Origin: a virus
Strand: one strand, 5' to 3'
Virus record (IMG/VR): IMGVR_UViG_3300037475_000211
Location: 3,330-67,329 of that record
DNA: 64,000 bases
Shown: positions 1 to 64,000 of the stretch, one piece after another
How the letters are laid out: every line of letters begins with the position of its first letter
Numbering within the stretch: position 1 is the stretch's first letter
The notes under the pieces: model-generated
Seen by the model: only the letters and a program-made list of their open reading frames with translations
What the model was told of the DNA's origin: nothing
Databases searched by the model: none
Position numbers and translations under genes: made by a program

Positions 1-62
1 TGAAGATGAACCTGGCACGAATGTTGCTAAACGTCCTAAATATAGTGCTGGGCAGAAGTAAT

Positions 63-485
63 ATGAATAAATTATTTAATGTGGGTGATGTTGTTTATGC
101 CGACATTGAAGAACGAGAAAATTTGGATTTATCTAAGTTAACTCCTGATGATATTGAAAGTAATTTTGAGGAGGGCATCATCAAATTTATTGATGAAAGT
201 GGTGTTGGAATACGAACAAATCATAAGAATATAGAAATGTATCCAGCATCAGCTCTTTATAGTCAAGAATTTTTTCTTGAACAAAAAAATCTAGCAGAAG
301 AAAACTATTCTAAATTAGAAAAAGAACTTATGTTAGAAGTTCAAAAAGGCGTTCAAATTTTGAAAGCCGCCAATCTTAAGGCTCAAGAACAGAATCTTTC
401 TTTATCTGAATTAGATAATGCGGCTCGATTACTTAGAGGCTTAATTGATGATATTGGTTGGAGCAGCTCTTCTTTAAGTTGTTAA
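63..485 (+). CDS. Hypothetical protein, C-terminal GW-x-x-S...C family (N-terminal SH3-like region plus helical region)
   Basis: Ends IGWSSSSLSC-stop; likely start is ATG at 63 (MNKLFNVGDVVY). Confidence 0.6.
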   Translation: MNKLFNVGDVVYADIEERENLDLSKLTPDDIESNFEEGIIKFIDESGVGIRTNHKNIEMYPASALYSQEFFLEQKNLAEENYSKLEKELMLEVQKGVQILKAANLKAQEQNLSLSELDNAARLLRGLIDDIGWSSSSLSC

Positions 486-510
486 TTTTAATTAAAAGGA
501 ATATATTATA

Positions 511-756
511 ATGTTTAAATGTCAAGTATTAAATCGCATGTCGCAGCACGGAGATAAGTGTAACAAGATTGTTGTTGCAAAACGCGACAAGACTTATACC
601 AGTTGGTTCCGTAATGAGGATACTGGTAAGTGGGAAGAACATGAAGTGGGTCGAGGTTGGGAAATTGTAAAAGAAGTGAATGCCACAGATGCTGGTCTTG
701 CACTTTGGGAGTCTTGGTCTGAAGCAGACAAGGCTCTATTTGCAAAGGCAGTTTAA
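511..756 (+). CDS. Hypothetical phage protein
   Basis: AAGGA upstream of ATG; stop overlaps next start (TAATG). Confidence 0.6.
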   Translation: MFKCQVLNRMSQHGDKCNKIVVAKRDKTYTSWFRNEDTGKWEEHEVGRGWEIVKEVNATDAGLALWESWSEADKALFAKAV

Positions 757-1446
757 TGGAACGCAAAGCTGCCTCCGAATTAACAGCAGAAGAAATTCTA
801 AAGGGAGTTATAGAGGAGGTTGAAGAAATTAGATCCGAATCAGAGCGTAAGCTTCGAAAGGCTCTAAGTGTTCTTGGGCATCATCACTCAGCTGATATAG
901 CTAATTACTTTTTTGGAGCAAATCCAAAATTGCGAGAGCTGACTAATGAGCTTCTTAAAGAGCTAGGTATTACTAAATAGGAAAATAATGCACTCAGAAG
1001 TTAAATTAATTGATGAGCTTGATGTAGAAATTAAGCAATATCAAAAAGAGATGTCTGATTTACGTCGACGTATTCTAGACTTAGAAACTGAGTGCATTGG
1101 TCTTATCTTACGAAAGAAAAAAGCCGAAGAAGATTTAAGGATCTATCAGTTAAGAAAGGGATTATTTTCTGATGGAACCGCACAGTAAAGGCATTAAACT
1201 TATTAGCATAATATTATTATGCACTATGATTGGTCTTTCATTAGGTTTAATCATTGGTATTCGTTTAGGTTTGACTGCGGTTGAGTCAGGAATTAAAACT
1301 GACATTTATAATCTAAAACTAGAATTAGATAGGGTAGATTCTCCTGCTAATAAATGCACCCCACCTATTCCTTTTGATTTTAATGATTCTGATTTAGAAA
1401 AAGAAAATAATCGTAAACCACAAAAGATGCCACCAATTAGGTTATA

Positions 1447-1680
1447 ATGGAAACTTATAATATTTATATGTTAATGATTTTGAGTGTTTGGTGTTTTGGA
1501 TTAACTGTAGGTAGTTGTGGTCCAAATTATAACTGGAAAATAATGAACTTAGATTCAAAAATAAGTTCACAAAATTACAAAATAACTAATTTAGAATCAA
1601 ATTTATCTTGGGCAGAATATAGATTAAAACAAACACAAAACAAATTAGATGATTTGGAAATTAAATGTAATGCCAGATAA
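1447..1680 (+). CDS. Small membrane-anchored coiled-coil protein
   Basis: Hydrophobic N-terminus, GSCGP, heptad-like stretch, ends LEIKCNAR. Confidence 0.55.
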   Translation: METYNIYMLMILSVWCFGLTVGSCGPNYNWKIMNLDSKISSQNYKITNLESNLSWAEYRLKQTQNKLDDLEIKCNAR

Positions 1681-1828
1681 TCATTCACATATTATAATTT
1701 ATTTATTATTATTTTGGTTATTTACCGGTACTTGTGGACCGGGTCAAGATGTAGATAAACTTAAATCTAAAGTTGATTCCTTAGAATCTAAAGTAAATAG
1801 TTTGGAAATTAAATGTACTTCTCATTAG
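1670..1828 (+). CDS. 52-aa paralog of 1447..1680 (absent from the ORF track)
   Basis: Manual translation MPDNHSHIIIYLLLFWLFTGTCGPGQDVDKLKSKVDSLESKVNSLEIKCTSH shares GxCGP and LEIKC with the upstream gene. Confidence 0.65.
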   Translation: MPDNHSHIIIYLLLFWLFTGTCGPGQDVDKLKSKVDSLESKVNSLEIKCTSH

Positions 1829-2171
1829 AAATAGAGCCTAATGATGTTTTGCTAATGACTCAGCAAGATGTTGCTCAGGCATTATGGGTACTATCTCAAA
1901 AGTTAATGGTAGATTTGGAAATGCCTATTGGTCCTAATATGGGTCCAGTTATTGATAGTTATGGAAATACAGTGGGTCATTGGTTGTTAAAGAAATAAAT
2001 TATGTATTATGTATTAGTTCAGAATGGACTTGTCTTTGAAGGAAGTTTAAATGACTTCAAAAGTAAGTTTTATGATTATCCTTTAACTTGGACTGATGAA
2101 CAAATCATTGCTCATGCCCAAAATTGGGCAGAAGAAAATGGTTGGACGTTTGAATTTAATTTATTAAACTA

Positions 2172-2399
2172 ATGTTATCTAAATTACAATCAGATACTTT
2201 ACTGCTTCTGTCTAAAAGAAAAAGAAAAAATAGATTATATTTAAATTATTATAGTCATTCTTGGTGTGCTTATAAAAATATTAATAGTAAAGTTGGCATT
2301 TGTTTTATTTGTGATAAAGAATTTATTATGTCCACTGAAGATTGGTGTGAGCACGGATTACAACATTTAAAAGAATCAAATTTATTACCTTTTATGTAA
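2172..2399 (+). CDS. C2H2-type zinc-finger small protein with C-terminal tag variant
   Basis: CFIC...HGLQH; ends NLLPFM. Confidence 0.55.
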   Translation: MLSKLQSDTLLLLSKRKRKNRLYLNYYSHSWCAYKNINSKVGICFICDKEFIMSTEDWCEHGLQHLKESNLLPFM

Positions 2400-2717
2400 G
2401 ATAAAACAGGACAATAATTGTTATGAAAATCAAAGATTTTGCTGAAAAACATATAGGTGTCATTGCGTGTCTTTCTGGAATTTTATTTGGCATTTTGTTA
2501 TTACGTAGTTCTACTTTTAAACAAGGTCCAAAAGAATCACATCGTGAAGATGTTGTTAGGGCATCTAATATAGTTAATAGTAAAGAGCTATATTACGTTA
2601 AAGATAAACGTGTTAATATTTGTTATGCAGTTCATGAGTTTGGATGGAATAGTGGATTACTAACATATGTTCCATGTACTCCTGAAGTTGAGTTAGCCCT
2701 CATTAATAGGGAATAAC

Positions 2718-2733
2718 TCCCATCATATAACGG
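2718..2733 (+). promoter_or_regulatory. TCCCATC-N3-TAACGG motif, copy 1
   Basis: tcccatc ata taacgg, 7 nt before the ATG at 2741. Confidence 0.65.
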
Positions 2734-2740
2734 GAGTATT

Positions 2741-3007
2741 ATGTATATAAAGATTCTAGGCTATGCCGCAATGATGTTTTTAATGCTCGGTGGTTTACCA
2801 CAAGCTTATAAAACATTTAAGCAAGGTCATGCTAATGGAGTATCTTCATATTATATTAATTTTTTATTAACTGGCTTTATATTAATGTTAATTTTTGTTT
2901 GTTTAACAAACAAATCAATTCCTTTGATTGTTAATTATATTGTAAATATAATAGCCTTCTTAATTTTAGCATGGTTTAAATCATTTCCTAGAGTAAAGAA
3001 TGTCTAA
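2741..3007 (+). CDS. PQ-loop / SemiSWEET-like 3-TM transporter
   Basis: LPQAYKTFK...ANGVS PQ-loop signature, three hydrophobic segments, 88 aa. Confidence 0.8.
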   Translation: MYIKILGYAAMMFLMLGGLPQAYKTFKQGHANGVSSYYINFLLTGFILMLIFVCLTNKSIPLIVNYIVNIIAFLILAWFKSFPRVKNV

Positions 3008-3792
3008 TGTAGAAATTGCAATAGAAGTAGCAACAGATCTAATTAGGTCAGGGGCATCAGAAGATCTTGTTAGATCAATTTTGTTACAAACTAGTGAGTT
3101 TACATCTGATAAAGTAGACACAATTTTATTGTGGGCAATTAATTTTAATAAAAAAATGAGGTTTATTAAATGACTTTCGAGCAAATAACTGATAATGAAA
3201 AGGTAATAAATCTAACTTCTTTAGATTTAGTGGTCCACGCTCGGCATCAATTGCTTTCTGCCGCCAAAGATCTAATTAAAGGACCACATCCTGGTGATGT
3301 AGAGTTCGGATTATCTTGTTCAGAACGTGCTGAAGCCCTGCAAATAGCTATTGATTTAGAGCAAAATGTCTAGTAGGTTTTTAAAATTAAAAGAAAATCA
3401 TCCAACACTTATTAAGTTAGAACAAATTTTTAGCTTAATGGAAGAGCTTCAAATAAGTTTTGATTTCTCTAATGTTGGTATGAGAGTAACTGATCAAAGT
3501 CAGGAACGATTTACTTTCTTTTATATGGAAGATTTAGAGGATGATCATAGTCCTATGAGTAATCTTCCACCAACTTTTGAATATAAAGTTCTTGCAGATA
3601 ATCCTAAATTTCTAGAAGAACAAGAATTGGCTACAAAGCAACGTCTTGAACAAGCTCTTAAGAAAAGAGAAGAGGCTGCCTTAAAAGAAGCTGAAGCAAA
3701 AAAGCAAGAGAAAATTCTTCATCTGGCAGAAAGAAAAGCCGCAGCTGTCTCGCTAGAAAAGCAGATTAAAGACTTAGAAAAGGAGTTAGGAA

Positions 3793-4014
3793 ATGAGTAG
3801 CAATAAATCAAATTTGTTTGATCTTTCTAAAGAAGAAATTTCTGAAACGTTATCAGATATTTCTGAAGAAGAAATAACGGAAGTACTAGAATCAATGGTA
3901 GAAAAAGGTTATCTTCGTGCCTTTATTAAAGACGGTGAACGTGTTTATGAAATAACTGAAGAAGGAAAATTAGCCAGAGATCACTCTGATTCCGATCCAA
4001 AACTTAGAAACTAA
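3793..4014 (+). CDS. Small winged-helix (PadR-like wing) protein
   Basis: LESMVEKGYL...VYEITEEGK. Confidence 0.55.
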   Translation: MSSNKSNLFDLSKEEISETLSDISEEEITEVLESMVEKGYLRAFIKDGERVYEITEEGKLARDHSDSDPKLRN

Positions 4015-4019
4015 AACTT

Positions 4020-4450
4020 AATTCAAATTCATTAATCTAAGAAAGAATTCGCTTAGAATAATGGGGTAGTTGCGCGACTACTTTTAGTATTATGAAGGGA
4101 GAGCCTTTAAGGCTTGAAGTTAAAATATTAGATTTGAACGGGTCTCAATAACCGAATAATTGAGGGCGCAGGCGGTCTGCCTTATACTAGCTCCAGTTTA
4201 TGTTAGTTGTTAATCTGGTAATTAAAATAACTTCCTTAGCTCTGTCTCTATGAGCGAATATAATCTAAGAGGGCTTTCCACTATGATTAAGCCATAAAAT
4301 AAAATCATAGAGGCACTGTCTCGCCATATCGACAGCAACATAATTACCTGCTTATCTGTTGTTAAATAGGTAATCCTCACCCTATAATTAATTTGCAAAT
4401 ATGTTAATGGGTCTGGGTTATAAGCAGGAACAATTTTATTCCCACTATAT
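4020..4450 (+). ncRNA. Candidate large structured ncRNA (~430 nt, family unknown; strand inferred from context)
   Basis: No ORF of 60 aa or more; many inverted repeats (tctaag/cttaga, ggggtagtt/gactacttt, gagcct/aggctt, ctcaat/attgag, ctatgatt/aatcatag, ctgtc/gacag, cctgcttat/ataagcagg). Confidence 0.5.
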
Positions 4451-4460
4451 GTGAGGCTTT

Positions 4461-5337
4461 TTGTATTTTAAAAGTAATAGTGATTATATTTCTCAAGGAG
4501 AATTAAGTATGCTGCGATTGCTTGCGGCAATAAAAACTCCTTCTTTATCATTCAAAGATGGATGGGGAGAAATAAAATCAATTCCTGATAAAGGTTTTGT
4601 TTTAAATTGTTTCATTTGTAATGATAGTTTGGAATCAAACTATGATGTTAATATGATTGTTATTCATGGTAAGTTACATTTAAATAATTTAATGAATAAA
4701 TTTTCTATAGAAGAAATTCTCAAATTAGAGTCTATGGCAAACTCTAACTGTTGGTGGAAAATAATTGACCATCAAATTGTTTGCAATATTTGTAATGTAA
4801 ACATTGGTGATGTACTTTTATCAACTGATATTTTTGATAAAGTTATTCTTCATGGAAGAAGACATATTGCTTTAATTTCCTTCTCATGACAGATTTAAAT
4901 AAAGATGAAATTGAAGTTGCATGTCAGCTTTCTTTAAGAAATAAAAATTTATCTCCAGAAGATCGTGCCGAAGTAATACAAGGGTTTTGTGGAAAATGGA
5001 TAAATTCCGGTATCTTTTGTTTTATTTGTAATGATAAATTAAAACAAGATGAGCCTTTTTCTAATCATATTAGGTCTCACATAAAAAAATTCATGGTTTA
5101 TATTTGAAGCCTTTATCTGAAAATCAAATTTCATGTTTATTACTTTTAGCTAAAAGGTCAGGTAGTACTGAAGACCGCTGGATGTCATCTTATGATGAGT
5201 TTAAATTCAAATGTAATATTTGTAATAAAATTTTAAGTAATGATTTTATTTATGATTTTGAATATGAAGGTAATATAATGCCAGATGTTATTCTTCATGG
5301 AAGTGAACATTTAATTAGTTTAAATATTTTTATATGA
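4461..5337 (+). other. Three tandem C2H2 zinc-finger small-protein genes (4461..4889, 4886..5107, 5104..5337)
   Basis: C[FN]IC...H(G)xxH repeats (two in the first ORF); ends ALISFS, KFMVYI, SLNIFI. Confidence 0.6.
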
Positions 5338-5669
5338 AATACTTAGAATTAGCTTGTCGAATTGCCGCGGGCGCTAGCTGGCAAGAAAAACATTTTCTTT
5401 TAGCAGCCGTTGCCATCCGTCAAGATGGTGCTATAGTAACCGCAACTAATTTAAGAACTCAAGATCGCGAACATTCGGCGCATGCTGAGCATCGCACACT
5501 TCGCAAGGCAGGGGCAGGAGCTATTCTTTATGTTGCTCGTATTGATCGATATGGTCAATGGGCAATGGCAAAGCCTTGTATTAAGTGTCAAGCGCTTATA
5601 AAGAACAAAAGAGTTAAGCGTGTTTTCTATACTGTTTCACCTGGAATTTATTCAGTGTGGGATGTTTAA
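5334..5669 (+). CDS. Zn-dependent deaminase (cytidine/dCMP deaminase superfamily)
   Basis: HAE and PCxxC motifs (AHAEH...KPCIKC). Confidence 0.85.
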   Translation: MKYLELACRIAAGASWQEKHFLLAAVAIRQDGAIVTATNLRTQDREHSAHAEHRTLRKAGAGAILYVARIDRYGQWAMAKPCIKCQALIKNKRVKRVFYTVSPGIYSVWDV

Positions 5670-5686
5670 TTTGAAAGAAATTTATT

Positions 5687-5971
5687 ATGACTGAACAATC
5701 AGATTTAGAAAAAGAATTTAAAGAGTCTGCCGAAAAATATTCAAGATTAATTGCTGCTAAAGTAGCACAAGCATGTCAATTGCTTTCTGAAGCTTGTGCT
5801 ATTTCAGAAGAGCATGGCATTCCTTTTGATTCCAATATATCTTTCCTTAGTCAAGGATATGTTCCAGATTCCTTTGCAACTAAATTCAAAGGATTAGATC
5901 GAGAAATAATGTATGAAGTTACTGGAGTGTATAACGAATATGAAGGTTGGCAGCATAGCCAAGTGTGTTAA
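5687..5971 (+). CDS. GW-x-x-S...C tail family protein
   Basis: Ends EGWQHSQVC; close paralog of 6659..6973 (GIPF, GYVP). Confidence 0.7.
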   Translation: MTEQSDLEKEFKESAEKYSRLIAAKVAQACQLLSEACAISEEHGIPFDSNISFLSQGYVPDSFATKFKGLDREIMYEVTGVYNEYEGWQHSQVC

Positions 5972-6630
5972 TTAGAGTTATGTCTAATTCCAGTTACTCC
6001 TTCTAATAAATTTTGTTTAGAACTTAATGGTCTTAAGTTGTTAAGTGACCAGCATAGTTTAAAGTTATCATCCTCCATAGATGTATATGGTAATGTTGAC
6101 TGTGGTATAATATGATCTATGCTCCAAGTCCAAGTTGACTGGTCATTATCATTCCATGTTTCTCTTTTATAGGGACCATGATTTTCCCAAGTCATCCAAG
6201 TTTCAAACTTAGACTTCAAGTAAAGTTTAAATTCATCCATAGTATATGGTACAAATTTCAAAAAACTCATTTGTTTACAGCTACCATTTGATTTAAGTGC
6301 TCTTGTTACTTTAGATGATAAATATTTTCGTAATTTCCAGGCAGGATTATTTTTTCTTTTATTACGCTCTCTAATATTAGTCGAAGATTTGGTTCTTTGT
6401 TTAGATAATCTATTTTGCTCTCTTCGCTTTGCAGTAATATTTCTTTCTCTAAATAATTCTTTATTATTTTCTCTGTATAGTTTCCTTTGTTTTTTAATTG
6501 TTTCGATATTATCTTCATGATATTTTTTAGAACAAAGAATACATGTTGCTCGTCTAGCTAATTTTTTAGAGTTTATAAAATAAAAATCTTCATCAGTTTT
6601 TAAAACTTGACATTTATTACAGGTTTTCAT
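5968..6630 (-). mobile_element. Free-standing HNH homing endonuclease
   Basis: N-terminal CxxC...CxxC, WMTWENHG, IDHIIP...NLRPL..KQN; antisense between two paralogs. Confidence 0.85.
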
Positions 6631-6636
6631 ATAAAA

Positions 6637-6644
6637 TATATATC
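6637..6644 (-). promoter_or_regulatory. GATATATA motif (putative late promoter) upstream of the HNH gene
   Basis: + strand tatatatc; the same motif precedes three other endonuclease genes. Confidence 0.45.
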
Positions 6645-6658
6645 GTAAGGAAAATAAA

Positions 6659-6973
6659 ATGACTAATTCAAATGAAGAATCTAAATCAGATCTTGAAATA
6701 GAATTTCAAGCAGCGTATGATAAAGCATTACCTTTAATTAATCTTCATATAAAGGAAGCTAAAGAAGCGATTGCAAAAGCAATTGAAATTGCAAACCAAT
6801 ATGGTATACCATTTAGTGCGGCAGTTTCTCCATTAAGAAATGGATATGTTCCGCGTTCTTTTGAAAGTAAATTTTCTGAACTTGATTCAGAAATAGTAAG
6901 TGAAATTTCTGGAGTATATGATCCAAATGGTGATGCTTTATATGAAGGATGGATTCATAGCGCAGTATGTTGA
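6659..6973 (+). CDS. GW-x-x-S...C tail family protein
   Basis: Ends EGWIHSAVC. Confidence 0.7.
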   Translation: MTNSNEESKSDLEIEFQAAYDKALPLINLHIKEAKEAIAKAIEIANQYGIPFSAAVSPLRNGYVPRSFESKFSELDSEIVSEISGVYDPNGDALYEGWIHSAVC

Positions 6974-7003
6974 TAAGTATATGTAATCATCAGGTAATTT
7001 AAT

Positions 7004-7243
7004 ATGTCAAATTTAGATAAAGAATTCGATTCAGTTGTATCTGAAGTACAAGATAAGTTAGAACAAGCTCAAAAATTGCTTGCTGAAGCCTTAGCCTTAA
7101 GTAAGAATAATAGTCTTACTTTAGATAAAAATCAAGTTAATACATTATTAGATGCAGTATATGATTTACCAACCAATCAAAATTGGTCTGAGTCAGATGA
7201 TACTACTGGCATTTGGAGCTCTTCATTAAATTATAATTGTTAA
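7004..7243 (+). CDS. W-S-S-S...C tail family protein
   Basis: LDKEF helix; ends GIWSSSLNYNC. Confidence 0.65.
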   Translation: MSNLDKEFDSVVSEVQDKLEQAQKLLAEALALSKNNSLTLDKNQVNTLLDAVYDLPTNQNWSESDDTTGIWSSSLNYNC

Positions 7244-7254
7244 AGGAAATTAAT

Positions 7255-7629
7255 ATGAATGATTATGCAATGGGGGCAATGCCTCCACAACAACATAAAT
7301 GGATGTTAGGTCGTTCTGTTGAAGAAATTAGAGCGATAACATTAACCTCAGAAGAATCTGGCAAATCAATTGATGAAGTAATATCTTCTGGTTCTTGGAA
7401 ACATAAATTTAATGAGCTTGAAATAGAGTATAATAATACTATTAATAGGATTAAATTAAAGATTTCTGAATCTGCTCTTCTCTTAAAAGAAGCTCAAGAT
7501 TTAGCTGCGAGTATAAATCAAGAAGGATTATATAATCTTTTTGATGAAGAGAATGAAAACGATATTATTCAACCTATATTTAATGAATTAGAAAACATTG
7601 GTTGGGCAACATCATCCTTGAGTTGTTAA
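7255..7629 (+). CDS. GW-x-x-S...C tail family protein
   Basis: Ends IGWATSSLSC; ATG at 7255 follows AAGGA. Confidence 0.65.
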   Translation: MNDYAMGAMPPQQHKWMLGRSVEEIRAITLTSEESGKSIDEVISSGSWKHKFNELEIEYNNTINRIKLKISESALLLKEAQDLAASINQEGLYNLFDEENENDIIQPIFNELENIGWATSSLSC

Positions 7630-7630
7630 T

Positions 7631-7894
7631 ATGAAAAAAAAGAAACTTTTACCAATAGAAAAAGAATTTATTCTTTTAACTAAGAATATTAATAAGAAAT
7701 TAGAGATTGCTAGGCTTGCCTTACTTGAAGCAAATGCTTTGGCTCAATCCAAAGGTCATATATTAGTTGACTTTGAATATTCATTTGATAATGAGAGATG
7801 GGGTTTGCCTCCTGATTTTGAGCTTCCAGAAATTAAAGTTGATGGCATCAAAGAAGCTTTTAATAAAGTGGGGTGGAGTTCTTCTCACTGTTAG
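7631..7894 (+). CDS. GW-x-x-S...C tail family protein
   Basis: IEKEF...EANALA helix; ends VGWSSSHC. Confidence 0.65.
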   Translation: MKKKKLLPIEKEFILLTKNINKKLEIARLALLEANALAQSKGHILVDFEYSFDNERWGLPPDFELPEIKVDGIKEAFNKVGWSSSHC

Positions 7895-7904
7895 GATTTG
7901 ATTT

Positions 7905-8813
7905 ATGATTTTAATTGGTAGTCGTGCCTTAAAATTAAGGACTCCTTTTTTTAAAAGGGAGTGTAAAGATTTTGACTGGATTTGTACTCAAGAAGAATTA
8001 AACCTTTGGCTTGAGAAAAATCTATCTAAAATTGGTGAGCATAAGGCTTATTATTTAGAAGGCAAAGATAATAAATATATTATTGAAGGTGAATCTATTT
8101 GTGAATTCGAAATAGTAAAGCCTAATACTTCTACAGAGTTATTTTATAATTTAGTAAAGTCAGATCCTGATTCTATTGAATCTTCTTTTGGTTTAATTCC
8201 AAGTTTAGATTTATTATTTACTCTTAAATCATCTCACAAATATCTTAAGAATAGTCCCCATTTTTGGAAGAATTTAAAAGACTATCATTTAATGAAAAAT
8301 TTAGGAGCTAAAGTTCGTCCTGAATATAAAGATTTTCTTAAGATGCGAGAAAAAGAAACTTATACTTATCTTCATCCTAAGCTCAATCAAAATAAAAAAG
8401 ACTTCTTTGCTGACGATGGATTGACATATACTTATGATCATGATGATATTCATAAAGCAGTAGCTTTATATGATCGTCCTGCCTATACTTATTACATGAA
8501 AGATGGAGAACAAGTCTTTTCAGATAAGGAAAAGTTCTTTGCTTGCCCAAGAGAAATTCAGTTAGCAGGGGTTCTTGAGGAAAGTTCAGTGCTTGCAATT
8601 GAAAGATCTTTAGTTCCGCATCCTGGTGTAATGACGCCAGAACAAGCTTGGCACTTTGCTTATGGAAAAGTTTGCAGTTCTATAACTTCCGGATGGTTTA
8701 GAGAATTTGGTTATGATAATGCTCCAGAACTTCTTAAATTATATCCAAAAGATTATTATGATAAGTTTCAAAAAGCATTAGCTGATGGAATGGTTAAGCC
8801 CCATAAAGGATAA
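7905..8813 (+). CDS. Putative Pol-beta-superfamily nucleotidyltransferase-like phage protein
   Basis: N-terminal ILIGSRAL...KDFD fits hG[GS]...DxD; C-terminal HDDIH. Confidence 0.6.
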   Translation: MILIGSRALKLRTPFFKRECKDFDWICTQEELNLWLEKNLSKIGEHKAYYLEGKDNKYIIEGESICEFEIVKPNTSTELFYNLVKSDPDSIESSFGLIPSLDLLFTLKSSHKYLKNSPHFWKNLKDYHLMKNLGAKVRPEYKDFLKMREKETYTYLHPKLNQNKKDFFADDGLTYTYDHDDIHKAVALYDRPAYTYYMKDGEQVFSDKEKFFACPREIQLAGVLEESSVLAIERSLVPHPGVMTPEQAWHFAYGKVCSSITSGWFREFGYDNAPELLKLYPKDYYDKFQKALADGMVKPHKG

Positions 8814-8816
8814 AAT

Positions 8817-9521
8817 ATGTTTCCGATTATAATTACAGCAATAATTATTGCAATGTTTATTGCCAATGTTTTCTTTGTAGAATATGAAAGCTATGGCTGG
8901 ACTACACTATCAATGATAGTAACTGGTGTTGCAATTTATTGGTTTAAATTATGGGGACTCCCTCAATGGATTGTAAATCATGGACTATTATGTTTAGCCT
9001 TTGATGGAGCTTATATTGTAATAGGAATAATTTGGTCTTTCATTAAATGGTTTTCATATCTAATTTCTTATCGAGATCATTTTTTAGATATTAAAAATGA
9101 TTATGTTAATTCAAGGAATGATTTAATTGAAAGTCAATGGAAATGGATTCAAGATAATTATATTCTCAATGATGAAGGCAATTTAATTACAAAAGATATT
9201 TTGCCATTCATTCATCCTTATGGAATGAAAACAAATAATGTAATTGAAAAGTATCTTTCACAAGTAAAAGATGGCAATAAATTATATCATAATTTTTCTG
9301 ATGATAAAAGAAAATATTGTAAATTTTACAAACCATTAGCTTATGATAATAAAAGTAAAATCGTAGCGTGGATTTGTTATTGGCCATTCAGTTTAATTGG
9401 TACATTGATTAATGATCCTCTTCGTCGATTGGTAAACTTTTGCTTTGCAAAGCTTAAAGCAACTTATCAAAAAATGTCTGATAGTGTCTTTAAAGAGTTT
9501 CCAGATAAAAATGAGTACTAA
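8817..9521 (+). CDS. Membrane protein, hypothetical
   Basis: Three N-terminal hydrophobic segments; WICYWPFS. Confidence 0.55.
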   Translation: MFPIIITAIIIAMFIANVFFVEYESYGWTTLSMIVTGVAIYWFKLWGLPQWIVNHGLLCLAFDGAYIVIGIIWSFIKWFSYLISYRDHFLDIKNDYVNSRNDLIESQWKWIQDNYILNDEGNLITKDILPFIHPYGMKTNNVIEKYLSQVKDGNKLYHNFSDDKRKYCKFYKPLAYDNKSKIVAWICYWPFSLIGTLINDPLRRLVNFCFAKLKATYQKMSDSVFKEFPDKNEY

Positions 9522-9735
9522 TTATTTGTTTGATTATAAAACAAAAACTGGAGTATATGTTGATACCCTTAACAAATCTAAATGGCATTATTTTAATGGA
9601 GTTCTTCATAGATTAGATGGACCAGCAATAGAATATGAGTCTGGTGTTTGTTATTGGGTTTATAATGGTAAACATATAGCATGTGAATCTCAAGAAGAAT
9701 TTGAGAGAATAGTTAAACTATTGGTATTTATATGA
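9511..9735 (+). CDS. HRxDGPA-repeat small protein with C-terminal tag
   Basis: LHRLDGPAIE...SQEEF; ends KLLVFI. Confidence 0.65.
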   Translation: MSTNYLFDYKTKTGVYVDTLNKSKWHYFNGVLHRLDGPAIEYESGVCYWVYNGKHIACESQEEFERIVKLLVFI

Positions 9736-10010
9736 CATTTGAAAAAATAATAATAGAAATTAGAAGAATTCACTATATTGCTACTAACAAAGATAGTGAT
9801 GTGCATATTGTTTATAAGGGAACTTCTCATGGTATAACCAAGCCTTGGAACATTAAAGTAGATAATAAAGAATCAGATGGAACAACTGAATTAGAGGCTG
9901 CATTAAATCTTTTTAATCTTGTTAAGAATGATCTATCTGATAGAATTAAGTTTATGGAAAATCAAGCAGCATCTTGGAAAGAAGCTTTAAACGGATCTAG
10001 AGCAAATTAA

Positions 10011-11316
10011 ATGTGTAATGAGTGTACTTTCTCTGAAAGTAAAAATGTTAAACATAATACTCTAAATTTAATTAGAGTGGATAAGGATGGAAAATATCAT
10101 TGTAAAACTTATCCGTGTTATGAATTGTTTTTTGAAAATAAAAAGCTTTGGTCTGCATATAAAATTCATGGTCGACTTCACAGAGAAGACGGACCAGCTG
10201 TTATTGAAATTTCTAAAGATGGCGTAGAACATTATAGTTGGTATATTGACGGATTTTCGTTGAAGGTTTCTTCTCAAGAAGAATTTGTAAATTCTACCTC
10301 TTATAAAGAGTGGAAACTAAGAGCATTCAAATAATGTGTGATGAATGTTTTGCAGAAGACATTGATAGTGAAAAACTTATTAATACAAATTATATTAAAA
10401 TAACTAATCATTTTAGAATAAATACAGACAAATTTCATTGTTTAACTGGTCCAGCAAGAACTTTTGTTTCTAAAAATAAAATTTATTATTACTGGTATGT
10501 TGATGATATTTGGATACATTGTTTTTCTCAAAAAGAATTTGAGTCTTCTAAAGAGTATAGAGTTTGGAAGTTAAAGGCTTTCACATAATGTGTAACGAAT
10601 GCTTTGAAGTTAAAGAGGGTTGTAATTTAATGAGAAGATCAATTAGTAATGGATCTTCTCATTGTTTATCTGATCATGCAATTATACTTAATTATTATAA
10701 GGCTGGATTAAAAATAGCTGATTGGTATATTAATGGGATTCGTATTAATGTAGGATCTCAAGAAGAATTTGAAAAGAGCAAAGAATATAGAGAGTGGAAG
10801 CTGCGAGTGTTTAAATAATGTGTAATGAATGTTTTATCAAAGAGTTTAACTATTTTCACGGAAAATTAGTTCAAAGAATTCAAAGATTTAATAAAAGTCA
10901 TTATCATTGTTTAACTGAACCCGCTAGATTATTCATTTATAATGATAATTTTGGCAGTTCTTTTGCCGACGTCGAAAAAGGTTGGTTCATTAATGGTATT
11001 GAAGTAAAAGTTTCTTCCCAAGAAGAACTAAAGAATTCTAATGAATATAGGATATGGAAGATGAGGGCATTTCATTAAAATAATGTGCAATGAATGTACT
11101 AAAAAAGATTTTAATCTTGCTGATGGAGTTTTAATTCAAAGAATTAATAAAGGATATTATCATTGTTTAACTTCTCCTGCTAGAGTTTTTATTAATAACT
11201 CTGGTAAAGTAGATAAAGATTGGTATATTGGTGGCATGCGAGTTAGAGTTTCTTCCAAAGAAGAGCTTGAGAAATCTTTAGAGTATAGAGAGTGGAAGAT
11301 AAAAGCATTTAAGTGA
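10011..11316 (+). repeat. Array of five tandem paralogous genes (starts 10011, 10334, 10588, 10818, 11083)
   Basis: Each begins MC[ND]EC, has HC, W[YF][IV]xx, S[QK][EK]E and ends WK[LMI][KR][AV]Fx; several joined by TAATG overlaps. Confidence 0.85.
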
Positions 11317-11325
11317 GGAACAAAT

Positions 11326-12432
11326 ATGTCAAACTGGGAACCACAAGTAGTAAAAATAGAAAAAGTAATTCATCATCCTAATGGTGATGCTTTAGATATT
11401 GCTTATGTTCTAGGAGATTATCCAGTTGTTGTACGACGAGGCGAATATAAAGTTGATGATTTAGCGGCGTATTTACAAGTTGATACGATAACTCCTGACA
11501 CAAATCAATTTTATTTTTTATGTCCAAAGGAATATGAAAAATATCTAGATGGTGATGAAATTAAACAAAGACAAATAGGTCCAAAATATCCTGTCGGTTC
11601 TGTTCCAGAAAAATATAGAGTTCTTAAGGCAAAGAAAATAAGAAATTTCTATTCAGAAGGAATGTTAGTTCCAGTACCAATTGTTAAACCTATACCTTTA
11701 TCTTTAGGAGATTCAGTTGTAGAAGCTTTATCTCTTAAAAAATATGAGGAAGAAAACGAAGAGAATCTACCTAATGTATTTAAAGCTAAAGGAACTAATG
11801 CTGCCCCACCGCCAAAAGGTTGGAGCATTCCGTATTATGACCTTGAAAATGTTAGGAAATATATTAAGTGTGTTGAAGAAGAAAAAGATATTATTCTTAC
11901 TGAAAAATTGAATGGTAGTAACGCCTCATTTTGTTTTGATGGCAATGATTTAGTTGTTAAGTCTCGTAACTATTATAAAAAATTAGATGAAGAAGATGAT
12001 ATGTGGATCGAGCTTGCTACAAGATTAAATCTAAAAGAGAAGCTATCTAAATATCCTATGATGGTTTTGTTTGGAGAATGTATTAATCAAGTAAAGGGAT
12101 TTAGATATCACACCAATTTAGTTGATGGTAAGTTATTAACAAATCTTATTTGTTTTGATATCTTTGATGTTAAAGCTGGAAAGTATTTAGACTATGATGA
12201 CTTTATCACGATAATAAAAGATCTAGATTTAGAATCTGCACCTTTGTTATATAGAGGTCCTTGGACTTCAAAAGAGGAAATGTATTCTTTTGCCGAAGGT
12301 AAATCTATTTTAAATGATAAAATAGTTAGAGAAGGATGGGTCCTTTCATTAGGTAAGGAAAGATTTGAGCCGAAACTTAATTCTAGATGTAAATTAAAAT
12401 TAATTGGAGAAGGTTATAATTTATCAAAATGA
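11326..12432 (+). CDS. ATP-dependent RNA ligase (Rnl2/DRB0094-like, N-terminal OB/tRNA-binding domain)
   Basis: HPNGDAL N-terminus, motif I TEKLNGSN, FGE, FDI, REGWV, C-terminal KLI. Confidence 0.85.
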   Translation: MSNWEPQVVKIEKVIHHPNGDALDIAYVLGDYPVVVRRGEYKVDDLAAYLQVDTITPDTNQFYFLCPKEYEKYLDGDEIKQRQIGPKYPVGSVPEKYRVLKAKKIRNFYSEGMLVPVPIVKPIPLSLGDSVVEALSLKKYEEENEENLPNVFKAKGTNAAPPPKGWSIPYYDLENVRKYIKCVEEEKDIILTEKLNGSNASFCFDGNDLVVKSRNYYKKLDEEDDMWIELATRLNLKEKLSKYPMMVLFGECINQVKGFRYHTNLVDGKLLTNLICFDIFDVKAGKYLDYDDFITIIKDLDLESAPLLYRGPWTSKEEMYSFAEGKSILNDKIVREGWVLSLGKERFEPKLNSRCKLKLIGEGYNLSK

Positions 12433-12686
12433 TAAGTTATGATGAAATTAATGTTTTAGCTGATGAAGTGCATCATACTTTTTATTATGGTAGATTTAAA
12501 ATAGAATTTAATAAAAAAATAGTTATGCTTCATGATGGTAAAAATGATGGTTTTTATTTTGAATTTTTTAATGATAAAATAAATTGGGAACAATTTCCTA
12601 AAAACTCTAAATTAATATCAAAAAAAGTTAAAGATTTTGCAGACATTAAATATAAACAATTTATTAAGTTATCAGCCTTTCTTTAA
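12429..12686 (+). CDS. Small protein with C-terminal tag
   Basis: Ends FIKLSAFL; NDKINW resembles the 22.3-kb paralogs. Confidence 0.55.
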   Translation: MISYDEINVLADEVHHTFYYGRFKIEFNKKIVMLHDGKNDGFYFEFFNDKINWEQFPKNSKLISKKVKDFADIKYKQFIKLSAFL

Positions 12687-14272
12687 AATCTTATAATGCA
12701 AATTGAAGATATAATAAATCAACTTCCAAACCATTGGGAAATGTGGTCTAGCGAAGAAGCTTCTGGTTGGGATGACCATTATAGAGATGCTAATAAGCCA
12801 GGATTTATTAGGAAAGATAGATTAGCAAGAATTTACTTCCATAACACCTTAGACATATTTGGTATAGAGTTTGATTATCATAATGATGGTTATTTTAAAC
12901 AGACACTTAAGTTAGCAATAACTTATGCTGATAATTATATAAACCAATATCCTTTAGAGTTTCATGTCTGTCAAGTATGTCAATGCAAAGCTACTTGGTA
13001 TTACGTTCCTGCATCAGAAATGTTTTTAGATGATAAGTTCTATTGTGCAGAGCATGTTCCAAGAGGATGTAGTTGTAATTTAAACTCTAATGGTACAGAA
13101 GATTTAGATGATGATGGTACTACATTAAGACAGTTGCCTTGTATAGAGTACGAGTTTAATAACTTTGGATTTCCGAAAGAACTATAATGAATCATAAAAC
13201 AATTATAATTGTGTTTACTACTATTGCTATTATTTTTGTAAGTTTTATATTGGTAACAGCTATTAAATCTACAGGTCCAGAATATCATAATGCTTTAATT
13301 AAAGAAGCACATCAATGGTGTTTTGATATGAAATTAAATTGTGATGCCATTAATTGTCCAGATGATCATGAGTTTAGTATTTGTGATGTTAAATATGGAA
13401 ATAATTTAGTGTCATTAAATTGTGGCGGTGGATTCTGTTCTATTAGAGAGTTAAAGAAATAAACATGAGTCAATATGATTTGCCTGGCGAAGAAGACGAT
13501 TTAGCTTTAGTAAAATTAATAGCTGAAAAATGGGGATATGGAAGATTAATGCAATTTTTATCCCAAGAATGGTATAAGAAAGATCCGATAGGAGCCTTAA
13601 CTATTGGTCCAGCATATCAGCATTATGAAAAAGTTAATTCTATGTTAGATAATTTAATTGGAGATTATAAATCTAATGAAGAAGAATTGACCGCAGAAGA
13701 TTTAGATGTTTTAAATATGATTTTTAAAGAACGCCATGAGGAAGAACATTCTGTATTAGATCCTGATGGCGAGATAGATGATACCTAATGAATCAATATA
13801 AAAATATAAATTATTATAGCACTTTAAATTTAAATGGTGGCAGCTTATCGTTCAGTGATAACCTTCTTGATATTTATGCCATAATAGAATTCAAAGATTT
13901 TAGAATAATTTTAAAAAACATTGGAGATAATTTTGAAATTATTGGAACAAGAAAATCAGATTTATTAAATTTTTATTCCTTAAAAATAAAAGAACATGAT
14001 TTATTGAATTATATTCAAAAATTAATTGATTCTGCATCAGAAAAAATGTTAGCAATACCAGAAAGAAAATCGTCTCAATTTGCACCCTTTGATAAATCTA
14101 CACATGAAGCTAGAATGAAGCGCATCAAAGCATTGTCTAAGAGACAATATATGGATGATGGTCCTGTAGCATTGTATCATGCTTTGCTTCAATTAAAAGA
14201 AAAAGGTTTCGATGGTACTTTGGAGTGGGCTTTGCTAGAGCTGGAAAAACTTTATAAATTGAATGAGGAAGC

Positions 14273-14288
14273 TCCCATCGAGTAACGG
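14273..14288 (+). promoter_or_regulatory. TCCCATC-N3-TAACGG motif, copy 2
   Basis: tcccatc gag taacgg, overlapping the stop of 13788..14285 and upstream of the phosphoesterase. Confidence 0.65.
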
Positions 14289-14316
14289 TGGTGTGACTTT
14301 AGATAGGATAAATAAA

Positions 14317-14883
14317 ATGTTATGGCTAACTTCAGATAATCATTATTTTCATAATAATGTGATAAAATATTCATCTCGCCCATTTGCTGATGTTCAAGAA
14401 ATGAATGAAACACTAATTAAAAATTGGAATGCAGTAGTCAAACCTAATGATGAGGTTTGGGATCTTGGCGACTTTTCATTTGGAAATTATATGCAAACCT
14501 GTGCGATCTTATCGAGATTAAATGGTAAGCATCATTTTGTCATGGGAAACCATGATAAAATTATTGCTCAAAATAAACAAGATTTATTGAAATCAAAACT
14601 ACTTCATAGTATTCAAGATTACAAAGAATTAAAATATAATGGTAATAATATTGTTCTGTTTCATTTCCCAATGAGAACTTGGAATCGTGCACATCATAAC
14701 AGTATATTATGCCACGGACATTGTCATGGTAATATTGATATGTGGGGTAAATCAGTTGATATTGGCGTAGATGCAAAGTTTATTCATTCAGAATATAGAC
14801 CAACTTCACTTGATGAAATTATAGAATTTATGAATAAAGTTCCTGTAAAGATTGTTGATCATCATGATGGAAGCAGAATGTAA
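14317..14883 (+). CDS. Calcineurin-like metallophosphoesterase
   Basis: SDNH, LGDF, GNHD, HFP, HGHCH. Confidence 0.9.
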   Translation: MLWLTSDNHYFHNNVIKYSSRPFADVQEMNETLIKNWNAVVKPNDEVWDLGDFSFGNYMQTCAILSRLNGKHHFVMGNHDKIIAQNKQDLLKSKLLHSIQDYKELKYNGNNIVLFHFPMRTWNRAHHNSILCHGHCHGNIDMWGKSVDIGVDAKFIHSEYRPTSLDEIIEFMNKVPVKIVDHHDGSRM

Positions 14884-14973
14884 TGCTAAGAACTATAACT
14901 GATGATAAAAATTTAGAAATTTGTATATCTGATCTTGTATCAGGAGGATATGTAATATTACATATTGTTCCAA

Positions 14974-15699
14974 TTAAATTCTGGAAATATGCTTCCAAGC
15001 ATATCCTAATCTGATTTTTCCAATAGTTATTGATGATACATTAAATTCTAACGCTATTTCATTATCTTTAATATTGTTTTTAATTTTGTTTATAATTAAT
15101 AAAACATCATTTTCTTTTAATTTAGCCCTTGAATTATTTTCACCTTTACTCTGTTCAGACATCTTTTTTCTTGTTTCTGTTGTTGGAATAACAGATATCC
15201 CTTTTCTTCCACGTGAAATTGCAGCGCAAGTTGCAGCAGACCGCTTTTTACCTTTACGTTGTTCCGACCACTTTTTTCTTGTTTCACTTGTATGTTTCAT
15301 GCCAATTTTAGCTTGGCTAATTTTTAATTTTGTTTCTTCTGTTTGGCGTCTGCCAAGCATATTTTTTCTATGTTTCTCTCTTGTTTCATCAGAAACAATT
15401 TTTTTAGATAAATTTCCTCCAAGCTCTATATTGTAGCCTCGGCATTCATCTCTACTTTGTAAATATTCAATCCAAAATATTTCTGCTTCATCAATAATAT
15501 CTGACGAATATTCTGCAAATACAATAAATTCAAAATTATTTATACCATATTTTCTCATAGAACTATATAATTTACCAGGAGCTAACCTAGAAAAACAATC
15601 ATATTTATGTTGATTTTTCCTTCGTGTAGGATTTACAGTTTGTCCTATATAAATTTTATTATTTAAAATATTTCTAAATATATAGATATAATGTGTCAT
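14974..15699 (-). mobile_element. GIY-YIG homing endonuclease with NUMOD3 repeats
   Basis: YIYIF...IYIGQT; ETR/ETKLKIS repeats; GENNSRAKL. Confidence 0.9.
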
Positions 15700-15706
15700 A
15701 TCTTTT

Positions 15707-15714
15707 TATATATC
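15707..15714 (-). promoter_or_regulatory. GATATATA motif upstream of the GIY-YIG gene
   Basis: + strand tatatatc, 7 nt from the start codon. Confidence 0.45.
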
Positions 15715-15736
15715 AACGTTAACTGGATTGAGGAAA

Positions 15737-16042
15737 ATGAAAGTTTATTTAGATGATGAGCGTAAAACGCCTGATGGTTGGACGAGAACATACTCTGTTA
15801 AAGATACGATTGAGTTACTTAAAACATATCAAGTAAAAGAATTATCTTTAGATCATGATTTGGGAGACGATCAAAAATTAGGAACCGGCTATGATTGCAT
15901 TTTATGGATTGAAGAGAAAGTCTTTAATGATCCGAATTATATTCCACCTATTATGACAATTCATTCTGCTAATCCGGCTGGTAGAAAGAATATGGAATTA
16001 GGAATTAATTCCATTAAAAGAATTATTGAAAATAGAAAATGA
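15737..16042 (+). CDS. Cyclic-phosphate-processing receiver-domain protein
   Basis: VYLDDER, LSLDHDLG, TGYD, IHSANPAG. Confidence 0.8.
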   Translation: MKVYLDDERKTPDGWTRTYSVKDTIELLKTYQVKELSLDHDLGDDQKLGTGYDCILWIEEKVFNDPNYIPPIMTIHSANPAGRKNMELGINSIKRIIENRK

Positions 16043-16580
16043 ATTGTCCTTTATGTTCAAACAAAGATAATCGACATGAAGATTTAGATCATGAATTTGT
16101 TTTAAACACTGTATATTGGTATCTTTATAAAAGAGATTTAGATCGAGAATCTTTTAATTTAATAGGACAGTCATCAGCCGGTGAATATTATGTAGCAAAA
16201 AATTATATAACTACTAATAGAGTTAATTTAAATCTAAAATATTTAGATATTAAAGATGCTCCACAACTTTTAATTAAAATCAATAAATTAAAATTATACT
16301 TATGATTTGTCCTTACTGTAAAAAAGATCATACTGGTGATGTTTATGGTAAAATCTTTTGTAAAGATTTTAATCATATATTTGTTTTCCTTCTTGAAAAT
16401 AAATGTTGGTATCTTTTTTTAGGAAAAAATTGTAAGCCCTATAACCAAATAGGTATGGCAGATAATCATTCTAAATTTTACATTAGAAATGCTGATGAAA
16501 TAATTTCAATTTCAGAATTTAAAATAGATAATTGTTTTGAAGTATTAAAAAGATTTAATAGATTAAAAGCGTTTAGTTAA
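16039..16580 (+). other. Two Zn-ribbon small-protein genes (16039..16305, 16302..16580) with C-terminal tag
   Basis: MxCPxC...H.F...WYL; end NKLKLYL and NRLKAFS. Confidence 0.65.
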
Positions 16581-16772
16581 AAGGATAATTAATGAGCTCA
16601 AACATAATAACATATATAGTTGTCATTATTAATGAGGATGGCACTAAAACAAATTACGGATCTGTTCGTCATCCTGATGGAAAAATTAAAGCAGAGAAGG
16701 TTGCAGAAGCTCTTAGAGCTGAAGGTAAAGTAGTAGAAGTTATTCCTTATATTGGACCAACAACAAGGTTTG

Positions 16773-17162
16773 ATGTATAATATAGATTATATGTTTTTTC
16801 TTAAAAAAGAATTATCTGATTGGACAAATGATCATGATCATGGCTATAATCATATAAGATTTATTAAATCAGATTTAGGAAAAAATTCTGGTTATTTTAT
16901 TGGATTGAATTGTATAGAAAGTTTAATAGATCACTCAAAACCTTACATGTATGCAAGTTATGCATTAGATCTTAAGTATAAAAAAATAAATCTTAAAATA
17001 TTGAGGTGGAATATTTTTGGATCAGAAGTATTTGATGAGCTTATTAAGCATTATAATAAATCATTTAATGATCCTAAATATACATTTGATCAATTAGATT
17101 ATGCTAAAAATAATATAGATAATTTTATAGTTAAGTTTGATAAACTAAAGGTATACATATGA
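16773..17162 (+). CDS. Small protein with C-terminal tag
   Basis: Ends FDKLKVYI. Confidence 0.55.
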   Translation: MYNIDYMFFLKKELSDWTNDHDHGYNHIRFIKSDLGKNSGYFIGLNCIESLIDHSKPYMYASYALDLKYKKINLKILRWNIFGSEVFDELIKHYNKSFNDPKYTFDQLDYAKNNIDNFIVKFDKLKVYI

Positions 17163-17379
17163 TTTGTGTAAAACATAAAGACGGCAGAATTATTTTAATG
17201 GCAGCAGAAAATAATCTTAAACCTATGCTCTTTTATCCCCAAAGTAAGAATTGGGAGCCTGCTCTTATTTCTGGGGAAGAATTAAATGATTTCTCTGATA
17301 TTAGAGATACTAATTTAGTCAATTTGTTGTTAACAGATGCTAAGATTTTTGCCGAAAAGAACCCTCAATTTAAAATTAA

Positions 17380-17643
17380 ATGAATTGTCCTTGTTGTAAG
17401 GTTCCATCTATAGAACGCGATAGTCTGTTTGTATGTGATACAGAAGATCATGAATTTACCTTTGTTAAAAGTTCAGGTAGCTGGTGGTTTAATATGATTA
17501 AACCTAATTATCAAATAGGGCGTGATATTAATTCTGATTATTATGTGGGCATCAAACATAATATATTTAATATTTCAAAAATTAACGTGCAAGATTGTGT
17601 AGATTATTTAAATAGATTTTTAAAATTAAAGAGCTTTCTTTAA
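17380..17643 (+). CDS. Zn-ribbon small protein with C-terminal tag
   Basis: MNCPCC...HEF...WW; ends FLKLKSFL. Confidence 0.6.
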   Translation: MNCPCCKVPSIERDSLFVCDTEDHEFTFVKSSGSWWFNMIKPNYQIGRDINSDYYVGIKHNIFNISKINVQDCVDYLNRFLKLKSFL

Positions 17644-17656
17644 AAAGGAGTTGAAT

Positions 17657-17842
17657 ATGGAAGAACAGTTTTTAGGTTTGACTAAAAAAGGCGCTCAACA
17701 AAAAGCAGAACAAATGAATCTAATATTTAGATTAATTAGTGTTAATGGGGAGCCTATGTTTTCATATCCCTCTGATATTAGAACAGACCGTATTTGTGTG
17801 GAAATTAATAATGGAGCTGTAACTGTAGCGAAATTACAATGA
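17657..17842 (+). CDS. Possible protease inhibitor (potato inhibitor I / I78-like)
   Basis: FLGLT...A...R...SDIRTDRICVEINNGAV resembles the T.D.r.dR reactive-loop pattern. Confidence 0.5.
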   Translation: MEEQFLGLTKKGAQQKAEQMNLIFRLISVNGEPMFSYPSDIRTDRICVEINNGAVTVAKLQ

Positions 17843-18633
17843 TTAGAGCTATTGCCTTTAAAGGTGGATATGTTGAGGGTAATACTTGTTCTTGGATGGT
17901 ATATCAAGTATCAGATAATTTTGCCTTTTCAACTGCTAAAGAAGCATTAGCCTCTTTATCACATTATTTATTTCATAAATTTTCTTTAGATTATAAACAT
18001 ATTAATATTGATGATTGGAACCAATTTATTTGGTCTCTGTTTGGATCAGATAATGATAGTTATGGATATGATTCTTCTGAAGAAGCTCAGCAGGCTTGTG
18101 GTGCTGATTGGCTATATTATGTTTATGGATTTGATGTCCCATTAAATGAAATGATAGTTATTCATGAACGAGCAGAGAATATTTTTCTGTGTTCTTTAAA
18201 TGATAATCATAAAGAATTTTATGCTAAGTTTGATGAGGATGATGATTTTTCTGATGGTCCAAATGATATGGATTTAGAAGCTTATAAAGAGTTAATTGAG
18301 GAATAAAAATGGATCCAAGACTTGAATTAGCTCTTACAGAAGGAGCAATTGCTCAAATGAAAAATAAAGAAAAAGCAGATCTTCTTCTTAAGAAAAGAAT
18401 TTATAAAGAATTGCCTCGTGCAAAGAAATGGATTTCTAAATATTTATTTAAAAAAATTAAAGAAGATCTTTCTAAAGGAGAAAAGTTTACTTATATTTCT
18501 TGGCATAGCCCAACTTTTCCTGTCTTTTTTAAGTTTAGTATGATTGCTTTGTTTGATGAAATATCTAAAATAGATGGACTGACTGTTAAGTGGTCAATAT
18601 TTAAAAATGATATTATGATTTATTGGGATTAAT

Positions 18634-19392
18634 ATGACGGACAAATTAAAGAAAAAGATTTATGATCTTGTAGAAGCTGAAGGTGAGCACGACTTCTTTG
18701 ATCATTTTATTCTTACTTTAGTTGTACTTAATATTTTTGCCGTAGGATTAGAAACAATTGAAAGTATTAAAGCACATTATTATAATCAATTCTTTTACTT
18801 TAGATATTTTTCTATTCTAATATTTTCAATAGAATATGTTTTAAGAATTTGGTGCTGTAATATTCTTCCAGAATATAGTCATCCTTTGTGGGGTAGATTA
18901 AAGTTTGCAATTAGACCAATTGTTTTAATAGATTTAATATCTATTTTCCCATTCTATTTTCCAATTGGCAAATTAGATTTAAGGCATCTTCAAATGTTTA
19001 AGATGCTTCGATACTCACATTCTGTTCAAGATTTGATTAAAATAATTAAAACACAGGGTAAAGCATTGCTTAGTGGTATTATTTTAATTGGTATGTTAAT
19101 GGTAATTTCTGGATCTATTCTTTATTATTTAGAATATCCAGAACAACCAAAGGTTTTTTCTAGTATACCAGCTTCTATGTGGTGGGCAATTGTCACCATT
19201 ACTACTGTTGGATATGGAGATATGTTTCCAATATCTTTCTTAGGTAAGCTATTTGCAGCAATAACTGCTATATGTGGCATTGGTTTATTTGCCTTGCCAG
19301 CAGGTATTATGGGTGCAGCTTTCTTAGATAATGTGAAAGAACAAAGGGCTCCATCTAAGTTTTGTGGCAATTGTGGAAGTAAACATGACTGA
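18634..19392 (+). CDS. 6-TM voltage-gated-type potassium channel
   Basis: WWAIVTITTVGYGD selectivity filter; S1-S6 hydrophobic segments; C-terminal CxxC. Confidence 0.92.
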   Translation: MTDKLKKKIYDLVEAEGEHDFFDHFILTLVVLNIFAVGLETIESIKAHYYNQFFYFRYFSILIFSIEYVLRIWCCNILPEYSHPLWGRLKFAIRPIVLIDLISIFPFYFPIGKLDLRHLQMFKMLRYSHSVQDLIKIIKTQGKALLSGIILIGMLMVISGSILYYLEYPEQPKVFSSIPASMWWAIVTITTVGYGDMFPISFLGKLFAAITAICGIGLFALPAGIMGAAFLDNVKEQRAPSKFCGNCGSKHD

Positions 19393-19693
19393 TACTATAC
19401 CAAATTGTCCTGTTTGTAAAACTAAACTTATTGCTGATTCTAGATATCTTTTAGGTCCTCCAGAAGATATGTATATGTGTGACACCAGTTATCATAGTTT
19501 TGTTTATTTTAAATCTACAAATAGATTTGGTTTAGTTATTGAAATTAATAAAGATCAAATAATAGCATCTATTGATTTAATTTCAATTAATAAAAATAAT
19601 TTTCATGTTCCAGAAAATTATTGTGTAAATAATTGTTATGAAATTTTAATGAGTTTATATGAAAAATATAATAGTAATAGAGCATTCTCATGA
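19385..19693 (+). CDS. Zn-ribbon small protein with C-terminal tag variant
   Basis: CPVC...C...HSF; ends NSNRAFS. Confidence 0.55.
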   Translation: MTDTIPNCPVCKTKLIADSRYLLGPPEDMYMCDTSYHSFVYFKSTNRFGLVIEINKDQIIASIDLISINKNNFHVPENYCVNNCYEILMSLYEKYNSNRAFS

Positions 19694-19974
19694 TTTTAAC
19701 AGATGAAATTAAAGCAAAGTTAACAGCAGAACAACTGGTTGTTGTTGAGAAATGGATTCTTGAACGTCAAGAAAGAGAAAAGATTATCTCTAAATTAGAA
19801 GCAGGAGAACTTTCGCCTTTAGAAGCCATGTATCAATTGACTGCTACTTCTCCAGAATATTGTGAACACAATAGATCAATAATGAGTAATTGTCATTGTT
19901 GTGATGAAATAGAACAAATTATTAATCCTGATTTTTCTAAAGAATTAGAATAATATTATTGTCTCCCTGGAACG

Positions 19975-19990
19975 TCCCATCGTATAACGG
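19975..19990 (+). promoter_or_regulatory. TCCCATC-N3-TAACGG motif, copy 3
   Basis: tcccatc gta taacgg in the intergenic gap before 20015. Confidence 0.7.
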
Positions 19991-20014
19991 TAGTCATCAG
20001 CACTATAAGTAACC

Positions 20015-21217
20015 ATGCAATCAGTTATATTTGATATTCCTGCCACGAAAAAGTCTTCTGTTGAAGTTCAACTCTCTAAGTTTAATAAGAGAGCTGAGAG
20101 GCTTAATATGGAAGCTATTGTTTGGTCTTGGGGAAAAGCTTTTAATAAAACTATTGATCGTGTTATCAATACTGGCGTTGATTCATTTACTGAAACTCAA
20201 AGTGTTTTATTTATTCCAATTACTATTGAGGGCAATTTAGATGTTTCTTTTGATGGATGGGAGTTTGTTGCAACTCTTCAACATTTAAAAACTGGCGAGA
20301 ATATTATTAGAACTTTAAAAGGATCTAATTACGAGATTCCGGTTCAATATAGAAATTCTGGTAGTGCTTGTGAACATTGTCGAGTTAAAAGATATCGTAA
20401 GGATACTTATTTATTAAGCCATAAAAATGGTGATACTGTCCAAGTCGGAAGCAGTTGCATTAAAGACTTTCTAGGAGATAATACTCCAGAAAATATTTTA
20501 AACAAAGCAAGTCTTGTTTCTGAGCTTCATTGGTACTTAAGCGGCTCTGCTACTGGTGGTGCTGGTGGGGACATAGTATTTCCTATCTTAGATTTTTTAA
20601 GTAAAACATCTGCTATTATTTCTAAATATGGCTGGGTTAGTAAGTCAAAAGCTTATGAAGAAGGAGCAATGTCTACTGCATCAATGGTTTTGGATGATTT
20701 ACTTCCCCCTCAAAATGCAGGATGTCGACCCATTCATGTTTCAAATGCTGATATTTTCAAGGCACAAGACGCATTAAATTGGGTAGAATCATTGACTGAT
20801 GAACAGTGTTTAGAGTCTGATTATTGTTATAATATTAGAACCATTTGTAGGAGCGGAATGGTTGGCATGAAAACGGTTGGATTTGCTGCTAGTATCATTT
20901 CTAGTTATGAAAACCATTTAAAGAAAACTACAGCAAAAGTAAAGGCTGTCTCTAATCATGTTGGTAATGTAAAAGATAAAGTGGAGTTTAAATTAACTCT
21001 AAAGGTAGAATCTACTTTTGCAACCAGATATGGTCTTACTCGACTTTATATTTTTAATGATAAAGATGGAAATGAATTTGTTTGGATGACATCTAAAGAT
21101 GAAATGTTGAAAGAGAAATCTAAATATTTAGTTAGTGGTACTATTAAAGCGCATGATAATTATAAAGGGACGGCACAAACACATTTAACTCGTTGTAAGG
21201 TTTCAACTTCATTATGA
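20015..21217 (+). CDS. Phage protein with Zn-binding region and probable C-terminal OB fold
   Basis: CEHC...R...VGSSC; C-terminal GTIKAH..YKG..QT.LTR. Confidence 0.55.
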   Translation: MQSVIFDIPATKKSSVEVQLSKFNKRAERLNMEAIVWSWGKAFNKTIDRVINTGVDSFTETQSVLFIPITIEGNLDVSFDGWEFVATLQHLKTGENIIRTLKGSNYEIPVQYRNSGSACEHCRVKRYRKDTYLLSHKNGDTVQVGSSCIKDFLGDNTPENILNKASLVSELHWYLSGSATGGAGGDIVFPILDFLSKTSAIISKYGWVSKSKAYEEGAMSTASMVLDDLLPPQNAGCRPIHVSNADIFKAQDALNWVESLTDEQCLESDYCYNIRTICRSGMVGMKTVGFAASIISSYENHLKKTTAKVKAVSNHVGNVKDKVEFKLTLKVESTFATRYGLTRLYIFNDKDGNEFVWMTSKDEMLKEKSKYLVSGTIKAHDNYKGTAQTHLTRCKVSTSL

Positions 21218-21924
21218 ACGATTCAATTATTGAAAAAATTCAGCATCTTCGTAAGCTTTCTGCCAGCTCTAATATTGCGGAAGCTACTACAGCAGCTTTG
21301 ATTGCTGACAAATTAATTTCTAAATTTAGGATTTCTGAAGAAGAAATTAATGCTCATGCTACTGAAAAGCCCGAGCAATCTGGTGATATTTTATATGAAT
21401 CAGCCAGATCAATTACTTGGAAATCTAATCTTGCCAGCCGCCTTTCTAAACATTATGGCTGCTTTATCTATAATGATACTGCTCGTTCTGAGAAAGGGCG
21501 GCAGTTAACTCGCCTTAGATTAGTGGGTCTTAAATCAGATATGAGTTTAGTGCATTACATGTTTAACTGGTTAGTATTTGAGATCGAAAGGCTTAATAAG
21601 AAGAATAAGGGACAAGGACATATATTCTGCAATTCATTCTGTGAAGGGGCAGTTTCAGGAATTACCCAACAACTTCAAGCCTCCAAAGAAGAAGAAAAGA
21701 AAGAAGCCACCGTTAATAATCAGTCTCAAGCATTAGCTACATTAGATGCTCGTCATGCTTTAGCTGAATCTTATATTAGAGGTATTATGAAGTTAAAGAC
21801 AGTTAATAAGCCTAACTATAGTCATCTTGATGGTAATGCTTATGATGATGGAGTAAAAGCTGGAAAAAATCTTCATTTGGGAAAAGTAATGACTGGTGTT
21901 GGCAACAAGTTGTTGTCTAAGTAA
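21214..21924 (+). CDS. DUF2786-like protein
   Basis: IIEKIQHLRKLS.SSN.AEA..A...A.KL..K. Confidence 0.7.
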   Translation: MNDSIIEKIQHLRKLSASSNIAEATTAALIADKLISKFRISEEEINAHATEKPEQSGDILYESARSITWKSNLASRLSKHYGCFIYNDTARSEKGRQLTRLRLVGLKSDMSLVHYMFNWLVFEIERLNKKNKGQGHIFCNSFCEGAVSGITQQLQASKEEEKKEATVNNQSQALATLDARHALAESYIRGIMKLKTVNKPNYSHLDGNAYDDGVKAGKNLHLGKVMTGVGNKLLSK

Positions 21925-22023
21925 CAATACTTATGGTGTTTCACTCGCCGTAAGTGGTGGAGGTGATCAAATCTGATCGCCCTATAAGTTTTAGTATTTT
22001 CTTTAAAAAAATACATTTTTATT

Positions 22024-22285
22024 ATGAATAATACATATGATATTCTTATTAACAATAGGCTAATAAATATAGAATTTGATTTACATATATCGCGGCACTA
22101 TCCATTAAAATCATTTTTATATACTAATTGGAGTGAGCCCTTTGAAGATAAAATATATCATGATTTTTTTAGTCCTTAAGGATCAAATTGATTGGACTGT
22201 AGGTCCAATATATTATCCTGCTGAGTTTCGTAATTTTTGTGATTCTTATATTAAAAGACTTTTAAATTTGAAAGCATTTATTTAA
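22024..22285 (+). pseudogene. Frameshifted paralog of 22287..22532 and 22535..22786
   Basis: Removing one T from the T7 run at 22164-22170 gives an intact ORF ...TNWSEPF...HDFLV...IDW...YPAEFRNFCD...LLNLKAFI. Confidence 0.75.
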
Positions 22286-22286
22286 T

Positions 22287-22786
22287 ATGGAATTAAGTTA
22301 TATTTTGAATATAAACAACATAAAGTATGATGTTTCTATTGCAATTTATAATGATCGTACAATTTTTACGGATTGGGAACCGGCTTTTAATGATGGATAT
22401 GCTCATGATTTTGCCATTAGAAATAATAAAATTCAATGGTGGACACATAATGAAGATAAATTTCCTCCCGAATTTAAAGATTATTGCGACAATTTAGTAA
22501 AAAAATTTATTAAATTAAAAGCGTTTATTTAATTATGGAATTTAAATTTACTATATCTATAAATAATATTAATTATAATATTGAAGGTTTAATTCATGAA
22601 AGTAAAACTTCAGGAATGATTCTTACGAATTGGGAACCAGCATTCCATAATGATATGATTCATGATTTTAATATCTATAATAAAAAGATTAATTGGATAT
22701 TTGGAAATACAAAATATCCGTATGAGTTTATTGATTACTGCAATAATATTGTAGATAAGTTTTTTAAATTAAAAGCATTTTCGTAG
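22287..22786 (+). other. Two tandem paralogous genes (22287..22532, 22535..22786) with C-terminal tag
   Basis: Shared T[DN]WEPAF...HDF.I.N.KI.W...P.EF.DYC; end KLKAFI and KLKAFS. Confidence 0.8.
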
Positions 22787-22813
22787 CGGTATATAGATTT
22801 ATTGAGAGGTTTT

Positions 22814-23161
22814 ATGAAATATTTATTAATTACAGCATGTTTACTTTCGGCTAGTATTGCGGTTGCATCTCCTATAGAGAGAACAATTTTCTCTTCATTA
22901 GAATCTGGCAAATCTAAATCATATGATTTAACAGTATCAAAAGGTAAGACTTCTATTGCTGTAGAGCAAACAGATGATGGAACTAAACCAGTATTAACAT
23001 GTACCTTTTCTTCAGATGGTGAAGTTGGGTTGGAGCAAAAGAAAGTAACTCGATGTCTTGGCAAACTTGATTTAAAGAAAGAAATTAAGTTAACTGTTAA
23101 AATTACTAATGAATCTTCTAAGACTTTAGACTTTCAAGTAAAACAGTTTGCCGTTAAATGA
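22814..23161 (+). CDS. Secreted beta-rich protein
   Basis: Signal peptide MKYLLITACLLSASIAVA. Confidence 0.55.
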   Translation: MKYLLITACLLSASIAVASPIERTIFSSLESGKSKSYDLTVSKGKTSIAVEQTDDGTKPVLTCTFSSDGEVGLEQKKVTRCLGKLDLKKEIKLTVKITNESSKTLDFQVKQFAVK

Positions 23162-23757
23162 TAACATTTGCAATTACTGGGAACATTGCTACAGGCAAAA
23201 GTACTGTTACTAAAACCATATCTGAAAAATATGGAATACCAATTGTAGATGTTGATCTAATCATTAGACAGGTAGTTGAGCCTGGTAAGCCTGGATTGCA
23301 GTATTTAGTAAATGCATTAGGTAGTGGTATTTTAAAAGATGATGGATATTTAAATAGAGCCTACATAAGTAATTTAGTTTTTAACGATAAATTATCAATG
23401 AATAAACTAAATGCAATTATGGATCCTCTTGTTAAAGAAGAAGTATTTAATCAAGTTCAAGATCTTCATAGCCAGGGGCATTATTTAGTTGGTGTCGATT
23501 ATCCTCTTCTATTTGAATCTGGTGTAAATAATTTATATTATCCAATTATTGTAATTTCTTGTTCTCCAGAATTACAACTTAAAAGACTTATGGCTCGCAA
23601 TAATTTCACTAAAGAACAAGCTTTAGTTCGTATTGATAGTCAAATGTCTTTACAAGATAAGATGGCAAAGTCAGATTTTGTCATTCATAATAACAATGGA
23701 TTATCAGAGTTATCTTCTGATATACATTCTATTGTTAATAAATTGAAACAATTATAA
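23158..23757 (+). CDS. coaE: Dephospho-CoA kinase
   Basis: ITGNIATGKSTV, DVD.I.RQVVEPG, PLLFE, RLMARN, RIDSQM. Confidence 0.92.
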   Translation: MITFAITGNIATGKSTVTKTISEKYGIPIVDVDLIIRQVVEPGKPGLQYLVNALGSGILKDDGYLNRAYISNLVFNDKLSMNKLNAIMDPLVKEEVFNQVQDLHSQGHYLVGVDYPLLFESGVNNLYYPIIVISCSPELQLKRLMARNNFTKEQALVRIDSQMSLQDKMAKSDFVIHNNNGLSELSSDIHSIVNKLKQL

Positions 23758-23784
23758 AAACGCCTGACGGCAAAGGAAAATAAT

Positions 23785-24291
23785 ATGGAACTAACACTTA
23801 TTAAAATGGCTCTTGCCGTAGCATGTCAGACACTACCTACAGCATCTGTTAATGCTTATGCTGATATTATTCACGCACAATCAGTTAAATTAAATCAAGA
23901 CCCCCTTATTACTGTTGCTATTATTAAACATGAAAGTAAATGTAATAGTAGTGTTATTTCTGATGACAAATTTGACTGGGGTTTAATGCAAATTAGAGCT
24001 ATGTATTATAAGGGTCCAGCTGTTAATTTACTTAATCCTTGGATCAATATTACTGTTGGTTCTTATTGGATTCAATCAAGTTATGAATTTTGTGAGAAGC
24101 AACTTGGCAGAGAACCTGTAACTCAAGAGTGGTTGTCATGCTTCCAGGGTACTTGTAAACATCATGGTAAATGGTGTCAGCCAACAAAAATGACTAATAG
24201 GGTAGAAGAATATGCTACTTGCTTGCAACATAACGTTATATCTAATATGAGTGTAGAAAATTGTGATGCAATTTATGCTCAAAGGTTATGA
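23785..24291 (+). CDS. SLT-family lytic transglycosylase
   Basis: AIIKHES, GLMQI, LLNPWINI.VG. Confidence 0.8.
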   Translation: MELTLIKMALAVACQTLPTASVNAYADIIHAQSVKLNQDPLITVAIIKHESKCNSSVISDDKFDWGLMQIRAMYYKGPAVNLLNPWINITVGSYWIQSSYEFCEKQLGREPVTQEWLSCFQGTCKHHGKWCQPTKMTNRVEEYATCLQHNVISNMSVENCDAIYAQRL

Positions 24292-25859
24292 AATTTTATT
24301 ATAATTTTTTAAAAGATTCAAAGTTCAAAGAAGATATTGAGCTGTGTTGGGCTACTGGTAATGCTAATCCAGGAAAAGAATTTTTTGAAACTGAATATGT
24401 TAATGGGTTTTTATTTGAAATTTTTTATAAAGGATTCTGTCTTGCCTTTTACAAGCATTCATTTCCTATAGAATATTTATATTCTGTTTTATATTTTGAT
24501 AATAAAATTATTAAAGATAATAATGAAAATTTTCCTATTACAGAAATTATTTCCTTTATTGAAAGAGAGATAGAATATTGTAATAAATATTTAAACCTGA
24601 AATCATTTTCATGAATAATCTTCTTAAAAAATCTTTCTATTCTAAATTAGATTTAAATAAAGGAATTCTAAATTTAGGATCCAAAATATATTTAGATGCT
24701 GGATGGATTTACTGTAATATAGAATATGAAAACTTCTGCATAGATATTAGAAGAATTTCTTCTTCTCTTCTTAAAGAAGATGAATTTGAAATTATGGTTA
24801 AAGATTATAAAAATATAGTTGAGAGCCATTTTAGTGGGTCCAGTTATGCTATTGTATTTAAAGAAATTTGTGGTAGAAGTTCAATATTAGAATCTATGCA
24901 AAAAGCCATAGATTATGGTCATAAAAGGTTTAATAGGTTAAGAGCTTTCTTATGAAGTATTCAGAATTAGATTTTAATGATGGAAAAATAACTTGGGACT
25001 CATATAAAAATTATCCTGAAGAGTCTCATTTTAAAAAACATATGCTTGATCAAGATATGTTATGTATACAATATAAAGATTATACAATTGATTTAGGTTG
25101 GTATCAAACAGTATATTTGATTGCAATTATTGATAATAATTCTTTAGAATGGAATCCACTTTACTCAATTAAAGTATTAAATCATGATGAGGTTTTTGAT
25201 AAGCTTCAAGAAGTAATTAATAACGCTGAAAGTCTTTTTAATTTAAAAGTGTTTTTATGAAGTTTTCTGAAATAGATTTTAAAGGTTATAAAACTACCTG
25301 GCTGATTACGCCAGCAGCTATTAAAAAATTATTTAAAACAAAATTTACACATAAATATTCTCGTACTATCGGTACAATTCATTTAAATAAATATTATATT
25401 TCTTTTTGGTGGTATTGTAGAGAGAAAAATAGTTATATGTCTGTAACGGTTTTTGAAAGAGCCACTAAACTTTTTATGTCTTCAGTTTTTATAATAGATT
25501 TTAAAGCTTATCAATTTAAAGATTTTTGCGCTTTATTAAATGATCAAATTTCTTATTATCATAGATTAGAAAATTTACAATGTTTTGCGTAGATTACATT
25601 AATGATTAAATTGGGTCCAAAATTTTTATCATCATTAGAAATATATAATGGCAGATTGCATTATAATAAATCAGGACTAGATATTGAATACCCAATTTAT
25701 GCCATTTGGTTTGATTTAGAAAATAAAACTGTGGCTATCTCAGATTTAATAATATTTAAAGATTGGTATATTATTAAATCAAATTTAAAGAAAAAAGAAA
25801 TTCAATCTCTAATAACTAAATATTTTAACACTTATAATAATTTAAAAGTGTTTTATTAA
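24288..25859 (+). other. Five consecutive small genes, each with the C-terminal tag (24288, 24611, 24952, 25257, 25602)
   Basis: End NLKSFS, RLRAFL, NLKVFL, NLQCFA, NLKVFY; three carry [YF]S[EK][LI]D[FL] near the N-terminus. Confidence 0.7.
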
Positions 25860-25878
25860 AACAAAAGGAAACAAACAA

Positions 25879-26265
25879 ATGAGCACACGAATTATGTATC
25901 TACGAGACAATAACAATCCTCAGGGCAAAGGCAATCCGATTGGCTGTTTGGCTATTGGAATTAATGATGTGCCTAATGGAACTTCCACAGGCAAAATCAT
26001 TTGCGCTAATATCTTTTATCAATTATCAATTTGTCATCCAAATGATAAATTTGATCGCCAATTTGGGCAATCAAGGGCTATGGGTAAACTTCAAGGTCTC
26101 CCAATTTATGCAGGCAACATTCAAGAAAAAGAAATATCAATTCATCAAATTACTTCTATGGTCATGAGTCATGTATCAAAGAATAAAGATTTTCCTGTTC
26201 GTATTCGTCAATCTGCACAACGCTGGCTTTCTGGCGCCATGTTAAAAGCTGTAGCAGTACTGTAA
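25879..26265 (+). CDS. Hypothetical phage protein
   Basis: AAGGA RBS; SICHPNDKFDRQFG..RA motif. Confidence 0.5.
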   Translation: MSTRIMYLRDNNNPQGKGNPIGCLAIGINDVPNGTSTGKIICANIFYQLSICHPNDKFDRQFGQSRAMGKLQGLPIYAGNIQEKEISIHQITSMVMSHVSKNKDFPVRIRQSAQRWLSGAMLKAVAVL

Positions 26266-26269
26266 ACGC

Positions 26270-26369
26270 TCCCATCATCTAACGGTAATCATCCAGAGAA
26301 TGAAGGTTGCCGTAAGGCTGGAGCCTGAACACAAGTGAAGGTTCCCATCATCTAACGGTAGTCATCCAG
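26270..26369 (+). promoter_or_regulatory. TCCCATC-N3-TAACGG motif, copies 4 and 5 (26270-26285, 26343-26358), within a 27-bp direct repeat
   Basis: tcccatcatctaacggta[a/g]tcatccag occurs twice, 73 bp apart. Confidence 0.75.
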
Positions 26370-26401
26370 TAAGTGAGACGGTAACGAGGAAGCAAAGTTA
26401 A

Positions 26402-26845
26402 ATGGTAAATTTAATAGCAACAATTGGCGGACTGTTCGCAGTCTTTACATTTGTGTATTTCTTTGTGGACTGGTTACTGCAAACTCATGCTGAGGCAATG
26501 GTTAAACATAATAACTGGAAGGTTAGAGCTAGGCACTGTGTAATTTATACTGTAGGATTTATTCCTCTAATGTGGTTAGTAAAATTTACTGCACTAGAGG
26601 TTGTGATTGGTTTGAATATTTTATTCTGGTCTCACTTTTATTTAGATACATATCACGGAGTTTATCTTTGGTGTAAATATATTAGAAAGCCTCCCGAAAT
26701 TGTTAATGCAAAAGACCCTAAAGAGGGCTTCGTTGCATTTGTACAAACAACTTTAGGCAAAATATTATTAATAGCCGTTGATCAAATTTTTCATCTACTA
26801 TTTTTATTATTGATTTGTTGTTGCTTTGTTATCTCTAAAATCTAA
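26402..26845 (+). CDS. DUF3307-like membrane protein
   Basis: DWLLQT...K...H..IY, SHFYLD, DQIFH. Confidence 0.7.
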   Translation: MVNLIATIGGLFAVFTFVYFFVDWLLQTHAEAMVKHNNWKVRARHCVIYTVGFIPLMWLVKFTALEVVIGLNILFWSHFYLDTYHGVYLWCKYIRKPPEIVNAKDPKEGFVAFVQTTLGKILLIAVDQIFHLLFLLLICCCFVISKI

Positions 26846-27385
26846 AAGAGATAAAATCATTACTTTAGTTTCTTCAACTGTAAATTTATCAGAACGAATT
26901 TGATTACAAGTAGTACAGCAAGGCAAAACATTATCAATGTGATATCCGTGACTATTGTCAATACGATCTAATCCTCTACCAAATGAAGGTGTATTCATTT
27001 TGTCATTACAATAATAACAAGGTTTAGAGATTAAATCAGTGTATTCTTCTAATGTTAAAGAAACCTGTAATTCATATAATTTACCTTGATTTATTAAATA
27101 TTTATATCTTACATCAGGGCGTGATTTATTTTTTTGACGAGATAGTCTCAGTATTTCTTTTATCTTTAGTTTTTGTTCAGGGGTAAAATTTTTACGTCTT
27201 TGTATATCATATGCGCGCTTTGCCGCCTTCTTTTCATTTGCTTTGATTTGAATTTCTTCTGGCGTCATTTCTTTTTTATTTTTCCTTCTTTTATTATGAT
27301 ATCTTTCATTATCATATTGTCGAATTATTTTTAATTCCTCTGGAGTTAAATCGCTTCGTTTTTTTGAAAAAATACTTTTTATCAT
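26807..27385 (-). mobile_element. HNH (His-Cys) homing endonuclease
   Basis: PCYYC, GLDRIDNSHGYHIDNVLPCCTTCN; GATATATT upstream at 27406-27413. Confidence 0.85.
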
Positions 27386-27486
27386 TTGGTAATTCCTTAA
27401 TGATTAATATATCGTTATAATCATAGATTTGTTACCAAGTTAATCGTTTAGTTAATTAACAACATTAAGCAGTGGAGATATTACAT

Positions 27487-27747
27487 ATGAGCAATCAACA
27501 ACACATTGACGATTCTTTGGCAAAAATTCGAGTTATCTTTGAGAAAGCTTCGGCTCGTATTGAAGCACTGGCTCCTGGCGAAAAGATTCCTGCTACAACT
27601 TTAGCAGCTGAATTGGCAACAGAGATTGGATTAACTGGTCCAGGACTCTATCCTACATTGAAATTTTTATTTGATGGTTATCCTGGCGTTGAAGTTCGCC
27701 GCGGCGCCCATGGTGGTATCGTTAGATTGCCAATTAAATCAGAGTAA
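27487..27747 (+). CDS. Winged-helix DNA-binding protein (Rrf2-like wing), paralog 1
   Basis: GEKIPATTLAAEL...VEVRRGAHGGI. Confidence 0.6.
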   Translation: MSNQQHIDDSLAKIRVIFEKASARIEALAPGEKIPATTLAAELATEIGLTGPGLYPTLKFLFDGYPGVEVRRGAHGGIVRLPIKSE

Positions 27748-28125
27748 ATGAACTATAAAGATTTGGATTTTAAAAATGGTGAGTTAAAAACTAATCATTT
27801 AAGTAAAGTAATCACGTTAAAAAACTCTATTAAAAAAAATATAATTGACATTAATTTAGATGTTAGTGATTGTATTTTATGGTTACATTTCCCTAAAGTT
27901 TTTAGTATAGATTCTCATTTTTCTAATCGTACAACATCTTTTTCTATAAGGCAGTTTGAATATATAAAACCAATAGATAGTCATCGTGATAATGATGATC
28001 TTTATGATTATAAACTCATAAACTCATATCATGATTTTAAAAATATTAAAGAATATTTAAATAGACTTCAATATACTATAAATTATAATTATAAATTATA
28101 CAAAACTTTAAAAGCTTTTAGCTAA
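27748..28125 (+). CDS. Small protein with C-terminal tag
   Basis: MNYKDLDFKNG start as in the 24952 family; ends YKTLKAFS. Confidence 0.6.
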   Translation: MNYKDLDFKNGELKTNHLSKVITLKNSIKKNIIDINLDVSDCILWLHFPKVFSIDSHFSNRTTSFSIRQFEYIKPIDSHRDNDDLYDYKLINSYHDFKNIKEYLNRLQYTINYNYKLYKTLKAFS

Positions 28126-28213
28126 ATAATTAGCTAATATATCCAACTATATTTAGAATTCTTCTAAAAGTTGGACCAAATAAACAAAAACAAGTAACGT
28201 AGGAGAATATCAA

Positions 28214-28552
28214 ATGGATAAGTTTACGAAGCGTGGTACTGATGGTTCTGTGGATGTGTTGGCGTCGGCTGCTGCTTACACGGCGGCTCTTGAGAATTGG
28301 ATTGGCGAGAATGAGATTCCCGCTAACCAAATTGAGACGGCTGTGAATGCGGTCTTGGATCTGTATCCGAGCCAAAGCGTTCCGATGCCGGCGCTTTTGA
28401 GTGCGGCAGTTGCCAATCTCAATGGTACGCCCGCGCAATTCGGTGCTTTGAGCAAGCGCGTTCATGCCTTCGTGACTGGTCAGAAGACTGCTGGTCTTTT
28501 GACTGTCGCTAAGGGCAAAGGCGGCGGCGTTTCGCGTCCTGCTGCTAAGTAA
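28214..28552 (+). CDS. Winged-helix-like protein, paralog 2, GC-rich gene
   Basis: AGGAG RBS; ends LTVAKGKGGGVSR; 34/60 and 35/60 G+C in two lines counted. Confidence 0.6.
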   Translation: MDKFTKRGTDGSVDVLASAAAYTAALENWIGENEIPANQIETAVNAVLDLYPSQSVPMPALLSAAVANLNGTPAQFGALSKRVHAFVTGQKTAGLLTVAKGKGGGVSRPAAK

Positions 28553-28618
28553 TACTTAGCAAAGCAGCATCAACTATATAAAGCTTTTTATTAAGAGTTG
28601 ATGTGCGAATCTGATTAT

Positions 28619-28653
28619 AGGGTGCTATATTGTAAAAGATATAGCGCCCTTTA
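28619..28653 (+). terminator. Probable intrinsic terminator
   Basis: agggtgctatat/atatagcgccct hairpin followed by a T-rich tract. Confidence 0.55.
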
Positions 28654-28894
28654 ATTATTTGTACTGTTTTTATTAGGAGAATTAATATGCTTTTGATCGA
28701 ATTAGAAGAAGCTTTAGATGACCTTTTGCCACCGGGATATTCAATTGAAACTAATCGTAAAGGAGAATTAATTATCCGCACCAATTGTCGTAAAGATGAT
28801 GATGGTGAATTAATTAGCCTTGATGAGGATTTTAATGAGGATGAAGATCCTTCCTTTGATGATGATACTGTTTCATTAGAAGATGATAGCGATG

Positions 28895-29125
28895 ATGACT
28901 AAATTAGTTATTTTATTTTCATGTATATCTTTATTTGGATGTTCATCTATTTATTTTAGTCCTATATCATGGTTTGATTTCAGAACTGATGAAGTTAAGA
29001 CATCTGCTACGATATATGGAGATTGCACGACTGATCTTCAATGTGAAGAATTAGTTCCTGGTCAACATTTCTTTTGCTATAAAGAACAATCTTATGTTGG
29101 TCAGTGCGTTCAAGTCTTACAATAA
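28895..29125 (+). CDS. Cys-rich lipoprotein
   Basis: Lipobox LFGC; CTTDLQC...C...GQC. Confidence 0.55.
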   Translation: MTKLVILFSCISLFGCSSIYFSPISWFDFRTDEVKTSATIYGDCTTDLQCEELVPGQHFFCYKEQSYVGQCVQVLQ

Positions 29126-29452
29126 TGTTATATTTAATGTATGCCTTTGAACAGAAAATCTAGAGTGTCTACAAGGAAAAAAGTGTTTAATAAAACATTA
29201 TTCAAGTTACATCAAAATGGTGTTATTAGTAAACAAACTTTATTGGATAATGATGATTTTCCATCCGGAACTATTATTTTAACTGATGGTGAGCAGATTA
29301 TTAAAAATAATTCCGCTACCGGTTGCACTTGCATGAAGTGTGGTCAAATTAACGAATATGCGGAGCCCAATCAAAGTGATGGAACTTTCTTATGCTTCAC
29401 ATGTAAAAATGGCTATTAGACATGGAATAATGTGATATATAGTTTACGTTAT

Positions 29453-29527
29453 TGTGGAATCTTCTAACTGGCAGGAAAAACGGCTTTGAACCGTTCAATA
29501 TAGGATCGTTCCCTATTTCCACAACCA
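29453..29527 (+). tRNA. tRNA-Gln(TTG)
   Basis: TGTGGAA/TTCCACA acceptor, AACGG-CTTTGAA-CCGTT anticodon arm, encoded CCA; T loop ATCGTTC is non-canonical. Confidence 0.85.
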
Positions 29528-29532
29528 AACAT

Positions 29533-29615
29533 GGTGATATGGCGTAACTGGTAGCCGCACAATACTTAAAATATTGCGTTAATTCGTGGGGGTTCAAATC
29601 CCTCTATCACCACCA
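29533..29615 (+). tRNA. tRNA-Leu(TAA)
   Basis: GGTGATA/TATCACC acceptor, CAATA-CTTAAAA-TATTG, variable arm, TTCAAAT, ACCA. Confidence 0.92.
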
Positions 29616-30371
29616 ATTAATTATTAAGGAAATATATTATGTCATTATTACAAGAAGCCAAAAATAATACAATCAATTTTCGCATTAAAGAATCAGCCTA
29701 TAAAGTTACGTCTGCATTAAAAGATGTAATTGATTTAATTAAAAGTCGATCATTAAATGGTTATGATTATTGTTTAATAGAACTATCTATCCTAAAAATA
29801 GGTGTTCATGAAGCTGAACAACTTATAGTTCATCCATCTTTAACTGGATTTATTTGTTCAGTTGAAAAGACATTCATAACAGACGATTCTTCCTCAGTTT
29901 GCGGAGGATATAACGCTGATTGTCTTAAGATAAGTTGGAAGTAATATTAATAATATTTAATTTATGTATGAAAAAGAAAAAGGAACTGCCCAAAAGAAAT
30001 GAATACGTGATTGCTATGAAGAAATCACGTAAAGGTGGTCCTATGGCTAATAAGAAAGCTAAAAGAAAAAACGGAAAGAATAAGCAGAAAGAATTGTTAG
30101 ATGAAAACTATTAATTTGGTGGCAGAGGGTTTTCCATTAGGGCTTGTTTGTGAAACAAAAACCTATAAAAGTATCTGGGTTAAGGATGTTAAAAGTTGTA
30201 TGATTCGTAACTTCTTTGAAGAGCAACAATTAAAACCGATACATCTTCGTCAAACTTTTTGTATGATTTCTTGTCCTTGTGAGAATTGTTCTCCAGGTAG
30301 ATTGTAAAATTTCACCATTCAAATTTATTGCTTCTTTTATTAATAAAATAATCTTAGAAAGAAAATTGAAT

Positions 30372-30833
30372 ATGCCATACACTTTGGTGGTTGTAGATTT
30401 CCAATATGAGTTTAAAGCTTCTCGCAAACGTAAGACGATTGAAGCTTGTAAAAATGCCATTATTAAAGCCATTAATGATGAGGCTGTCATTGTATTTTTA
30501 GAATATATTGGTTGTGGTCGTACAATGAAATCATTATTTAATTTAGTTGATACTTATGAATCAGTTCATTTTATTCGTAAAGTTGGATGTGACGGTTCTT
30601 TAGAAATTAAAGTTATTGAAAATATGTTAGCTACTGAGCACTTCAGGGTTTGCGGTGTTAATACTGATGCTTGTGTTGAAGAAACTGTTTTAGGTCTTAA
30701 TTCAGAGTATCCAGAAGCGGTTATAGAAGTGTTAGAACAAGCTTGTAACTCTGATTTAAGTCATGAACAAGGCATTTTAAATATGCTTGCTTGTAAGCAA
30801 GTAGTGATTAATAAGTCACCAATTAAGTTATGA
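30372..30833 (+). CDS. Isochorismatase / nicotinamidase (PncA-like) cysteine hydrolase
   Basis: LVVVDFQ, K, CGVNTDACVEET. Confidence 0.8.
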   Translation: MPYTLVVVDFQYEFKASRKRKTIEACKNAIIKAINDEAVIVFLEYIGCGRTMKSLFNLVDTYESVHFIRKVGCDGSLEIKVIENMLATEHFRVCGVNTDACVEETVLGLNSEYPEAVIEVLEQACNSDLSHEQGILNMLACKQVVINKSPIKL

Positions 30834-31246
30834 TTAATAATAATACATTAATAACTATTATCATCTTTGCATGGGGTACTGGCGCTATCTTTACTAAGAT
30901 GGCAAGCGATCAATTACATCCAATGATGATTGCAGTAGTAAGTACTTTGCTTTATATTTTTGTAGAAATTCCAATAGCTTTAGTTATTTTTAAAATTAAT
31001 ACGCATGTAACAGTCAGTGGAATTGTATATGCATTACTTAGTGCATTACTTATGAGTATTGGATCTATTACATATTTTTTCGCCTTACAGAAGGGTGGAG
31101 CAGCTGAAGTTACTTCTGTAACAAGTTTATATCCTGTTCTGACTTTAGTTTTAGCTTATTTATTCTTAAGTGAAGAGATGAGTTTAAGAAAAGTTATTGG
31201 ATGTTTGTTGGCGGTTGCATCTATAATTCTGATTACAAAGAAATAA
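30830..31246 (+). CDS. EamA/DMT-family transporter (single repeat)
   Basis: WG...K, YFFAL..G, SLYPV...LA..FL.E. Confidence 0.85.
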   Translation: MINNNTLITIIIFAWGTGAIFTKMASDQLHPMMIAVVSTLLYIFVEIPIALVIFKINTHVTVSGIVYALLSALLMSIGSITYFFALQKGGAAEVTSVTSLYPVLTLVLAYLFLSEEMSLRKVIGCLLAVASIILITKK

Positions 31247-32224
31247 AAATGTCTGTTCAAATAAAAGAAAAAATTCTTTCTGTTAAAGAAATTATGGAAT
31301 TTAATCTTGATAAAGATGATAAAGATAATGATCTTTATATTCTTGTAAAGAAAGAAAGCCCTCCTTTATTTTTAAAGATAAATGGATTATTAGAAAAATT
31401 TTGTCTTAATAAAATGGATATTGCTCTTTATTATTTTGAAGATGCATATATTCAATCATTGAGATTTAATCTTGATATAGTTAAAAAGCCAGCAGAGTGG
31501 AAATATATTTTACCAGGAAATTTATGATTAATAAATTGCTTAAAGATTATGAATCTTACCCTTTGGCATCTGAATGGGTAAAGGAAAATGTTCCAGACTC
31601 AAATCTTATTTATAAGAGTGGAGTAGGTAATCAAATTAAAACTGGTTTAGCAATGACTGATTTAGTTAGGTTTGAATTGCCAGAACCTCGAGTAGCAAGT
31701 ACTCACAATAGTAAGTCCTGTAAATTACCAGTTTTAGCTTATAAAGTTTGGCACTATGAAAATGGTGGAGCTATTTGTTTTGTTAGAGATAATTTTTATA
31801 ATATTAAATTATCTGTAATATCAGAATTTCCAATTAGTATGCATTATGCACTTATGCATCACGAAATGTCTCAAGAAGAATATAATGCAGAGCGTCAACG
31901 TTGTATTGATTACGATAGTAAAGGTAGTCCAAGGCTGACAATAGCTGAAGTAACTACTGATTTGTGGATGAAGGGATGGTCTGGAAATAAGATTATCCGT
32001 AAAGATAATAAAATTTGGAAGGCTTATAATGTTAACAGTTGTTATTGTGAAGGTATTAATCGTTTAGATTTACCTCCAGAGGTCTTTGAGCCTTATGAAG
32101 ATAATAAATCAATGTTTACTATTGAGCTAGCATCTCATGCCCATGTTGGTTATCTATTAGAACACATTCATAATAATGTTGAACATGGAGCTTATCTTAA
32201 GCTAAAAGAAAATTAGGGAACAAA

Positions 32225-32713
32225 ATGAAAGTAATTCAAAGAATTTGTGAGAAATTATCCAAAGCTTTACCGAGTTTAACAATTCGTTTACCAGATCCTA
32301 AGACTGGAATTAAGCAAGATTACTTAAGCAGATTTTATGTTTTCTTGGCTGATAGAGAATTTGGTAATATTTTCATTCATGAATTTCATAGTTCAGATTT
32401 AGATATTGGTGAAAAAGGGTTTGGATTATTGCATAACCACCCTTTTCGTTGGTCTTTTTCTTTTGTATTAATTAATGGTTATTGGGAAGAAAGATTAAAT
32501 CCAGATCAATCTATAACCAAAAAATTCATTAAACCTTTCTCTTTTAATTTCTTGTCAAGAAAAGATTTTCATCGGGTTGATTTAGTTGATGGCAAGAAAG
32601 CTTGGACTTTATTTTTTACTGGTCCAAGATCATCGCGAGGCAGTTGGGGATTCTATGATAGAGTTACAAAACAATATCGTGACTGGACTACATCACCTAA
32701 TGCAATTAAATGA
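32225..32713 (+). CDS. Cupin-fold protein
   Basis: LHNHPF...GYWEE...FHRVDL...WTLFFTG. Confidence 0.7.
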   Translation: MKVIQRICEKLSKALPSLTIRLPDPKTGIKQDYLSRFYVFLADREFGNIFIHEFHSSDLDIGEKGFGLLHNHPFRWSFSFVLINGYWEERLNPDQSITKKFIKPFSFNFLSRKDFHRVDLVDGKKAWTLFFTGPRSSRGSWGFYDRVTKQYRDWTTSPNAIK

Positions 32714-33321
32714 TTTGTTTCTTTTGTAAGAAAGATTTAAGTTCAGGATTTCATATTTATAAATGTATTAAAAAAGATCATGAATTTATTTATAGTGGAA
32801 TGAGTAAATGTTGGTATTTATATTCATCAATAGATGATTTTAGAATAGGCTGTAAATTTAAATCTATATCAGAATCTATTCATAGTTATTATATAATTCC
32901 AAATTATAGTTCTTATCTTTTTTCTTATACTCCATGTAATTTTGAGATTGATCCATTTCATATGGATGATGCTTTAGAAATTGGAAGAAAATTTATTGAG
33001 CGTTTTAATACTTTAAAAGTTTTTATATAAATGAACTGCCCTTATTGTAATAAAATATTGTCAAGTAATCCAAATCCAATCACTTATAATTGTTTTTTGA
33101 ATAATGATAAACATGAATTTTCTTGTGGAGATAAGAAAGACGATTTATGGTATTTATTATTAGATAATGAGAAAATCCAGGTTGGAAAATATCCCGGCGG
33201 ACATTATATTTTATTTAAAAATAAAGCTGGTGGAGAAAAAATAATTAAAATTGAGCCATTTGCAATTGAAGATTCATTATTAATTATTGATAAATATAAA
33301 AATTTAAGAGCTTTTAGTTGA
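32710..33321 (+). other. Two Zn-ribbon small-protein genes (32710..33030, 33031..33321) with C-terminal tag
   Basis: MxCxxC...C...HEF...WYL; end NTLKVFI and KNLRAFS. Confidence 0.65.
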
Positions 33322-33354
33322 TAGATAATGTTTCGATGAAAGATAAGTGATTTT

Positions 33355-34092
33355 ATGAAATTTAAAGATATTTTAAAAAATAAATGGTTTTTGGGAGTTA
33401 CTTTCTTTCTAGTTTATGCAGTTTTAATTAATTGGAAATTTGCAATTATATTAATGGTATCTCTTGGCTTTCATGAAAGCGGTCATGTTTGGGCGATGAA
33501 AAGAAAAGGAATTAAAACTTCTGGGTTTTATTTCATTCCTTTTATTGGTGGGGCGGCAATTGCAGAAGAACAATTTAAATCATTTAAGCAACAAGCTTAC
33601 ATTGCTATTATGGGTCCTGTTTGGGGGATGAGTTTAGCGTTTTTAACAATGATTATTGGATTTATAACTAAAAATAGTTATTGTGGAATAATAGCTTCAT
33701 TGATGGCAATATTTAATCTTTTTAACTTATTACCTTTAACATTATTAGATGGAGGGCAAGTATTAAAAACTATTGTTTTATCTGTGAATCCGTTGAAAGG
33801 ATTCTACATTATTAATATAATATCTATTATAACGGCAATTATAGCATTTTTAATTTTTAAAACTCCTTTTATTATAATATTTGCGCTGCTATCTGTTATT
33901 CAAACTAATATTGAAAAATCAAATTTTATTAAAAGTAAAGGAAGTGCTTTACTTAAAAGGCTAAATAAAAAAGAAATTATGATTGTTTCTGCACATTGGA
34001 TTCTAACTACTATAGGATTAATGTTTATCTATTTCCTTAGTCAAGGATTAGTTTTTGTATTACTAGGTCATACTTCTATTAAGATTGATTAA
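33355..34092 (+). CDS. Site-2 protease (M50 membrane metalloprotease)
   Basis: HESGH, GP, NLLP..LDGG. Confidence 0.9.
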   Translation: MKFKDILKNKWFLGVTFFLVYAVLINWKFAIILMVSLGFHESGHVWAMKRKGIKTSGFYFIPFIGGAAIAEEQFKSFKQQAYIAIMGPVWGMSLAFLTMIIGFITKNSYCGIIASLMAIFNLFNLLPLTLLDGGQVLKTIVLSVNPLKGFYIINIISIITAIIAFLIFKTPFIIIFALLSVIQTNIEKSNFIKSKGSALLKRLNKKEIMIVSAHWILTTIGLMFIYFLSQGLVFVLLGHTSIKID

Positions 34093-34299
34093 TTAAATTT
34101 ATAGTTAAGTTATGTAATACATTACTCTCCTATAGATCCTCTCATCAGTTGTCGAGAAAAAGTTCGTTTAATTTTATTAAATAATCATAAGCTTCATAAG
34201 TTATTTAATAAATAACTTAGTCTTGCATGATGTCGAGATAAGGGTTAGGCTACCTTAGAAATTTATAAAATGCTTGCTGAAAATAATAAAAAGGTTTAA

Positions 34300-35460
34300 A
34301 TGTCGATTCAACAATTACTAGATATTCCATTTCGAACATTCATTTATACAACAGGTTGCGGCGCTGGTATCCAAAATAAACTTTGGAAATTACCTGGATG
34401 CTCTTCGTTTTTAGCTGGCTGTGGTTTTCCATATGCTCCCGAGTTAACATCTGAAGTTATTGGATATACTCCAAGTAAGTTTGTTTCTAAAGAAACTGCT
34501 ATTGAATTAGCAATGTCAGCGTATATGAAAGCATTTGATGCTAGTAAATCAGATATGAATGTAATTGGTATTGGTTTATCTGGTTCAGTAGCATCGGCTA
34601 TTGAGCATAGAGGGGATCATAGGTTGTATGTAGCAGCTGTTCATAACAAAGGTTGTGATGTTACTTACGTTAAACTATCTAAAGGTAGTGGTGCTATTAA
34701 ACGAGAAGAAGATGGTGATATTTCCAATTCTTTAATTTTAAAAACTCTATATGGTGTTCTTGGTCTAGAAGATAAGATGATGTTTAAATGGTCTTATCAA
34801 GGATCTTGTTATACTCCAGAAATTGAATTATCAGAAGAGTCTGAGTTACTTTATTCCTTAATTCAAGAACGACCATTTTTTAAATCAGATGGCAGCAAGT
34901 GTTCTAGCCCAGAATTCTTTTCTGGAGAAGATTATTCAAATTATGTTTTTTATCCAGGTAGTTTTAATCCACTTCACTATGGACACCTGAATGCTAAGAA
35001 GGCTGCATTTAATGCAGCGGTTCATTTAAATAATGATATAAAGGATACTATTTTTACGACTTGTGTTAATCCTCCGCATAAAAATAAACTATCTTCTGTT
35101 GAAATTTTACAAAGAATTAAGCAGATGCGCGGACAAAATTTTCTATTAACTTGGGACGATCCATATTATACTCACAAAGCAAAGATGTTTCCAGGGAGCA
35201 ATATTATTATAGGAACAGATGTTTTGTTATCGATATTTGATCCTAAATGGAATCTTGATCCAATAGAGATGCTTAATTCTTTTAAAGAAAATAGAGTTAG
35301 ATTTTTAGTTCGAGGAAGACTTATCGATGGTAAGTTTATTAGTTTAGCTGATTGTAGGGCACAAATAAAATTATTAAATGATAATAATTATTATAATTTG
35401 TTTGCTCATGTTGATGGTAGAGATGATATTTCTTCTACTGAATTAAGAAATAAAAAATGA
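34300..35460 (+). CDS. CinA/PncC-like domain fused to a NadD-like nucleotidyltransferase
   Basis: N-terminal TGCG...PGCSSF....PY...A..LA; C-terminal PGSFNPLHYGH, IGTD, ISSTELR. Confidence 0.75.
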   Translation: MSIQQLLDIPFRTFIYTTGCGAGIQNKLWKLPGCSSFLAGCGFPYAPELTSEVIGYTPSKFVSKETAIELAMSAYMKAFDASKSDMNVIGIGLSGSVASAIEHRGDHRLYVAAVHNKGCDVTYVKLSKGSGAIKREEDGDISNSLILKTLYGVLGLEDKMMFKWSYQGSCYTPEIELSEESELLYSLIQERPFFKSDGSKCSSPEFFSGEDYSNYVFYPGSFNPLHYGHLNAKKAAFNAAVHLNNDIKDTIFTTCVNPPHKNKLSSVEILQRIKQMRGQNFLLTWDDPYYTHKAKMFPGSNIIIGTDVLLSIFDPKWNLDPIEMLNSFKENRVRFLVRGRLIDGKFISLADCRAQIKLLNDNNYYNLFAHVDGRDDISSTELRNKK

Positions 35461-35687
35461 AGTTTACTGATGCTAATGCAAGAGACTGGTTATTTAAAAC
35501 TGGCATTGAGTTAGCTAGTGATTGCTTATACGAAGATGGTGGCACACTTATTTATTATGCTAAATCTCATAAAGACAAGATAGATGAGGAGCATTTTCGT
35601 AAAATTATTAAAACTGTATTGTGGTGGGATGATGAAGACATAGATTCTGCAGTTATTGAAATTAAAAAATTAACAGCTTTTATTTGA
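35457..35687 (+). CDS. Small protein with C-terminal tag
   Basis: Ends IKKLTAFI. Confidence 0.55.
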   Translation: MKFTDANARDWLFKTGIELASDCLYEDGGTLIYYAKSHKDKIDEEHFRKIIKTVLWWDDEDIDSAVIEIKKLTAFI

Positions 35688-35695
35688 GGATTAAA

Positions 35696-36331
35696 ATGAG
35701 CAAAGTATATTGTGAAAAAACTAAGAAGTATATTAATCAAGACGATCGAAAGAAGTATTCTTTTACTGGAGAAACTCGCAAACTTGGAACAACTCGTTGT
35801 GCAGTTTTAAAGCATGCTGATACTAAACAAACCTATTTAAAGCCTTGGGATGACTTCGGATTCTTGGTAAGGAAGAAAGGCGAAGCTAATATGTATGCTA
35901 AGCTTGACAATAAGAAAGTACGAACCTTAGTCAAGGACTTCTATACTTCTTCCTTAGATGAAGAACAATTTAAAGATAAGGTTGAATCTTATGCTCGTCA
36001 ATATGGAGTATGTAACGAGACGATTTTGTCAGTAATTAATGGTGAATCATGGCGTCATATTACAGTTAATTATATTAAACAACTTCAGGCAGGTAATACT
36101 AAAGTGGTTGAAAATGTTATTGCTGCCACCAATAAAGTAAAGGGAAGAAATAAGCTTAGTCCTAATCTTGCTAAATTTATGATTCGAGACCACTTTATCA
36201 ACAAAGTTCCAGTTGTTGATCTATCAAAGAAGTTTTTAGTGTCTATCTCGACCGCTCGTCGAGTTATTGCAGGAAAAGCTTTTAAAGAAGTAACTGTACC
36301 TGCCCTTGCTGAAGTTTCTAAGTGGAAATAA
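35696..36331 (+). CDS. Protein with two HTH repeats
   Basis: ARQYGVCNETILSVING.SW and SKKFLVSISTARRVIAG. Confidence 0.55.
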   Translation: MSKVYCEKTKKYINQDDRKKYSFTGETRKLGTTRCAVLKHADTKQTYLKPWDDFGFLVRKKGEANMYAKLDNKKVRTLVKDFYTSSLDEEQFKDKVESYARQYGVCNETILSVINGESWRHITVNYIKQLQAGNTKVVENVIAATNKVKGRNKLSPNLAKFMIRDHFINKVPVVDLSKKFLVSISTARRVIAGKAFKEVTVPALAEVSKWK

Positions 36332-36605
36332 ATGAGCACAAAAAATTCAATATATCCTTGTCCCATATGTCAATTACCTATGTTTATAACTGGAACAGAT
36401 AATAAAAATAGAAAAATAGGAAGTTGTGGACATGTTTGGTCGTTTAAAAAAACTAGATCAGCAAAGAAATTAGATAGAAAATATGTGGTTACACCATTCG
36501 GATTAGAATTGAGAAAGTAATTTTAAAATTTAAATAAATTTTAAATAATTTGACACGCCCTCGTTGAGTGTTAATTATTGATTTTCAATCAAAGGATAAT
36601 AAATT

Positions 36606-36977
36606 ATGAAACAAAGTAAGAATATTAATTTAATATTTATCAATGTTGTGGCGGCTTCTTTATTAGCTGGCTGTTCTACACCACAAGATAATAAGCAATG
36701 TGTTGATGAAAATGGTGTAGTGATTGATGAATCTAATTGTAATCCTGATAGTGTTGGTTATAGCCCTCACTATCGCTGGTATTATGGTGGAGGTTTGTTT
36801 AATAGGGGCATGCGAGTAAATGGTGGCAGCTATTATCCTAACAATGGTCGTTCTTATGTAACACCTTCACAAAGAGCTATTTCTGGTGGAGAAAGTGTTT
36901 CTGGAGGATCGAAAGTATCTTCTCCAATTAGTCGTGGTGGATTTGGAACAACCGGGCATTCTTCAGGCGGAGAATAA
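36606..36977 (+). CDS. YgiB/DUF1190-like lipoprotein
   Basis: Lipobox LAGC, two Cys, C-terminal SRGGFG; directly upstream of the Gsp-synthase-like gene. Confidence 0.7.
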   Translation: MKQSKNINLIFINVVAASLLAGCSTPQDNKQCVDENGVVIDESNCNPDSVGYSPHYRWYYGGGLFNRGMRVNGGSYYPNNGRSYVTPSQRAISGGESVSGGSKVSSPISRGGFGTTGHSSGGE

Positions 36978-36978
36978 G

Positions 36979-38127
36979 ATGTTAAGAAAAACTACTTCTG
37001 TAAGAAAAAATTGGGAAAAGACTATTGAATCTCAAGGGTTTTTATTTCATTCAGTTGAAGGTAAACCTTATTGGGATGAGTCTGCATATTATGAGTTTAC
37101 TTCTGCACAAGTAGATGAATTAGAAGCTGCTACTAATACTTTACATGAGATGTGTTTAGCTGCTGTACAGCACGTTATTGACAACAAACTATATGCTAAG
37201 CTTCATATTCCTGAATGGGCAATTCCTTTAATTGAATATTCTTGGAACAACGAAACACCTGCTATTTATGGTCGATTTGATTTTTCTTATGATGGAAAAT
37301 CTTCTCCCAAGATGTTAGAGTATAATGCGGACACTCCGACTTCTTTATTAGAGTCTGGTGTTATTCAGTGGTTTTGGATGAAGGATAAGTTTCCTGCCGC
37401 CGATCAATTTAATTCTATTCATGAAAAATTGGTTGCCAAATGGACTGAGTTAAAAGACTATTTGAATTTTGGTCCCTTATATTTTACTGGACTTGATATG
37501 ATTGAAGACTATATGAATCTTCAATATATGATGGAGACTGCTAAGCAAGGTGGACTTGAAGTAAAGGAAATTAATATTGCCGATATTGGTTGGCATAATA
37601 TTGATCAAAAGTTTATTGATAATGAGTACTATACCATTACTAATATGTTTAAACTTTATCCTTGGGAGTGGTTATTGCATGAAGAATTTGGCAAAAACAT
37701 TGCAGCATGCTTTGATAAGACTTTTTGGATTGAACCACCATGGAAACTTATCCTTTCTAATAAAGGAATTCTACCTATTTTATGGGAATTAAATCCAAAT
37801 CATCCTAACTTGTTGCCGGCATTCTTTGATAAGAATCCTGCTCTTGGAGATAAATTTATTACAAAACCGCTTTATTCTCGTGAAGGTTCTAATATAACTA
37901 TTTTTGATGAATCTTCTAAAGAGCTAAAGGTGATGGAAACTGATGGTGAATATGGTGAAGAAGGAGTTATCTTCCAAAAGTTTGCACCATTAGCTGATTT
38001 TGATGGCAATCATCCAATGATTGGTAGTTGGGTGATTGATGGAGTTTCGGCTGGTATTGGTATCAGAGAAGATAAGACTTTGATTACTGGAAATTTTAGT
38101 CGCTTTGTTCCGCACATCTTTAAATAA
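36979..38127 (+). CDS. Glutathionylspermidine-synthase-like ATP-grasp ligase (YgiC-like)
   Basis: YWDESAYY, YGRFD, EYNADTPTSLLE, FKLYPWEW, SNKGIL, SREG, SRFVPH. Confidence 0.92.
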   Translation: MLRKTTSVRKNWEKTIESQGFLFHSVEGKPYWDESAYYEFTSAQVDELEAATNTLHEMCLAAVQHVIDNKLYAKLHIPEWAIPLIEYSWNNETPAIYGRFDFSYDGKSSPKMLEYNADTPTSLLESGVIQWFWMKDKFPAADQFNSIHEKLVAKWTELKDYLNFGPLYFTGLDMIEDYMNLQYMMETAKQGGLEVKEINIADIGWHNIDQKFIDNEYYTITNMFKLYPWEWLLHEEFGKNIAACFDKTFWIEPPWKLILSNKGILPILWELNPNHPNLLPAFFDKNPALGDKFITKPLYSREGSNITIFDESSKELKVMETDGEYGEEGVIFQKFAPLADFDGNHPMIGSWVIDGVSAGIGIREDKTLITGNFSRFVPHIFK

Positions 38128-38131
38128 TTTA

Positions 38132-39031
38132 ATGTCTTTATCTAAAATTTACAGAGTTTCACCCAAGAAAGAATATAATGGTAGAACCGGAAGAAACTTT
38201 ACATTTATTTGCCAAAAAAGAATAAAGTTTTTCTTTCTTTATTTTTGGACTAATATAGATAGTAATTCATATTATACGTCAGAAGACGCAGAAGTTTTTC
38301 TTAAATCTTATTTAAGAGAAAAGTATTATGTTAAATATTTTTGTATTGAAAATAACTTATCTATTTTTGATGGTGAAACTCTAATTGAGTTAGAAAAGAA
38401 AACAAAATTGAAAGCATTTCTTTAATGTATAGAATAAAAAGTCAACGTTTAAGTGATGATTATTATATTTATTATATAGAATTGAAAACAAAATTCTTAT
38501 TCTTCTCTTATTGGAAGAGGCAGGCACATAAACTTTTATATTCTCAAAAAGAAGCTGAAGATTATTTACCTTTTCTTCTTGCTGAAAAAGAAGCAAGTAA
38601 AAAGATTAAATATTATCATATTATTGGTGATGAAATTTCATCAGGAAACTCTGAATCTGAAGCAATTAAAAAATTTAAGTTAAGGGCGTTTTCATAATTA
38701 AAATATGTATATATCAAAAGTTGTAGAGTGTAAGTCTCTTTTAGAAATTTTCTTTTTTATAAAAGAAGAGTTATTAAATGGCGTAAAGCCCGTAGAGATT
38801 TATAGATCACAAGTATCTTGTGATGAAAAGTATAGAACATTATTAGATAATGATTATTATTTTTGGCCATTCGAAAGTGGTATAGCATACTCTATACATT
38901 TTAATAATTATTATAAAGACAATTTTTTTTATAAAGATATTAGAGACTTAAATACAGAAGATTATTTTAAATTTATTATTAATAATGCTGATAGAATTGA
39001 TAAAATGTATAAGATGAAAGCTTTTTTATAA
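38132..39031 (+). other. Three small genes with C-terminal tag (38132..38425, 38425..38697, 38705..39031)
   Basis: End KLKAFL, KLRAFS, KMKAFL; the first two are paralogous (KF.F.[YS].W). Confidence 0.7.
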
Positions 39032-39040
39032 AGGAAAATT

Positions 39041-39889
39041 ATGTGTATTTCAACTAGTTTGAGCAGAATGTCAGATACTTTATTGTATTCTGGAGAAGGT
39101 ACTTATAATGATAAGTATGTTCATGTGATGGCATATCAAAATTCAGCCTATAATTTATCTAATGTCGCCAATGCTATGATTCTTCCGTTTCCGACTTCTC
39201 AGGAAATGAATGAGAATAACATTATAGATACGACTACCTTCTCTTCTTTCTTAAAAAATATCTCTGATGCAACCAAGTTACACAGTAAAATGTTGGGAGG
39301 GTTCGCACTTAATAGTGATAAATTAGGATCTCGAAGCTTTAAAGTTTTTGATAAGGGATCTTATACTGTAGTTCTGGCAAATGATTTAAATAAGATTCAA
39401 GATGCATTACAGTTTGTTCCAGAGCATAAGAGACCTATCATCACTGATGAGTTCTTAGAAGGTTATGGATCTTTATATAAAGATCTTCCAGTCGCTATTT
39501 GTTGTTGGGCTGGCAATGTAAAAGCCGAGCCTTTGTTATGGTGGTATGAGCCTAAGGATAAGGAAACATTCTTTATTCCAACTATGGATGCTCATGATGG
39601 TAAAGCACCAATGCCACGAGTTACAGTTGATACAGATCATATCATCTCGGTAGGATCTGCAGTAAATGACTTATCTACGTCTAAAGTTTATTATAATCAA
39701 AAAATTCCAACCAGTGTAGCCGGTCTTTTACCAACTTCAGTATATGGAACTAAAATAAATTTTGGCATTCCTAATGGTGATATGTGGATTGATGTTAGGC
39801 AGCCGGGTCATTTTCCGCTACTTAACAGAGGTCTATTTAATACTAGAGAAGTGTTCGCTAGAGATATTAGAATGGATGGATGGTACTAA
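39041..39889 (+). CDS. Hypothetical protein
   Basis: 282-aa ORF with RBS; NAMILPFP, PTMDAHDG. Confidence 0.5.
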   Translation: MCISTSLSRMSDTLLYSGEGTYNDKYVHVMAYQNSAYNLSNVANAMILPFPTSQEMNENNIIDTTTFSSFLKNISDATKLHSKMLGGFALNSDKLGSRSFKVFDKGSYTVVLANDLNKIQDALQFVPEHKRPIITDEFLEGYGSLYKDLPVAICCWAGNVKAEPLLWWYEPKDKETFFIPTMDAHDGKAPMPRVTVDTDHIISVGSAVNDLSTSKVYYNQKIPTSVAGLLPTSVYGTKINFGIPNGDMWIDVRQPGHFPLLNRGLFNTREVFARDIRMDGWY

Positions 39890-39895
39890 AATAGT

Positions 39896-39911
39896 TCCCA
39901 TCATCTAACGG
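39896..39911 (+). promoter_or_regulatory. TCCCATC-N3-TAACGG motif, copy 6
   Basis: tcccatc atc taacgg, 22 nt before the tRNA-like RNA. Confidence 0.7.
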
Positions 39912-39933
39912 TGGTGTTACATGAATTAACAAT

Positions 39934-40010
39934 GTCTCGATACCGGCTCATTTTTCTAAATTGAGTACCGTAATTGGATTATGTAGGTTCGATCCCTACT
40001 CGAGATGCCA
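39934..40010 (+). ncRNA. Atypical tRNA-like RNA lacking a D arm
   Basis: GTCTCGA/TCGAGAT acceptor, G-CCA end, GTAGG-TTCGATC-CCTAC T arm; a single hairpin gctca..tgagt in place of D and anticodon arms. Confidence 0.6.
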
Positions 40011-40395
40011 GGCAATTGTAAATTAATATGAATTTTAACGAAGCTTTTAAATCTTTTAAAGATAAATATTTATCTACTCCAAGAGTAATTAATATCATTG
40101 AGAATGATTTTGGTGGAAATGATATTACTGTTCTTTATTATGATAAGCATGATAAGTCTCCGCCTTTAACTATGTCTTCTTGGGAAGGCTATCCTGTTGT
40201 TCATAGGGGAATGATTGAACTTAGAGATATGTGGGAACATATATTTGATATTCAGGTATTGAATGATCCCAACTCTTGGGAGCAAGAAGTCCCAATGTCT
40301 TGTCATTATAAGTCTGTTGCTAAAAAGATAGCTGAATATGAATTGAGGAAATAATTCTACTACACAGAAATGAAATAACTGATATATAATAACGT

Positions 40396-41136
40396 ATGAG
40401 TTGTTTAAATTGTAGTGAATTAATTAAGTGTAAGCATTGTTATGATAAAGAACGATATTTAAAAATAAAAGAGGGTAGTTGGAAATTCAATCCAACACCA
40501 CCAAATCATTTAACTGATGTTCAAGAGCAAGTTTTAATAGGCGGTCTTTTAGGAGATTTACACTTATATCAATATAAGAATCAAATAAACTCAGGTATTG
40601 CTGTAGGTCGCTCAATTAAAGATAAAGAATATTTAGAATATCAATTTAATTTGTTCAAAGGTTTTTGTTCATCAGGAATTAAAATTAGAGATACTTTTGA
40701 CAAAAGAACTAATAAAAAATACAGTGGATGTTCTTTTAGAACACAAGTGGCTCCCATTTTTCAATCATTTAAAAATAAATGGTATCCTAATAATATTAAA
40801 ACTATTCCTTTAGATTTAAAATTAACTCCAAAGATATGTGCTATCTGGTTTTGTGATGATGGTAGTGTTAATAATGTTTCTAAAAGTGGAAGAATAACTT
40901 TATCTTTATATACTGATGGCTTTCTTAAAAAAGAAGTAGAGTTTTTAAGAGACATTCTAAATAAAGAATTAGATAGTAATTTTAAAATTGGTAAGAAAAA
41001 TTCTACTAAAGATCCAGATAAAGGATATTATATGTGTGGACAACATGAAAGCTCAATGAAATTGATTAAATATATGAAACCAGAATTTCCTATCTCTATG
41101 AGTCGAAAGTCTGATAAATGGAAAGGTTTAATTTAA
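40396..41136 (+). mobile_element. LAGLIDADG homing endonuclease (two-motif type)
   Basis: LIGGLLGD and AIWFCDDGS; GATATATA at 40381-40388. Confidence 0.85.
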
Positions 41137-41270
41137 ATGCCATTTCACGTGTGTTCTGATGAAATTTTAATGCTCATGGCTATGATTCCTTTTATAGGTT
41201 TCTATTTTAAGAAGCTTCATCTTTGGTATCATATTAAAATGAAACATAGAGACCATAACGGTAACAAAGC

Positions 41271-42914
41271 ATGAATGATTTTTATAATTTATTAAATACT
41301 GTATGTGTAACTCCAACTGGGATTAAAGTAAAATCTATTGCATTTTATGATGAATTTGGTTATCCAGTTTATGATCCACAAAGTTTATCTCCAGTTTCAC
41401 AAAAAGCAAAATCTATCATTCATGGCATTCCATTCTTTGAAAGAAAAGAATTAAACAAGTATGTCTCACTACGAGACCCAGCCAATTGTGCTTTTTCTTA
41501 TTCTAAGACTTTAGAATTAATACAAGTAGCAGACGATATAGAAAGTCTTCCAAATAAGATTTGGACACAAAAGAAAACTATTTTCGCCCGTCCCTGTCCC
41601 ATTTCTCCTCGTCATGGGTTCGTAGATAGTAGAGTTATTTCTTCAAGAAAACAATTAGAAGATCTTCTTATTGAAGTTAAAGCGGCAGACTCTAAGGGAG
41701 AAATTATTTTAGCTCCATTTATAGAAGCCGAATATAGCGCAGTCTTATGTAGTAATGGATTTTTATCAGTTGGACCAGGTCATGATGGTGCAACTTCAGG
41801 AACCAATAGTATTGCTTTTCCTGTAGCACCAGTTATTATTTCTAATAAAGTTAGATTTGCTTCTGGATTATCATCAAAGTCTACAATTTTTATTGAGGGA
41901 GTTATTAAGAAAGACCCTCCTAGAAATGCAAATATTGCAGCTTATCCTAAGACGTTTTACGTAACTCAGCTACGGGGAGGACCAAACATTAATGTAATGA
42001 ATGATTTTATTCCATCAGATTTGGTAGTAAAAAAGATTGTTGTTCCACATAACAATCTTTTAAAATGGGAGAGTGATGTTAAAGATTTTAAAGCTGGTAC
42101 CGTTGTATATGGCAAAGGACATACATTAACTAGTCATGCCGCAATCCATTGTGTAATCAATAAAATTCCATTTATTACTTCTTTTGAACCTAAAATTAAT
42201 CAATCTTTAAAACCTTCCTCGCAAGACAAATTCATTTTTAATAAAGAAAGTTTCTTAAAAGGAGTTCATGTTGGATTATATGGCAATATTAATAAAAGAA
42301 AGATGCTGCATTTTGCAGCTATTGTACTGCACAACTGGACATATCTAAGATGTTCTGAACATTCTTCTTGGTTATTAGGTATTGCAGCTTGCTATACAAC
42401 AAGAATACTTGCTGCTTTGTCTTATGGAGAGTATAGACATTGTAATAAAAAAACAGTTAAACTGAAAAATATTGCCAGTCATAAGACTAGACAATCAGTT
42501 TATTCATCGGTTTTAGATCCATCTACCTTTAGTTTATATATTAAAAATGCTTATAAAATTAAGAAAGATTTTCTTAATAAAGATAAGTTTAGACGCGGTT
42601 TTGGTGGAAAAACATGGTCAGAAGCTATAAAACATTCTATTATAATGTGGAATGCAATTATTGATTTACAAAATAGTAAAGTTTCAAGCACTATTAAAAT
42701 TAATAAATTAATTTCTTTAATTAATAAATCTGTTAATTTGGTTCATAATAATGGCTGGTTATTTAATAAAATATCAGATCAAAATACTATGAAAAAAATT
42801 GCAGATATGCCAGGAATGTCTGCATTTGAGTTAGCAGACGTGTTTCATATTAATTTTTGTAGAGTTCAAAGTGTTAAGAAAATTAAATCTTATCTTAAGG
42901 TGCAGGTAAATTAA
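41271..42914 (+). CDS. PEP-utilising-enzyme-like protein (ATP-grasp-like N-terminus plus swivelling phospho-His domain)
   Basis: FARPCP..PRHGFVDSR, GHDGAT, TQLR; LTSHAAIH....KIP. Confidence 0.65.
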   Translation: MNDFYNLLNTVCVTPTGIKVKSIAFYDEFGYPVYDPQSLSPVSQKAKSIIHGIPFFERKELNKYVSLRDPANCAFSYSKTLELIQVADDIESLPNKIWTQKKTIFARPCPISPRHGFVDSRVISSRKQLEDLLIEVKAADSKGEIILAPFIEAEYSAVLCSNGFLSVGPGHDGATSGTNSIAFPVAPVIISNKVRFASGLSSKSTIFIEGVIKKDPPRNANIAAYPKTFYVTQLRGGPNINVMNDFIPSDLVVKKIVVPHNNLLKWESDVKDFKAGTVVYGKGHTLTSHAAIHCVINKIPFITSFEPKINQSLKPSSQDKFIFNKESFLKGVHVGLYGNINKRKMLHFAAIVLHNWTYLRCSEHSSWLLGIAACYTTRILAALSYGEYRHCNKKTVKLKNIASHKTRQSVYSSVLDPSTFSLYIKNAYKIKKDFLNKDKFRRGFGGKTWSEAIKHSIIMWNAIIDLQNSKVSSTIKINKLISLINKSVNLVHNNGWLFNKISDQNTMKKIADMPGMSAFELADVFHINFCRVQSVKKIKSYLKVQVN

Positions 42915-42915
42915 T

Positions 42916-43494
42916 ATGAAAGGTTTAAGATTTTTAAAACAATGTGAACATTATCCACAAAGTGTTTTCATACATGATGGTGTAGAATATTTTGCAAGTG
43001 ATGCTGATAATGTTTTCTCTTTTAAAGGAGATTTGGTCGTCAATTTAACGCTTGAACCGGGAATTAGAACACTTGGTACGGCATATAATATTCCGGAGCT
43101 ATCTTCTCATCTAATTAATTTGCCATCAGAGTTAGTTTTAGCTTGGCCAGATATGTCTAGCCCACCAGTAAAAACTTCTTTTTGGGAAGCTTTTCATCTT
43201 TATTGTAAAAAGAAAAAATATAAAAAAGTTTTATTCCATTGTCATCATGGTCATGGAAGAACTGGCACCGCCTTATGTGCAATGCAAATTTCTTTGTTAA
43301 AGAAAAAGGCTGATTCTGCTATTAGAAGTATAAGAAGAACATACTGTAATCATGCAGTTGAGTCACCAAATCAAATTCAATATCTAATCTTTTTAGATGA
43401 AGATTTAAATAATAGAAAATATCCAGAGGATGAGATTGAGTTTGAAAAATTAATTAATGATTTAAGCTCTTTAAGAGGAAATAAAAAAATATAA
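42916..43494 (+). CDS. Protein-tyrosine / dual-specificity phosphatase
   Basis: WPD loop, HCHHGHGRTG (CX5R), AVES..Q. Confidence 0.88.
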   Translation: MKGLRFLKQCEHYPQSVFIHDGVEYFASDADNVFSFKGDLVVNLTLEPGIRTLGTAYNIPELSSHLINLPSELVLAWPDMSSPPVKTSFWEAFHLYCKKKKYKKVLFHCHHGHGRTGTALCAMQISLLKKKADSAIRSIRRTYCNHAVESPNQIQYLIFLDEDLNNRKYPEDEIEFEKLINDLSSLRGNKKI

Positions 43495-44603
43495 TGATTA
43501 CATTAACTATTCCAGATCAAGATATAACCAGTGGCTCTATTCCAATTTCGTGGTGTTTAGATCATGAATCCATTAAAGAGTTAATGGATAAAGGAAATAC
43601 TAATCCTACAGTTTTAGTTGTAGTTGCTCCACATGAAGGTTATCATATCAAAAAAGAAAATCGTTATGTTTGTGCATTAAGTGACTTAATGACTTACATT
43701 TCTTTCCGACGTTCAGGGCTAAATAGGATTCATGTAATTCTTTTTAATGATAATGTTGCTTATGTTAAAGATAATTATTTAGCCAAATCGCGCGGCGAGT
43801 ATATAACTACTGTTCTTAAAGGGTCAGATCCATTAGTTTCTTGGTATGAAAATAATTATATTCAAACATCAATAGATGTAGATGTTCCAAGTAATGTTTT
43901 TGCTAAAGAACCATCAGAATGGGAAAAGAATTGGGTTTTATGGTTAGTTAAAGATAAAGGATTAGATCAATGTGATTTTCGTCGAAAGCGTCTGTTTGCT
44001 TATACTATTCAGCTATTTATCTTTTTAGTAAATTTTTTAATCAGACTTTTAATGACACTTTTATCAGCCTCGTTCTTATTAAGAGGGTTTTCTTTTAAAT
44101 ATGTTATACATCCTTTATCTACAGAATTCTCTGATTCTATAGAGCTTTTTTCAAAACCTTCTATTTTACTTGTAAAGTCTGATAGAGAAAGTGCAATTTC
44201 GAAAGATCCATTGAAATTTTCCAATTATATAAAAGATATTTGGTTTGCATTTAAAACACACTTTTCAATTGTATTTACACCTTTTATGACGTGTTTTATT
44301 ATTTGGCTTATATATGCTCTAGGCACCGAAACACTTGTCTTTTTACTTATGATTTTTACTATTATTCCGGCTGTTATTTTTATTAGCCTATTAGGTTGTT
44401 GGTCTTATTGTAAAATTAAAAATAACCAACCAATTTTACTAGAGCCTCTTAAAGATAAAGAAGAAATTGATTGGCTTATTTGTAATCCAGATAATACTAA
44501 ATCATCCTTTGTAAAAGTCTCTTCTTTACCTTCTAAGAAACGTACTGTTAAGTTGCGTTATCAACAAGTAAAATCCAAAATTTGTCGACCATTTTCAGGT
44601 TAA
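43494..44603 (+). CDS. Membrane protein, hypothetical
   Basis: 369 aa with three hydrophobic segments. Confidence 0.5.
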   Translation: MITLTIPDQDITSGSIPISWCLDHESIKELMDKGNTNPTVLVVVAPHEGYHIKKENRYVCALSDLMTYISFRRSGLNRIHVILFNDNVAYVKDNYLAKSRGEYITTVLKGSDPLVSWYENNYIQTSIDVDVPSNVFAKEPSEWEKNWVLWLVKDKGLDQCDFRRKRLFAYTIQLFIFLVNFLIRLLMTLLSASFLLRGFSFKYVIHPLSTEFSDSIELFSKPSILLVKSDRESAISKDPLKFSNYIKDIWFAFKTHFSIVFTPFMTCFIIWLIYALGTETLVFLLMIFTIIPAVIFISLLGCWSYCKIKNNQPILLEPLKDKEEIDWLICNPDNTKSSFVKVSSLPSKKRTVKLRYQQVKSKICRPFSG

Positions 44604-45005
44604 TATGTTTGCTTTAGGACACATTCATTTTAAAAACTATACTGTTTGGGTGATACCACCTGTCTTTACCATTAAACCTTATCAGCAAGGTGCTGATGAA
44701 TTATCTTATTATGAAGTCCTTCTTACTGAAAAGGGACAAGCTAAAGAAGATAGTACAACACCCAAACACTTACAGTATAATTTTTATATAGATATTGCTA
44801 CTTCATCTTTATTTAAACATCTTTTAGATTTAAATGAAAGAAATCAGCCGATTGAAGGTAAGACCGATATGGTTCAGTATCAGTCCTACTTAGATCGTAA
44901 GAGTAGCTCGCAGCCTCTTTATAAACTATCTAAGAAGAGTGTTGAGAGATTGCTTCAGAGTATCTCAGAGGCTGAGGCGTAATATTATAAATTGATTGTA
45001 GAGGC

Positions 45006-45021
45006 TCCCATCAAGTAACGG
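45006..45021 (+). promoter_or_regulatory. TCCCATC-N3-TAACGG motif, copy 7
   Basis: tcccatc aag taacgg upstream of a structured leader and tRNA. Confidence 0.7.
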
Positions 45022-45153
45022 TTGATACTCTATAGTTATTAGGGACGTGATATAGCAATATCATGATATAAACTTTGAAGTAGGTTATTGGAAAATTAAA
45101 GATAATTCCCCTCCTTTTTATTTTTGAATAGAAAAATAATCTACTTCATTTAT

Positions 45154-45238
45154 GCTGTTATGATGGAACTGGCAGACATCCACGTCTAAGAAGCGTGTGC
45201 CGTAAGGTGTACAGGTTCAAGTCCTGTTAACAGCACCA
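45154..45238 (+). tRNA. tRNA-Leu(AAG)
   Basis: GCTGTTA/TAACAGC acceptor, CACGT-CTAAGAA-GCGTG, long variable arm, TTCAAGT, ACCA. Confidence 0.9.
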
Positions 45239-45272
45239 AACAACATATTTTTACATTGGTATATTATAATTC

Positions 45273-46277
45273 ATGCATGAAATTTTATTAGCTAAACCAA
45301 AATTAGATCCTTCATTTATAGATTCCAGTGTGGGTGAACCATATCTTATCAGAGATAATCTCTTTGAGATGTTTACTTGGGATGAAGATGTTGGCGGAGT
45401 AGATTTATCTTATCCTTATCCTCAAGGTTATGAACCATTAGTTAAGATGCTGGAAGATAAACATCAAGCTCCAGTAATAGTAACTAATGGCGCGAAACAA
45501 GCCTTAGGAGCCGCCTTTTATACTCTTCATAAGTTAGGCAAAACTAATATGAAGATGCGTAGTCCTTACTGGGCATTGATTCCACCATTAGCTGATATGC
45601 ACGGAATAACTCCTGTCTTTGATGAATCAAATAAAGATATTAACAGTTATTTGTGTATAGCACCTAATAATCCTGATGGGTGGCATCCACTTAATTTAAA
45701 GGCATTAGCACAAGAATATAAAGATAAAGGTATTCCATTTATACATGATGGGGCGTACTATAATAGGATTTATATTCAAAATCAAGACTATAATGCACCT
45801 ATTGGTGATGTTCAAATTTATACATTCTCTAAATCATTAGGATTATCTGGACTTAGATTAGGCTATGCGGTTTGTCACAATACAGAATTTTATAATCATA
45901 TGTCGGCTTATATGGAAGCTATGACGGTGGGAGTTTCAACGGTATCTCAACGCTATTTGTATAATTTATTACAGGTTATGAATTTAGATAAGCCTTTGAC
46001 TGAAGCGTTTGAAGATAAATGCTTTGAGGAATTAAATCAAAATAAATATCTTTGTGATAATATAAATCCTGAAGTATTAGAAGTTCCCATGGAGGCAGTT
46101 CAAATGCCAGGTATGTTTGGTTGGTATAAAGTTGGACCTAAGGCTGACTTTAATAAAGCAAAAATACATTTTGTTGGTGGTAAACTATTTGGAGCTGAGG
46201 ATATGGTTAGACTTAACTTAGCTTTCAAAAAAGAAACAATTAAAGAGATAGTTAACAGATTAAATAATTTAGTATGA
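45273..46277 (+). CDS. PLP-dependent aminotransferase, class I/II
   Basis: TNGAKQAL, PNNPDG, DGAY, FSKSLGLSGLRLG, VRL. Confidence 0.88.
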   Translation: MHEILLAKPKLDPSFIDSSVGEPYLIRDNLFEMFTWDEDVGGVDLSYPYPQGYEPLVKMLEDKHQAPVIVTNGAKQALGAAFYTLHKLGKTNMKMRSPYWALIPPLADMHGITPVFDESNKDINSYLCIAPNNPDGWHPLNLKALAQEYKDKGIPFIHDGAYYNRIYIQNQDYNAPIGDVQIYTFSKSLGLSGLRLGYAVCHNTEFYNHMSAYMEAMTVGVSTVSQRYLYNLLQVMNLDKPLTEAFEDKCFEELNQNKYLCDNINPEVLEVPMEAVQMPGMFGWYKVGPKADFNKAKIHFVGGKLFGAEDMVRLNLAFKKETIKEIVNRLNNLV

Positions 46278-46956
46278 CATATATTGCCACTATATTTTGC
46301 TTAACTTCAGAATATCATAAGCAAATTCCATCTGAACTTATAAATTTAGGATATGAAGTTTCATCATCTTTTGATGATGGCAAATGTTTTTTTGTTAAAA
46401 ATATTGTTACTATAATTATATATAAGTTAAGAACTGAAGATGATAAAAAATGTATTGATGTAACCAGAGATATTAAAATTGCTATTAATAATATTAAAGG
46501 ATATTGTTATGGAATAGTAGTTAATAAAGGTCAATCACATTCTGCATTTGGAAATATAGATGGTGCGACAGATCCCACAAGGATTTTGCAATTAAAAGCA
46601 TTATGGTAAAATAGCATATGAGTTCATATATAGTTTTTATTACTTGTTTAACTGGGGAGTATCATAAACAATTGCCTTCACTCTTGCTTGAAGCAGGCTA
46701 TGAAATTAAAGCAGGATATGATAACGGAATGTGTTTTTTCACAAAAGGTATTGTGACAAATATATGTTATATGTTAACATCGAATAATAATGATTCTGTA
46801 TCTATTCGTAATGATGTTAAAATTTGTTTAGAAAAAATGAAAGCTTACTATTATGCTATAGTAGTATTTTCAGCCGGAGAAAGTGCTGTTTGTCTTGGAA
46901 ATATAAACGGAGAAACTGATCCGTCTAGAGTTTTACAACTAAAATCTTTGTGGTAA
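46274..46956 (+). other. Two tandem paralogous genes (46274..46609, 46618..46956) with C-terminal tag variant
   Basis: Shared CLT.EYHKQ.PS.L...GY; end LQLKALW and LQLKSLW. Confidence 0.75.
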
Positions 46957-47737
46957 AATGAAAAAGATTCCTTATGATTTAATTGCCATTGAGGCAGATA
47001 AATTAATTTCAAGAATGGTTTTATCTTCAGAGATAAAAAATTATTATGTAATGTATCTTTTATATATTAATGCTTGTGGTTGGTCCGAAAGAGATTTTGA
47101 TAAAGAAACTCTTTCAAGAATAGATTCTTCTTGGGAAGAAAATAGATTTTTAAATTAAAGAGTTAATTATGGAAATATTTTATATTTTAGCAGTACCAAT
47201 GACATTTGCTATTGTAGTTATGAGTGTTGGCGCTTACTTTGCCTCCAGAAAAGAAAAAATTAAGCCATTAGTTAAGTTTACTAGTGAAGTAATTGCTGCT
47301 ACTTTTTATTTTGATAATGGAGATTCTTTGAAAAAAGAGTTTCAAACTTTTATTTATAAAAAATCTAGAGTAGTTTATAATCGAATATTATATTATTATC
47401 AAACGAAAGATGCTGATAAAAATTTATTAGAATATTTAGAGAAAATTAATAAGGTTGGTTTTATTTTTGTCGATGATGATACATTGGTTCCAATATCAAA
47501 AATCTCTCAAATTGGTTTAGAGAGAAGTGAAACAGTAATCGAGGTTGAATCATTATGAGTGTTGAAAGCATAAATGTATTTGGGGTTATATTTTTACTAA
47601 TAGTTATTATTATCTGTCTTAAAATTAAGTCAGGAAAGTGGAATCAATAATGTTTGATTTATATTTCTGGACCTTAGTTCTAATGATTGGTTTATTAAAT
47701 TTTAATTATAATGCTGAGTTGGAAAAGAATTTAAGAT

Positions 47738-48346
47738 ATGAAAGAGCGCGTAAAAACAAAACCCAATATCGCCGCTAACTCTCCTGCTCATCAAAAGGCT
47801 TTGCAAGATGGAGTGGCTCATTATTCTTCTTGGCAGTTTAATGTAATAGATAAGTTTAAAGAACTTCCTCCAGAAGAAATTAGATTAGAGCTACAAAGGA
47901 CAGCTTTTCCATATGCTGTGCTTTTTGAGCACCTTATTGGAGACTTTAATTTTGGTACAGGAATTCGGAATGCCAATGCTTTTAATGCAAGAGAAGTTTA
48001 TTATTTAGGTGATAAGCGTTGGGATAAAAGAGCAGCATTGGGTGTTTATAATTACACTGATGTAAAGTTTATTTCTTCTTTAGAAGAGCTGTCTCTATTA
48101 CAAAACCAATATACTTTTATTGGAATAGATAATGTTCCTGGTAGTGAACCATTAGAAAACCATACTTGGGAAGCTAATACTATGCTTGTTTTTGGTGAAG
48201 AAGGAGTCGGTTTAACTCCAGCTATGCAAGCATTTTGTAAACAGATAGTTCATATAAAGCAATATGGATCAGTTAGGTCTTTGAATGTTGGTACTGCAAG
48301 CGGAATTGTTATGCACGATTTTGTAAGTAAATATAAGGAAATATAA
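47738..48346 (+). CDS. SpoU/TrmH-family RNA methyltransferase
   Basis: NFGTGIRNA, VFGEEGVG, SLNVGTA. Confidence 0.88.
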   Translation: MKERVKTKPNIAANSPAHQKALQDGVAHYSSWQFNVIDKFKELPPEEIRLELQRTAFPYAVLFEHLIGDFNFGTGIRNANAFNAREVYYLGDKRWDKRAALGVYNYTDVKFISSLEELSLLQNQYTFIGIDNVPGSEPLENHTWEANTMLVFGEEGVGLTPAMQAFCKQIVHIKQYGSVRSLNVGTASGIVMHDFVSKYKEI

Positions 48347-48580
48347 TATGTTTTTTGGAATAGTTTATATTATAGTTCTATTGATTTTATTGTTATTAAT
48401 TGGCGGGCTTTTTGGTCAACACGAACAAGATTTTTATATTTGTATGGCTATTTTATGGCCAATTGTAATAATAGCAGTATTTGTGCTAAGTATTGTGCAT
48501 GTATTATTTGTTATTCCAGGTAGATTTATACTTAGATGTGGCAGTTATCTCGGGAAGAGATTTTTTAAAATTGATGCCAC

Positions 48581-48608
48581 TTGACATCCAATTTTAAAAA
48601 ATTATAAT
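48581..48608 (+). promoter_or_regulatory. Sigma70-type promoter
   Basis: TTGACA-16 nt-TATAAT, followed by AAGGAG and ATG at 48630. Confidence 0.65.
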
Positions 48609-48988
48609 ATTTGTGTCACAAAGGAGCCTTATGACTTTAAAGATAAAGTTTAATGAAAAATTTAATCATAATGGAACTGGTGTAGCTTCTAGTGTATCTT
48701 GGGATACATTAAAGCCTCATCTTGAAAAAGCTTTTGATCTTTCTGAGTCAGAAGAATTGTTGGGACTTTCAGTAACTGAAAGTGGAGTTACAGCTTTTTT
48801 TGGTCGTAAATTAACTAGAGAATTTATTGCTGAAAATTTCAACAAAATAATTGATCACAGCAATAGTAATGCATTAAATATTCATTGTGATTTTTGTTAT
48901 CATAGATATGTGGGCACATTAAATGGATTCGAATGTTGTTTAAACCATCTAGAGGGCTTAAAAAGATTTATAAGTATTAATACTTAAA

Positions 48989-49260
48989 GGATTGCATGCA
49001 GAGTGACTTTCTGCTAGTGAGGTCTAAGCTCATGAATACGGGAATAGTCTCCCGAAGAAGTTTCCTGCTTGGAAGTTCCACAAGAACTAAAGTTCGTTGC
49101 TAAGGACAGCGATATAATTAACATAATAGTTTTTATGAAATTCAAGACGATCTCTTGATATAAGTAAATTTTAAAAGTTATATAGAAGTGATTATAGTTA
49201 GATAACACAGATAGCAAGTTTTCGGATTTGTTGTTGCTGAAACTAATTGAACCACATCCG
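48989..49260 (+). ncRNA. Candidate ncRNA made of a chain of short hairpins (strand inferred from context)
   Basis: At least eight consecutive stems: gcagag/ttctgc, tgag/ctca, cggga/tcccg, ttcc/ggaa, gaac/gttc, cgttg/cagcg, cataa/ttatg, tcaaga/tcttga; ends ggat/atcc can pair. Confidence 0.55.
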
Positions 49261-49283
49261 TAATTTTAATTTATAAGGAAAAT

Positions 49284-49697
49284 ATGAATCAAGCAGCAGT
49301 TATGTTAGTCTTAAATGAAGAAGGTAAAATTTTGTCGGTTGCACGCCGTAATAACCCAACTAAATTTGGACTACCAGGCGGTAAAAAGAATGAATGGGAA
49401 ACTGATTATTTGGCAGCAGTAAGAGAAACAATGGAAGAGACTTCAATTAAAGTTACTGGCTGCACTGAAATTTATGTTAGAGTTGAGCCCAAAGATTCTC
49501 CTGATGGAGAAGATTTTAATACTCATTGCTTTTATGCTCTTACTTGGAAAGGCACACCGACTTCTTCTGAAGAAGGTGAAGTAAAGTGGCTAACATCTGC
49601 CGAGTTAACTTCTTCTGAGCATGGAGCGTTTCCAGATTATAATGCAAAGACCCTAGAAGTTTTTAAATCAAAATATCCGAATGTTAAAATTTTATGA
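49284..49697 (+). CDS. Nudix hydrolase
   Basis: LPGGK....ET...AAVRETMEET. Confidence 0.88.
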   Translation: MNQAAVMLVLNEEGKILSVARRNNPTKFGLPGGKKNEWETDYLAAVRETMEETSIKVTGCTEIYVRVEPKDSPDGEDFNTHCFYALTWKGTPTSSEEGEVKWLTSAELTSSEHGAFPDYNAKTLEVFKSKYPNVKIL

Positions 49698-50101
49698 AAA
49701 AGATTCCTTTAAAATTAAAACCAACTTTAAATGTGGCAGGAAATGGTTTATGGTCTAGTTCAAATAAAACTATTTCCATTTCTAAAATGGAAGTTCATTA
49801 CTGGACAGATTATTGGGTTGATATTAATGATGCCCCAAAGTGGGGTGAATTAAGAGTTTTCTTCCATAAAAAAATATGGGATGTAAGTAAATTAGGTCTT
49901 ATTTATACTGATACTTTATTTTTAAAAGAATTAAAGATTCATTTAAAAAAGTTAAAAATTGAAGGATATGTAGATTACTCTGAGCAAGGAATGCAAGGAA
50001 ATAATTATGTTAGTTTGGATGTAGATAGACAATTTATTAATTGTTGGATGAAAAATAAATTTAAGACTGTCAAAAAGATTTATTAAGAAAGGTATTTTGA
50101 A

Positions 50102-50743
50102 ATGAAATTATATAATATTGCGTGTGCATTTATGCTTGCTACTTGTGCCCTAGCTTCAACTGGCTGTGGTCTTTTAGATAAAGGTGTCGAGAAATATGAT
50201 ACTTTAGTTGATAAAGACGAGAAGTGCAATCAAAAGTGGGCTGATTATGAAGGTAAGTTGCAGCGCCGCGCTGACTTGATTCCTAATCTTGTTGCCGTCG
50301 TTAAAGGTTCCGCTGCTCATGAGCACAGCACTTTAAAGGATGTAATTGAAGCTCGTGCTAGTGCAACGCAAGTTAAGCTTAGTGCTGATGATTTAACAGA
50401 CCCAAAGAAAGTTGAGGCTTTCAAAGAAGCTCAAAAGGGTTTGACTGGTGCTCTTAGCAAGCTTATGAACATTCAAGAGAGCTATCCTACGCTTGCAGCT
50501 AACGCTCAATTCCATGATCTTATGATTCAAATGGAAGGTTGTGAGAATCGTATTAGTACGGCTCGTGATGATTATAATGCCACTGTTCAAAGCTTTAACT
50601 TAGAGCTTCGTCGTGTCTCTGGTAAGGTGATTAATCCTATTACGAATAAGGAATTTAAACCTAGAGTTTATTTTTCTGCCGATGCTGACGCTAAGGCAGC
50701 GCCTAAGGTTTCTTTCGATCAACCGGCTATCCCAACTAAGTAA
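50102..50743 (+). CDS. lemA: LemA-family lipoprotein
   Basis: QRRADLIPNLV..VKG...HE, E.YP.L.AN..F..L...EG.ENRI..AR..YN. Confidence 0.9.
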   Translation: MKLYNIACAFMLATCALASTGCGLLDKGVEKYDTLVDKDEKCNQKWADYEGKLQRRADLIPNLVAVVKGSAAHEHSTLKDVIEARASATQVKLSADDLTDPKKVEAFKEAQKGLTGALSKLMNIQESYPTLAANAQFHDLMIQMEGCENRISTARDDYNATVQSFNLELRRVSGKVINPITNKEFKPRVYFSADADAKAAPKVSFDQPAIPTK

Positions 50744-50750
50744 TAAATAA

Positions 50751-50957
50751 ATGACATTATTTCTAATTGTATTAGCTGTTATAGTATTGATCCTATCTAT
50801 TCGTTATGGATTCTTTGGACTAATACTTGATATTATATTTGCCATCTTAGGTTCCAAAGGTGGTGATTCTTCTAGTTCCGATTCGTCAGGTTCATCTAAT
50901 GGAAATGGATTTGGTGGAGGAGATTCTGGTGGTGGCGGAGCTTCCAGTGATTGGTAA
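50751..50957 (+). CDS. Small TM protein with Gly/Ser-rich tail
   Basis: Ends GFGGGDSGGGGASSDW. Confidence 0.65.
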   Translation: MTLFLIVLAVIVLILSIRYGFFGLILDIIFAILGSKGGDSSSSDSSGSSNGNGFGGGDSGGGGASSDW

Positions 50958-50975
50958 CTAAGAAAGATTAAATTT

Positions 50976-52088
50976 ATGAAAAAATATATTACACTATTGA
51001 TTGCCGTACTTGCTACGGTCTTTACGGCGAATGCTTTTGCATTTACTCCCCCAGATAAGCCTGCTAGTGGCTGGTATATCCTTGATCAAGCCAATAAATT
51101 AACTGAAGATCAAAAAACCAATCTCAATAAAAAGATTGATGGAATTAATAAAAATACTAAAAATGAATTTGGTGTTTTAATTATTCAGTCAATGGATGGA
51201 GATAACATTGAAGATGTTGCTCAGAATACTTTCCGAGCTTGGGGAGTTGGTAAGGCTGGATTAAATAACGGAGTACTATTAGTTATTTCTGTAGGTGATC
51301 GTAAGATGCGATTGCAAACTGGCAAAGGTGTTGAAGGTGATTTGCCAGACTTACGAGCAAAAGATATTTTAGATGAAAATCTTAAACCTTTCCTTAAGAA
51401 GGGAGATTATTATGGCGGTATTGATTCTACTATTAGTGCAGCCTCTTCTTTCTTAGAGAGTAGAGCTAATGCTCCAGTGGAAACTGTATCAAATACTTCT
51501 GGTGCAACTTCGAAAAATTCTGGAGTGGAATGGCTAATAGTATTATTGTTCTTGGGAATTTTTGGTGGAGTTGGTCTTATTTCTTGGCTTGTAAGCCGAA
51601 GTAAACGTAAACGAGAAGAAGAAAGCAATCGTCTTTATGAGTCTTCAAGAATCTTTGCGCTTCAGCAAGAAAGAGCTAGACTTCAAGAAGCTATGTTCGC
51701 AAAACCTTATCACATAGATAATAGCTTTACTTCAACCCACACTTCAAAAACTGAAATTTCAGCAACTGCCATTGGTGTTGGTGCAGTAGCCGCCGCAGCG
51801 GGTATTGGTGGTATTGCAATAGCAACAACTGCAGTTAGTCGTGCTGCTGAAGCTAAGAAGCGTAAAGCTGCTGAAGAACGAGAGGCTGAAGCTGTTAAGC
51901 GTAAAAAGGAAGAAGAAGATGCGACGGCGCGTAGACGTAGTGAAGAAAGTTCATATTCGTCATATTCTTCTTCAGATAGTGGAAGCAGCTATAGTAGCTA
52001 TGATAGTGGAAGTAGTTCCAGCTATGATAGTGGTGGAGGATTTGGTGGTGGTGACAGCGGCGGCGACGGCGGGTCTAGTGATTTCTAG
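50976..52088 (+). CDS. TPM-domain (YgcG-like) membrane protein
   Basis: Signal peptide, DQANKL, WGVGK...NNGVLL, G.G.EG.LPD; Gly/Ser tail ending GGSSDF. Confidence 0.88.
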   Translation: MKKYITLLIAVLATVFTANAFAFTPPDKPASGWYILDQANKLTEDQKTNLNKKIDGINKNTKNEFGVLIIQSMDGDNIEDVAQNTFRAWGVGKAGLNNGVLLVISVGDRKMRLQTGKGVEGDLPDLRAKDILDENLKPFLKKGDYYGGIDSTISAASSFLESRANAPVETVSNTSGATSKNSGVEWLIVLLFLGIFGGVGLISWLVSRSKRKREEESNRLYESSRIFALQQERARLQEAMFAKPYHIDNSFTSTHTSKTEISATAIGVGAVAAAAGIGGIAIATTAVSRAAEAKKRKAAEEREAEAVKRKKEEEDATARRRSEESSYSSYSSSDSGSSYSSYDSGSSSSYDSGGGFGGGDSGGDGGSSDF

Positions 52089-52107
52089 TTTAGAAAGATT
52101 ATAATAA

Positions 52108-52827
52108 ATGATAAGTGGAGTAAAGTATGTTGTTGATTCAAGCAATAGTAAAATTGCTGGTTCAAATAAAGTTGATAGTACTTATGCTTCAATTGAAGCA
52201 TCATGTTCTTCAGCCTGCCCGCTGAAGCAGGGAGAATGTTACGCCCAAAATTCATTTACAGGCTTTCATGTTAGAAAATTAGATGAAGCTTCAAAAGGAA
52301 AGTCACCATTACAAATAGCAAGACAAGAGGCTGCTTCTATAAATGACTCTTATAATGGAAAGAAAATTCCAGCAGGCAGGGATTTAAGGATTCATGTATC
52401 TGGTGATTCAAGAACCATTCAAGGTACAAGATTAATTAATAAAGCTGTTGGGAATTGGAAACTTAGGGGAGGGAATGATGTTTGGACATATACTCATTCA
52501 TGGAGGCATGTTCCAAGAAAAGAATGGAGCAATGTTTCTATTTTAGCTTCTGTTGATTCTATTAAAGATGTTAATGCAGCAAGAAAGCAAGGTTATGCGC
52601 CAGCCTTAATAGTAGCAGAACATATTTCAGATAAAGCTTATTCTTTACCAGAATCAAAGATAAAATGGATTCCATGTCCCAATCAGACTAAAGAAGATGT
52701 TAGTTGCTCATCATGCCGATTATGTTTTAATGCAGACAGGTTATTTCAAGGACATTATGGAATTGCCTTTGCTGCCCACGGGATTAATAAGAATAAAATT
52801 AAAAGAAGATTAGCAGTCATCCAATGA
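52108..52827 (+). CDS. Cys-rich phage Gp88-like (possible Fe-S) protein
   Basis: NSK, CxxxCP....CYA, RIHVSGD, WTYTH, CP...CxxCxxC, F.AHG. Confidence 0.6.
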   Translation: MISGVKYVVDSSNSKIAGSNKVDSTYASIEASCSSACPLKQGECYAQNSFTGFHVRKLDEASKGKSPLQIARQEAASINDSYNGKKIPAGRDLRIHVSGDSRTIQGTRLINKAVGNWKLRGGNDVWTYTHSWRHVPRKEWSNVSILASVDSIKDVNAARKQGYAPALIVAEHISDKAYSLPESKIKWIPCPNQTKEDVSCSSCRLCFNADRLFQGHYGIAFAAHGINKNKIKRRLAVIQ

Positions 52828-53330
52828 AGTCTAAAGATACTTTTTGCAGTTACTGTGGTAATATTTTTAATCCAAATCAAATTTATCCCAAAGTTTGTTT
52901 GAGTTGTGCCAATATAACTTATAATAATCCTTTAGCAGTTACAGCAACGGTTATTCCAGTTATAGATTATTTAAATGATAATCGTCATGGAGTCCTGGTA
53001 GTAAAAAGAAACATTGAACCTAAGAAAGGTCAATGGGCATTACCTGGAGGATTTCTTGAACAAGGAGAGTCTTGGAAAGAAGGCGCAGCAAGAGAAGTGT
53101 TTGAAGAAACAGGTTTAGATTTAAACAATAATGAATTTGGATTACTTTCTGTAGAGACTGCGTCTAATGGAAATCTAATAATATTATGTGATTGTGGTGC
53201 AATCAATTTATCTGAAATTGATTTTCATTCTAATGAAGAGGTTACTGAAATTAAAGTAATATATGAGTTCGAAGAATTAGCTTTTCCAACTCATACTGAA
53301 GCTCTGCGACTTATGTTAATGCCAGAATAA
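52824..53330 (+). CDS. Zn-ribbon Nudix hydrolase (ADP-ribose pyrophosphatase-like)
   Basis: FCSYCG...CLSC...YNNP, WALPGGFLE.GES...AAREVFEETG, LAFPTH. Confidence 0.88.
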   Translation: MKSKDTFCSYCGNIFNPNQIYPKVCLSCANITYNNPLAVTATVIPVIDYLNDNRHGVLVVKRNIEPKKGQWALPGGFLEQGESWKEGAAREVFEETGLDLNNNEFGLLSVETASNGNLIILCDCGAINLSEIDFHSNEEVTEIKVIYEFEELAFPTHTEALRLMLMPE

Positions 53331-53358
53331 TTTTTATTTTATAAATTAATTTATAACG

Positions 53359-53374
53359 TCCCATCGCATAACGG
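53359..53374 (+). promoter_or_regulatory. TCCCATC-N3-TAACGG motif, copy 8
   Basis: tcccatc gca taacgg, 15 nt before the ATG at 53390. Confidence 0.7.
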
Positions 53375-54262
53375 AGTAATATACTAAGTATGATTAACTT
53401 AAATCTTAAAATTGGCGATAAAGTTGTTGTAAGTGGTCGTATGCCTCCCGCTCAAGTAATTGATATTATTTATGATCCTACTACAGATCGAACAGTAATT
53501 ACTATTTTGTGGGGAAATAATGAAAAGAGTACTGTTTATGCTCATGATGAAAATAGTGTGTGGTATAAATTTACAGGTAGCAACTAATGGATAATAAAAA
53601 AGTTTTAATACAATGTGCTGGAAGAACTGCTTTTGATTTAGCAATGAAAGTTGCTTTTACTTCAGAGTATGATAAAAAAGATGAAGCACCCAGAAGGAAA
53701 GCCACTCATTATTTTGAAGACTCAGAAAAAGGGTTAGTCCTTCTTTGGTCAGAAGATAAATCAGTTAATTCAGTTAAATTGCCAGTAGCTTTAGATTGGG
53801 CTGGTGCTGCTGAATTAGCTTGGCAATGGTTAGCAGAACAACCTACAGAAAAATATCAAGACTATTGTGATCATGATGGAAGTAATAGTGAAGGGTTTCG
53901 AGTGTATAATGAGGAATGGGGTCATGTTAAATCACACTATGCTATTATAGCAGTTCTTCCTATTTGGGCTTGGCACGGCAAGTAATGGAAAATCCCGCAA
54001 CCTGGAATAAATGTATTAAGATTTTAAATGAATCTCTTAATTATGGAAATGATATTTTACTAACTGTAGATAAGGTTTTAGAAATATTAATTAATAATGA
54101 GTTTCTTGTGGGTGAAGATTTTGATAATAATTCAATTAGAGAAATAATTAATAAAGCTTTAATTGATTTTAAATATGAAAATGATAACCAGTGTTGTGGA
54201 AACAGTATTGGTAATAAGATCTATTTTAGACTTAAAGCTTTAGGGATTATAGATTAATTTAT

Positions 54263-54378
54263 GGTGAGATGGCGGAAAGGCGTACGCGGCGGGTTTATCT
54301 AAGTATATTTAGATAGACTTGCTATACTTGGAAATATACATCTAAGTATTATAGGTTCGAATCCTATTTTCACCACCA
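54263..54378 (+). ncRNA. tRNA-Leu-like RNA with a 15-bp hairpin in place of the anticodon arm
   Basis: GGTGAGA/TTTCACC acceptor, GCG/CGC D arm, ATAGG-TTCGAAT-CCTAT T arm, ACCA end; GCGGGTTTATCTAAG-TATA-TTTAGATAGACTTGC. Confidence 0.75.
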
Positions 54379-54675
54379 ATGAATTGTTTAATAAAACAAA
54401 GAAAAGAAAGAGAAGCTCAAAAAGAATCAGAGGTTCAAAAATTTTTTAAACTAGCCAAATTAAAATTGAGAAATGATATTAGAGATATATTAATGTCAGA
54501 TCCATTTGAATGGAGTAGCTCTGGTATACCGGGGACATTTATCATTCATATTTATTCTAAGTATGCTTCTGCATTTTTTGATCAACAAAAAGATGATTGG
54601 GAATATTATATATCAAATTTAAGAGTATCAGAAGATTATTTTTTTAAATATTTAAAATTGAAAGCGTTTATTTAG
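54379..54675 (+). CDS. Small protein with C-terminal tag
   Basis: Ends YLKLKAFI. Confidence 0.55.
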   Translation: MNCLIKQRKEREAQKESEVQKFFKLAKLKLRNDIRDILMSDPFEWSSSGIPGTFIIHIYSKYASAFFDQQKDDWEYYISNLRVSEDYFFKYLKLKAFI

Positions 54676-54677
54676 TT

Positions 54678-55055
54678 ATGCAAATAAAAATGTTTAAGTC
54701 TAAAATTCATCGTGCCACTTTAACTGGCGCCAATTTAGACTATGAAGGTTCCATTAAAGTTGATTCTGATTTATTAGATGCTTCTAACATTTTTGAATAT
54801 GAGGCGGTTTGGATTTGGAATATTAATAACGGTAATCGTCTTATGACTTATGCTTTACGAGGCGATCCAGGTACTGGTATTATTGAATTAAATGGTAGTG
54901 CTGCACGTCTTGGTCATAAAGGAGATTTGGTTATCATTTCGACCTTTGCTGACATGACTCCTTTGGAAGCAAAGGAACACAAACCGATCGTTGTTTTGGT
55001 AGATGGATTTAATAAAGTAAAGTCTATTTTAAATAGATCAGGAGGATTAGAATGA
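54678..55055 (+). CDS. panD: Aspartate 1-decarboxylase
   Basis: KSKIHRAT.T.ANLDYEGSI (G-S autocleavage site), NG.RL.TY, LNGSAAR..GD.VII. Confidence 0.95.
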   Translation: MQIKMFKSKIHRATLTGANLDYEGSIKVDSDLLDASNIFEYEAVWIWNINNGNRLMTYALRGDPGTGIIELNGSAARLGHKGDLVIISTFADMTPLEAKEHKPIVVLVDGFNKVKSILNRSGGLE

Positions 55056-55591
55056 ATCCAAGTCCATTTCCACAAGTTGATATGGGAGCAACAGTCTGTT
55101 ATCATTCAGACAGTCATGCTTATACTGTCATTGCAGTATCATCTTCTGGCAAAAAGCTTTCCTTACAAAGAGATAATGCCAAAAGAAAAGATAATAATGG
55201 AATGTCAGAGTGTCAGGAGTATGTTTATTCTCCCAATCCTAATGGAAATATTATTCAAGTTTCCCTTAGAAAAGATTTAAAATTCAGAGTAGTTAAATCT
55301 TCAATACTTGTTTTGCTAGGTGTTCGTAAAGAATATTATGATTATTCTTTTTAATTGTTATATTAGCAGTTAGGAGAAGTCATGCCCAAAAAGAAAACGC
55401 AAAAGAAGATTGATAAAAAAGTAAAGAAAACTATTAAAAAGAAATCTTTAATTAAAAGAATTAATGAGTATGAGTCTTTAGAATCTAAAGGTGAAGTCTT
55501 TGATAAAGTAAAGACTGAAATAGTTATAACTGATGGTGTTGTTATTGTAAATCCAATTTATAATCCTTTTGATGAAAATAATAAAGATTAA

Positions 55592-56227
55592 ATGTTAACA
55601 TTATCACTATGGAAAAAAGCCGAACCTCAAAGTTCATTTCAGTTTATTGGAAATAAAATTGGAGATGGGGCAGATGGTGAAGTTTTTGAGATGGCTGGTT
55701 ATGAAGATAAAGTTATAAAGGTTTCTATTATTTTTGATCATGAGTTTGAAGGAGATTTAGATTTAAAATTTAAGTATGTCTCTTTATCTAGAGTATTAGA
55801 TGAGTTGCAGGTAACTTGTCCAAGTATCTGCGCGTGTGTATATGAGTATGAATGCATTGGCATATTCCAGCGGGATGTATCAATTAATAATATTAAATCG
55901 CAGCAAGATTATCTCTTACATTATTATGTGATGGAAAAATGTTATAAATTGACGGAGGATGAAAAAAAATTATTTCATACCATCCTGTCTCACGAAGATC
56001 GTAACATCGAGAAAAATTTTTCAATTGAAATGTTGCAAGAAATATTATTTGGATTATCGAAGGGGCTTGACTTCGATAATAAAAAGGTTACATTTTTCTA
56101 CAAATCTTTGATGGAATCCCCCATCAAACATTTGGATCTGCACCCTCGTAATATTATGAAAAATAAAGACGGAGATTTCAAGCTTATAGACTTTGATCAA
56201 ATAAAGTTATTTCCAGGTTTTACCTGA
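55592..56227 (+). CDS. Protein-kinase-like phosphotransferase
   Basis: IGDGADGEVF, VIK, YVME, HLDLHPRNIM, LIDFD. Confidence 0.8.
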   Translation: MLTLSLWKKAEPQSSFQFIGNKIGDGADGEVFEMAGYEDKVIKVSIIFDHEFEGDLDLKFKYVSLSRVLDELQVTCPSICACVYEYECIGIFQRDVSINNIKSQQDYLLHYYVMEKCYKLTEDEKKLFHTILSHEDRNIEKNFSIEMLQEILFGLSKGLDFDNKKVTFFYKSLMESPIKHLDLHPRNIMKNKDGDFKLIDFDQIKLFPGFT

Positions 56228-56791
56228 TTTTATATAATAAATAGTAGTACTGGTTACATTAAATCTTTTAGCCAATTCAGTTATAGTACTTCCATTATTT
56301 AATTCATCTTTAATAATTTTAACGTTTTCATTGTTTAATTTGGCAAAATGACTTTTTTCTCCAGAATGTGAAATAGATTTCAGTTTTTTAGTTTCTTCAG
56401 AATCTTTTATTCCTATATGAGAGATTGACATTTTATTTTTACTTTCTTCACTAAATTTCTTTCCCCACATAGGATGATTTTTCCCGCCAGCAGAACCACC
56501 ATTACCACCAGGCTTAATGTTTAAACCATTTTCAATAGATTTATATAAAATAATATATTTAATTTCGGCATCGTAACTATCTTTTTCTATTTGAAAAGAT
56601 TGAATAACTTCTAACTCAAAATTTTCAAATCCATATTTTCTCATAGATCTATATAGTTTTGTACACTCATATTTTCCTTTGTGATTTTTAGCCAAATTAA
56701 TATGAGCCTTAAATCTTTTTGTGGGATTAATAGATTTTCCAATATAAACTTTATTGTTAATTTTATTAATTATCTTGTATACGTAAAACAT
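56207..56791 (-). mobile_element. GIY-YIG homing endonuclease with NUMOD3 and HTH
   Basis: YVYKI...VYIGKS; HPMWGKK.SEE; paralog of 14974..15699. Confidence 0.88.
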
Positions 56792-57238
56792 TTTTTCTTG
56801 CATTTTAATATGCAAAAATATTCAGATTGGAGTTTGTATGAAAGTAGATATTTCTTATTTAAAAGAGTTGGTTGTTGAGCTTGAAACCTTATTATCTGAA
56901 GCTGATCTTTTGAAAGATTCAAAGTCCGGTAACTCTGAAAGGGATGAAGCTTTCAATAAAAAGTTTCTTGTCACTATGTGCAAGACAGCTGGTGTTTGTA
57001 TGGGTATTACCCAAGAAGGCAGCATGTTGATTGGTGATATACAAAAAGTTATTGGGTCTAGTTTTGCTTCTCCAAAAGCAAAAGAAGATGCAATTGAAGC
57101 TCTTTTAGGAAACTTTAACAAATCAATAAAAACAACCAATAATAATTAATAAAATTTTAAAGCCCTTGCAGGGTGAATTGCAATGATTAAATTAATAATG
57201 ATTGTTAATTTTTAGCTTTTAATAATTAGGAGATTAAA

Positions 57239-57520
57239 ATGTATTCGACAGATAAAAATGATGTGAAGCAACTTGCGCAGCAAATTGAAAATTTAGCTCG
57301 TGAAGTTGTAGTTCGTGTTGATAATGGCGGGGATTTACTATCAGTTGCTAATGAGTTAGTACGAAATAATGCTACTTTTATCTTTACTCTTGGCGAGGTT
57401 TATGCTTTAGAGCAAACAAAAACTTTTTCCAATAAGAAATCAAAGATTAAGGTCGCAAGAAGTTCTGGTGGAAACTATCATAATCTTCGCGATAGTCGTG
57501 GGCGTTTCGCTAAAGTCTAA
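57239..57520 (+). CDS. Hypothetical protein with basic tail
   Basis: AGGAG RBS; ends HNLRDSRGRFAKV. Confidence 0.55.
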   Translation: MYSTDKNDVKQLAQQIENLAREVVVRVDNGGDLLSVANELVRNNATFIFTLGEVYALEQTKTFSNKKSKIKVARSSGGNYHNLRDSRGRFAKV

Positions 57521-57547
57521 TTAAAATTTTATATAGGAGTAGAAATT

Positions 57548-57910
57548 ATGAGTGATAATATTAAGAAAGCAGTGAGTGAGTTTGAAGTTATTGCCAAAGC
57601 TACTGAAGAAGCTTTAAATGAGTGGTCGGGCGAAGGTTGTTTACAGTTCCCTGCATTACTTGCTACAATGGCTGTAAAGTTTAATTGGGAAGAACAAGAG
57701 GTTCGCAAGAATGATCCTTTGGTTAGATTCTATATTAGACAGCATGCTGATTGGCATGTAACTCGTGGTGCTCATGGTGGTATTATGAGAATGTCTGAGA
57801 AGCAAAAGAAAGAGCAATCAAAGGTAGCTAAGAATGCTGCTAAGGAAGCTGCACGCGCTGCAGTAGAAGCAAAGTCTGATGCGCCTGCAACTGATTCTGT
57901 TGTAGAATAA
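57548..57910 (+). CDS. Winged-helix-like protein, paralog 3
   Basis: FPALLA...HVTRGAHGGI shared with 27487 and 28214; Ala/Lys-rich tail. Confidence 0.6.
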   Translation: MSDNIKKAVSEFEVIAKATEEALNEWSGEGCLQFPALLATMAVKFNWEEQEVRKNDPLVRFYIRQHADWHVTRGAHGGIMRMSEKQKKEQSKVAKNAAKEAARAAVEAKSDAPATDSVVE

Positions 57911-57922
57911 ATTAAATTATTT

Positions 57923-57965
57923 ATAGCGTAGGATGAGTTATAAAACTTTTTCTACGCTATTTTTA
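57923..57965 (+). terminator. Intrinsic terminator
   Basis: atagcgtagga/ttctacgctat hairpin followed by a T run. Confidence 0.65.
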
Positions 57966-57994
57966 TTTTGTGATATATAAAATTTGAGGTAATT

Positions 57995-58576
57995 ATGGGC
58001 TCATTAGATTCATCATTGTTTGATATTTTTTCTACCAAAATGTTATTTGGTACGTTAATGGCTGCCGGCTTAGTAAGTGTAGTATCTTGTTCTTCTTGTT
58101 CAAAAGAGAATACAGTTAGCCCGCCAAAGCCAGTTCCTACAGTCAGTGTAACTCCAGTTCCACCGCCAGCTCCAACTACTCAAGAAATAACAGATAGTAA
58201 ATTTACCCTTACTATTCCTGTTGGTTTTAAAAATCAAGGATCAGATGATCCAGAGTATTTCTTGTTTGCTGATGAAAATAATAAACAATTATTATCAATT
58301 ATGCATCAAAAATATTCTTCTACATATGAAGAATATGTATTAGAAGGAATTAGATCTCTTAAAGAGCATAATGCAATAGTTCATTCAGCTATTAAAACTA
58401 CTTTAGGAAATCAAGAATTTATAGTGGTTGAATCAACTAAAGATGGGGTTATTGCTTGGTTGTGGTTTACAACTAAAGATAATATAGGATATACAATTAC
58501 TTGTGGCGGACTTGAATCATCAACTACGGTTCATGATGTTTGTTTTAATCTGGCAAAATCATTTGAGATTAAGTGA
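57995..58576 (+). CDS. Lipoprotein with Pro-rich linker, PsbP/DcrB-like
   Basis: VVSC, PPKPVP, F.L.IP.GF...GYTITC; GATATATA at 57972-57979. Confidence 0.5.
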   Translation: MGSLDSSLFDIFSTKMLFGTLMAAGLVSVVSCSSCSKENTVSPPKPVPTVSVTPVPPPAPTTQEITDSKFTLTIPVGFKNQGSDDPEYFLFADENNKQLLSIMHQKYSSTYEEYVLEGIRSLKEHNAIVHSAIKTTLGNQEFIVVESTKDGVIAWLWFTTKDNIGYTITCGGLESSTTVHDVCFNLAKSFEIK

Positions 58577-58898
58577 AAACTTGGAAAATGGAAATGGCAG
58601 TCGTTGCTGCCATTCTAATATTAGTTAACGTATTAACTCATAAATTATTTTCATTAGAATTAATATCAGCATTAGCTGTTCTATTAACTTTTGGTCATGC
58701 TCAAATTTCTAGTAGATTAAGTGAACAACAATCATTAGAAGAGCAGCCCACAGTAGAATGTTATAGAAAACTTCTTTTTTATTATCTTGGAAAAGAAGTT
58801 TGTTGGTTTTGGTATTTTTTAATTAGTGAATCATATTCTGCATTAGTTGGAGTTATTGTATTTTTATTTTACCCTTTATGGCGTAAATATTATAAATC

Positions 58899-59324
58899 AT
58901 GAAAGTAAAGTGTCCCATTTGTGCAACATGGTTGACTAAGAAATCAATCAATGTTTATTGGAACTATGAAACAATACACAACTCATTAGTTTGCAATAAT
59001 TGTGTTAAAAAACAGGGCTATTCATTTAGGGTAGAATTAAGTCAATTTTATGAAAATGATCCTTATTCATCATTAACAATGTCATTTTTGCATAAGAAAT
59101 TTTACTGTAGTGGAATTATAACAAATTATAAAAACAATAAAATAGATATTTCTTTTTATGTACAAAGCAAATTATATGGTGGCTTAGAAGATATTACATA
59201 TAGAAAAAAATTCTCATTTAATGATCTATGCGATCAAAATATAGACATTTTAGATTATAATGAAGTATATTGGCTCTTTAAAAAGGAAGCTTGTCGTTGG
59301 GCTAAGTTACAATTATTTTCATAA
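58899..59324 (+). CDS. Zn-ribbon protein with C-terminal tag variant
   Basis: CPIC...CNNC; ends WAKLQLFS. Confidence 0.55.
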   Translation: MKVKCPICATWLTKKSINVYWNYETIHNSLVCNNCVKKQGYSFRVELSQFYENDPYSSLTMSFLHKKFYCSGIITNYKNNKIDISFYVQSKLYGGLEDITYRKKFSFNDLCDQNIDILDYNEVYWLFKKEACRWAKLQLFS

Positions 59325-59338
59325 TGAATAGGGTTTAT

Positions 59339-60217
59339 ATGGATAAAATATTACTAATTGATGGTCATAATCAAATGTGGAGAGCTAATACTACGTTTGG
59401 TCCTCCTATTCAACATGAATCTAAAGGCGATAAATGCGCATGTAAATCACCATGGGACATTCAAGATAACTTTTGTTATGGCGAAAGATATGGTTTAGTT
59501 TTTAATTTCTTTAGAAATTTAAGACCACTTATTGAAGCATTTGAACCAAACAAATGTTTCTTTGTATTAGAGGGTCATCCTCAATTTAGATATGATTTGT
59601 TTCCTGACTATAAAGCAAATAGAATTGTAAAACAAGGCTCTTCTTCAAAAAAAGAAGTTTTATATAAATTTGAAATTATAATCAATTTACTTCAGTATTT
59701 ACCAATAACATTGGTTAGAGCTTCCAATTATGAATGCGATGATGTTATTGCAACTTTAGCTGAAAATCTAAAAGATGAAGACGTTACTATTTTGAGTAAT
59801 GATTCAGATTATATTCAGCTCTTACAAAAGAGTTTTAAAAAATTAACCATTTATAATCCTATTAAGAAAGTTGATATGGAATCTCCAACATATCCTTATG
59901 TTGCTTGGAAGTGTTTGGCAGGTGATAAATCAGACAATATTCCCTCCCTATTAACGCCGAAGAAAGTTATGAAGTGTATGGAGGATCCTATAGCATTTGA
60001 GGCTTTTCTTTCGACCGAAGAAAACAGAGCTAATTTTAATATTAATCGTCAATTAATAGAATTTAGATCTGTGCCAGAAGATGAGATATCTTTAGTTGAG
60101 GGCATAACAAATTTTGCTGCTCTTAAGCTAGAATTTTCTAAAATGAAATTCGAATCAATTGTAAATGATAAAAGTTGGGAAAAGTTTACAAATAGTTTTA
60201 ATTCAATTAAGTTTTAA
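59339..60217 (+). CDS. 5'-3' exonuclease / flap endonuclease (T4 RNase H-like)
   Basis: LLIDGHN, YKANR, ECDDVIA, SNDSDY.QL, GDKSDNIP. Confidence 0.92.
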   Translation: MDKILLIDGHNQMWRANTTFGPPIQHESKGDKCACKSPWDIQDNFCYGERYGLVFNFFRNLRPLIEAFEPNKCFFVLEGHPQFRYDLFPDYKANRIVKQGSSSKKEVLYKFEIIINLLQYLPITLVRASNYECDDVIATLAENLKDEDVTILSNDSDYIQLLQKSFKKLTIYNPIKKVDMESPTYPYVAWKCLAGDKSDNIPSLLTPKKVMKCMEDPIAFEAFLSTEENRANFNINRQLIEFRSVPEDEISLVEGITNFAALKLEFSKMKFESIVNDKSWEKFTNSFNSIKF

Positions 60218-61030
60218 ATGAAAAAATTTTCTAAAGAAGATGGCGAACAATTAGCCAAGGCTGCTCAAAAGATATTAAATGATCCAAAGCTTTGGGCGGA
60301 GGCACAAGAGTATTTTAAAGAAGCTGCCAATGAGTTTGCTAAAAAGCTCGGATCTATTAATAGAGAGGCTGAAGATGCGCAACTTATTAAAGTTGAACAG
60401 TCGAATGATTGCGATCATGGCGTTACTTTTGATGAGGAAGATGCTAAGAAAATTGGCGACTCTCATGAAATAAGAAAAAAATATCCAAGAGGTTATGGAC
60501 TTTGCCCTAAAGGATGCGGCTATAATGGAATTGCATATGCTTCTTATATGCATTATATAATGGGAGACTATTAAAATGTTAAAACCACAAAAGCCTATTA
60601 AACCAAAATCTCCAACAGTCCCTCTTGAATTTTTAACGACAAGAAATTTAATTCATATTGATGAAAAATCTTATTCAATTAAAGATCTTTTAGATAAAGC
60701 TCCAGCAGGAACATCTATAGATGATATAGTTTTTGAAGGCGTTTATTATTCCGGTAATGATTATGGAGATAATTGTGGGTATGGATTATCTGCATATTAT
60801 TGCACCACTCATAAAAATACTAGATATGAATTAGATCAAATTAAATATGACAAAGAACTTAAAAAATATAATAAAAAATTAGAGGATTTTAATTTAAAAA
60901 TAGCTCTATATGATTTTAAAATAAAAAAATATGAAGATTGGTTAAATTCAGAAGAAACTTATAAGCTTAAAAAATCTTTAAATAAAGCAGAGGCTGAGGT
61001 TAAAAAGTTAAAGAAAAAGTTAAAAATCAA

Positions 61031-61627
61031 ATGAATGTTTTTATTATAGGTTTACCTAAATCTTGTAGAACTACCGTTTCACAAGCAATTGCTAATAAAT
61101 TAGGATATGTTTATATTTCTGCCTCTGATTGGGTGAAGAAAACATTTCGTCAACCTCATATAGGAGAACATGAGCTTTCTTATATGGAAGAATATCATAA
61201 ATATTTTTTTGATAGATTAAAGGTAAATCCTGAACTTTGTCTTAAAAATATTAAAGATGTTATGATTTGTAATGATAATAATAATTTTATTATAGATGGA
61301 ATAAATTCTCCAAGAGATTTTATTAATTTATTTGATTATAATAAAGATGTTATTGTTATTTTAAATAGAACTGATAATGGTATTTATCATCAAGATAATG
61401 ATAATTTATTTATGTCAACTATTAAGGATTATTGTTTCTGGTTAGCATCAACTAACTTATTAAATAAATCAAATTGGATTGAATATAATTTTAAAATTAA
61501 TGCAGAAGATTCTGATTATTTAAAAGTAATGGGTACTAAGAATTCTGTTTTCTTAATTAAACATGTTAATCGTGTTATATCTCATTTAGAAAATAGCCTT
61601 AGGAGCCTTGTTGAACTATCCGAATGA
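61031..61627 (+). CDS. P-loop nucleotide-kinase-like protein with degenerate Walker A
   Basis: IIGLPKSCRTTVS...LG..YIS.SD, IIDG. Confidence 0.55.
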   Translation: MNVFIIGLPKSCRTTVSQAIANKLGYVYISASDWVKKTFRQPHIGEHELSYMEEYHKYFFDRLKVNPELCLKNIKDVMICNDNNNFIIDGINSPRDFINLFDYNKDVIVILNRTDNGIYHQDNDNLFMSTIKDYCFWLASTNLLNKSNWIEYNFKINAEDSDYLKVMGTKNSVFLIKHVNRVISHLENSLRSLVELSE

Positions 61628-62357
61628 TTTTATAAATAAGTTTATTTGTGGAGACAGTATTGAAGTTATGAAACAAATGCCGAGCGAATCGGTAGATTTA
61701 GTAATAACTTCGCCTCCTTATAATTTAAATATAAGAAAGACATTTAAAAATACTCAAGATTGGAAAGGCAAGTGGAACAATTCCAAGCTTCAATCTGAAG
61801 GTTATGACATACATAATGATTATATGCCAGAGGACAAATACATTACTTGGCAACAAAATGTATTAAAAGAATGTTTTAGATTAATTAAAGATGATGCAGC
61901 AATCTACTACAATCATAAATGGAGAGTTCAGAAAGGGCTTTATCAACAAAGATTAGAAATAATTGAGGGTTTACCTTTAAGACAAATTATTATATGGAAG
62001 AAGGCAGGAGGTATTAATTTTAATGAAGGATATTATTTACCTACTTATGAAATCATTTATTTAATAGCCAAGCCGAAATTTAAGTTAGCTAATAAGGTTT
62101 ATAAATATGGAGATGTTTGGTCTATTACTCAAGAGAAAGGTAGTTGGCATCCAGCTCCGTTTCCTTTAGAAATACCAAAAAGATGTATTGAATCTACGAA
62201 TGGTAATATAATATTGGATCCATTTATGGGTAGTGGACAAACTGCTATTGCTGCTAAACAAGCAAATAAGAATTATATTGGAATTGATATATCACAAGAT
62301 TATTGCAATAAAGCACAATCAGCTTTAGATGCTTTAGTCATTCCCAACGTCGTCTAA
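61608..62357 (+). CDS. DNA amino-methyltransferase, beta class (N4-C or N6-A)
   Basis: TSPPYN, HPAPFP, DPFMGSG.T, GIDI. Confidence 0.92.
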   Translation: MLNYPNDFINKFICGDSIEVMKQMPSESVDLVITSPPYNLNIRKTFKNTQDWKGKWNNSKLQSEGYDIHNDYMPEDKYITWQQNVLKECFRLIKDDAAIYYNHKWRVQKGLYQQRLEIIEGLPLRQIIIWKKAGGINFNEGYYLPTYEIIYLIAKPKFKLANKVYKYGDVWSITQEKGSWHPAPFPLEIPKRCIESTNGNIILDPFMGSGQTAIAAKQANKNYIGIDISQDYCNKAQSALDALVIPNVV

Positions 62358-62527
62358 TCCAGATATTTCTACATCTAAGCTATTAACTAATTCTGTAAAA
62401 ATTTTATGGGCAAACTCATCAGAGTTAACAGCTTCAGCGTTATTAATATCATCAACTATGTCAGAAGCTTTTTTATCTGCCATAGCCTTTTTTTGAATTT
62501 TATTTAAAATTTCTCTTCTTACATTAC

Positions 62528-63937
62528 TCATTGTGCCCTGCTATTTAATTGTGCAACTAATCCTGCAACAGCATCTACCAATGTGCTGAATGATGGTCTA
62601 CCTTGATAGCTTTGTATTAATTGTTTTCCAACGTTAGCTAACTCTAATAACCTATCTTTAATAGGATCAGGTAGGGTTTGGTTGGATTCCATAACCTTTG
62701 ATTTGTCTATATCGTTTAAAAATGCTCTGAAATTATTAAATTCAGCTGCACCATTAACGAATGCTACAATTTTGGGATGAAGCTCTGCTTCATCATTAAT
62801 TGCTTTCATATTGATGGCATCATTAAGTTCTTTAGAAAATTGTTTAATGCCCTCTTTATCACCTCTATCTTTAGCATCTTTGATCTTATCAAGATAAGGT
62901 TTGTAAGTAGTTAATTCTTTAGATAATAAATCTGCTTTGATTTTATCTGTAACAGTTTTCTTAATTCCCATTTTAACGTTAGCAATATTCTGCTTAAATT
63001 TAAATAAGTCCCCCGAAAAAGTACTGGAGTTTCTAAGAGCATCATGTTCTTTGCCAACTTCAGACCACAATTTTCTTTTTTTATTATTGCTTTCATGAAT
63101 TTCTTGTTGTACTAATTGTAATTCTTTTTCAAGCTTATTTACTTTAGCAACATCATTTGTATTTTGAATAAGCTTGATTAATTCATCTCTTTTGGCAACC
63201 AATTTTTTATTAAATTTAGATTGTCTTTGACGAGCCTTCTCTCTGTAGGCATTAGCCTTTTCTGGATCATGCTTTAAGCTTTCCATAAAATCTTTAAAAT
63301 AACTTCTGCGAGCTGCAATATATGCTTGATATTCTGGATGATTAATATTAAGCTTTTTTAACATCATTAGTTTTTCATGATGACGTTTTCTTGCCTCTAA
63401 GTTTTGTCTAACTTTATCGCCGGTCCAAGTAATATTTTTGTCGCCTTTATCAATTCCTTGTTGATTAAATTCTTTAGCTAATTGGGCGGCTTTCATATCA
63501 GAAATATTAAAATCCTCGCCAGCAGCAGCTTTAAGTTTATTTTCTGCATCTTCAGCGACTTTATAAACAAATTCTAAAAAGTCACCAGGGTTAAAGTCTT
63601 CATCCCAACCTTCAGACTCAGTTTGTCTAAGATAAGAATTAGTCATAATACGTTTTTCTCTATCACGTAATGTACTAACTAATTCACCAGCATCTTCAAA
63701 TTTTTCTGGATCTAAGTTCTCAGCATCAACTTTTAATGTGTCCATTAGCTCTTTATAGCCTGACATAAAGGATTCAAATTGATTAAATAATTCTTCATCT
63801 TTGATATCAAAATTGTCTGCGGCAGCTATTAAATTAGCACTTTCAGCTGCAAATTTAGATATTTGATACTCAAAGTGAGCGTCAATTGAGAATTTTTCTA
63901 TACGATTGAAAAGTTGTGCTAGTTTATTCATCTTCAC
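62528..63937 (-). CDS. Large coiled-coil protein of unknown function
   Basis: 469-aa charged helical ORF; transcription direction switches here. Confidence 0.6.
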   Translation of the reverse strand: MKMNKLAQLFNRIEKFSIDAHFEYQISKFAAESANLIAAADNFDIKDEELFNQFESFMSGYKELMDTLKVDAENLDPEKFEDAGELVSTLRDREKRIMTNSYLRQTESEGWDEDFNPGDFLEFVYKVAEDAENKLKAAAGEDFNISDMKAAQLAKEFNQQGIDKGDKNITWTGDKVRQNLEARKRHHEKLMMLKKLNINHPEYQAYIAARRSYFKDFMESLKHDPEKANAYREKARQRQSKFNKKLVAKRDELIKLIQNTNDVAKVNKLEKELQLVQQEIHESNNKKRKLWSEVGKEHDALRNSSTFSGDLFKFKQNIANVKMGIKKTVTDKIKADLLSKELTTYKPYLDKIKDAKDRGDKEGIKQFSKELNDAINMKAINDEAELHPKIVAFVNGAAEFNNFRAFLNDIDKSKVMESNQTLPDPIKDRLLELANVGKQLIQSYQGRPSFSTLVDAVAGLVAQLNSRAQ

Positions 63938-64000
63938 CTTTTAGTTCAAAACTATTCGATTTTATTACCAAACTTGATATAGAATATGTAAATAAAGCGA

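Follow-up and report, generated by a model that had tools for sequence, protein, structure and literature searches.

A recurrent C-terminal tail on about one in six genes of an uncultured giant-phage fragment, possibly a portable docking handle

The tagged genes of the window

The window, a stretch of 64,000 nucleotides from IMG/VR record IMGVR_UViG_3300037475_000211, is a phage fragment syntenic with a complete IMG/VR record of 447,763 bp (G001), and small proteins that share one C-terminal ending make up about one in six of its genes (Table 1). The consensus of this tail is [KR]-[FY/LI]-x-[KN]-[LMI]-[K, less often L/I/M]-[A/S/V]-F-x-COOH, with K or R at −4 in 96 of 112 tails, K or N at −6 in 94 and K or R at −9 in 89, while the last residue is variable. 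Net charge over the last 11 residues is about +2, and the tip is Leu, Phe, Trp or Ile. We called 145 ORFs of at least 40 aa greedily on the + strand, and 29 of them close with [LMI][KRQTS][AVSLC][FYL]-x-stop; shuffling each whole protein gave a mean of 0.51 matches and shuffling only the last 12 residues a mean of 0.60, with a maximum of 4 (2000 shuffles per scheme). As an outside control, the same pattern was found in 7 of 1634 ORFs from 119 unrelated IMG/VR loci. The initial annotation, whose coordinates are ORF starts and not ends, had described a C-terminal tag shared by about 35 proteins and had proposed comparing it with shuffled termini and with internal occurrences. The tag is real and more extensive than reported there: 29 matches stand against some 0.5 expected, L[KR][AVS]F-x occurs 18 times at C-termini and 4 times internally, LKAF-x 8 times and never internally, and all 31 of the strong endings listed were recovered from the translations. 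Two entries need qualification, as the NLKAFI placed under 22024 exists but belongs to ORF 22133..22285 (22024..22285 makes a single gene only when read through a frameshift in a seven-T run), and SNRAFS at 19385 is present with N replacing L at −5. The recognisable enzymes had been said to lack the tag, and we found this to be so for the RNA ligase, glutathionylspermidine synthase, aminotransferase, TPM phosphatase and cytidylyltransferase-like protein of the window.

Table 1. Tagged genes of the window, with the C-terminal ending of each product
Product	Ending	Position	Strand
C2H2-like protein	NLLPFM (weak)	2172..2399	+
C2H2-like protein	ALISFS (weak), directly after H-x3-H	4461..4889	+
C2H2-like protein	FMVYI (weak)	4886..5107	+
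C2H2-like protein	LNIFI (weak)	5104..5337	+
Single HREDGPA (MORN-like) repeat protein	...SQEEFERIVKLLVFI (translation)	9511..9735	+
MCNEC family (Zn knuckle + HREDGPA-like hairpins)	WKLRAFK	10011..10334	+
MCNEC family	WKLKAFT	10334..10588	+
MCNEC family	WKLRVFK	10588..10818	+
MCNEC family	WKMRAFH	10818..11078	+
MCNEC family	WKIKAFK	11083..11316	+
Tagged small protein	KLSAFL	12429..12686	+
Zn-ribbon/beta-meander family	KLKLYL	16039..16305	+
Zn-ribbon/beta-meander family, AlphaFold2-modelled	RLKAFS	16302..16580	+
Tagged protein	KLKVYI	16773..17162	+
Zn-ribbon family	KLKSFL	17380..17643	+
Zn-ribbon family	SNRAFS (weak)	19385..19693	+
Third WEPAF paralogue, frameshift-split in T7 run	NLKAFI (in ORF 22133..22285)	22024..22285	+
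WEPAF family	KLKAFI	22287..22532	+
WEPAF family	KLKAFS	22535..22786	+
Tagged protein	NLKSFS	24288..24614	+
Tagged protein	RLRAFL	24611..24955	+
SELDF family	NLKVFL	24952..25260	+
SELDF family	NLQCFA	25257..25592	+
Tagged protein	NLKVFY	25602..25859	+
Tagged protein	TLKAFS	27748..28125	+
Zn-ribbon family	TLKVFI	32710..33030	+
Zn-ribbon family	NLRAFS	33031..33321	+
Tagged protein	KLTAFI	35457..35687	+
Tagged protein	KLKAFL	38132..38425	+
Paralogue of 38132	KLRAFS	38425..38697	+
Tagged protein	KMKAFL	38705..39031	+
Ferredoxin-like family, AlphaFold2-modelled	QLKALW	46274..46609	+
Ferredoxin-like family	QLKSLW	46618..46956	+
Tagged protein	KLKAFI	54379..54675	+
CxxC protein; G001 orthologue ends KLQVFS	KLQLFS	58899..59324	+

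Position, conservation and spread of the ending

In G001 a strict pattern closes 84 of 772 ORFs against 3.6 expected and a relaxed one 117 against 7.9, the whole-genome ORF sets being crude greedy calls rather than curated genes. Of the 78 times that the core [KN][LMI][KR][AVS]F occurs in G000 and G001, 76 leave exactly one residue between it and the stop. Position is similarly fixed among 144 representatives of the Zn-ribbon family, the largest non-repeat family, drawn from 1.84 billion proteins: F occupies −2 in 139, extensions of at least 10 aa are found at the N-terminus in 12 and at the C-terminus in 1, and C-terminal extensions of at least 2 aa in 4 compared with N-terminal ones of at least 5 aa in 22. 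Both partners are tagged in 13 of the 88 reciprocal best-hit pairs between G000 and G001 and neither is in 74, while in the remaining pair one partner carries the near-tail KLAAFT. The ending is more conserved than the body in these orthologues, identity rising from 46% in the body to 64% at −12 to −7 and 78% at −6 to −2. Selection acts on the peptide, as had been proposed from synonymous codon variation, because the Ala codon varies freely at its third base (A12/T9/G7/C2 over 30 tails) and no base 3′ of the stop codon is conserved (at most 0.3 bit).

The same ending is universal on the HREDGPA (MORN-like) repeat proteins of many other uncultured phages (...SSQEEFER..KLKA[FL]W). It was found in records of G+C 0.30 to 0.48, among them G002 (38 of 234 ORFs) and the complete, 39-kb G005 (4 of 57 ORFs). 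Which variant of the tail a protein has goes with its body family and not with its genome: HREDGPA bodies everywhere end in ..AFW or ..ALW and Zn-ribbon bodies in L, I, S or T, and both K and L/I/M are present at −4 within G001. Hence no co-variation across whole genomes is seen that could hint at a reader.

Bodies and predicted folds

The bodies had been assigned to several different families, and our comparisons bear this out. With the last 16 aa cut, 30 tagged window proteins fell into 17 BLAST clusters, and 112 tagged proteins without their last 10 aa into 67; profile-profile comparison of 12 groups with the last 7 residues cut gave no probability above 3% in 66 comparisons. None of the 29 tagged window proteins scanned had a Pfam or PHROG match at E ≤ 0.001. 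Many bodies are Zn-ribbon or C2H2-like.

The tail is predicted to occur on two different folds. The AlphaFold2 model of 16302 (pLDDT 89, pTM 0.78) consists of a Zn-ribbon, a six-strand meander of three hairpins and a 17-residue terminal helix (75–91; pLDDT about 91 over residues 81–90), in which the tail ends a helix that packs with confidence into the domain. Weak structural matches to this fold were single-layer meanders and polo-box-like beta6-alpha domains. Hydrophobic residues recur at −15, −11/−12, −8, −5 and −2 in the Zn-ribbon alignment, which suggests that L−5 and F−2 face the protein's own sheet. In the model of 46274 the ferredoxin-like body (1–94) folds confidently without the tail, and the tail (95–111), the most conserved part of its family despite a pLDDT under 50, is detached. 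When 46274 was modelled as a homotrimer, tail residues 104, 107, 108 and 111 contacted the adjacent subunit (contact agreement between runs at least 88%, partner pLDDT at least 73), so the tail may be structural there as well. The best of 3 controls gave an ipSAE of 0.00 and the trimer 0.54. In a calibration, that mark was attained by 20 of 30 proteins solved as pairs and 1 of 23 solved as single chains; because it used two copies and its own alignments, these counts are only rough for a trimer. No Pro or Gly occurs in the 13 residues upstream of 125 of 146 tails, which thus resemble the end of a longer helix. Over their last 11 residues, tails have a hydrophobic moment of 0.32, shuffled tails 0.33 and untagged C-termini 0.32.

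Possible roles of the tail

Our best reading, to which we give a probability of about 0.42, is that the tail is a portable terminal docking handle that requires a free C-terminus; both the docking on any partner and the identity of that partner are what we infer. The tail makes up the final two to three turns of an alpha-helix at the C-terminus and would have a job independent of the attached body; its Leu(−5)/small(−3)/Phe(−2) end, flanking lysines and free carboxylate, placed one residue past Phe, would fit a site on one common partner. In the HREDGPA/MORN-like and Zn-ribbon hairpin families, probably the origin of the module, the same helix would additionally cover the sheet in cis. If the partner is a protein, a conserved one of the host is likelier than one encoded by the phage, because we found no plausible reader gene common to the tailed G005 and the giant phage. 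The initial annotation had pictured variable domains that all plug into one partner through a terminal helix, with capsid packaging, a protease adaptor and hub binding as candidate roles. What stands is a peptide-selected helix module on unrelated small bodies of at least two predicted folds, with a free C-terminus. That all of them share a single partner is more conjectural: no reader was identified. The literature yielded no publication on the tail. A simple free plug fits poorly with the packed Zn-ribbon tail, the helix-continuous tails and the variants that follow body family.

These last observations favour the main rival, which is possible though on balance doubtful: that the tail has a structural role only, as the core or capping helix at the C-terminus of a single, very fast-evolving beta-hairpin mini-protein superfamily descended from HREDGPA/MORN-like repeats, with no common reader. 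Here the helix would give most of the hydrophobic core, or a contact between subunits of an oligomer, and stay constant while the exposed sheet diversifies, consistent with the three hairpins and confident terminal helix of 16302, its fold neighbours, the universal ending of HREDGPA proteins and the trimer contacts of 46274. However, neither the ferredoxin-like family nor the C2H2-like proteins form hairpin meanders, the 46274 body is confident by itself, similarity between families is gone once the tail is removed, the families have conserved lysines at −4, −6 and −9 in common, C-terminal extensions are rarer than N-terminal ones, and amphipathicity does not exceed that of shuffled helices.

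A special case of docking, which we regard as improbable, is that the tail delivers small proteins to a Clp-type protease (host ClpXP or ClpAP, or the phage's own ClpP pair) or to DnaK via the phage DnaJ, and so times turnover or aids folding. G001 does carry a tandem pair of bona fide ClpP genes (E 1e-50 and 6e-46) and a gene for a full-length DnaJ (J domain, Zn centre, C-terminal domains), and the tail abounds in Leu, Phe and Lys, residues favoured in peptides by DnaK/DnaJ and in some ClpX C-terminal signals. Nevertheless, no ClpX- or ClpA-type unfoldase was found adjoining the ClpP pair, whose 463-aa neighbour has no Pfam or PHROG match, the only AAA_2 match being weak and elsewhere; the complete, tailed G005 has no ClpP or DnaJ among its BLAST links to G001; and the last residue, which matters in C-terminal degrons, is variable in the tail. 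In G003 and G006, homologues of this DnaJ do occur within a few kb of tail genes, but these two records may simply be syntenic relatives of G001, so that this neighbourhood is not independent evidence.

Slightly further down the scale, we think it quite unlikely that the tail is a basic-hydrophobic C-terminal helix that binds the inner membrane, in the manner of the MinD and FtsA targeting helices, or nucleic acid. Its charge and hydrophobic tip and the many Zn-ribbon or C2H2-like bodies would suit such a role, and the spread in G+C implies a wide host range, which a ligand present in every host would account for. Against it, the hydrophobic moment is no higher than in the controls, a helical wheel calculation places the K/R at −9 inside the hydrophobic arc, and to our knowledge membrane helices require neither a fixed distance to the carboxylate nor such sequence identity. 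An action at the level of DNA or translation, as a gene-end element (recombination linker, RBS or terminator) or through the nascent peptide at termination and re-initiation, is very improbable: many tagged genes run into or directly adjoin the following start codon (ATGA, TAATG), but tails precede overlapping starts and long spacers alike, the same peptide is retained across the whole G+C range, and three-base periodicity with free third positions, together with the lack of a conserved base past the stop, largely refutes the DNA-level version.

If the tail is indeed a docking handle, a phage of about 450 kb could handle some 15% of its small, rapidly evolving proteins as a single class. A likeness to the targeting signal of T4 internal proteins, suggested earlier, fails on position: that signal is N-terminal and cleaved, whereas the tail described here is C-terminal.

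The C-terminal tail and the genome that carries it

All 31 of the strong C-terminal endings listed in the initial annotation were found in the translations. The positions attached to them do mark ORF starts, with two corrections: the ending NLKAFI, attributed to the ORF starting at 22024, sits in a separate ORF, to which 22024 connects only if a frameshift in a T7 run is bridged, and the ORF starting at 19385 has N at position −5 (counting the last residue as −1). The split at 22024 could represent a pseudogene, an assembly error or slippage. The shared ending exceeds chance. Using the pattern [LMI][KRQTS][AVSLC][FYL]-x-stop and composition-preserving shuffles of either the whole protein or its last 12 residues, we obtained matches in 29 of the 145 + strand ORFs vs 0.5-0.6 in the shuffles (maximum 4 in 2000). 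It is also mostly terminal rather than internal: L[KR][AVS]F-x occurs 18 times at the terminus vs 4 times internally, and LKAF-x 8 times vs none. In 119 unrelated IMG/VR loci, taken as an outside control, only 7 of 1634 ORFs match, and this figure and the low shuffle counts rule out a composition artefact.

The source record (G000) measures 67,329 bp, nearly all of it covered by the window, which has about 30% G+C and almost all of its genes on the + strand. No near DNA match to the window was found among deposited phages; individual proteins show 27-43% identity to large-myovirus proteins, and a 400-aa protein of the window had no relative in viral_contigs. A relative, G001, is an IMG/VR genome of 447,763 bp with a CheckV completeness of 100%. 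G000 is syntenic with bases 32-95 kb of this genome and shares 88 reciprocal best hits with it, mostly at 45-80% identity, which makes G000 one piece of a jumbo phage genome of about 450 kb. A Pfam overview of G001 took in 110 of its 254 large ORFs and listed the first 25 of 82 families. Among the genes of G001 are those for EF-Ts, a class II aminoacyl-tRNA synthetase, PTH2, PARG and an ADP-ribosylglycohydrolase.

We extended the counts to both genomes, using crude greedy ORF calls on both strands, and to five further tail-bearing records. In G001 a penultimate Phe is found in 153 of the 772 ORFs vs 37 expected, and the degenerate DNA pattern K-[LIM]-K-[AVS]-F-x-stop gives 49 matches vs 5 for the reversed control. 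When G000 and G001 are taken together, the core [KN][LMI][KR][AVS]F lies exactly one residue before the stop in 76 of its 78 occurrences. The tagged proteins have a median length of 97-99 aa and account for about 15% of all genes, with no recognisable replisome protein among them.

Tailed ORFs in the source record (G000), its complete relative (G001) and further tail-bearing virus records (G002-G006); relaxed, [LMI]-x-[small/aliphatic]-[FY]-x
Record	Length	CheckV completeness	G+C	Pattern	Tailed ORFs	Expected from shuffles
G000				strict	28 of 155	0.7
G001				strict	84 of 772	3.6
G001				relaxed	117 of 772	7.9
G002	91 kb	20%	0.39	relaxed	38 of 234	
G003	12 kb	3%	0.36	relaxed	4 of 21	
G004	48 kb	11%	0.48	relaxed	3 of 54	
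G005	39 kb	100%	0.34	relaxed	4 of 57	
G006	20 kb	5%	0.42	relaxed	4 of 37	

Among the 112 tails that fit the strict pattern, the penultimate residue is F in 102 and Tyr in 3, and it is preceded by A (74), V (18), S (14) or L (5) at −3, so that A, V and S together make up 106. K or R occupies −4 in 96 tails and −9 in 89, K or N occupies −6 in 94 (Q in 3), and hydrophobic residues are found at −8 and −11; L, M or I at −5 is universal by construction of the search pattern. The last residue, in turn, varies (L 31, I 29, W 12, S 10, K 7, T 6, others). At the DNA level conservation is periodic by codon, the Ala codon is unconstrained at its third base (A12, T9, G7, C2) and the nucleotides 3′ of the stop codon are not conserved. 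Selection therefore acts on the tail peptide, as the initial annotation had suggested. The 88 orthologue pairs of G000 and G001 comprise 13 tagged in both genomes, 1 whose partner ends in KLAAFT and 74 tagged in neither; identity rises from 46% in the bodies to 64% at −12 to −7 and 78% at −6 to −2.

Other shared endings occur in the window. Six ORFs located just upstream of a DUF7275/DUF7277 protein carry a second family-spanning C-terminal signature, G-W-x-x-S-x-x-(x)-C, in which the Cys is terminal (for example IGWSSSSLSC, IGWATSSLSC, VGWSSSHC and EGWQHSQVC). Two adjacent ORFs have similar Gly-rich acidic tails, and two overlapping small ORFs have similar end peptides.

Coordinates of features in the window and in the relative G001
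Feature	Record	Coordinates	Strand	Remarks
G-W-x-x-S-x-x-(x)-C ORF	window	3..485		
G-W-x-x-S-x-x-(x)-C ORF	window	5687..5971		
G-W-x-x-S-x-x-(x)-C ORF	window	6659..6973		
G-W-x-x-S-x-x-(x)-C ORF	window	7004..7243		
G-W-x-x-S-x-x-(x)-C ORF	window	7237..7629		
G-W-x-x-S-x-x-(x)-C ORF	window	7631..7894		
DUF7275/DUF7277 protein	window	7905..8813		
Small ORF	window	1447..1680		ends LDDLEIKCNAR
Small ORF	window	1649..1828		ends VNSLEIKCTSH
GIY-YIG/NUMOD3 homing-endonuclease gene	window	14974..15699	−	
GIY-YIG/NUMOD3 homing-endonuclease gene	window	56207..56815	−	
Third paralogue of the 22287/22535 family	window	22024..22285		broken into two ORFs by a frameshift in a seven-T run
ORF holding NLKAFI	window	22133..22285		
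KGKGGGV protein	window	28214..28552		112 aa; motif close to the C-terminus
ORF with Gly-rich acidic tail	window	50751..50957		tail GDSGGGGASSDW
ORF with Gly-rich acidic tail	window	50976..52088		TPM-domain protein; tail GDSGGDGGSSDF
Locus L151	G001	221835..222978		
Locus L152	G001	256253..257212		

Bodies and predicted structures of the tailed proteins

The bodies had been described as unrelated, and by sequence they are. Once the last 10 residues were removed, the 112 strict-pattern proteins fell into 67 BLAST clusters, 52 of them singletons. Profile-profile alignments among 12 window groups (66 comparisons) were confined to the tails, and with 7 tail residues cut none of the 66 pairs rose above 3% probability. 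A single detectable sequence superfamily is thus unsupported, as neither BLAST nor hhalign sees anything in common without the tail. Searches of Pfam and PHROG assigned no family to the 29 window proteins or to another 16 G001 proteins, tagged or candidate, apart from a PTH2 enzyme, which matches the loose pattern only (VIKKLQVLK) and was counted as a false positive.

For the Zn-ribbon family, to which the ORF at 16302 belongs, a search of 1.84 billion proteins gave 156 representatives at E ≤ 0.001. F is found at −2 in 139 of the 144 examined, and extensions of at least 10 aa are N-terminal in 12 and C-terminal in 1. The MCNEC family and the ORF at 9511 (...FNGVLHRLDGPAIEY...WVYNG...) are HREDGPA (MORN-like) hairpin proteins, built of tandem units of about 23 aa with W-x-x-N-G-x-x-H-R-x-D-G-P-A; their homologues (proteins P0018-P0022 and loci L122-L137) hold 2 to 10 such repeats each. 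The Pfam search of these repeat proteins returned DUF6745 alone, with one match above threshold (33 bits, cut-off 27) and the others below it, and listed no MORN model.

The AlphaFold2 model of the Zn-ribbon family (19-sequence alignment, pLDDT 89, pTM 0.78) predicts six strands followed by one helix at residues 75-91 of 92, of which the tail would form the end. Foldseek returned nothing at E ≤ 0.001 for this model (best E ≥ 0.03) or for that of the ORF at 46274, the 16302 model had no clear structural relative (VIA Z ≤ 5.7) and a search of the ESM Atlas gave nothing usable; the weak fold neighbours of the Zn-ribbon model are polo-box-like and single-layer meander domains. In the model of the 46274 family (six sequences) a confident ferredoxin-like body spans residues 1-94, and tail residues 95-111 fall below pLDDT 50, yet they are the most conserved part of the family. 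Modelled as a homotrimer, this family reached an ipSAE of 0.54 vs 0.00 for the best of 3 controls and passed a mark that, among proteins of solved structure, 20 of 30 pairs and 1 of 23 single chains had attained, counts that are only roughly valid for a homotrimer as the calibration used two copies and its own alignments. Contacts agreed by at least 88% between runs, with partner pLDDT of at least 73; the predicted interface consists mostly of residues 76-97, and tail residues 104, 107, 108 and 111 contact the neighbouring subunit. More generally, Pro and Gly are absent within 13 residues upstream in 125 of the 146 relaxed-pattern tails of both genomes, and the remaining 21 resemble short appended modules. 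The tail lacks the strong amphipathicity of a MinD/FtsA-type membrane helix: its last 11 residues have a hydrophobic moment of 0.32 vs 0.33 in shuffled tails and 0.32 in untagged C-termini.

Two mutually compatible readings survive. We favor the one in which the tail is a portable terminal docking handle with a role independent of the body, to which we assign a probability of about 0.4. It best explains the strict free-end rule together with the conserved lysines, the way the tail outlasts the bodies, and its occurrence on a ferredoxin-like fold, to which a flexible linker joins it. The other, which we hold tentatively as a possible account, takes the tail as a helix that forms the core or the cap in a hyper-divergent superfamily of hairpin proteins; it best explains why the Zn-ribbon model has an integral helix predicted with confidence, why HREDGPA proteins universally carry the tail and why tail variants are family-specific. 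The module may have arisen as a sheet-covering helix of hairpin proteins and then been reused.

Spread of the tail and search for a partner

A metagenome scan with one HREDGPA member of G001 gave 18 loci, many of which hold tandem arrays of repeat genes, every gene ending in ...SSQEEFER..KLKA[FL]W. Across IMG/VR, a single-tail DNA pattern recovered chance matches only (at least 119 loci), and a two-tail pattern recovered 46 loci, 7 of them true and 3 of those within G001. The GTDB scan (one genome per prokaryote species, HREDGPA plus tail as query), which detects close relatives only, gave 2 weak loci, both without the tail. Variants of the tail sort by body family rather than by genome: in every record the form ending in W accompanies HREDGPA bodies, and G001 by itself has both K and L/I/M at −4. 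There is therefore no co-variation signal pointing to a lineage-specific reader, that is, a partner recognizing the tail. A literature search at the level of listings and abstracts, which motifs in supplementary files could escape, found no description of this ending.

The most widely shared non-tail families in the seven tail-bearing records are GIY-YIG homing endonucleases, the KGKGGGV protein, a RuvC-like nuclease, DnaJ and thioredoxin, and none is convincing as a reader. The GIY-YIG/NUMOD3 family is the most widely shared, in 5 of the 7. Homologues of the KGKGGGV protein, which has no Pfam match, are encoded by G001 (two), G002 (two) and G006, so that it is among the few non-tail families found in four tail-bearing records. 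The complete G005 shares with G001 only the RuvC-like gene, thioredoxin, GIY-YIG endonucleases and a structural repeat family. Since this shared set is so small, a reader, if it is a protein, is probably host-encoded.

That the tail serves as a handle for a protease or chaperone seems decidedly unlikely. At loci L151 and L152 G001 does contain a tandem pair of bona fide ClpP genes, with a 463-aa ORF without a family match after it, and a full-length DnaJ gene adjoining that of the RuvC-like nuclease; DnaJ homologues also lie near tail genes in G003 and G006, although both records may be no more than syntenic relatives of G001. Within G001 no gene clearly of the ClpX or ClpA type turned up, and the proteasome/HslV model PF00227, positive in 10 of 14 control genomes, had no match in G001 or G005. 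ssrA-like and other ClpXP C-terminal degrons are defined by their last two or three residues and the carboxylate, and the last residue of the tail is variable. Among other candidate readers, the beta-clamp model PF02767 had no match in G001 or G005, its controls being positive, and the gp45 model PF09116 was silent in both genomes and equally so in its own controls. Binding of the tail to a non-protein ligand is very unlikely. An effect at the level of the DNA or the nascent peptide is barely credible, and a DNA element at the gene ends is ruled out by the codon periodicity and the unconserved sequence after the stop.

Significance and comparison with known systems

If the tail is a docking handle, it would give one shared functional basis to much of the "dark" small-gene content of giant phages, amounting to about 15% of a 448-kb genome and, beyond it, the repeat-protein arrays found in many other uncultured phages; a synthetic peptide could then fish out the partner. 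A bolder version, which we regard as rather unlikely, is that the tail is an address label by which one conserved machine, a host hub or the virion assembly core, routes more than 100 mini-proteins, unrelated and fast-evolving, as one class, with the HREDGPA/MORN-like binder arrays of many uncultured phages under the same label; the proteins might be co-injected with the DNA, destroyed at a set time or recruited to one site. Should the role of the tail be structural alone, it still marks out a class of phage mini-proteins that is very large and hyper-divergent, missed by profile searches and recognized by one nine-residue C-terminal signature, which is useful for annotation and for finding libraries of fast-evolving binders. 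Under either reading, the single residue after Phe is a strict constraint.

The initial annotation had drawn an analogy with the capsid targeting sequence of T4 internal proteins. Both are short common peptides that group unrelated small phage proteins as one class, but the T4 signal is N-terminal and removed by the prohead protease, and the tail core is C-terminal in 76 of 78 occurrences, so the analogy breaks down as to position. Nor does the tail resemble PDZ-ligand or PTS1-type signals, whose specificity resides in the terminal residue and in the one at −2 from it; here the last residue varies and conservation runs from −2 to −9. Closer to the tail are the clamp-binding C-termini, such as those of T4 gp43, gp33 and gp55 on gp45, in which a short hydrophobic C-terminal peptide on unrelated proteins engages one hub. 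The x-L-x-x-F spacing is similar to that of the bacterial beta-clamp motif (consensus QL[SD]LF), particularly in the two ferredoxin-like proteins, 46274 (QLKALW) and 46618 (QLKSLW). However, the tail does not conform to the pentapeptide: its fourth position is Ala, Ser or Val in the tail and not Leu, and Q occupies −6 in only 3 of the 112 tails. The tail also differs in its basic character and predicted helicity. The HbYX motif of proteasome activators (hydrophobic-Tyr-X-COOH) also has a penultimate aromatic residue followed by exactly one variable residue and requires a free carboxylate, and the corresponding form, small/hydrophobic-aromatic-X-COOH, is present in the tail, mostly with Phe in place of Tyr. 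Unlike HbYX, the tail is conserved 9 to 12 residues back, and no 20S proteasome/HslV-type ring domain was found in G001 or G005. On the structural side, a helix lies on the sheet of MORN proteins in the MORN4-Myo3a complex and in junctophilin, which has a backbone helix; the HREDGPA bodies and the 16302 model would fit such a single-layer hairpin sheet covered by an alpha-helix. The tail helix differs in being short, near-invariant in sequence and the protein's own C-terminus, and it is also present on non-hairpin bodies. By analogy, then, clamp-binding C-termini and HbYX appear to be the nearest functional counterparts of the tail, and the helix-on-sheet arrangement of MORN proteins its nearest structural one.

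Follow-up and report, generated by a model that had tools for sequence, protein, structure and literature searches.

The 16-bp word TCCCATC-N3-TAACGG (hereafter the box) recurs on one strand at gene starts and is most likely a phage-specific expression signal unlike sigma-70 promoters, either a promoter or an activator site. Judged from its sequence and distribution, we consider it probable that the box is a class-specific phage promoter element that host RNA polymerase recognises once redirected by a phage factor. The window, i.e. the whole stretch of 64,000 nt analysed here, covers part of the genome of an uncultured phage that is about 450 kb in size; a relative with a complete sequence of 447,763 bp is referred to as G001. 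A motif scan of the window returned eight copies of the box, all on the + strand, with the spacers ATA, GAG, GTA, ATC, ATC, ATC, AAG, and GCA in that order. The copies and the features accompanying them are as follows.

2718..2733, + strand: box, spacer ATA; 1 nt past the stop of ORF 2423-2716, ending 7 nt before ATG 2741 (88-aa PQ-loop protein); box at the orthologous G001 junction at 38054
14253..14260, + strand: TATAAATT word, 20 nt upstream of box 14273
14273..14288, + strand: box, spacer GAG; its own TAA doubles as the stop of ORF 13788-14285; ATG 14317 sits 28 nt downstream
19975..19990, + strand: box, spacer GTA; 21 nt past a stop, 24 nt before ATG 20015 (400-aa protein, phrog_2319); 2-mismatch box at the orthologous G001 junction at 53240
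26270..26285, + strand: box, spacer ATC; 4 nt past the stop of ORF 25879-26265
26343..26358, + strand: box, spacer ATC; 43 nt before ATG 26402 (147-aa DUF3307 protein)
39896..39911, + strand: box, spacer ATC; 6 nt past the stop of ORF 39041-39889; a tRNA-like stretch follows; G001 counterpart at 71736 with 1 mismatch, standing 34 nt ahead of tRNA-Arg(tct)
39930..40011, + strand: putative tRNA-like stretch (T-arm, acceptor end, CCA), read from the sequence by eye
44986..44993, + strand: TATAAATT word, 20 nt upstream of box 45006; conserved upstream of G001 76020
45006..45021, + strand: box, spacer AAG; 23 nt past the stop of ORF 44605-44982; G001 counterpart at 76020, 77 nt before tRNA-Leu(tag)
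45076..45148, + strand: long hairpin between box 45006 and tRNA-Leu; folding z = -3.5
45154..45238, + strand: tRNA-Leu(aag), 132 nt downstream of box 45006 with only the hairpin RNA between
53340..53347, + strand: TATAAATT word, 19 nt upstream of box 53359
53359..53374, + strand: box, spacer GCA; 28 nt past a stop; ATG 53390 exactly 15 nt downstream

Copy number, strand and spread of the box

A rescan bore out all eight copies with the positions and spacers given in the initial annotation, and 100 dinucleotide-preserving shuffles of the window contained no match. Allowing up to two mismatches on both window strands added no further box (0.41 expected). The genome-wide scan for strand bias that the annotation had proposed yielded nine boxes forward and none reverse in the whole record from which the window is taken (67 kb), the ninth lying 2,966 bases upstream of the window. 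The pattern read backwards, used as a control on the same record, gave no match in either orientation. The box proved to be non-palindromic, as had been claimed: it contains no dyad, and its reverse complement was absent from the + strand of the window's record and of G001.

In G001, whose proteins are about 30–85% identical to those of the window's record, 62 exact and 27 one-mismatch boxes were found, all forward and none reverse. They are confined to one region, which starts at 433.6 kb and runs across the contig end as far as 76 kb, and about 80 of them fill a GC-richer block of 33 kb with roughly one box per tiny, unrelated gene. The box constituted the most enriched upstream 7-mer set of this genome; genes over 55–430 kb, the structural region included, are preceded by another word, tGATATAT. 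Seven further metagenome contigs, which came from several assemblies and were picked up with an extended box pattern, held 53 boxes that were co-oriented within each contig (53/53). Taken together, every one of the 151 boxes in nine contigs matched the direction of the genes, in agreement with the annotated co-orientation with transcription. No box occurred in the distant relative Salicola phage SCTP-2, even with one mismatch allowed. The genes following boxes are mutually unrelated, the largest similarity cluster comprising 3 of 74 proteins, which indicates that selection, not gene duplication, maintains the box. Across 98 sites, the 13 fixed letters were 81–100% invariant while the 3-nt spacer was free; conservation was confined to the 16-letter box and upstream letters carried no information. 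Including variants of the first letter, the consensus reads (T/A/C)CCCATC-N3-TAACGG.

Position at gene starts and conservation between relatives

Distances to the flanking stop codons and ATGs, measured against the ORF list, confirmed the proposed placement at gene boundaries, and boxes were found ahead of both ORFs and tRNA genes, as described initially. An ATG lies 15–16 nt after the box at 38 of 89 G001 sites, and on the other contigs a start codon (ATG, GTG, or TTG) follows 13–16 nt after 30 of the 53 boxes; the 15-nt spacing at box 53359 is the one dominant in the relatives. The upstream stop codon is overlapped at 14 of the 62 exact G001 sites and by 11 of the 53 copies on other contigs, the TAA within the box often serving as that stop. 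Boxes occur about once per 300–400 bp, some being only 108–160 nt apart, and Shine-Dalgarno-like 4-mers were rarer before box genes (10/48) than before others (207/601). Within 98 kb of G001 holding six tRNA genes, boxes stand 23, 34, and 77 nt ahead of three of them, indicating that the role of the box is not tied to translation alone. ARAGORN and Rfam called no tRNA in the stretch 39930..40011. The hairpin at 45076..45148 matched no Rfam family; its loop holds a C-rich, anti-Shine-Dalgarno-like run, and the G001 counterpart has the same loop on different stem letters (z = -4.6).

A weak T-A-A-T signal (T28-A29-A30-T31) was observed 12–15 nt downstream of the box, and its T at position 31 persists in 33 of the 48 sites that have no start codon there. 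At 50 of 98 sites the signal abuts or overlaps the start codon. In this half of the sites it cannot be a -10 element for the gene concerned, since transcription would begin 7 nt further on, already within the gene.

At six orthologous junctions between the window's record and G001, agreement amounts to 75/78 for the fixed box letters, 116/360 for the flanks, and 6/18 for the spacers; the letters of the box are the only ones conserved there. The G001 ortholog of the gene at 14317-14883 has an AT-rich upstream region and no box, and the reverse exchange occurs at G001 45564, where a box stands against a different region upstream of the ortholog. Box 19975 precedes about 2.8 kb that are absent from G001, where the decayed 2-mismatch box marks the empty junction. 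Boxes 26270 and 26343 form a tandem pair, 73 nt apart, and correspond to a single G001 box at 57129. The TATAAATT word recurs 19–20 nt upstream of four boxes (14273, 45006, 53359, and G001 76020).

In the dense G001 block, 14 of 24 terminator-like hairpins on the + strand have a box within the next 120 nt; in 2000 draws of random positions the mean was 6.7 and the maximum 13. Sigma-70-like sites in this block were near shuffle level (64 vs 55.3 and 60 vs 57.6). No inverted repeat was detected in or around the box, and two box leaders folded no better than shuffles. An intrinsic terminator or RNA hairpin signal was rejected, as there is no dyad and the leaders fold like shuffles. Three G001 boxes (434737, 438236, and 439917) have a common short hairpin directly upstream.

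The promoter reading and known promoter classes

A promoter is suggested by the copy number together with the strand rule, by the sharp edges of the box, and by its footprint at orthologous junctions. Further support comes from boxes placed after terminators in a block where sigma-70-like sites are at shuffle level, from the exchange with an AT-rich upstream region, from the restriction to one region, and from the tandem pair at 26270/26343, an arrangement usual for promoters. The spacing between the two halves is about one helical turn, which would suit a protein reading one face of duplex DNA. Against this reading, the layout is like no known promoter type, with halves 3 nt apart and nothing conserved upstream, and no clear TATAAT-like hexamer was detected between box and start codon. 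A look-up of RNA runs for this DNA returned none. Moreover, the density and the fixed start spacing are equally explained by an RNA signal located directly ahead of each ribosome site, and the strand rule and the position after terminators would be expected of any signal tied to gene starts.

From this pattern we infer an action on DNA, a reader protein, a transcription start, and an expression time of the class. The box would be recognised on double-stranded DNA, co-oriented with the genes. After infection, a factor made or delivered by the phage would steer host RNA polymerase to it, either as a sigma-like protein or as an activator replacing -35 recognition. Transcription would start inside the 3' end of the box or within about 13 nt after it; the compact form would have a leader of at most about 17 nt containing a purine-rich ribosome site, and the start codon 15–16 nt after the box. 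In complete relatives the class would comprise a block in which about 80 tiny genes, of the host-takeover type, are gathered, and it would also take in scattered genes and tRNA/small-RNA units in the stretch covered by the window.

The initial annotation had suggested a promoter or activator site for a phage RNA polymerase or sigma factor. The comparative evidence upholds an expression signal at gene starts; a phage RNA polymerase was not detected in G001. Profiles for phiKZ/AR9-type enzymes (PF00623 and PF00562) gave no G001 match at E <= 1, with controls found in 14/14 genomes, although very divergent enzymes could escape them. A regex search of G001 for the catalytic aspartate motif returned no convincing context, and PF00940, the profile for T7-like single-subunit polymerases, whose control matched 0/14 genomes, had no match in G001 or the window's record. 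The largest unknown G001 proteins gave tail and baseplate leads or nothing against Pfam, PHROGs, and Atlas. Two sigma-type proteins were found in G001, a divergent member of the sigma-70 family (209 aa), the only one to have both sigma regions, and a sigma-region-4-like protein, and no result ties either to the box. The G001 sigma was matched only by the general model of the sigma-70 superfamily and does not resemble RpoH; a true RpoH-like sigma is present in Salicola phage SCTP-2.

Class-specific promoters read by redirected host RNA polymerase are known from the middle promoters of T4 (MotA box) and the middle and late promoters of SPO1. Like these, the box is a short phage-specific word unlike the host -35/-10, is co-oriented, and belongs to one temporal or regional class, while a second word, tGATATAT in G001, marks other genes. 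However, it is longer and far more invariant, and its density of about one per gene is far higher. In T4 middle promoters the activator box lies about 12 bp upstream of a TAnnnT -10, with the start about 7 nt after; the weak signal, read as T-A-n-T, follows our box by 11–12 nt, close to this distance, but unlike the T4 element it reaches into the start codon at half of the sites. Promoters of phage RNA polymerases, which are single-subunit in the T7 group and multisubunit in phiKZ and AR9, resemble the box as near-invariant, asymmetric, contiguous words of about 16–23 bp before the transcribed region whose degenerate copies are almost absent (none were added in the window at up to two mismatches). 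In contrast to those phages, no such polymerase gene was detected in G001 (the PF00940 control matching 0/14 genomes); for a multisubunit enzyme, no beta/beta'-like subunit was matched.

In the variable regions of T4-type phages, promoter-plus-stem-loop cassettes (PeSLs) flank small early genes. The box likewise repeats before small, unrelated, fast-evolving genes within a variable block, here in a phage distantly related to T4, and sits at insertion/deletion edges between relatives, a few copies with a common upstream hairpin. Unlike PeSLs, which carry host-type sigma-70 early promoters, it has no -35/-10, and most copies lack a hairpin. The absence of a sigma70 consensus match, noted initially, held up: the halves are 3 nt apart, neither resembles the hexamers, and the flanks contain no such signal. 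A host sigma-70-type promoter was rejected, as no TTGACA/TATAAT-like hexamers 16–18 bp apart were present. A sigma-54 (-24/-12) promoter, whose GG and GC words are separated by one helical turn, has a similar two-block geometry; it was rejected because the letters differ and Sigma54_DBD had no match in G001. The -10 region consensus of E. coli sigma-32 is given as CCCCATWT / CCCCATNT in PMC6687850. CCCAT is common to this region and the first half of the box, (T/A/C)CCCATC, whereas the TAACGG half has no counterpart; a sigma-32-type promoter was rejected, as no conserved -35 word was present 13–15 bp upstream.

Alternative readings and implications

Doubtful, though worth weighing, is an action on RNA, in which a sequence-specific endoribonuclease or RNA-binding protein would act just ahead of each ribosome site of a long polycistronic transcript, by cutting or by binding. 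The box would then fix the 5' ends of single-gene mRNAs, their stability, or their timing, and would free tRNA precursors. Such punctuation fits the strict confinement to one strand, the near-fixed distance to start codons (38/89 in G001 and 30/53 elsewhere), the frequent overlap with upstream stop codons (14/62 and 11/53), and the scarcity of Shine-Dalgarno-like 4-mers (10/48 vs 207/601). Copies before tRNAs fit a processing signal too, as does one box per cistron, some 108–160 nt apart; no promoter array is known to be as dense as this. However, there is no conserved hairpin and no information beyond the 16 letters, the leaders fold like shuffles, and the sequence-specific phage mRNA nucleases known so far read far shorter words. 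In addition, boxes follow terminator-like hairpins, where a new start is needed, the dense block contains no other conserved promoter-like element to make a long precursor, and the free 3-nt gap between halves one helical turn apart would be typical of duplex DNA recognition. Two bolder alternatives together command no more than tentative belief: a virion-delivered transcription machine invisible to the profiles, or an RNA punctuation mark at which a sequence-specific factor would cut or bind ahead of every cistron and tRNA of a long early transcript, as in organelles.

It is unlikely that the box is an operator, on which a repressor or other regulator switches the gene class while the true promoter is weak, variable, and nearby. 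A sharp, invariant two-part box has the size of a protein site, the weak T-A-A-T downstream could belong to a separate core promoter, and the TATAAATT word lies 19–20 nt upstream at four sites. Yet the box is asymmetric while most operators are dyads, nothing else is conserved around most boxes, and at half of the sites the T-A-A-T runs into the start codon, which would place a start 7 nt on inside the gene. We give very little credence to a DNA role outside transcription, as a strand-specific nick or cassette recombination site: the confinement to one strand, the cassette edge at 19975 with its 2.8 kb absent from G001 and decayed box left behind, and the hairpin shared by G001 434737, 438236, and 439917 would agree with it, but the fixed 15–16 nt to start codons and the placement before tRNAs are unexpected, the box is conserved where gene order is unchanged, and no repeat or dyad structure accompanies it. 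Least probable of all is a translation enhancer pairing with 16S rRNA. In its favour, the distance to the start codon is fixed, and E. coli 16S rRNA 1403–1418 agrees with the box's reverse complement at 11 of the 13 fixed letters. This comparison, however, was made post hoc with E. coli rRNA and was equalled by 7 of 200 shuffles (about 3.5%). That stretch lies within the folded decoding centre, the box lies 16–31 nt before the start codon, beyond mRNA contact with that part of the ribosome, and some boxes stand ahead of tRNA genes and a non-coding hairpin.

The box marks about 90 genes and several tRNA/small-RNA units of the complete genome as one regulatory class, and it delimits a GC-richer block of tiny orphan genes that is likely a host-takeover set. 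A factor that binds DNA or RNA with a specificity of 13 letters is predicted, for which the box can serve as bait, and the box can be used to recognise metagenome fragments of this phage group. If the reader is a compact sigma or activator, the box would provide a strict, orthogonal 16-bp promoter as a part for synthetic biology. A virion-delivered machine, if real, would explain the switching-on of about 90 genes that lack host-type promoters in a giant phage related to T4 in which no RNA polymerase is recognisable, and either of the bolder alternatives would represent a new mode of organising early gene expression in phages. To our knowledge, hardly any work exists on phages of 400–500 kb akin to Salicola phage SCTP-2, and their gene timing is nowhere in print; the box provides a precise handle on gene timing in these giant phages.

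Placement of the box in the window

A pattern scan of the window for the 16-bp box TCCCATC-N3-TAACGG reproduced all eight copies reported in the initial annotation, at 2718, 14273, 19975, 26270, 26343, 39896, 45006 and 53359 on the + strand, together with their spacers. No match occurred in 100 dinucleotide-preserving shuffles of the window, and no extra copy with up to two mismatches was present on either strand of it (0.41 expected). When scan and strand-bias check were extended to the whole IMG/VR record of which the window forms bases 3330–67329 (67,329 bp, completeness rating 15%), nine forward copies and no reverse copy were obtained, the ninth lying upstream of the window. A look-up of sequencing runs containing this DNA listed no RNA run; one DNA run is probably the source sample.

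The G+C content of the window is about 30%, and its long ORFs lie nearly all on the + strand. Set against the ORF list, every copy falls at a gene boundary, as had been claimed. The boxes start 1–28 nt past a stop codon, except for 14273, whose internal TAA is the stop codon, and are followed by a start codon at 7–43 nt or by RNA genes. The proposal that they precede coding sequences or tRNA-like RNAs was borne out as well, since box 39896 stands before a tRNA-like stretch and box 45006 before the following gene:

45154, + strand: tRNA-Leu(aag), downstream of box 45006

At 26270–26358, a 73-nt tandem duplication spans the box and about 20 nt downstream of it; the corresponding junction of G001, a complete IMG/VR relative, has a single box.

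Relatives of the phage and conservation of the box

No cultured phage matched 8 kb of the window by Megablast, and the relatives of two window proteins found by tblastn all had less than 45% identity. The best phage match of the ORF at 20015–21217 was Salicola phage SCTP-2 (440 kb; 27.7% identity by tblastn), which contains no box even with one mismatch. Among the proteins encoded in the window are a glutathionylspermidine synthase, an RNA ligase and DUF7275. According to a passage in PMC6102473, SCTP-2, Atu_ph07 and XacN1 form the sister group of Rak2-like, distantly T4-like giant phages. An IMG/VR scan for the box plus T returned at least 117 stretches; among the matches listed, only G001 had several copies, and the others had one copy each, which is chance level. 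G001 has 447,763 bp, is rated 100% complete and has 31% G+C, with 654 of 730 greedily chosen ORFs on the + strand. The window's record is collinear with its 32–95 kb region, at best-hit protein identities of about 30–85%. Searches for related loci returned one 5.6-kb contig without box for the protein downstream of 26343, and G001 alone for a 547-aa protein profile. Four minus-strand ORFs (5968–6630, 14974–15699, 26807–27385 and 56207–56815) break the + gene array of the window and look like inserted mobile genes; their best matches sit elsewhere in G001, two of them matching ORF 414,975–415,598. Five adjacent small ORFs at 10011–11316 all match the single G001 ORF 43200–43454, and one small gene has here undergone local tandem expansion.

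G001 carries 62 exact boxes, all forward (backwards-read control: 0), and 27 forward but no reverse boxes with one mismatch; the strand bias disappears with three mismatches (19 versus 26). Most mismatches change the first T to A or C, or turn TAACGG into TGACGG or AAACGG, and from this concentration we take CCCATC-N3-TAACGG as the core. Boxes with up to one mismatch are confined to a region running from 433.6 kb across the contig end to 76 kb. A dense block between 433.6 kb and 19 kb accounts for about 80 of these, at a spacing of roughly 400 bp, and has 39–42% G+C compared to about 30% elsewhere in G001. The block straddles both contig ends and could be the end that is injected first or a terminal repeat that has been collapsed.

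In a position table of 98 sites, upstream letters carry no information, the box edges are sharp, the fixed letters are 81–100% invariant and the 3-nt spacer is free. Weak downstream signals comprise purines at 19–21, a pyrimidine at 24, T-A-A-T at 28–31 and ATG at 32–34. ATG-initiated frames of at least 25 codons begin within 70 nt past the box at 74 of 89 G001 sites, and exactly 15–16 nt past it at 38 of the 89. The TAA of TAACGG is the stop codon of the upstream ORF at 14 of the 62 exact sites, and those proteins therefore end in Pro-Ile-X. The compact form packs gene, box, ribosome site and next gene with a stop-to-start gap of only 18 nt. The genes that follow are tiny (25–196 aa) and mutually unrelated; the largest similarity cluster among their proteins comprises 3 of 74, which rules out spread of the box by gene duplication. 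Terminator-like + strand hairpins of the dense block have a box within 120 nt downstream in 14 of 24 cases; random positions averaged 6.7 such cases and never exceeded 13.

Six orthologous junctions of the window's record and G001 were picked from the synteny table and aligned gap-free, anchored on the box.

Orthologous box pairs (own-record side, all + strand; G001)
363; 31853
2718; 38054
26343; 57129
39896; 71736
45006; 76020
19975; 53240

At these junctions, 75 of 78 fixed box letters were identical, and the free spacer letters agreed in 6 of 18 cases. Of the flank letters, 116 of 360 (32%) were identical, which is about chance for this composition. Copies lacking a counterpart (window 14273, window 53359 and G001 45564) were excluded from this count. 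The G001 ortholog at window 14273 has an AT-rich region with sigma-70-like words in place of the box, and the window counterpart of G001 45564 is a plain AT-rich upstream region.

A metagenome scan with the box and its commonest downstream form yielded seven further contigs from several assemblies, with 53 copies at up to one mismatch, all co-oriented within each contig. One metagenome contig of 8.8 kb carries 28 boxes, and BLASTN showed no similarity to G001 for four of the seven. A start codon lies 13–16 nt past the box in 30 of the 53 copies (ATG 22, TTG 5, GTG 3), and an upstream ORF ends inside the box in 11. Its occurrence thus extends to a broader group of uncultured phages. On metagenome contig L177 (1510 bases), three of four boxes are preceded by the common word CTCG(T/C)T(T/A)CGCTC, which the other contigs lack.

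RNA genes and words next to the box

In the 98 kb of G001 examined, boxes stand 23, 34 and 77 nt ahead of three of the six tRNA genes found. These copies, together with that before the hairpin RNA and tRNA-Leu of the window, rule out a pure translation signal. The long hairpin between box and tRNA-Leu (window 45076–45148; G001 76058–76108) has fold scores of z = −3.5 and −4.6 in the two genomes. Its loop, identical in both, holds a C-rich, anti-Shine-Dalgarno-like run, CCCCTCCTTTTT, whereas the stems differ in sequence. The hairpin may function as a small RNA or as a structured leader of the tRNA. The tRNA-like stretch at window 39930–40011 has a T-arm, acceptor end, CCA and TCT in its loop. 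It was called by neither ARAGORN nor Rfam, and no Rfam family was found for the hairpin either. At the orthologous position G001 has a regular tRNA-Arg(tct), and the window stretch may be a decayed or unusual tRNA. Likewise, window 54263–54375, a 113-nt Rfam tRNA match (35.3 bits) not listed by ARAGORN, may be a tRNA with an insert.

The word TATAAATT, which resembles the T4 late-promoter word, lies 19–20 nt upstream of four boxes (window 14253–14260, 44986–44993 and 53340–53347; G001 ~76000) and might act as a second promoter in tandem or form part of a composite one. As a general class, T4-late-type TATAAAT was rejected, having no strand bias in G001 (224 forward versus 227 reverse); among words of this type, only TATAAATT at its fixed distance from the four boxes stands out. 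A second class of upstream words, tGATATAT, occurs in G001 at 55–430 kb, 14–45 nt ahead of start codons (86 forward, 43 reverse; 31 copies within 70 nt of starts, structural-gene region included), and is probably another promoter class. The CTTTGCATATTGCAA repeat upstream of some G001 boxes, dropped as a signal, reads as the conserved Cys-x-x-x-Cys coding end of small proteins. TGAAAGC, a word overrepresented ahead of genes, is where the coding sequence of a repeated protein family ends (…KAFW).

The box as a putative promoter element

We consider it probable, with moderate confidence, that the box is the recognition element of a class-specific promoter. This reading is based on the strand rule and the footprint at orthologous junctions, the occurrence before both protein and RNA genes, the replacement of the box by different upstream sequence in front of orthologous genes, the tandem pair 26270/26343, the boxes that follow 14 of the 24 terminator-like hairpins, and the limitation to one contiguous region, with tGATATAT preceding other genes, structural ones included. 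In this role the box would act similarly to the promoter words that mark gene classes in large lytic phages; its repetition before each small variable gene also recalls the promoter cassettes of T4-type phages. The invariant halves, one helical turn apart across a free gap, suggest that one protein reads one face of the duplex.

The initial annotation had proposed a phage-specific promoter, for a phage polymerase or sigma factor, or an activator site. Strand, conservation and placement support this in general terms; a phage RNA polymerase was not detected in G001. Searches of G001 for multisubunit RNA polymerase (PF00623 and PF00562) gave no match while 14 of 14 controls did, and a PF00940 search was silent for both G001 and its control. 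PHROGs and Pfam revealed no polymerase domain in the six largest unknown G001 proteins; Atlas leads for two large ones, leads only, pointed to tail-spike or baseplate. Since no phage enzyme was detected, the host RNA polymerase would probably be redirected to the box. Mere candidates for the redirecting factor are a divergent 209-aa sigma-70-family protein of G001 (382,573–383,202) with regions 2 and 4, without match in cultured phages by tblastn, and a sigma-region-4-like protein encoded near 258.6 kb.

With CCCATC in the −10 role, the transcription start would fall near box position 15–16; CCCAT is shared with the E. coli sigma-32 −10 consensus as given in a passage of PMC6687850. With TAACGG as the −10 part, the start would lie about 7 nt past the box, and the T28-A29 signal, which persists at sites without a start codon there, would place it 12–13 nt past the box. 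All three placements would give leaders of 3–17 nt in the compact form. Short leaders and a box abutting a minimal ribosome site may explain the fixed box-to-start spacing. A host-type promoter was ruled out: letters and spacing of the box are unlike sigma-70, as initially noted, and the dense block contains sigma-70-like sites only at shuffle level. By their defining features, the box could be assigned to none of the promoter families tested.

An RNA-level junction signal would explain the density of one box per cistron, the fixed start-codon distance and the stop-codon overlap at least as well as a promoter, and copies before tRNAs fit it too. However, the box is without any structure, no other promoter is there to make the precursor, and the terminators count against it; we regard this alternative as unlikely. 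A hairpin signal was ruled out, the box having no dyad and nothing conserved around it. An operator beside weak promoters appears distinctly improbable, and a nick or recombination site more so. Least credible is an rRNA-pairing enhancer: E. coli 16S rRNA 1403–1418 is complementary to the box in 11 of 13 letters, but 7 of 200 shuffles equalled this, and we judged it chance. No guide-like antisense copy of the box occurs on the + strand.

Full-text searches, and term searches in the XacN1 and Atu_ph07 papers, yielded no printed description of the box, and a search for both half-words gave primer coincidences only. A term search for 'promoter' found no occurrence in either paper, and passages of the Atu_ph07 paper mention only a late-transcription sigma. 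We conclude that the box is a genuine regulatory word, under strong selection and widespread, in a group of giant phages that has so far gone unstudied.

Follow-up and report, generated by a model that had tools for sequence, protein, structure and literature searches.

A phage module pairing a nucleotidyltransferase-fold enzyme with small proteins that end in a W-x-x-S...C tag

The stretch of viral DNA analysed here (the window, 64,000 nucleotides; IMGVR_UViG_3300037475_000211:3330-67329) encodes six small proteins that end in G-W-x-x-S-(x1-3)-C and a larger protein that we call the enzyme (Table 1). Translation of the six ORFs, all on the plus strand, recovered every tail quoted in a preliminary description of this sequence. 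The upstream helix noted there (LEKEF...A..LL.EA) reappeared in the consensus of the six aligned proteins, LEKEF...A..LL.EA.ALA...G..F......GW..S.C. The whole window has 306 stop-to-stop frames of at least 50 aa; Cys is the last residue of 13 of them, and the W..S..C tail is found in exactly these six ORFs. Five of them form an array tightly grouped upstream of the enzyme gene, and the sixth is distal. The spacing across 7004-8813 is especially tight, with a 7-nt overlap followed by gaps of 1 nt and 10 nt.

Table 1. Coordinates of the tail-protein genes, the enzyme gene, and the gene inserted in the array, counted from the first nucleotide of the window.
Feature	Coordinates	Strand	Description
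Distal tail protein	6..485	+	159 aa from ATG 6, 140 aa from ATG 63; ends in DIGWSSSSLSC
Tail protein	5687..5971	+	94 aa, pI 4.6; ends in EGWQHSQVC (7-residue W..C form)
HNH/endonuclease VII-like gene	5968..6630	-	phrog_1035 endonuclease VII (9e-12); weak HNH_4 (Pfam)
Tail protein	6659..6973	+	104 aa, pI 4.5; ends in EGWIHSAVC
Tail protein	7004..7243	+	79 aa, pI 4.05; ends in GIWSSSLNYNC
Tail protein	7237..7629	+	130 aa from TTG 7237 or 124 aa from ATG 7255; ends in IGWATSSLSC (canonical 8-residue form GWATSSLSC)
Tail protein directly upstream of the enzyme	7631..7894	+	87 aa; ends in VGWSSSHC (short 6-residue form WSSSHC)
Enzyme	7905..8813	+	302 aa; starts MILIGSRAL...KDFDW, contains YDHDDIH

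Two of the starts are ambiguous. TTG 7237 and ATG 7255 are equally possible for the protein ending at 7629, and the start previously given for the distal protein, ATG 63, is possible, but its frame is also open from ATG 6. The distal protein has an additional N-terminal region. It is linked by BLAST to family members in two related loci (L007 and L008) and to the protein 7237-7629, and was missed by the tail-protein profile at E<=0.01 in a genome-wide search; the other five copies join the family through both BLAST single linkage and the profile. The first protein of the array has 15 BLAST relatives in related loci, where the enzyme-adjacent copy is often of the short form. None of the six copies in the window has a PHROG match at E<=0.01. 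The HNH/endonuclease VII-like gene is inserted between the first two copies of the array; it is not conserved across related loci and lies outside the module described below. A scan of 5200-9700 for promoters and terminators gave nothing above shuffles.

The enzyme exceeds the curated Pfam cut-off (27 bits for each family) for DUF7277 (4.6e-11, 43.7 bits, residues 1-83) and DUF7275 (1.3e-64, 218.1 bits, residues 104-282). These are its only matches in a Pfam scan at E<=1, from which AbiEii/DUF1814 is absent. It also matches phrog_2141 (4e-97). PADLOC and NCBIfam gave no match, sequence searches of the PDB with the enzyme and with the small-protein profile returned nothing significant, and a search of the ESM Atlas gave no usable lead. 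The AF2 model (pLDDT 94) has an N-terminal Pol-beta nucleotidyltransferase (NTase) core, with the residues G5 S6, D22xD24, E67xE69, K108, H111, and K122. Across 45 aligned enzymes, G5 and S6 of the hG[GS] motif are each kept in 44 and both Asp residues in all 45, while position 67 is Glu in 40 and Asp in 4, and position 69 is Glu in 40 and Asp in 2, the two lying in a predicted strand (65-70). The hallmarks of the Pol-beta superfamily are thus all found: hG[GS], [DE]x[DE] with a third carboxylate, and the alpha/beta NTase fold. The earlier suggestion that the gene is NTase-like is therefore upheld by the fold and by the conserved GS, DxD, and E-x-E motifs.

A structural search of 48,161 chains returned NTases as the nine best matches (Z 5.5-7.7), all with a hydroxyl group or RNA 3' ends as their target. 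They include MenT1 (Z 7.7, rmsd 4.0, 153 aligned residues), MenT3 (Z 7.3), and MenT4 (Z 6.8), which align over model residues 1-275 (153-162 residues), and, over the N-terminal core, ANT(2'')-Ia and LnuA (Z 6.0 each). Foldseek gave two matches at E<=0.001, both to MenT1 (E 7.6e-4). The fold similarity is moderate (Z <8, Foldseek E about 8e-4). Judged by its conserved motifs and modelled fold, the enzyme appears to be catalytically competent.

The C-terminal helical region carries H179 D180 xx H183, E225 E226, E233 R234, K255, and R266. A Lys, a His, HDxxH, and EE are invariant in this region, and the HDDIH sequence singled out previously belongs to the HDxxH motif. Folded alone, residues 100-302 reach a pLDDT of 90.5, and these 203 residues have no match at Z>=5 among the 48,161 chains (best Z 4.5). 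An HD-domain phosphohydrolase, an idea taken from the H...HD pattern, found no support, with no HD protein among the 50 matches listed. A zincin-like reading of HDxxH was not supported either: the best Foldseek match is an FtsH protease domain (E 0.038, prob 0.21), and such matches are weak (E 0.038-0.16, prob about 0.2, rmsd >20 A). Cys257 is near-invariant, and 102 enzymes have both this residue and tails. Its pairing with the tail Cys was rejected, as Cys-tailed partners also accompany 11 enzymes in which residue 257 is Ala, Ser, Met, or Gly, six enzymes with Cys257 have no nearby tail ORF, and the two show no strict covariation.

The small tail proteins form one family, phrog_899, which six canonical library members match at 1e-15 to 2e-18, and they match no Pfam family, HEPN included. 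The family counts 1996 representatives at 50% identity, as retrieved by an exhaustive search with the small-protein profile (a word-indexed search gave 9). A single BLAST cluster holds 163 of the 182 unique tail ORFs. Members have an N-terminal helix, a hairpin-like motif (...F-S-F-S..Y-G-M-G-G.Y-Y-P), an acidic linker, and the C-terminal G-W-x-x-S-(x1-3)-C. They are 45-232 aa long (median 94) and acidic (median pI 4.5), with A, F, YGMGG, W, S, and C conserved. One of ten long members has a recognisable extra domain (WYL_2, 4.1e-08).

The W, S, and C of the tag are invariant. The third residue after Trp is Ser in 182/182 unique ORFs, and the span from W to C is 8 residues in 125 of them, 6 in 46, 7 in 5, 9 in 4, 10 in 1, and 4 in 1. 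An HMM built on the body only found 148 unique ORFs; the motif closes 138 of them and is followed by 1-2 residues in 6 others. Similarly, of the best 150 among the 1996 representatives, 146 have the motif at their very end and 4 carry a single residue beyond it. Tail similarity was 0.244 within loci versus 0.194 between them, and 0.323 versus 0.239, at matched body identity. Tails are thus barely more alike within a locus than between loci, and there is no clear signal of co-evolution.

The preliminary description had proposed scoring such tails beside homologues of the enzyme, and the outcome was strongly positive. Among 80 IMG/VR loci found through the enzyme, 71 have a tail ORF on the strand of the enzyme and no more than 2.5 kb away (upstream in 69, only downstream in 2), and in three more the Cys of the motif is followed by 1-2 extra residues. 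In three of the six loci with no tail ORF, the contig starts no more than 330 bp from the enzyme; L062 and L068 (which have one identical enzyme) and L090 have complete flanks and no tail ORF. The regular expression for the tail matched 194 of 2426 same-strand ORFs within 2.5 kb of the enzyme, 11 of 3775 further away on the same strand, and 7 of 7867 on the opposite strand. These comparative counts exclude a chance origin of the tails. The reverse search started from 57 loci gathered by the body motif YGMGGxYx[PG], without using the tail, and 55 of them have a same-strand enzyme, mostly 200-1600 bp downstream. One of the exceptions has merely 235 bp of downstream sequence. When we took the full genomes of RB69 and phAPEC8 and two CheckV-100%-complete IMG/VR records, 11 of the 12 profile matches adjoined the enzyme. 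The twelfth lies 30 kb from it, in a 368-kb phage.

The suggested layout of several substrates and one enzyme is real and conserved in so far as several tail proteins accompany a single enzyme: one near tail ORF was found in 11 loci, two in 25, three in 19, four in 11, five in 1, and six in 4. When the window is included, the enzyme is present in 81/81 loci and the tail clusters in 60, 12, 8, and 7. No third gene is common to the module, the best other family occurring in 11 of the 81 loci. Overall, this is a two-component phage module whose linkage holds in both directions. In L100 and L101, a tail protein and the enzyme seemed to be fused in frame; this was dismissed because translation shows that the upstream open frame differs from that of the small protein.

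The enzyme has matches in 733 of 50,697 phage records, including RB69, phAPEC8-like coliphages, T4-like phages of Aeromonas and Acinetobacter, and jumbo phages. RB69 and phAPEC8 both carry the module. A search of 185,579 species genomes found the enzyme at only 8 loci, all on MAG contigs, 7 of them with tails. The module is found in phages of Proteobacteria and in MAG-binned contigs labelled Bacteroidota, Cyanobacteria, and Saccharibacteria. One phage record calls its homologue a 'putative antibiotic resistance protein', an annotation for which we found no support. A distant enzyme clade, judged from five of its phages (KVP40, K412, Cucurbita, Beuffert, and prophiT49-2), has no tail proteins and is flanked by a different small-protein family. 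This second family was joined through a chain of other pairs, the direct BLAST comparison of KVP40.0036 with Cucurbita gp16 not being significant. The distant clade keeps K108, H111, HDxxH, and EE, so the conserved chemistry would be independent of the W-x-x-S...C tail.

Some observations touch on RNA. The window has three tRNA genes, and a tRNA cluster adjoins the enzyme homologue of a Gordonia phage. In one database protein (P0130, 630 aa), the enzyme is fused with an RNA ligase like the one that the window encodes at 11326-12432. Only 8/80 loci have an RNA ligase within 8 kb; in 5 of these, from closer relatives of this phage (59-70% enzyme identity), it is downstream on the same strand. 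With one fusion protein and so few neighbouring ligases, we did not retain a general link to RNA repair, which remains a lead.

Several known systems resemble the module in part. In MenT/MenA and AbiEii/AbiEi, a Pol-beta NTase core is likewise followed by a helical region, and a small gene lies upstream of the NTase. MenT3 is phosphorylated at the Ser of its GS motif, according to PMC11375011, and the enzyme has a conserved Ser there. Unlike these systems, the enzyme has no sequence-profile match to AbiEii/DUF1814 and is extended by about 170 residues that carry invariant motifs of their own and lack structural relatives. Its partners are unrelated to MenA and AbiEi, occur in 1-6 copies, and share an invariant C-terminal tag, and the module is hosted by virulent phages rather than by cellular toxin-antitoxin loci. 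Protein nucleotidylyltransferases of the Pol-beta superfamily include the type VII toxin-antitoxin system MntA-HepT, GlnE, GlnD, and DrrA. In MntA-HepT, an NTase-fold enzyme moves NMP to a hydroxyl side chain of the adjacently encoded partner. To our knowledge, the acceptors of protein NMP are Tyr in folded domains, and the partners are HEPN toxins or metabolic enzymes. Here, by contrast, the proposed acceptor is a Ser in a C-terminal tag, the enzyme families differ, and the small proteins match no HEPN family, their conserved residues forming no Rx4-6H motif. ANT(2'')-Ia and LnuA O-nucleotidylylate a hydroxyl of a non-nucleic-acid acceptor; unlike the enzyme, they are small single-domain proteins with small-molecule acceptors and no protein partner.

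The module looks like an undescribed system of an enzyme and its protein partners. Our main reading, to which we give a probability of about 0.4, takes the invariant Ser of the tail as the site on which the enzyme acts and the tag as the element it recognises. The enzyme would contact the tag and use an NTP to modify the Ser three residues past Trp, by O-nucleotidylylation or by phosphorylation, the latter having a parallel in the autophosphorylation of MenT. The Cys close by, at or near the terminus, would be required for docking or for a follow-up reaction, and the modified small proteins may act in early infection, in host take-over or counter-defence. MenT1 and MenT3 provide a precedent, since PMC11375011 describes an active-site Thr or Ser hydroxyl that takes phosphate from the bound NTP. 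The presence of 1-6 tail ORFs per enzyme fits several substrates better than a one-to-one inhibitor. Co-folding of the enzyme with the protein 5687-5971 gave an ipSAE of 0.00 in both runs, which speaks neither for nor against binding. Against this reading stand the moderate fold similarity, the distant clade whose enzymes have no such tails beside them, the tail-free loci L062, L068, and L090, and the tails being hardly more alike within a locus than between loci. A more specific version, a widespread protein-tagging chemistry of phages that is as yet undescribed, is possible but doubtful: a MenT-like NTase with a novel second domain may equip the tag with a nucleotide or with a Ser-Cys crosslink activated by a nucleotide, thus arming a diversifying set of small acidic early-infection effectors, and the sister clade may do likewise with its unrelated partner family.

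The module could instead resemble MenAT more closely, the enzyme being an RNA-directed NTase (acting, e.g., on tRNA 3' ends) that serves host shutdown or the repair of phage or host tRNA, and the small proteins being its regulators or inhibitors. Their helix and tail would attach at the active site or close to it and might trigger autophosphorylation at Ser6 of the GS motif, much as MenA1 triggers that of MenT1. We regard this as rather unlikely, even if MenT1, MenT3, and MenT4 are the best structural matches and such relatives use tRNA and have regulators as upstream partners, which favours it over Ser modification. The tight succession of small gene(s) and NTase is a toxin-antitoxin gene order, Ser6 is nearly always kept, and the ligase fusion and the tRNA genes point the same way. 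Moreover, the N-terminal helix of the small partner MenA1 triggers MenT1 autophosphorylation, as stated in PMC11375011. Yet up to six paralogous partners per enzyme are unlike one-to-one antitoxins, and an inhibitor has no obvious need for a W-x-x-S...C invariant over about 2000 sequence clusters. Neither the enzyme, compared with AbiEii/DUF1814, nor the partners, compared with any antitoxin family, show a sequence match, and the ligase evidence comes down to one fused sequence and a tenth of the loci.

The preliminary description had likened the locus to RiPP leader and core precursors, or to a conjugation system. Prochlorosins, with many LanA genes and one LanM, exemplify RiPP clusters in which several short genes with a shared region are served by one enzyme, as in the module with its conserved Ser and Cys. 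The several genes would then encode copies of a precursor. The Ser would be activated as an NMP or phosphate ester and eliminated to dehydroalanine, to which the Cys thiol would add to give a thioether (lanthionine-type) ring; otherwise, the C-terminus might be cyclised in another way or released as a small product. Activation of Ser followed by Cys addition is the chemistry of lanthipeptide biosynthesis, the spacing of 1-3 residues gives plausible ring sizes, and the second, highly conserved region, to which HDxxH and EE belong, might bind a metal and provide a further activity. We nevertheless find this improbable. No lanthipeptide dehydratase, cyclase, or class-defining enzyme was found by Pfam in the enzyme or its neighbours, and the conserved module has no LanB/LanC/LanM/LanKC, YcaO, radical-SAM, flavin decarboxylase, leader peptidase, or exporter. 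The bodies look folded, conserved, and acidic rather than like disposable leaders, and it is the C-terminal tag that is conserved instead of diversified while the body varies, the reverse of most leader/core systems. An exported peptide has no obvious use to phage-infected cells, and we know of no precedent for the elimination of an NMP ester. The likeness to ubiquitin-like conjugation is supported only by the C-terminal position of the motif. It is very improbable that the tail docks onto, or binds metal for, a host machine or shared Zn site, with the enzyme an associated neighbour that has, e.g., the same host target. The tag does resemble docking tails, such as those of the SSB type, in being a short acidic linear motif that lies at the C-terminus and includes an aromatic residue. 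The distant clade has partners that lack the tag, and a metal might be bound jointly by the tail Cys and by the near-invariant Cys257 and HDxxH of the enzyme. Still, the 11 enzymes that lack Cys257 retain Cys-tailed partners, and the two-way linkage at 200-1600 bp across phages of Proteobacteria and the MAG-binned contigs named above indicates that the partner of the tail travels alongside it.

Hundreds of sequenced phages have the module. The enzyme and the small proteins are annotated only as hypothetical or DUF. Literature searches, with supplementary files outside their scope, returned nothing on DUF7275, DUF7277, or phrog_2141, nothing on RB69ORF134c/136c/137c, NP_861824, YP_007348445, or KVP40.0037, and, by topic, no description of a module of an enzyme with Cys-tailed partners. 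Such invariance of a tag over about 2000 sequence clusters, together with its link to a single enzyme, is what marks a specific chemistry or recognition. The module is directly testable in RB69 with E. coli K-12, and solving it could reveal a new protein modification, a new control of MenT-type NTases, or a new class of phage early effectors.

The Trp...Ser...Cys tail terminates six ORFs of the window, all on the plus strand, at the places claimed in the preliminary description. Across the whole window, 13 of 306 stop-to-stop frames of at least 50 aa end in Cys, and those among the 13 that end in W..S..C are precisely these six. The upstream helix that had been proposed as common to the six proteins was recovered in their alignment (A1), where it is N-terminal and has the consensus LEKEF...A..LL.EA.ALA. 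The genes leading into that of the enzyme are tightly packed (7004-7243, 7237-7629, 7631-7894, 7905-8813), with a 7-nt overlap followed by gaps of 1 and 10 nt. The array is interrupted by an endonuclease-like gene, which shares 4 nt with 5687-5971 at the stop of the latter. The 64-kb window belongs to an IMG/VR virus record 67 kb long, with a CheckV completeness of 15%; the window has a G+C content of about 30% and carries nearly every gene on one strand. Its source is probably a jumbo phage of which it is one piece, because the closest relatives of the enzyme sit on contigs of 95-480 kb.

Features of the window and members of the second small-protein family at the compared loci (L-numbers)
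Feature	Location	Strand	Annotation or context
CMP/dCMP-deaminase-fold gene	window 5334-5669		directly before the array
HNH/endonuclease VII-like gene	window 5968-6630	-	phrog_1035, 9e-12; inserted between the first two tail-gene copies
RNA ligase gene	window 11326-12432		PHA02142 OB fold + RNA_ligase
Phage-encoded ion channel	window 18634-19392	+	Pfam Ion_trans 1.3e-27, Ion_trans_2 4.6e-15
tRNA genes (three)	window 29453-29615 and 45154-45238		Gln(ttg), Leu(taa), Leu(aag)
Cytidylyltransferase-like protein	window 34300-35460		near 36886-38127
Glutathionylspermidine synthase-like ATP-grasp protein	window 36886-38127	+	GSP_synth 2.3e-149
Aminotransferase/alliinase-like gene	window 45273-46277		near 36886-38127
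TPM-domain protein	window 50976-52088		near 36886-38127
Second small-protein family	L084 3549-3845; L153 4991-5356; L151 4582-5274; L152 4606-5276; L085 4603-4893

The window holds other groups of small paralogues. At least six (about 77-107 aa) form an array at 9445-11316 (+), between the module and the RNA ligase gene, with the C-terminal pattern ...SQEEFE.S.EYR.WK[LM][RK][AV]F[KTH]; a comparable array, ending ...EEYWRLVKLKALW, lies 3' of the enzyme gene at another locus (L012). Several more, at 2172-2399 and 4461-5337 (+), have in common a C-x-I-C-[ND]...H-G..H pattern reminiscent of a zinc finger (e.g., ...FICDKEF...CEHGLQH and ...FICNDKL...HIRSH).

The product of 7905-8813 matches DUF7277 (residues 1-83, 4.6e-11), DUF7275 (residues 104-282, 1.3e-64), and phrog_2141 (4e-97). 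Its AF2 model, built from 45 sequences, has a pLDDT of 94. Foldseek against the PDB returned two matches at E<=0.001, MenT1 both times, followed in the ranking by ANT(2'')-Ia, JHP933, MenT3/TglT, and CCA-adding enzymes. In an exhaustive structural search the top nine matches are all nucleotidyltransferases, with moderate Z scores: MenT1 (7.7), MenT3 (7.3), MenT4 (6.8), H. pylori 4ok0 (6.5), Megavirus poly(A) polymerase (6.2), 5uvd (6.1), ANT(2'') (6.0), LnuA (6.0), and TM1012 (5.5). Among the 45 aligned enzymes, G5 and S6 are kept in 44, and D22, D24, K108, H111, and K122 in all; position 67 is Glu in 40 and Asp in 4, and position 69 is Glu in 40 and Asp in 2. The suggestion that 7905 encodes a nucleotidyltransferase-like protein is thus upheld by the GS/DxD conservation and the structural matches, and the conserved signature indicates a catalytically intact core. 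Residues 100-302 modelled alone (73 sequences) reach a pLDDT of 90.5, and the structural searches found no relative for them (best Z 4.5, best Foldseek E 0.038). Invariant residues of this region are H179-D180-x-x-H183, within which lies the HDDIH singled out in the preliminary description, E225-E226, E233-R234, and R266; K255 is invariant in the enzyme alignment (A3) and almost invariant in that of the C-terminal region (A5).

Scanning IMG/VR with the enzyme alignment gave 80 loci (36-70% identity, 74 distinct enzymes), whose neighbours were scored for same-strand ORFs ending in W-x(1-3)-S-x(0-5)-C within 2.5 kb. The scoring, which had been suggested from the sequence of the window, was positive: at least one such ORF is present in 71 of the 80 loci (69 upstream, 2 downstream only), against a background of 7 of 7867 opposite-strand ORFs. 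On the same strand, the pattern matches 194 of 2426 ORFs within 2.5 kb vs 11 of 3775 beyond that distance. Loci with one to six copies number 11, 25, 19, 11, 1, and 4, respectively. In three more loci (L011, L012/L013) the motif is followed by one or two extra residues (...GWAPSNVCW, ...AWTPSGCSY). Six loci are tail-less: in three the contig begins no more than 330 bp from the enzyme; in L006 a family member without the tail adjoins an inserted gene (7397-8059) just before the enzyme; and in L062 and L068, which have one enzyme in common, no tail ORF was found near it. In 185,579 species genomes the enzyme occurs eight times, on MAG contigs only, with upstream tails in seven. Three tail ORFs directly precede gp192 in phAPEC8, and three copies precede ORF134c in RB69, between e.3 and e.2 (ORF136c, ORF137c, and ORF139c/138c). 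In the last of these, ORF139c is a family body without tail and ORF138c ends ...GAWVSSPALC (L083 2521-2827); the match contains internal stops in the genome search, and the two look like a single tail protein split by a frameshift.

The linkage also holds from the partner side. A scan with the canonical small-protein alignment, using the body pattern YGMGGxYx[PG] and leaving the tail unused, returned 57 loci. In 55 of them the same strand also encodes the enzyme, in most cases 200-1600 bp further downstream. At L136 the sequence stops 235 bp past the match, leaving L131 as the sole real exception. Four whole genomes, those of RB69 and phAPEC8 and two from IMG/VR that CheckV rates 100% complete, contain 12 small-protein profile matches; 11 adjoin the enzyme, and the twelfth lies 30 kb off in a 368-kb phage. 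When all neighbours within 5 kb were clustered, no third gene common to the loci was found: the enzyme occurs in 81 of 81, the tail clusters in 60, 12, 8, and 7, and the best other family in 11. This establishes a two-gene module with two-way linkage.

We gathered 206 tail ORFs (182 unique), 163 of the latter forming one BLAST single-linkage cluster. The proteins are 45 to 232 aa long (median 94) and acidic (median pI 4.5; below 5 in 141 of 182), with acidic residues before the tail Trp; in 92 the terminal Cys is the sole one. All 182 have Ser at W+3, a position left free by the regular expression. The span from Trp to Cys is 8 residues in 125 (G-W-x-[SPAT]-S-S-x-x-C) and 6 in 46 (W-x-S-S-x-C), more rarely 7 (5 ORFs), 9 (4), 10 (1), or 4 (1). 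An HMM of the bodies was searched against ORFs minus their last 12 residues, a test that is partly circular since tail-selected sequences had served to train it. Of the 148 unique ORFs recovered, the motif is terminal in 138 and followed by 1-2 residues in 6; 3 are without it, and the remaining one is the RB69 copy that is split. Among 1.84 billion representatives, an exhaustive search with the profile gave 1996 at E<=0.001 (459 at E<=1e-10); in the best 150 of the 1996, the motif is terminal in 146 and followed by one residue in 4. Canonical members read ...AE.IADE.G..FSFS.AYGMGG.YYP-acidic-GW.[SAP]SS..C and match phrog_899; no Pfam family was found in them. At the sequence level, it is established that the Trp, the Ser, and the terminal or near-terminal Cys of this tag are essentially invariant and that all else drifts.

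How the tag acts can be stated only tentatively. We favour, with a probability of about 0.4, a reading in which the tag would enter the enzyme and its Ser hydroxyl would accept NMP or phosphate, because structural relatives of the enzyme modify hydroxyl groups, because phosphorylation of a Ser or Thr close to the NTP is possible in MenT active sites (PMC11375011), and because several partners per enzyme resemble substrates. Taken literally, the MenT analogy leads to the main rival, an enzyme acting on RNA under the control of small helical partners, which we regard as rather unlikely. A weak hint towards it comes from one database protein, P0130 (630 aa, on one contig), in which DUF7277 and DUF7275 are joined to a PHA02142 OB fold and an RNA ligase domain of the same type as the window's own ligase; this lone case may be genuinely fused or may stem from an artefact of gene calling or a frameshift. 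The RiPP-like formation of a Ser-Cys ring in the tag seems improbable to us, and we hold distinctly little expectation that the tag serves for docking to a third party.

The enzyme has no catalogue entries beyond two DUFs and a function-unknown PHROG; for its partners there is just a PHROG. Our literature search turned up nothing on a module of this type, on the DUF domains, or under the gene names used for RB69, phAPEC8, and KVP40; supplementary tables may hold a mention. We class the module as a new form of a known kind, in which a Pol-beta nucleotidyltransferase has a small protein partner of its own. It falls outside DUF1814/MenT, to which the enzyme has no match by sequence profile.

More distant enzymes form a sister clade (KVP40.0037, Vibrio K412_0176, Gordonia Cucurbita gp15, Streptomyces Beuffert gp203, and Mycobacterium prophiT49-2 gp90). 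They retain GS, DxD, K108, H111, HDxxH, and EE; their residue 257 is Ile, and the vicinity of these five yielded no tail ORFs. They are adjoined, mostly downstream and in 1-2 copies, by a second small-protein family (...GGGEG.GE...F[KR]..GYY.S[YW]D...EV.P), found in Vibrio, Streptomyces, Mycobacterium, and Gordonia phages and joined through a chain of BLAST pairs (3e-13, 2e-10, 1e-7, 3e-5, 3e-4, and 3e-3 for a nominal 1-Mb database). In Bacillus phage G, the acidic helical protein gp204 (L086 3613-3966) directly precedes the enzyme homologue gp205; its C-terminus, ...EEEETSSSW, is rich in Ser, lacks Cys, and has Trp as its last residue. Hence, small partner proteins accompany the enzyme family overall, and those of one large clade bear the W-x-x-S...C tag.

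Follow-up and report, generated by a model that had tools for sequence, protein, structure and literature searches.

What does a phage gain from a gene that keeps the complete frame of a tRNA-Leu and has no anticodon loop? Such a gene lies in the window analysed here, a stretch of 64,000 nucleotides from a virus (positions 3,330 to 67,329 of the IMG/VR record IMGVR_UViG_3300037475_000211). Judged from its sequence, the element most likely is a functional and conserved gene derived from tRNA-Leu, in all probability by copying of the phage's own tRNA-Leu(UAA). Codon reading by the element is almost certainly impossible, since a long closed hairpin replaces the anticodon loop. With somewhat better than even confidence we favour the interpretation that it encodes a non-decoding tRNA mimic, which undergoes tRNA-like processing and probably can be charged with leucine. 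The features on which the argument is built are the following:

54263 to 54378, plus strand: whole tRNA-Leu-like RNA gene, 116 nt including the encoded CCA (sequence, MFE cloverleaf, Rfam RF00005, syntenic homologue)
54263 to 54269, plus strand: 5' strand of the acceptor stem, GGTGAGA, partner of 54368 to 54374
54272 to 54287, plus strand: D arm of tRNA-Leu type, 3-bp stem GCG/CGC and 10-nt loop with A14, A15 and G18G19
54288 to 54323, plus strand: long hairpin in place of the anticodon arm, made of G26-U61 and a further 15 bp and closed by the apical loop UAUA
54297 to 54306, plus strand: copy 1 of the 10-nt direct repeat ATCTAAGTAT; copy 2, at 54340 to 54349, forms the 3' side of the second hairpin
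54324 to 54349, plus strand: second hairpin, in the variable-arm position, 9 bp with the 8-nt loop AAUAUACA
54351 to 54367, plus strand: canonical T arm, ATAGG-TTCGAAT-CCTAT (sequence, fold)
54368 to 54378, plus strand: 3' strand of the acceptor stem, TTTCACC, discriminator A73 and encoded CCA (sequence)
53985 to 54257, plus strand: upstream 90-aa ORF (MENPATW...), 64% identical in a relative with the same gene order; the neighbour used to find this relative
54379 to 54675, plus strand: downstream small ORF, same order in the relative
54678 to 55055, plus strand: aspartate 1-decarboxylase PanD, same order in the relative, 84% identical
11326 to 12432 of the window: phage RNA ligase gene

In the window copy the acceptor strands GGTGAGA and TTTCACC form 7 bp including one G-U, the 5' strand being followed by TG, and the D arm reads GCG-GAAAGGCGTA-CGC. 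The long stem (GCGGGTTTATCTAAG / TTTAGATAGACTTGC) has 15 bp, four of them G-U, with TATA closing it, and the second stem (ATACTTGGA / TCTAAGTAT) has 9 bp and an 8-nt loop. The MFE fold of the 116 nt is the cloverleaf described in the first-pass annotation, with G26-U61 as an extra pair and G41/U46 open, so that the acceptor, A-CCA, Leu-type D arm, T arm, 15-bp hairpin and 9-bp variable arm proposed there are confirmed by sequence and fold. Its energy is -41.9 kcal/mol compared to -23.0 +/- 3.1 kcal/mol in 200 dinucleotide shuffles (z = -6.04), and none of the 200 shuffles equals its stability. The canonical tRNA frame is complete: the acceptor stem has 7 bp, the D and T arms carry the universal elbow nucleotides, and discriminator and CCA are in place. 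According to the fold and to ARAGORN, what is absent is the canonical 5-bp anticodon stem with 7-nt loop, U33 and an exposed anticodon; in its place stands a helix of 15-16 bp with a loop of 4-6 nt, and the nucleotides at tRNA positions 33-36 (U-UAU) are base-paired within it in the window copy. Copy 2 of the repeat ATCTAAGTAT supplies the 3' strand of the second hairpin, so that the 5' strand of this hairpin is able to pair with either copy.

The check with tRNA finders gave a divided answer: ARAGORN in default mode makes no tRNA call on the element, whereas the Rfam tRNA model (RF00005) spans 54263-54375 from end to end at 35.3 bits, above the gathering score of 29 bits, with insertions in the anticodon and variable regions. 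Together with the MFE cloverleaf and the z-score this supports that a tRNA-Leu-shaped RNA gene lacking an anticodon loop is real. No other Rfam family matches the element. ARAGORN finds no tmRNA, and the element is without G3:U70 and has a closed helix as its middle. No ORF of at least 40 aa covers it on either strand.

A search of viral contigs with the protein of the upstream ORF returned one viral locus, in a complete phage of 447,763 bp, which carries the element at the syntenic site (L001:3279-3395) and is the sole relative found. Searching with the downstream ORF gave no relative loci, and a PanD-guided search led to the same 447-kb phage and no other. Aligning the upstream ORF against metagenome contigs returned this contig and three distant loci, the latter without a tRNA-like RNA, and exact and degenerate patterns in viral contigs revealed no close relatives besides it. 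In the nucleotide search of isolate phages the 3-kb neighbourhood was unmatched and the element gave a 39-nt chance match only. A covariance model built from the window element as single sequence (R1) scores the homologue at 49.3 bits (E 4e-11), with ordinary tRNAs at 23-33 bits. The two elements have lengths of 116 nt (window) and 117 nt (relative), and the first 102 columns align gap-free.

In this two-sequence alignment 95.8% of the cells are paired, compared to 33-49% with the partners slid, and 10 of 39 pairs have changed on both sides, i.e. two in the acceptor (of seven), four in the long hairpin, two in the second hairpin and two in the T stem (of five); these counts come from one homologue and are tilted toward pairing because the alignment was fitted to the model. 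Compensatory change in the long stem, named beforehand by the first-pass annotation as the test on which its reading hung, is thus present in this one homologue: of the 15 pairs, four are changed on both sides, two on one side and two are unpaired in the homologue. Near the element the proteins have diverged, the upstream ORF being 64% and the downstream ORF ~25% identical. The arms differ in sequence yet still pair, and therefore we consider the element a selected RNA gene; the earlier argument that full pairing speaks against simple decay is borne out by the ten double changes. The diverged partner copy thereby reveals on which parts selection acts.

The likely template, the phage's tRNA-Leu(UAA) at 29533-29615 of the window, shares with the element the acceptor, U8, the G10-C11-G12 D stem, G18G19, the T loop, A73, the encoded CCA and a long variable arm; its acceptor (GGTGATA) matches that of the element in six of seven positions on each strand. 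It differs by its 5-bp stem and 7-nt loop CUUAAAA where the element has a closed helix of 15-16 bp and a 9-bp variable arm, and the D loop of the element is 1-2 nt shorter. Passages of PMC9976931 state that leucylation in E. coli is set by A73, A15:U48, G18G19, A20a and the D/T-loop interaction and not by the anticodon or variable arm, and that tRNA-Leu variants without both of these arms are still active in leucylation. A73 is found at 54375 and in the same place in the relative, and both copies have A15 with U48, G18G19 and the T loop UUCGAAU with the nucleotides for the predicted contacts G18:U55, G19:C56 and U54:A58. The conserved A73, A15:U48 and G18G19 fit an RNA that is non-decoding and possibly still leucylated, and since recognition by bacterial LeuRS depends on A73 and the D/T elbow, with anticodon and variable arm left unread, the host enzyme probably is able to leucylate it. 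The likely 20a position is G in the window (D loop GG-C-G-U-A) and A in the relative (GG-U-A-A-A), its numbering being uncertain in the shortened loop.

Several observations stand beside this. The G at the likely position of A20a, an E. coli leucine identity element, in the window copy may speak against charging with leucine, as may the 9-bp variable arm and G2-C71, which could draw SerRS instead. The identity set used for comparison is that of E. coli.

We favour a model in which the tRNA-Leu gene kept its acceptor stem, A73-CCA, D arm, T arm and elbow nucleotides, while a long uninterrupted helix closed off the anticodon loop and the variable arm grew to a 9-bp hairpin. The element would be transcribed together with its neighbours and excised by host tRNA-processing enzymes, RNase P acting at the 5' end and trimming to CCA at the 3' end. 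By analogy with T5 RNA1, a stable RNA of ~116 nt would accumulate, which host LeuRS would probably leucylate. Since codon pairing is almost certainly impossible, its action would lie off the decoding pathway and be exerted by the tRNA body and the two displayed helices, so that a protein recognising tRNA or tRNA-Leu may be bound or occupied and the element may serve as decoy or adaptor. The gene neighbourhood suggests no partner protein, the roles of decoy and aminoacyl donor raised in the first-pass annotation are hypothetical, and genes for LeuRS, L/F-transferase and RtcB were not found in the complete relative. With regard to antisense targets, no 13-mer or longer piece of the element is repeated on either strand of the 67-kb record, and its three 12-mer matches there are about the chance expectation. 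If true, a chargeable yet non-decoding RNA would give phages a new route to synthetases, EF-Tu and tRNA-modifying or tRNA-cleaving enzymes, which is topical because many bacterial defences target tRNAs.

The closest known counterpart is RNA1 of phage T5 (misc_RNA T5s03, NC_005859 30501-30644), annotated as "tRNA-like stable RNA with unknown functions". Comparison of the folds shows that T5 RNA1 shares with the element the paired acceptor-like ends, a Leu-type D arm (UGCCGGAAUUGGUAGACGG), a canonical T arm, a long helix at the site of the anticodon arm, a separate variable-arm hairpin and the absence of an anticodon loop. The likeness is one of architecture only, as the two sequences show no resemblance beyond the tRNA frame, and model R1 run against the T5 locus finds ordinary tRNAs only at E <= 0.001 and not RNA1. 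The helix of T5 RNA1 is longer and branched, the RNA has 144 nt overall and no encoded CCA, and it is a weak Rfam tRNA (24 bits, compared to 35.3 bits for the element). Its gene lies among or near tRNA genes, T5 also having RNA2 and RNA3. T5 is a 122-kb siphovirus of E. coli and the element stems from a soil phage of roughly 450 kb; stable accumulation is annotated for T5 RNA1 and is a prediction for the element.

Species 1 RNA of phage T4 (rnaC, NC_000866 70908-71046, "small, stable RNA"), with no function assigned and a gene adjoining the tRNA cluster, shares the canonical T arm and long helices. In its fold neither a D arm nor a 7-bp acceptor stem can be recognised, it has no RF00005 match at E <= 1, and tRNA-Sec reaches 17.5 bits, below threshold, so it is far less tRNA-like than the element. 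Both T4 and T5 have tRNA-like stable RNAs that were mapped decades ago and still lack an assigned function; the element offers a clean minimal case, in which the tRNA-Leu frame is complete, the closed helix simple and the CCA encoded.

Genes of this kind recur. Scanning viral contigs for a Leu-type D arm, a long gap and a T loop, we found, among the matches listed, a paired acceptor stem in 113 of 120 testable matches and a normal anticodon arm in only one of 100 distinct paired sequences; such pattern scans of phage contigs return, again among the matches listed, hundreds of genes that have the shape of a tRNA, are oversized and have no anticodon arm. The corresponding scan of genome contigs gave at least ten loci of other oversized Leu-type look-alikes and no close relative among the matches listed, and a search of isolate phages with an AGUCAGG-type element gave T-arm matches only. 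No protein neighbour is common to the 100 look-alikes, the largest cluster being 5 of 75. A literature search, covering few subscription journals, yielded no report of hairpin-capped tRNA-Leu look-alikes in phages. These genes are common in phage contigs, tRNA finders miss or mislabel them, and phage tRNA counts are inflated or distorted by them in annotation.

In the tRNA scaffold attributed to Ponchon and Dardel (2007), cargo RNA replaces the anticodon arm, which reportedly gives an RNA that E. coli processes and that is stable there. Scaffold and element share one design, in which the acceptor/D/T frame stays intact and a foreign helix takes over the place of the anticodon arm; the scaffold is artificial and the element natural and conserved, and by analogy the frame may serve stability in the element as well. 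A broader proposal, which we put forward tentatively and think rather unlikely to hold as a whole, is that many types of phages use intact tRNA frames as natural scaffolds in which a non-decoding module replaces the anticodon arm, with tRNA-like maturation and perhaps charging, so that T5 RNA1, the element of the window and the oversized tRNA-shaped genes met by the hundred in viral contigs would form one class of tRNA-framed effector RNAs acting on tRNA-recognising host or phage proteins. Such RNAs might be decoys for tRNA-directed immunity or adaptors for RNA-repair proteins, e.g. phage Ro60, and the frames would often be tRNA-Leu because LeuRS ignores the anticodon.

The alternative surviving best, in our view still unlikely, is that the element is tRNA-shaped punctuation, at which RNase P and the enzymes of the tRNA 3' end cut a polycistronic transcript; the upstream mRNA would end 5 nt past its stop codon, the downstream ORF would be freed with almost no leader, and the middle would need only to stay compact. 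The element fills the gap between the two plus-strand ORFs exactly, beginning 5 nt past the upstream stop codon in both phages and ending 0 nt (window, ATG at 54379) or 2 nt (relative) before the next ATG, which a stand-alone RNA fits equally. Promoter- and terminator-like sites around it are at background (23 found, 22.4 expected). Among the matches listed, many look-alikes of the wider set lie 3-30 nt before an ORF, some directly before the gene of the terminase large subunit or directly after that of the small subunit, and a pure processing signal would permit a hypervariable middle in a constant tRNA frame. Position alone does not discriminate, because ordinary tRNA genes in phage operons are processed alike, and the start of the downstream ORF in the window may in fact lie further downstream, since the N-terminal parts of the two phages' ORFs are not conserved. 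Against mere punctuation, RNase P requires little beyond an acceptor/T minihelix, yet D arm, elbow, A73 and CCA are all kept, both middle helices are upheld by compensatory change, and T5 RNA1 is on record as a stable RNA and not as a by-product.

It is distinctly improbable that the element is an intron-bearing pre-tRNA, a version of which the first-pass annotation had raised as a precursor with an excisable insert. Removal of ~17 nt (window) or 14 nt (relative) from the long hairpin would leave a 7-nt anticodon loop, a cut after position 35 giving UAA (Leu) and one after 36 giving UAU (Ile) in both phages. In both copies the opening 5 bp of the helix are followed at once by N32-U33-U-A-U, and A-U-A lies close to the 3' side of the helix; because the UAU and AUA blocks are common to both, every deletion leaving 7 nt gives the identical anticodon in both, and UAA would agree with the Leu body. 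The phage has an RNA ligase, for which no connection with the element was found. The relative has two further tRNA-shaped genes with extra sequence within the anticodon stem. ARAGORN, run on 20 of the relative's 30 tRNA loci, called neither an ordinary tRNA-Asn nor an ordinary tRNA-Ser there.

The excisable insert is nevertheless unsupported. The conserved UAU/AUA block amounts to three invariant base pairs of the helix, and the relative already has at least three tRNA-Leu(UAA) and two tRNA-Ile(UAU) genes. A bulge-helix-bulge is absent, the window helix being fully paired and that of the relative having one A-A mismatch and no bulges. Group I introns with their catalytic core (~200 nt or more) are an order of magnitude longer than the 14-17 nt of extra sequence, and the window has no Rfam intron match. 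The calls of ARAGORN in intron mode are inconsistent, being Ser(GCU) for the window copy and none for the relative and scattering anticodons over 100 related-looking genes. To our knowledge, no bacterial or phage mechanism removes an insert of 14-17 nt.

A Y-RNA-like partner of a phage Ro60/Rsr, in which the extended "anticodon" helix would tether Rsr to another factor in a circularly permuted version of the YrlA topology, appears very unlikely. Bacterial Y RNAs such as YrlA have a tRNA-like D/T elbow and an extended helix toward the anticodon side, and the relative encodes a Ro60/Rsr orthologue (L158:865-2445; Ro60 vWA 58 bits, TROVE 32.5 bits, Deinococcus Rsr 2nvo E 5e-12) 13.7 kb downstream on the same strand as the element, with no adjoining RNA family found. 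Passages of PMC4201824 describe YrlA RNAs as tRNA mimics, that of M. smegmatis being cut by RNase P and given CCA, and place YrlA genes within ~4 kb of rsr on the same strand, with a GNCGAAN0-1G motif near the 5' end. The 13.7 kb exceed this distance, the record of the window stops short of the expected place of rsr, and a regular expression for the motif matches neither copy. The arm order and open ACCA end of the element are those of a tRNA, unlike YrlA with T before D, whose ends lie within the long helix and whose "acceptor" is a closed stem-loop. Among 49 other phage records with oversized Leu-type look-alikes, one has a Ro60 vWA match, which is sub-threshold.

That a disabled tRNA-Leu copy is drifting without function we regard as highly improbable. 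Such a pseudogene would agree with the loss of decoding, with the silence of ARAGORN and with the copy of the relative, which scores 28.4 bits in Rfam (below 29) and has a bulged T stem. It does not explain why all helices are kept in both copies through ten double changes, despite neighbours at 64% and ~25% identity, why total length is constant within 1 nt and why, in a phage with densely packed genes, the element takes up the space between its flanking ORFs without a base to spare.

That the element still decodes, the second hairpin being the real anticodon arm, is scarcely conceivable, since the relative's 7-nt loop AUUAUAC with U in second place and UAU mid-loop, and the motif A-W-UAUAC in the same alignment columns of both copies, are outweighed by the window's 8-nt loop with A in second place, by stems of 9 bp (window) and 3+4 bp with an internal loop (relative), and by a variable-arm position 1 nt from the T stem, from which a codon is out of reach in tRNA geometry.

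Among the sequencing runs searched for the stretch, no RNA run containing it was found. Comparison with three DNA runs gave only its probable source and a second soil run, in which a near-identical 151-nt piece covers 54170-54320 without joints.

The RNA gene at window 54263-54378 (+ strand) is a selected tRNA-Leu frame in which the anticodon region is sealed and two helices are maintained. Its 116 bases agree exactly with the first-pass annotation, which had described a tRNA-Leu-like RNA with a continuous helix instead of an anticodon loop, and the described cloverleaf is the minimum-energy and also the centroid structure of the single-strand fold.

Parts of the element in the single-strand fold
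Acceptor stem: 7 bp, GGUGAGA/UUUCACC
D arm: 3-bp stem, 10-nt loop
Anticodon-arm position: unbroken 15-pair helix, with G26-U61 as an additional pair
Variable-arm position: hairpin of 9 bp with an 8-nt loop
T arm: 5-bp stem with the loop UUCGAAU, then ACCA

The fold energy is -41.9 kcal/mol compared to -23.0 +/- 3.1 for shuffled sequences (z = -6.04), and none of the 200 shuffles reaches this stability. The Rfam tRNA model covers the whole element with 35.3 bits (gathering score 29), the long insertions falling in the anticodon and variable regions, and no Rfam family other than tRNA matches it. ARAGORN, which had been proposed as a check, does not call the element and calls Gln-UUG, Leu-UAA and Leu-AAG in the window; no ORF of at least 40 amino acids runs across the element. 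Run twice on the window, the Rfam tRNA model listed three tRNAs each time but in unlike sets, Leu-AAG or Gln-UUG being missed (sites 29453-29527 and 45154-45238), so the reported set depends on filter settings.

Through the upstream 90-aa ORF (64% identity) we identified a single relative, a complete phage contig of 447,763 bp, in which locus L001 shows the same order as the window, i.e. 90-aa ORF, RNA element, small ORF and aspartate 1-decarboxylase PanD (84% identity). The relative's element (L001:3279-3395, 117 nt; 28.4 bits with the Rfam tRNA model) folds to the same plan (z = -3.06).

Parts of the relative's element
D stem: identical to that of the window element
Long helix: 11 bp, one A-A mismatch, 9-nt loop
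Second hairpin: GGG/CCC plus UGUA/UACA, 7-nt loop
Remaining parts: acceptor stem, T arm, ACCA

A covariance model built on the window element as its single sequence gives the relative's element 49.3 bits (E 4e-11), compared to 23-33 bits for the ordinary tRNAs of both phages, and finds no second copy in the record of the window or of the relative. In a model-guided alignment of the two sequences 95.8% of the cells hold standard pairs, compared to 33-49% with the 3' partners slid by 1-3 columns. The compensatory changes that the first-pass annotation had proposed to look for are present, 10 of 39 pairs differing on both sides (acceptor stem 2, long helix 4, second hairpin 2, T stem 2), counts that come from two sequences only, in an alignment fitted to the structure and with three cells unpaired. 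The adjoining small ORF is down to about 25% identity, whereas both RNAs retain all helices and a total length within 1 nt of each other. Neutral decay of the element is thus unlikely, in line with the earlier argument from its full pairing. The loops are partly conserved, with GUAUA in the first helix and A-W-UAUAC in the second. As the arm sequences diverge with length and pairing being kept, the comparison points to recognition of the arms by shape rather than by antisense pairing; no complementary target was seen within the 67-kb record. The window element further contains a 10-nt direct repeat, ATCTAAGTAT (54297-54306 and 54340-54349), either copy of which could pair with the second hairpin's 5' strand, making an alternative fold possible; the relative's element has a repeat of 7 nt only, arranged differently.

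The leucine origin is visible in the acceptor stem, which is nearly identical to its counterpart in the phage's tRNA-Leu(UAA) (GGUGAUA/UAUCACC), and in the U8-G9-G10-C11-G12 start, G18G19, T loop, A73 and encoded CCA common to the element and the Leu tRNAs of both phages. As summarised in a review (PMC9976931), leucine identity in E. coli is set by A73, the A15-U48 pair, G18G19, A20a and D/T loop contacts, depends neither on the anticodon nor on the long variable arm's sequence, and variants lacking both arms remain chargeable, which the review credits to Larkin et al. 2002. A73, A15 with U48 and G18G19 are present in both elements, and the A20a position is A in the relative's and apparently G in the window's. 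Under the E. coli identity rules these shared determinants make leucylation plausible, depending on the host. At positions 33-36 both copies have U-UAU, paired with a conserved AUA of the opposite strand; this may be a relic of a former anticodon loop or merely three invariant base pairs.

The window is the final 64 kb of a 67,329-bp IMG/VR virus record rated 15% complete by CheckV, has a G+C content of about 30% and holds nearly all genes on the + strand. Besides T4-type RNase H and a NUDIX protein, it contains an RNA ligase and several host-like metabolic genes.

Genes of the window
11326-12432, RNA ligase
36886-38127, glutathionylspermidine-synthase-like gene (host-like metabolic)
45273-46277, class I/II aminotransferase (host-like metabolic)
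50976-52088, TPM-domain phosphatase (host-like metabolic)
54678-55055, aspartate decarboxylase PanD (host-like metabolic)

Near-identical sequence is present in soil metagenomes (DNA sequencing runs). The element begins 5 nt past the stop of the 90-aa ORF and its CCA directly abuts the next ATG, and promoter-like and terminator-like sites around it occur at background frequency, suggesting that it is probably co-transcribed with its neighbours and freed by processing. The close spacing to both flanking ORFs is conserved, and for this reason a role as processing signal for the transcript stays viable; the element may be such a signal, which however leaves unexplained why D arm, elbow, A73 and CCA are all retained together with both middle helices.

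RNAs of this kind are already known from the isolate phages T4 and T5, although unexplained, and we regard the present instance as an addition. In the T5 record, RNA1 and RNA2 carry the annotation 'tRNA-like stable RNA with unknown functions'; the fold of T5 RNA1 combines a D arm of the Leu type with a long branched helix where the anticodon arm would lie, a hairpin as variable arm, and a T arm, and in T4 rnaC ('small, stable RNA; species 1') the T arm and long helices are retained. Our search of the accessible literature revealed no such elements beyond the T4/T5 annotations and the work on YrlA. The three bacterial tRNA-mimic families in the accessible part of a 2026 preprint are RNAs of other kinds, and the accessible part of a jumbo-phage survey mentions Ro60 with a tRNA-like partner and no gene of the element's kind (PMC7824862).

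Taken together, we lean towards a reading in which the element would be matured by RNase P and 3' trimming, be stable after the manner of T5 RNA1, probably be leucylated, read no codon, and act by binding some tRNA-recognising protein, the helices supplying the specificity. Any single partner role, be it tRNA-defence decoy, Ro60 adaptor, or sink occupying a synthetase or a modification enzyme, is considerably less probable than this reading as a whole.

Scanning viral contigs for a Leu-type D arm, 55-85 nt and a T loop gave at least 116 stretches. Among the 122 matches listed, 2 lie at locus edges and 113 of the 120 others have 6-7 of 7 acceptor pairs, resulting in 100 distinct acceptor-paired look-alikes of 105-135 nt. 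Within these, among the matches listed, 52 start with AGUCAGG, 2 encode CCA and only 1 continues beyond position 26 into a normal anticodon arm; a helix of at least 8 bp from position 26 or 27, as in the window element, is present in 18, and 81 show arrangements of other kinds. Rfam on 9 sampled loci gave 12 matches, all tRNA (seven long look-alikes, 33-41 bits; five tRNAs of ordinary length, 37-57 bits). Look-alikes occur solitary and in tRNA arrays, also in small phages rated 100% complete, and ten further Leu-type ones were found in prokaryote MAG contigs. A control scan with the common class I D-arm pattern gave at least 115 stretches; among the matches listed, 75 of 101 are distinct acceptor-paired sequences, 2 of these 75 having a normal anticodon arm by a simple test, and several are tRNA-Tyr(GUA) genes of eukaryote type whose intron sits at position 37/38. 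Oversized tRNA frames thus extend beyond Leu bodies, and the Leu set is biased by its search pattern.

A large tRNA-Leu-shaped family of 105-135 nt in uncultured phages (L038-L153, e.g. L043:5738-5865 and L119:1087-1212) has the near-constant frame AGUCAGG...GGCGGAAUGGUAGACGC...CCUGACU with mutually unrelated middles, several members lying 3-47 nt before the terminase large-subunit start or directly after the terminase small-subunit gene. Four oversized elements resembling tRNA-Leu lie within a 1.3-kb span of a Chitinophagales MAG contig (L269:584-1862, - strand). Contigs bearing giant-virus MAG labels (L212, L229, L230 and others) contain tRNA-Tyr(GUA) genes in which an intron of eukaryote type comes just 3' of the anticodon. 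Frames of two body types share a module in which a hairpin whose loop resembles CAUGUUYGUG precedes ACAGCAA(U) (L049:5616-5739 and 5799-5898; L085, L090, L175, L222, L231, L183, L220, L210). The module has the look of a conserved RNA domain in its own right, and its bearers are sometimes adjacent on one contig.

The element may alternatively be an intron-bearing tRNA gene using a novel splicing route, as any deletion leaving a 7-nt loop results in an identical anticodon in both copies, UAA among them. The earlier suggestion of a precursor with an excisable insert nevertheless finds little support: the extra sequence is just 14-17 nt, without bulge-helix-bulge or group I-like core, and ARAGORN with introns allowed gives Ser(GCU) for the window element, no call for the relative's and anticodons scattered over the 100 look-alikes. 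We also considered the second hairpin as decoding arm and rejected it, its window loop having 8 nt without U33 and its place being the variable-arm position.

A Y RNA partnering a phage Ro60/Rsr would fit a convincing orthologue in the relative, 13.7 kb downstream of the element on the same strand (L158:865-2445; TROVE and Ro60 vWA domains; Deinococcus Rsr structure 2nvo, E 5e-12), beside which no RNA families or recognisable Y RNA were found. YrlA RNAs are described as lying within about 4 kb of rsr and having a GNCGAAN0-1G motif and a permuted arm order (PMC4201824), all of which are absent for the element, and among 49 other phage records with Leu-type look-alikes only 1 gave a Ro60 vWA match, below threshold (49 of 116 look-alike loci among the matches listed, plus L001, were covered). 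As to a possible aminoacyl-donor or synthetase link, the relative has two CCA-adding-type nucleotidyltransferases and no L/F-transferase, class Ia synthetase or RtcB.

The relative carries further unusual tRNAs. Two tRNA-shaped genes have an insert in the anticodon stem (L019:2266-2402 and L011:1501-1590), one of 134 nt in which CGCGG and CCGCG enclose about 58 nt, the other of 90 nt with an 11-bp anticodon helix, labelled by ARAGORN as having a 4-base anticodon. Class I tRNAs of 84-91 nt with an additional hairpin arm (Lys-CUU, Gly-UCC, Gln-UUG and Ala-UGC) are located at L004:1404-1487, L007:2182-2265, L021:1408-1496 and L003:2486-2576. Two neighbouring CUA-anticodon tRNAs (L006:1422-1496 and 1501-1576; amber suppressors, Pyl according to ARAGORN) hint at TAG recoding in part of the relative's genome.
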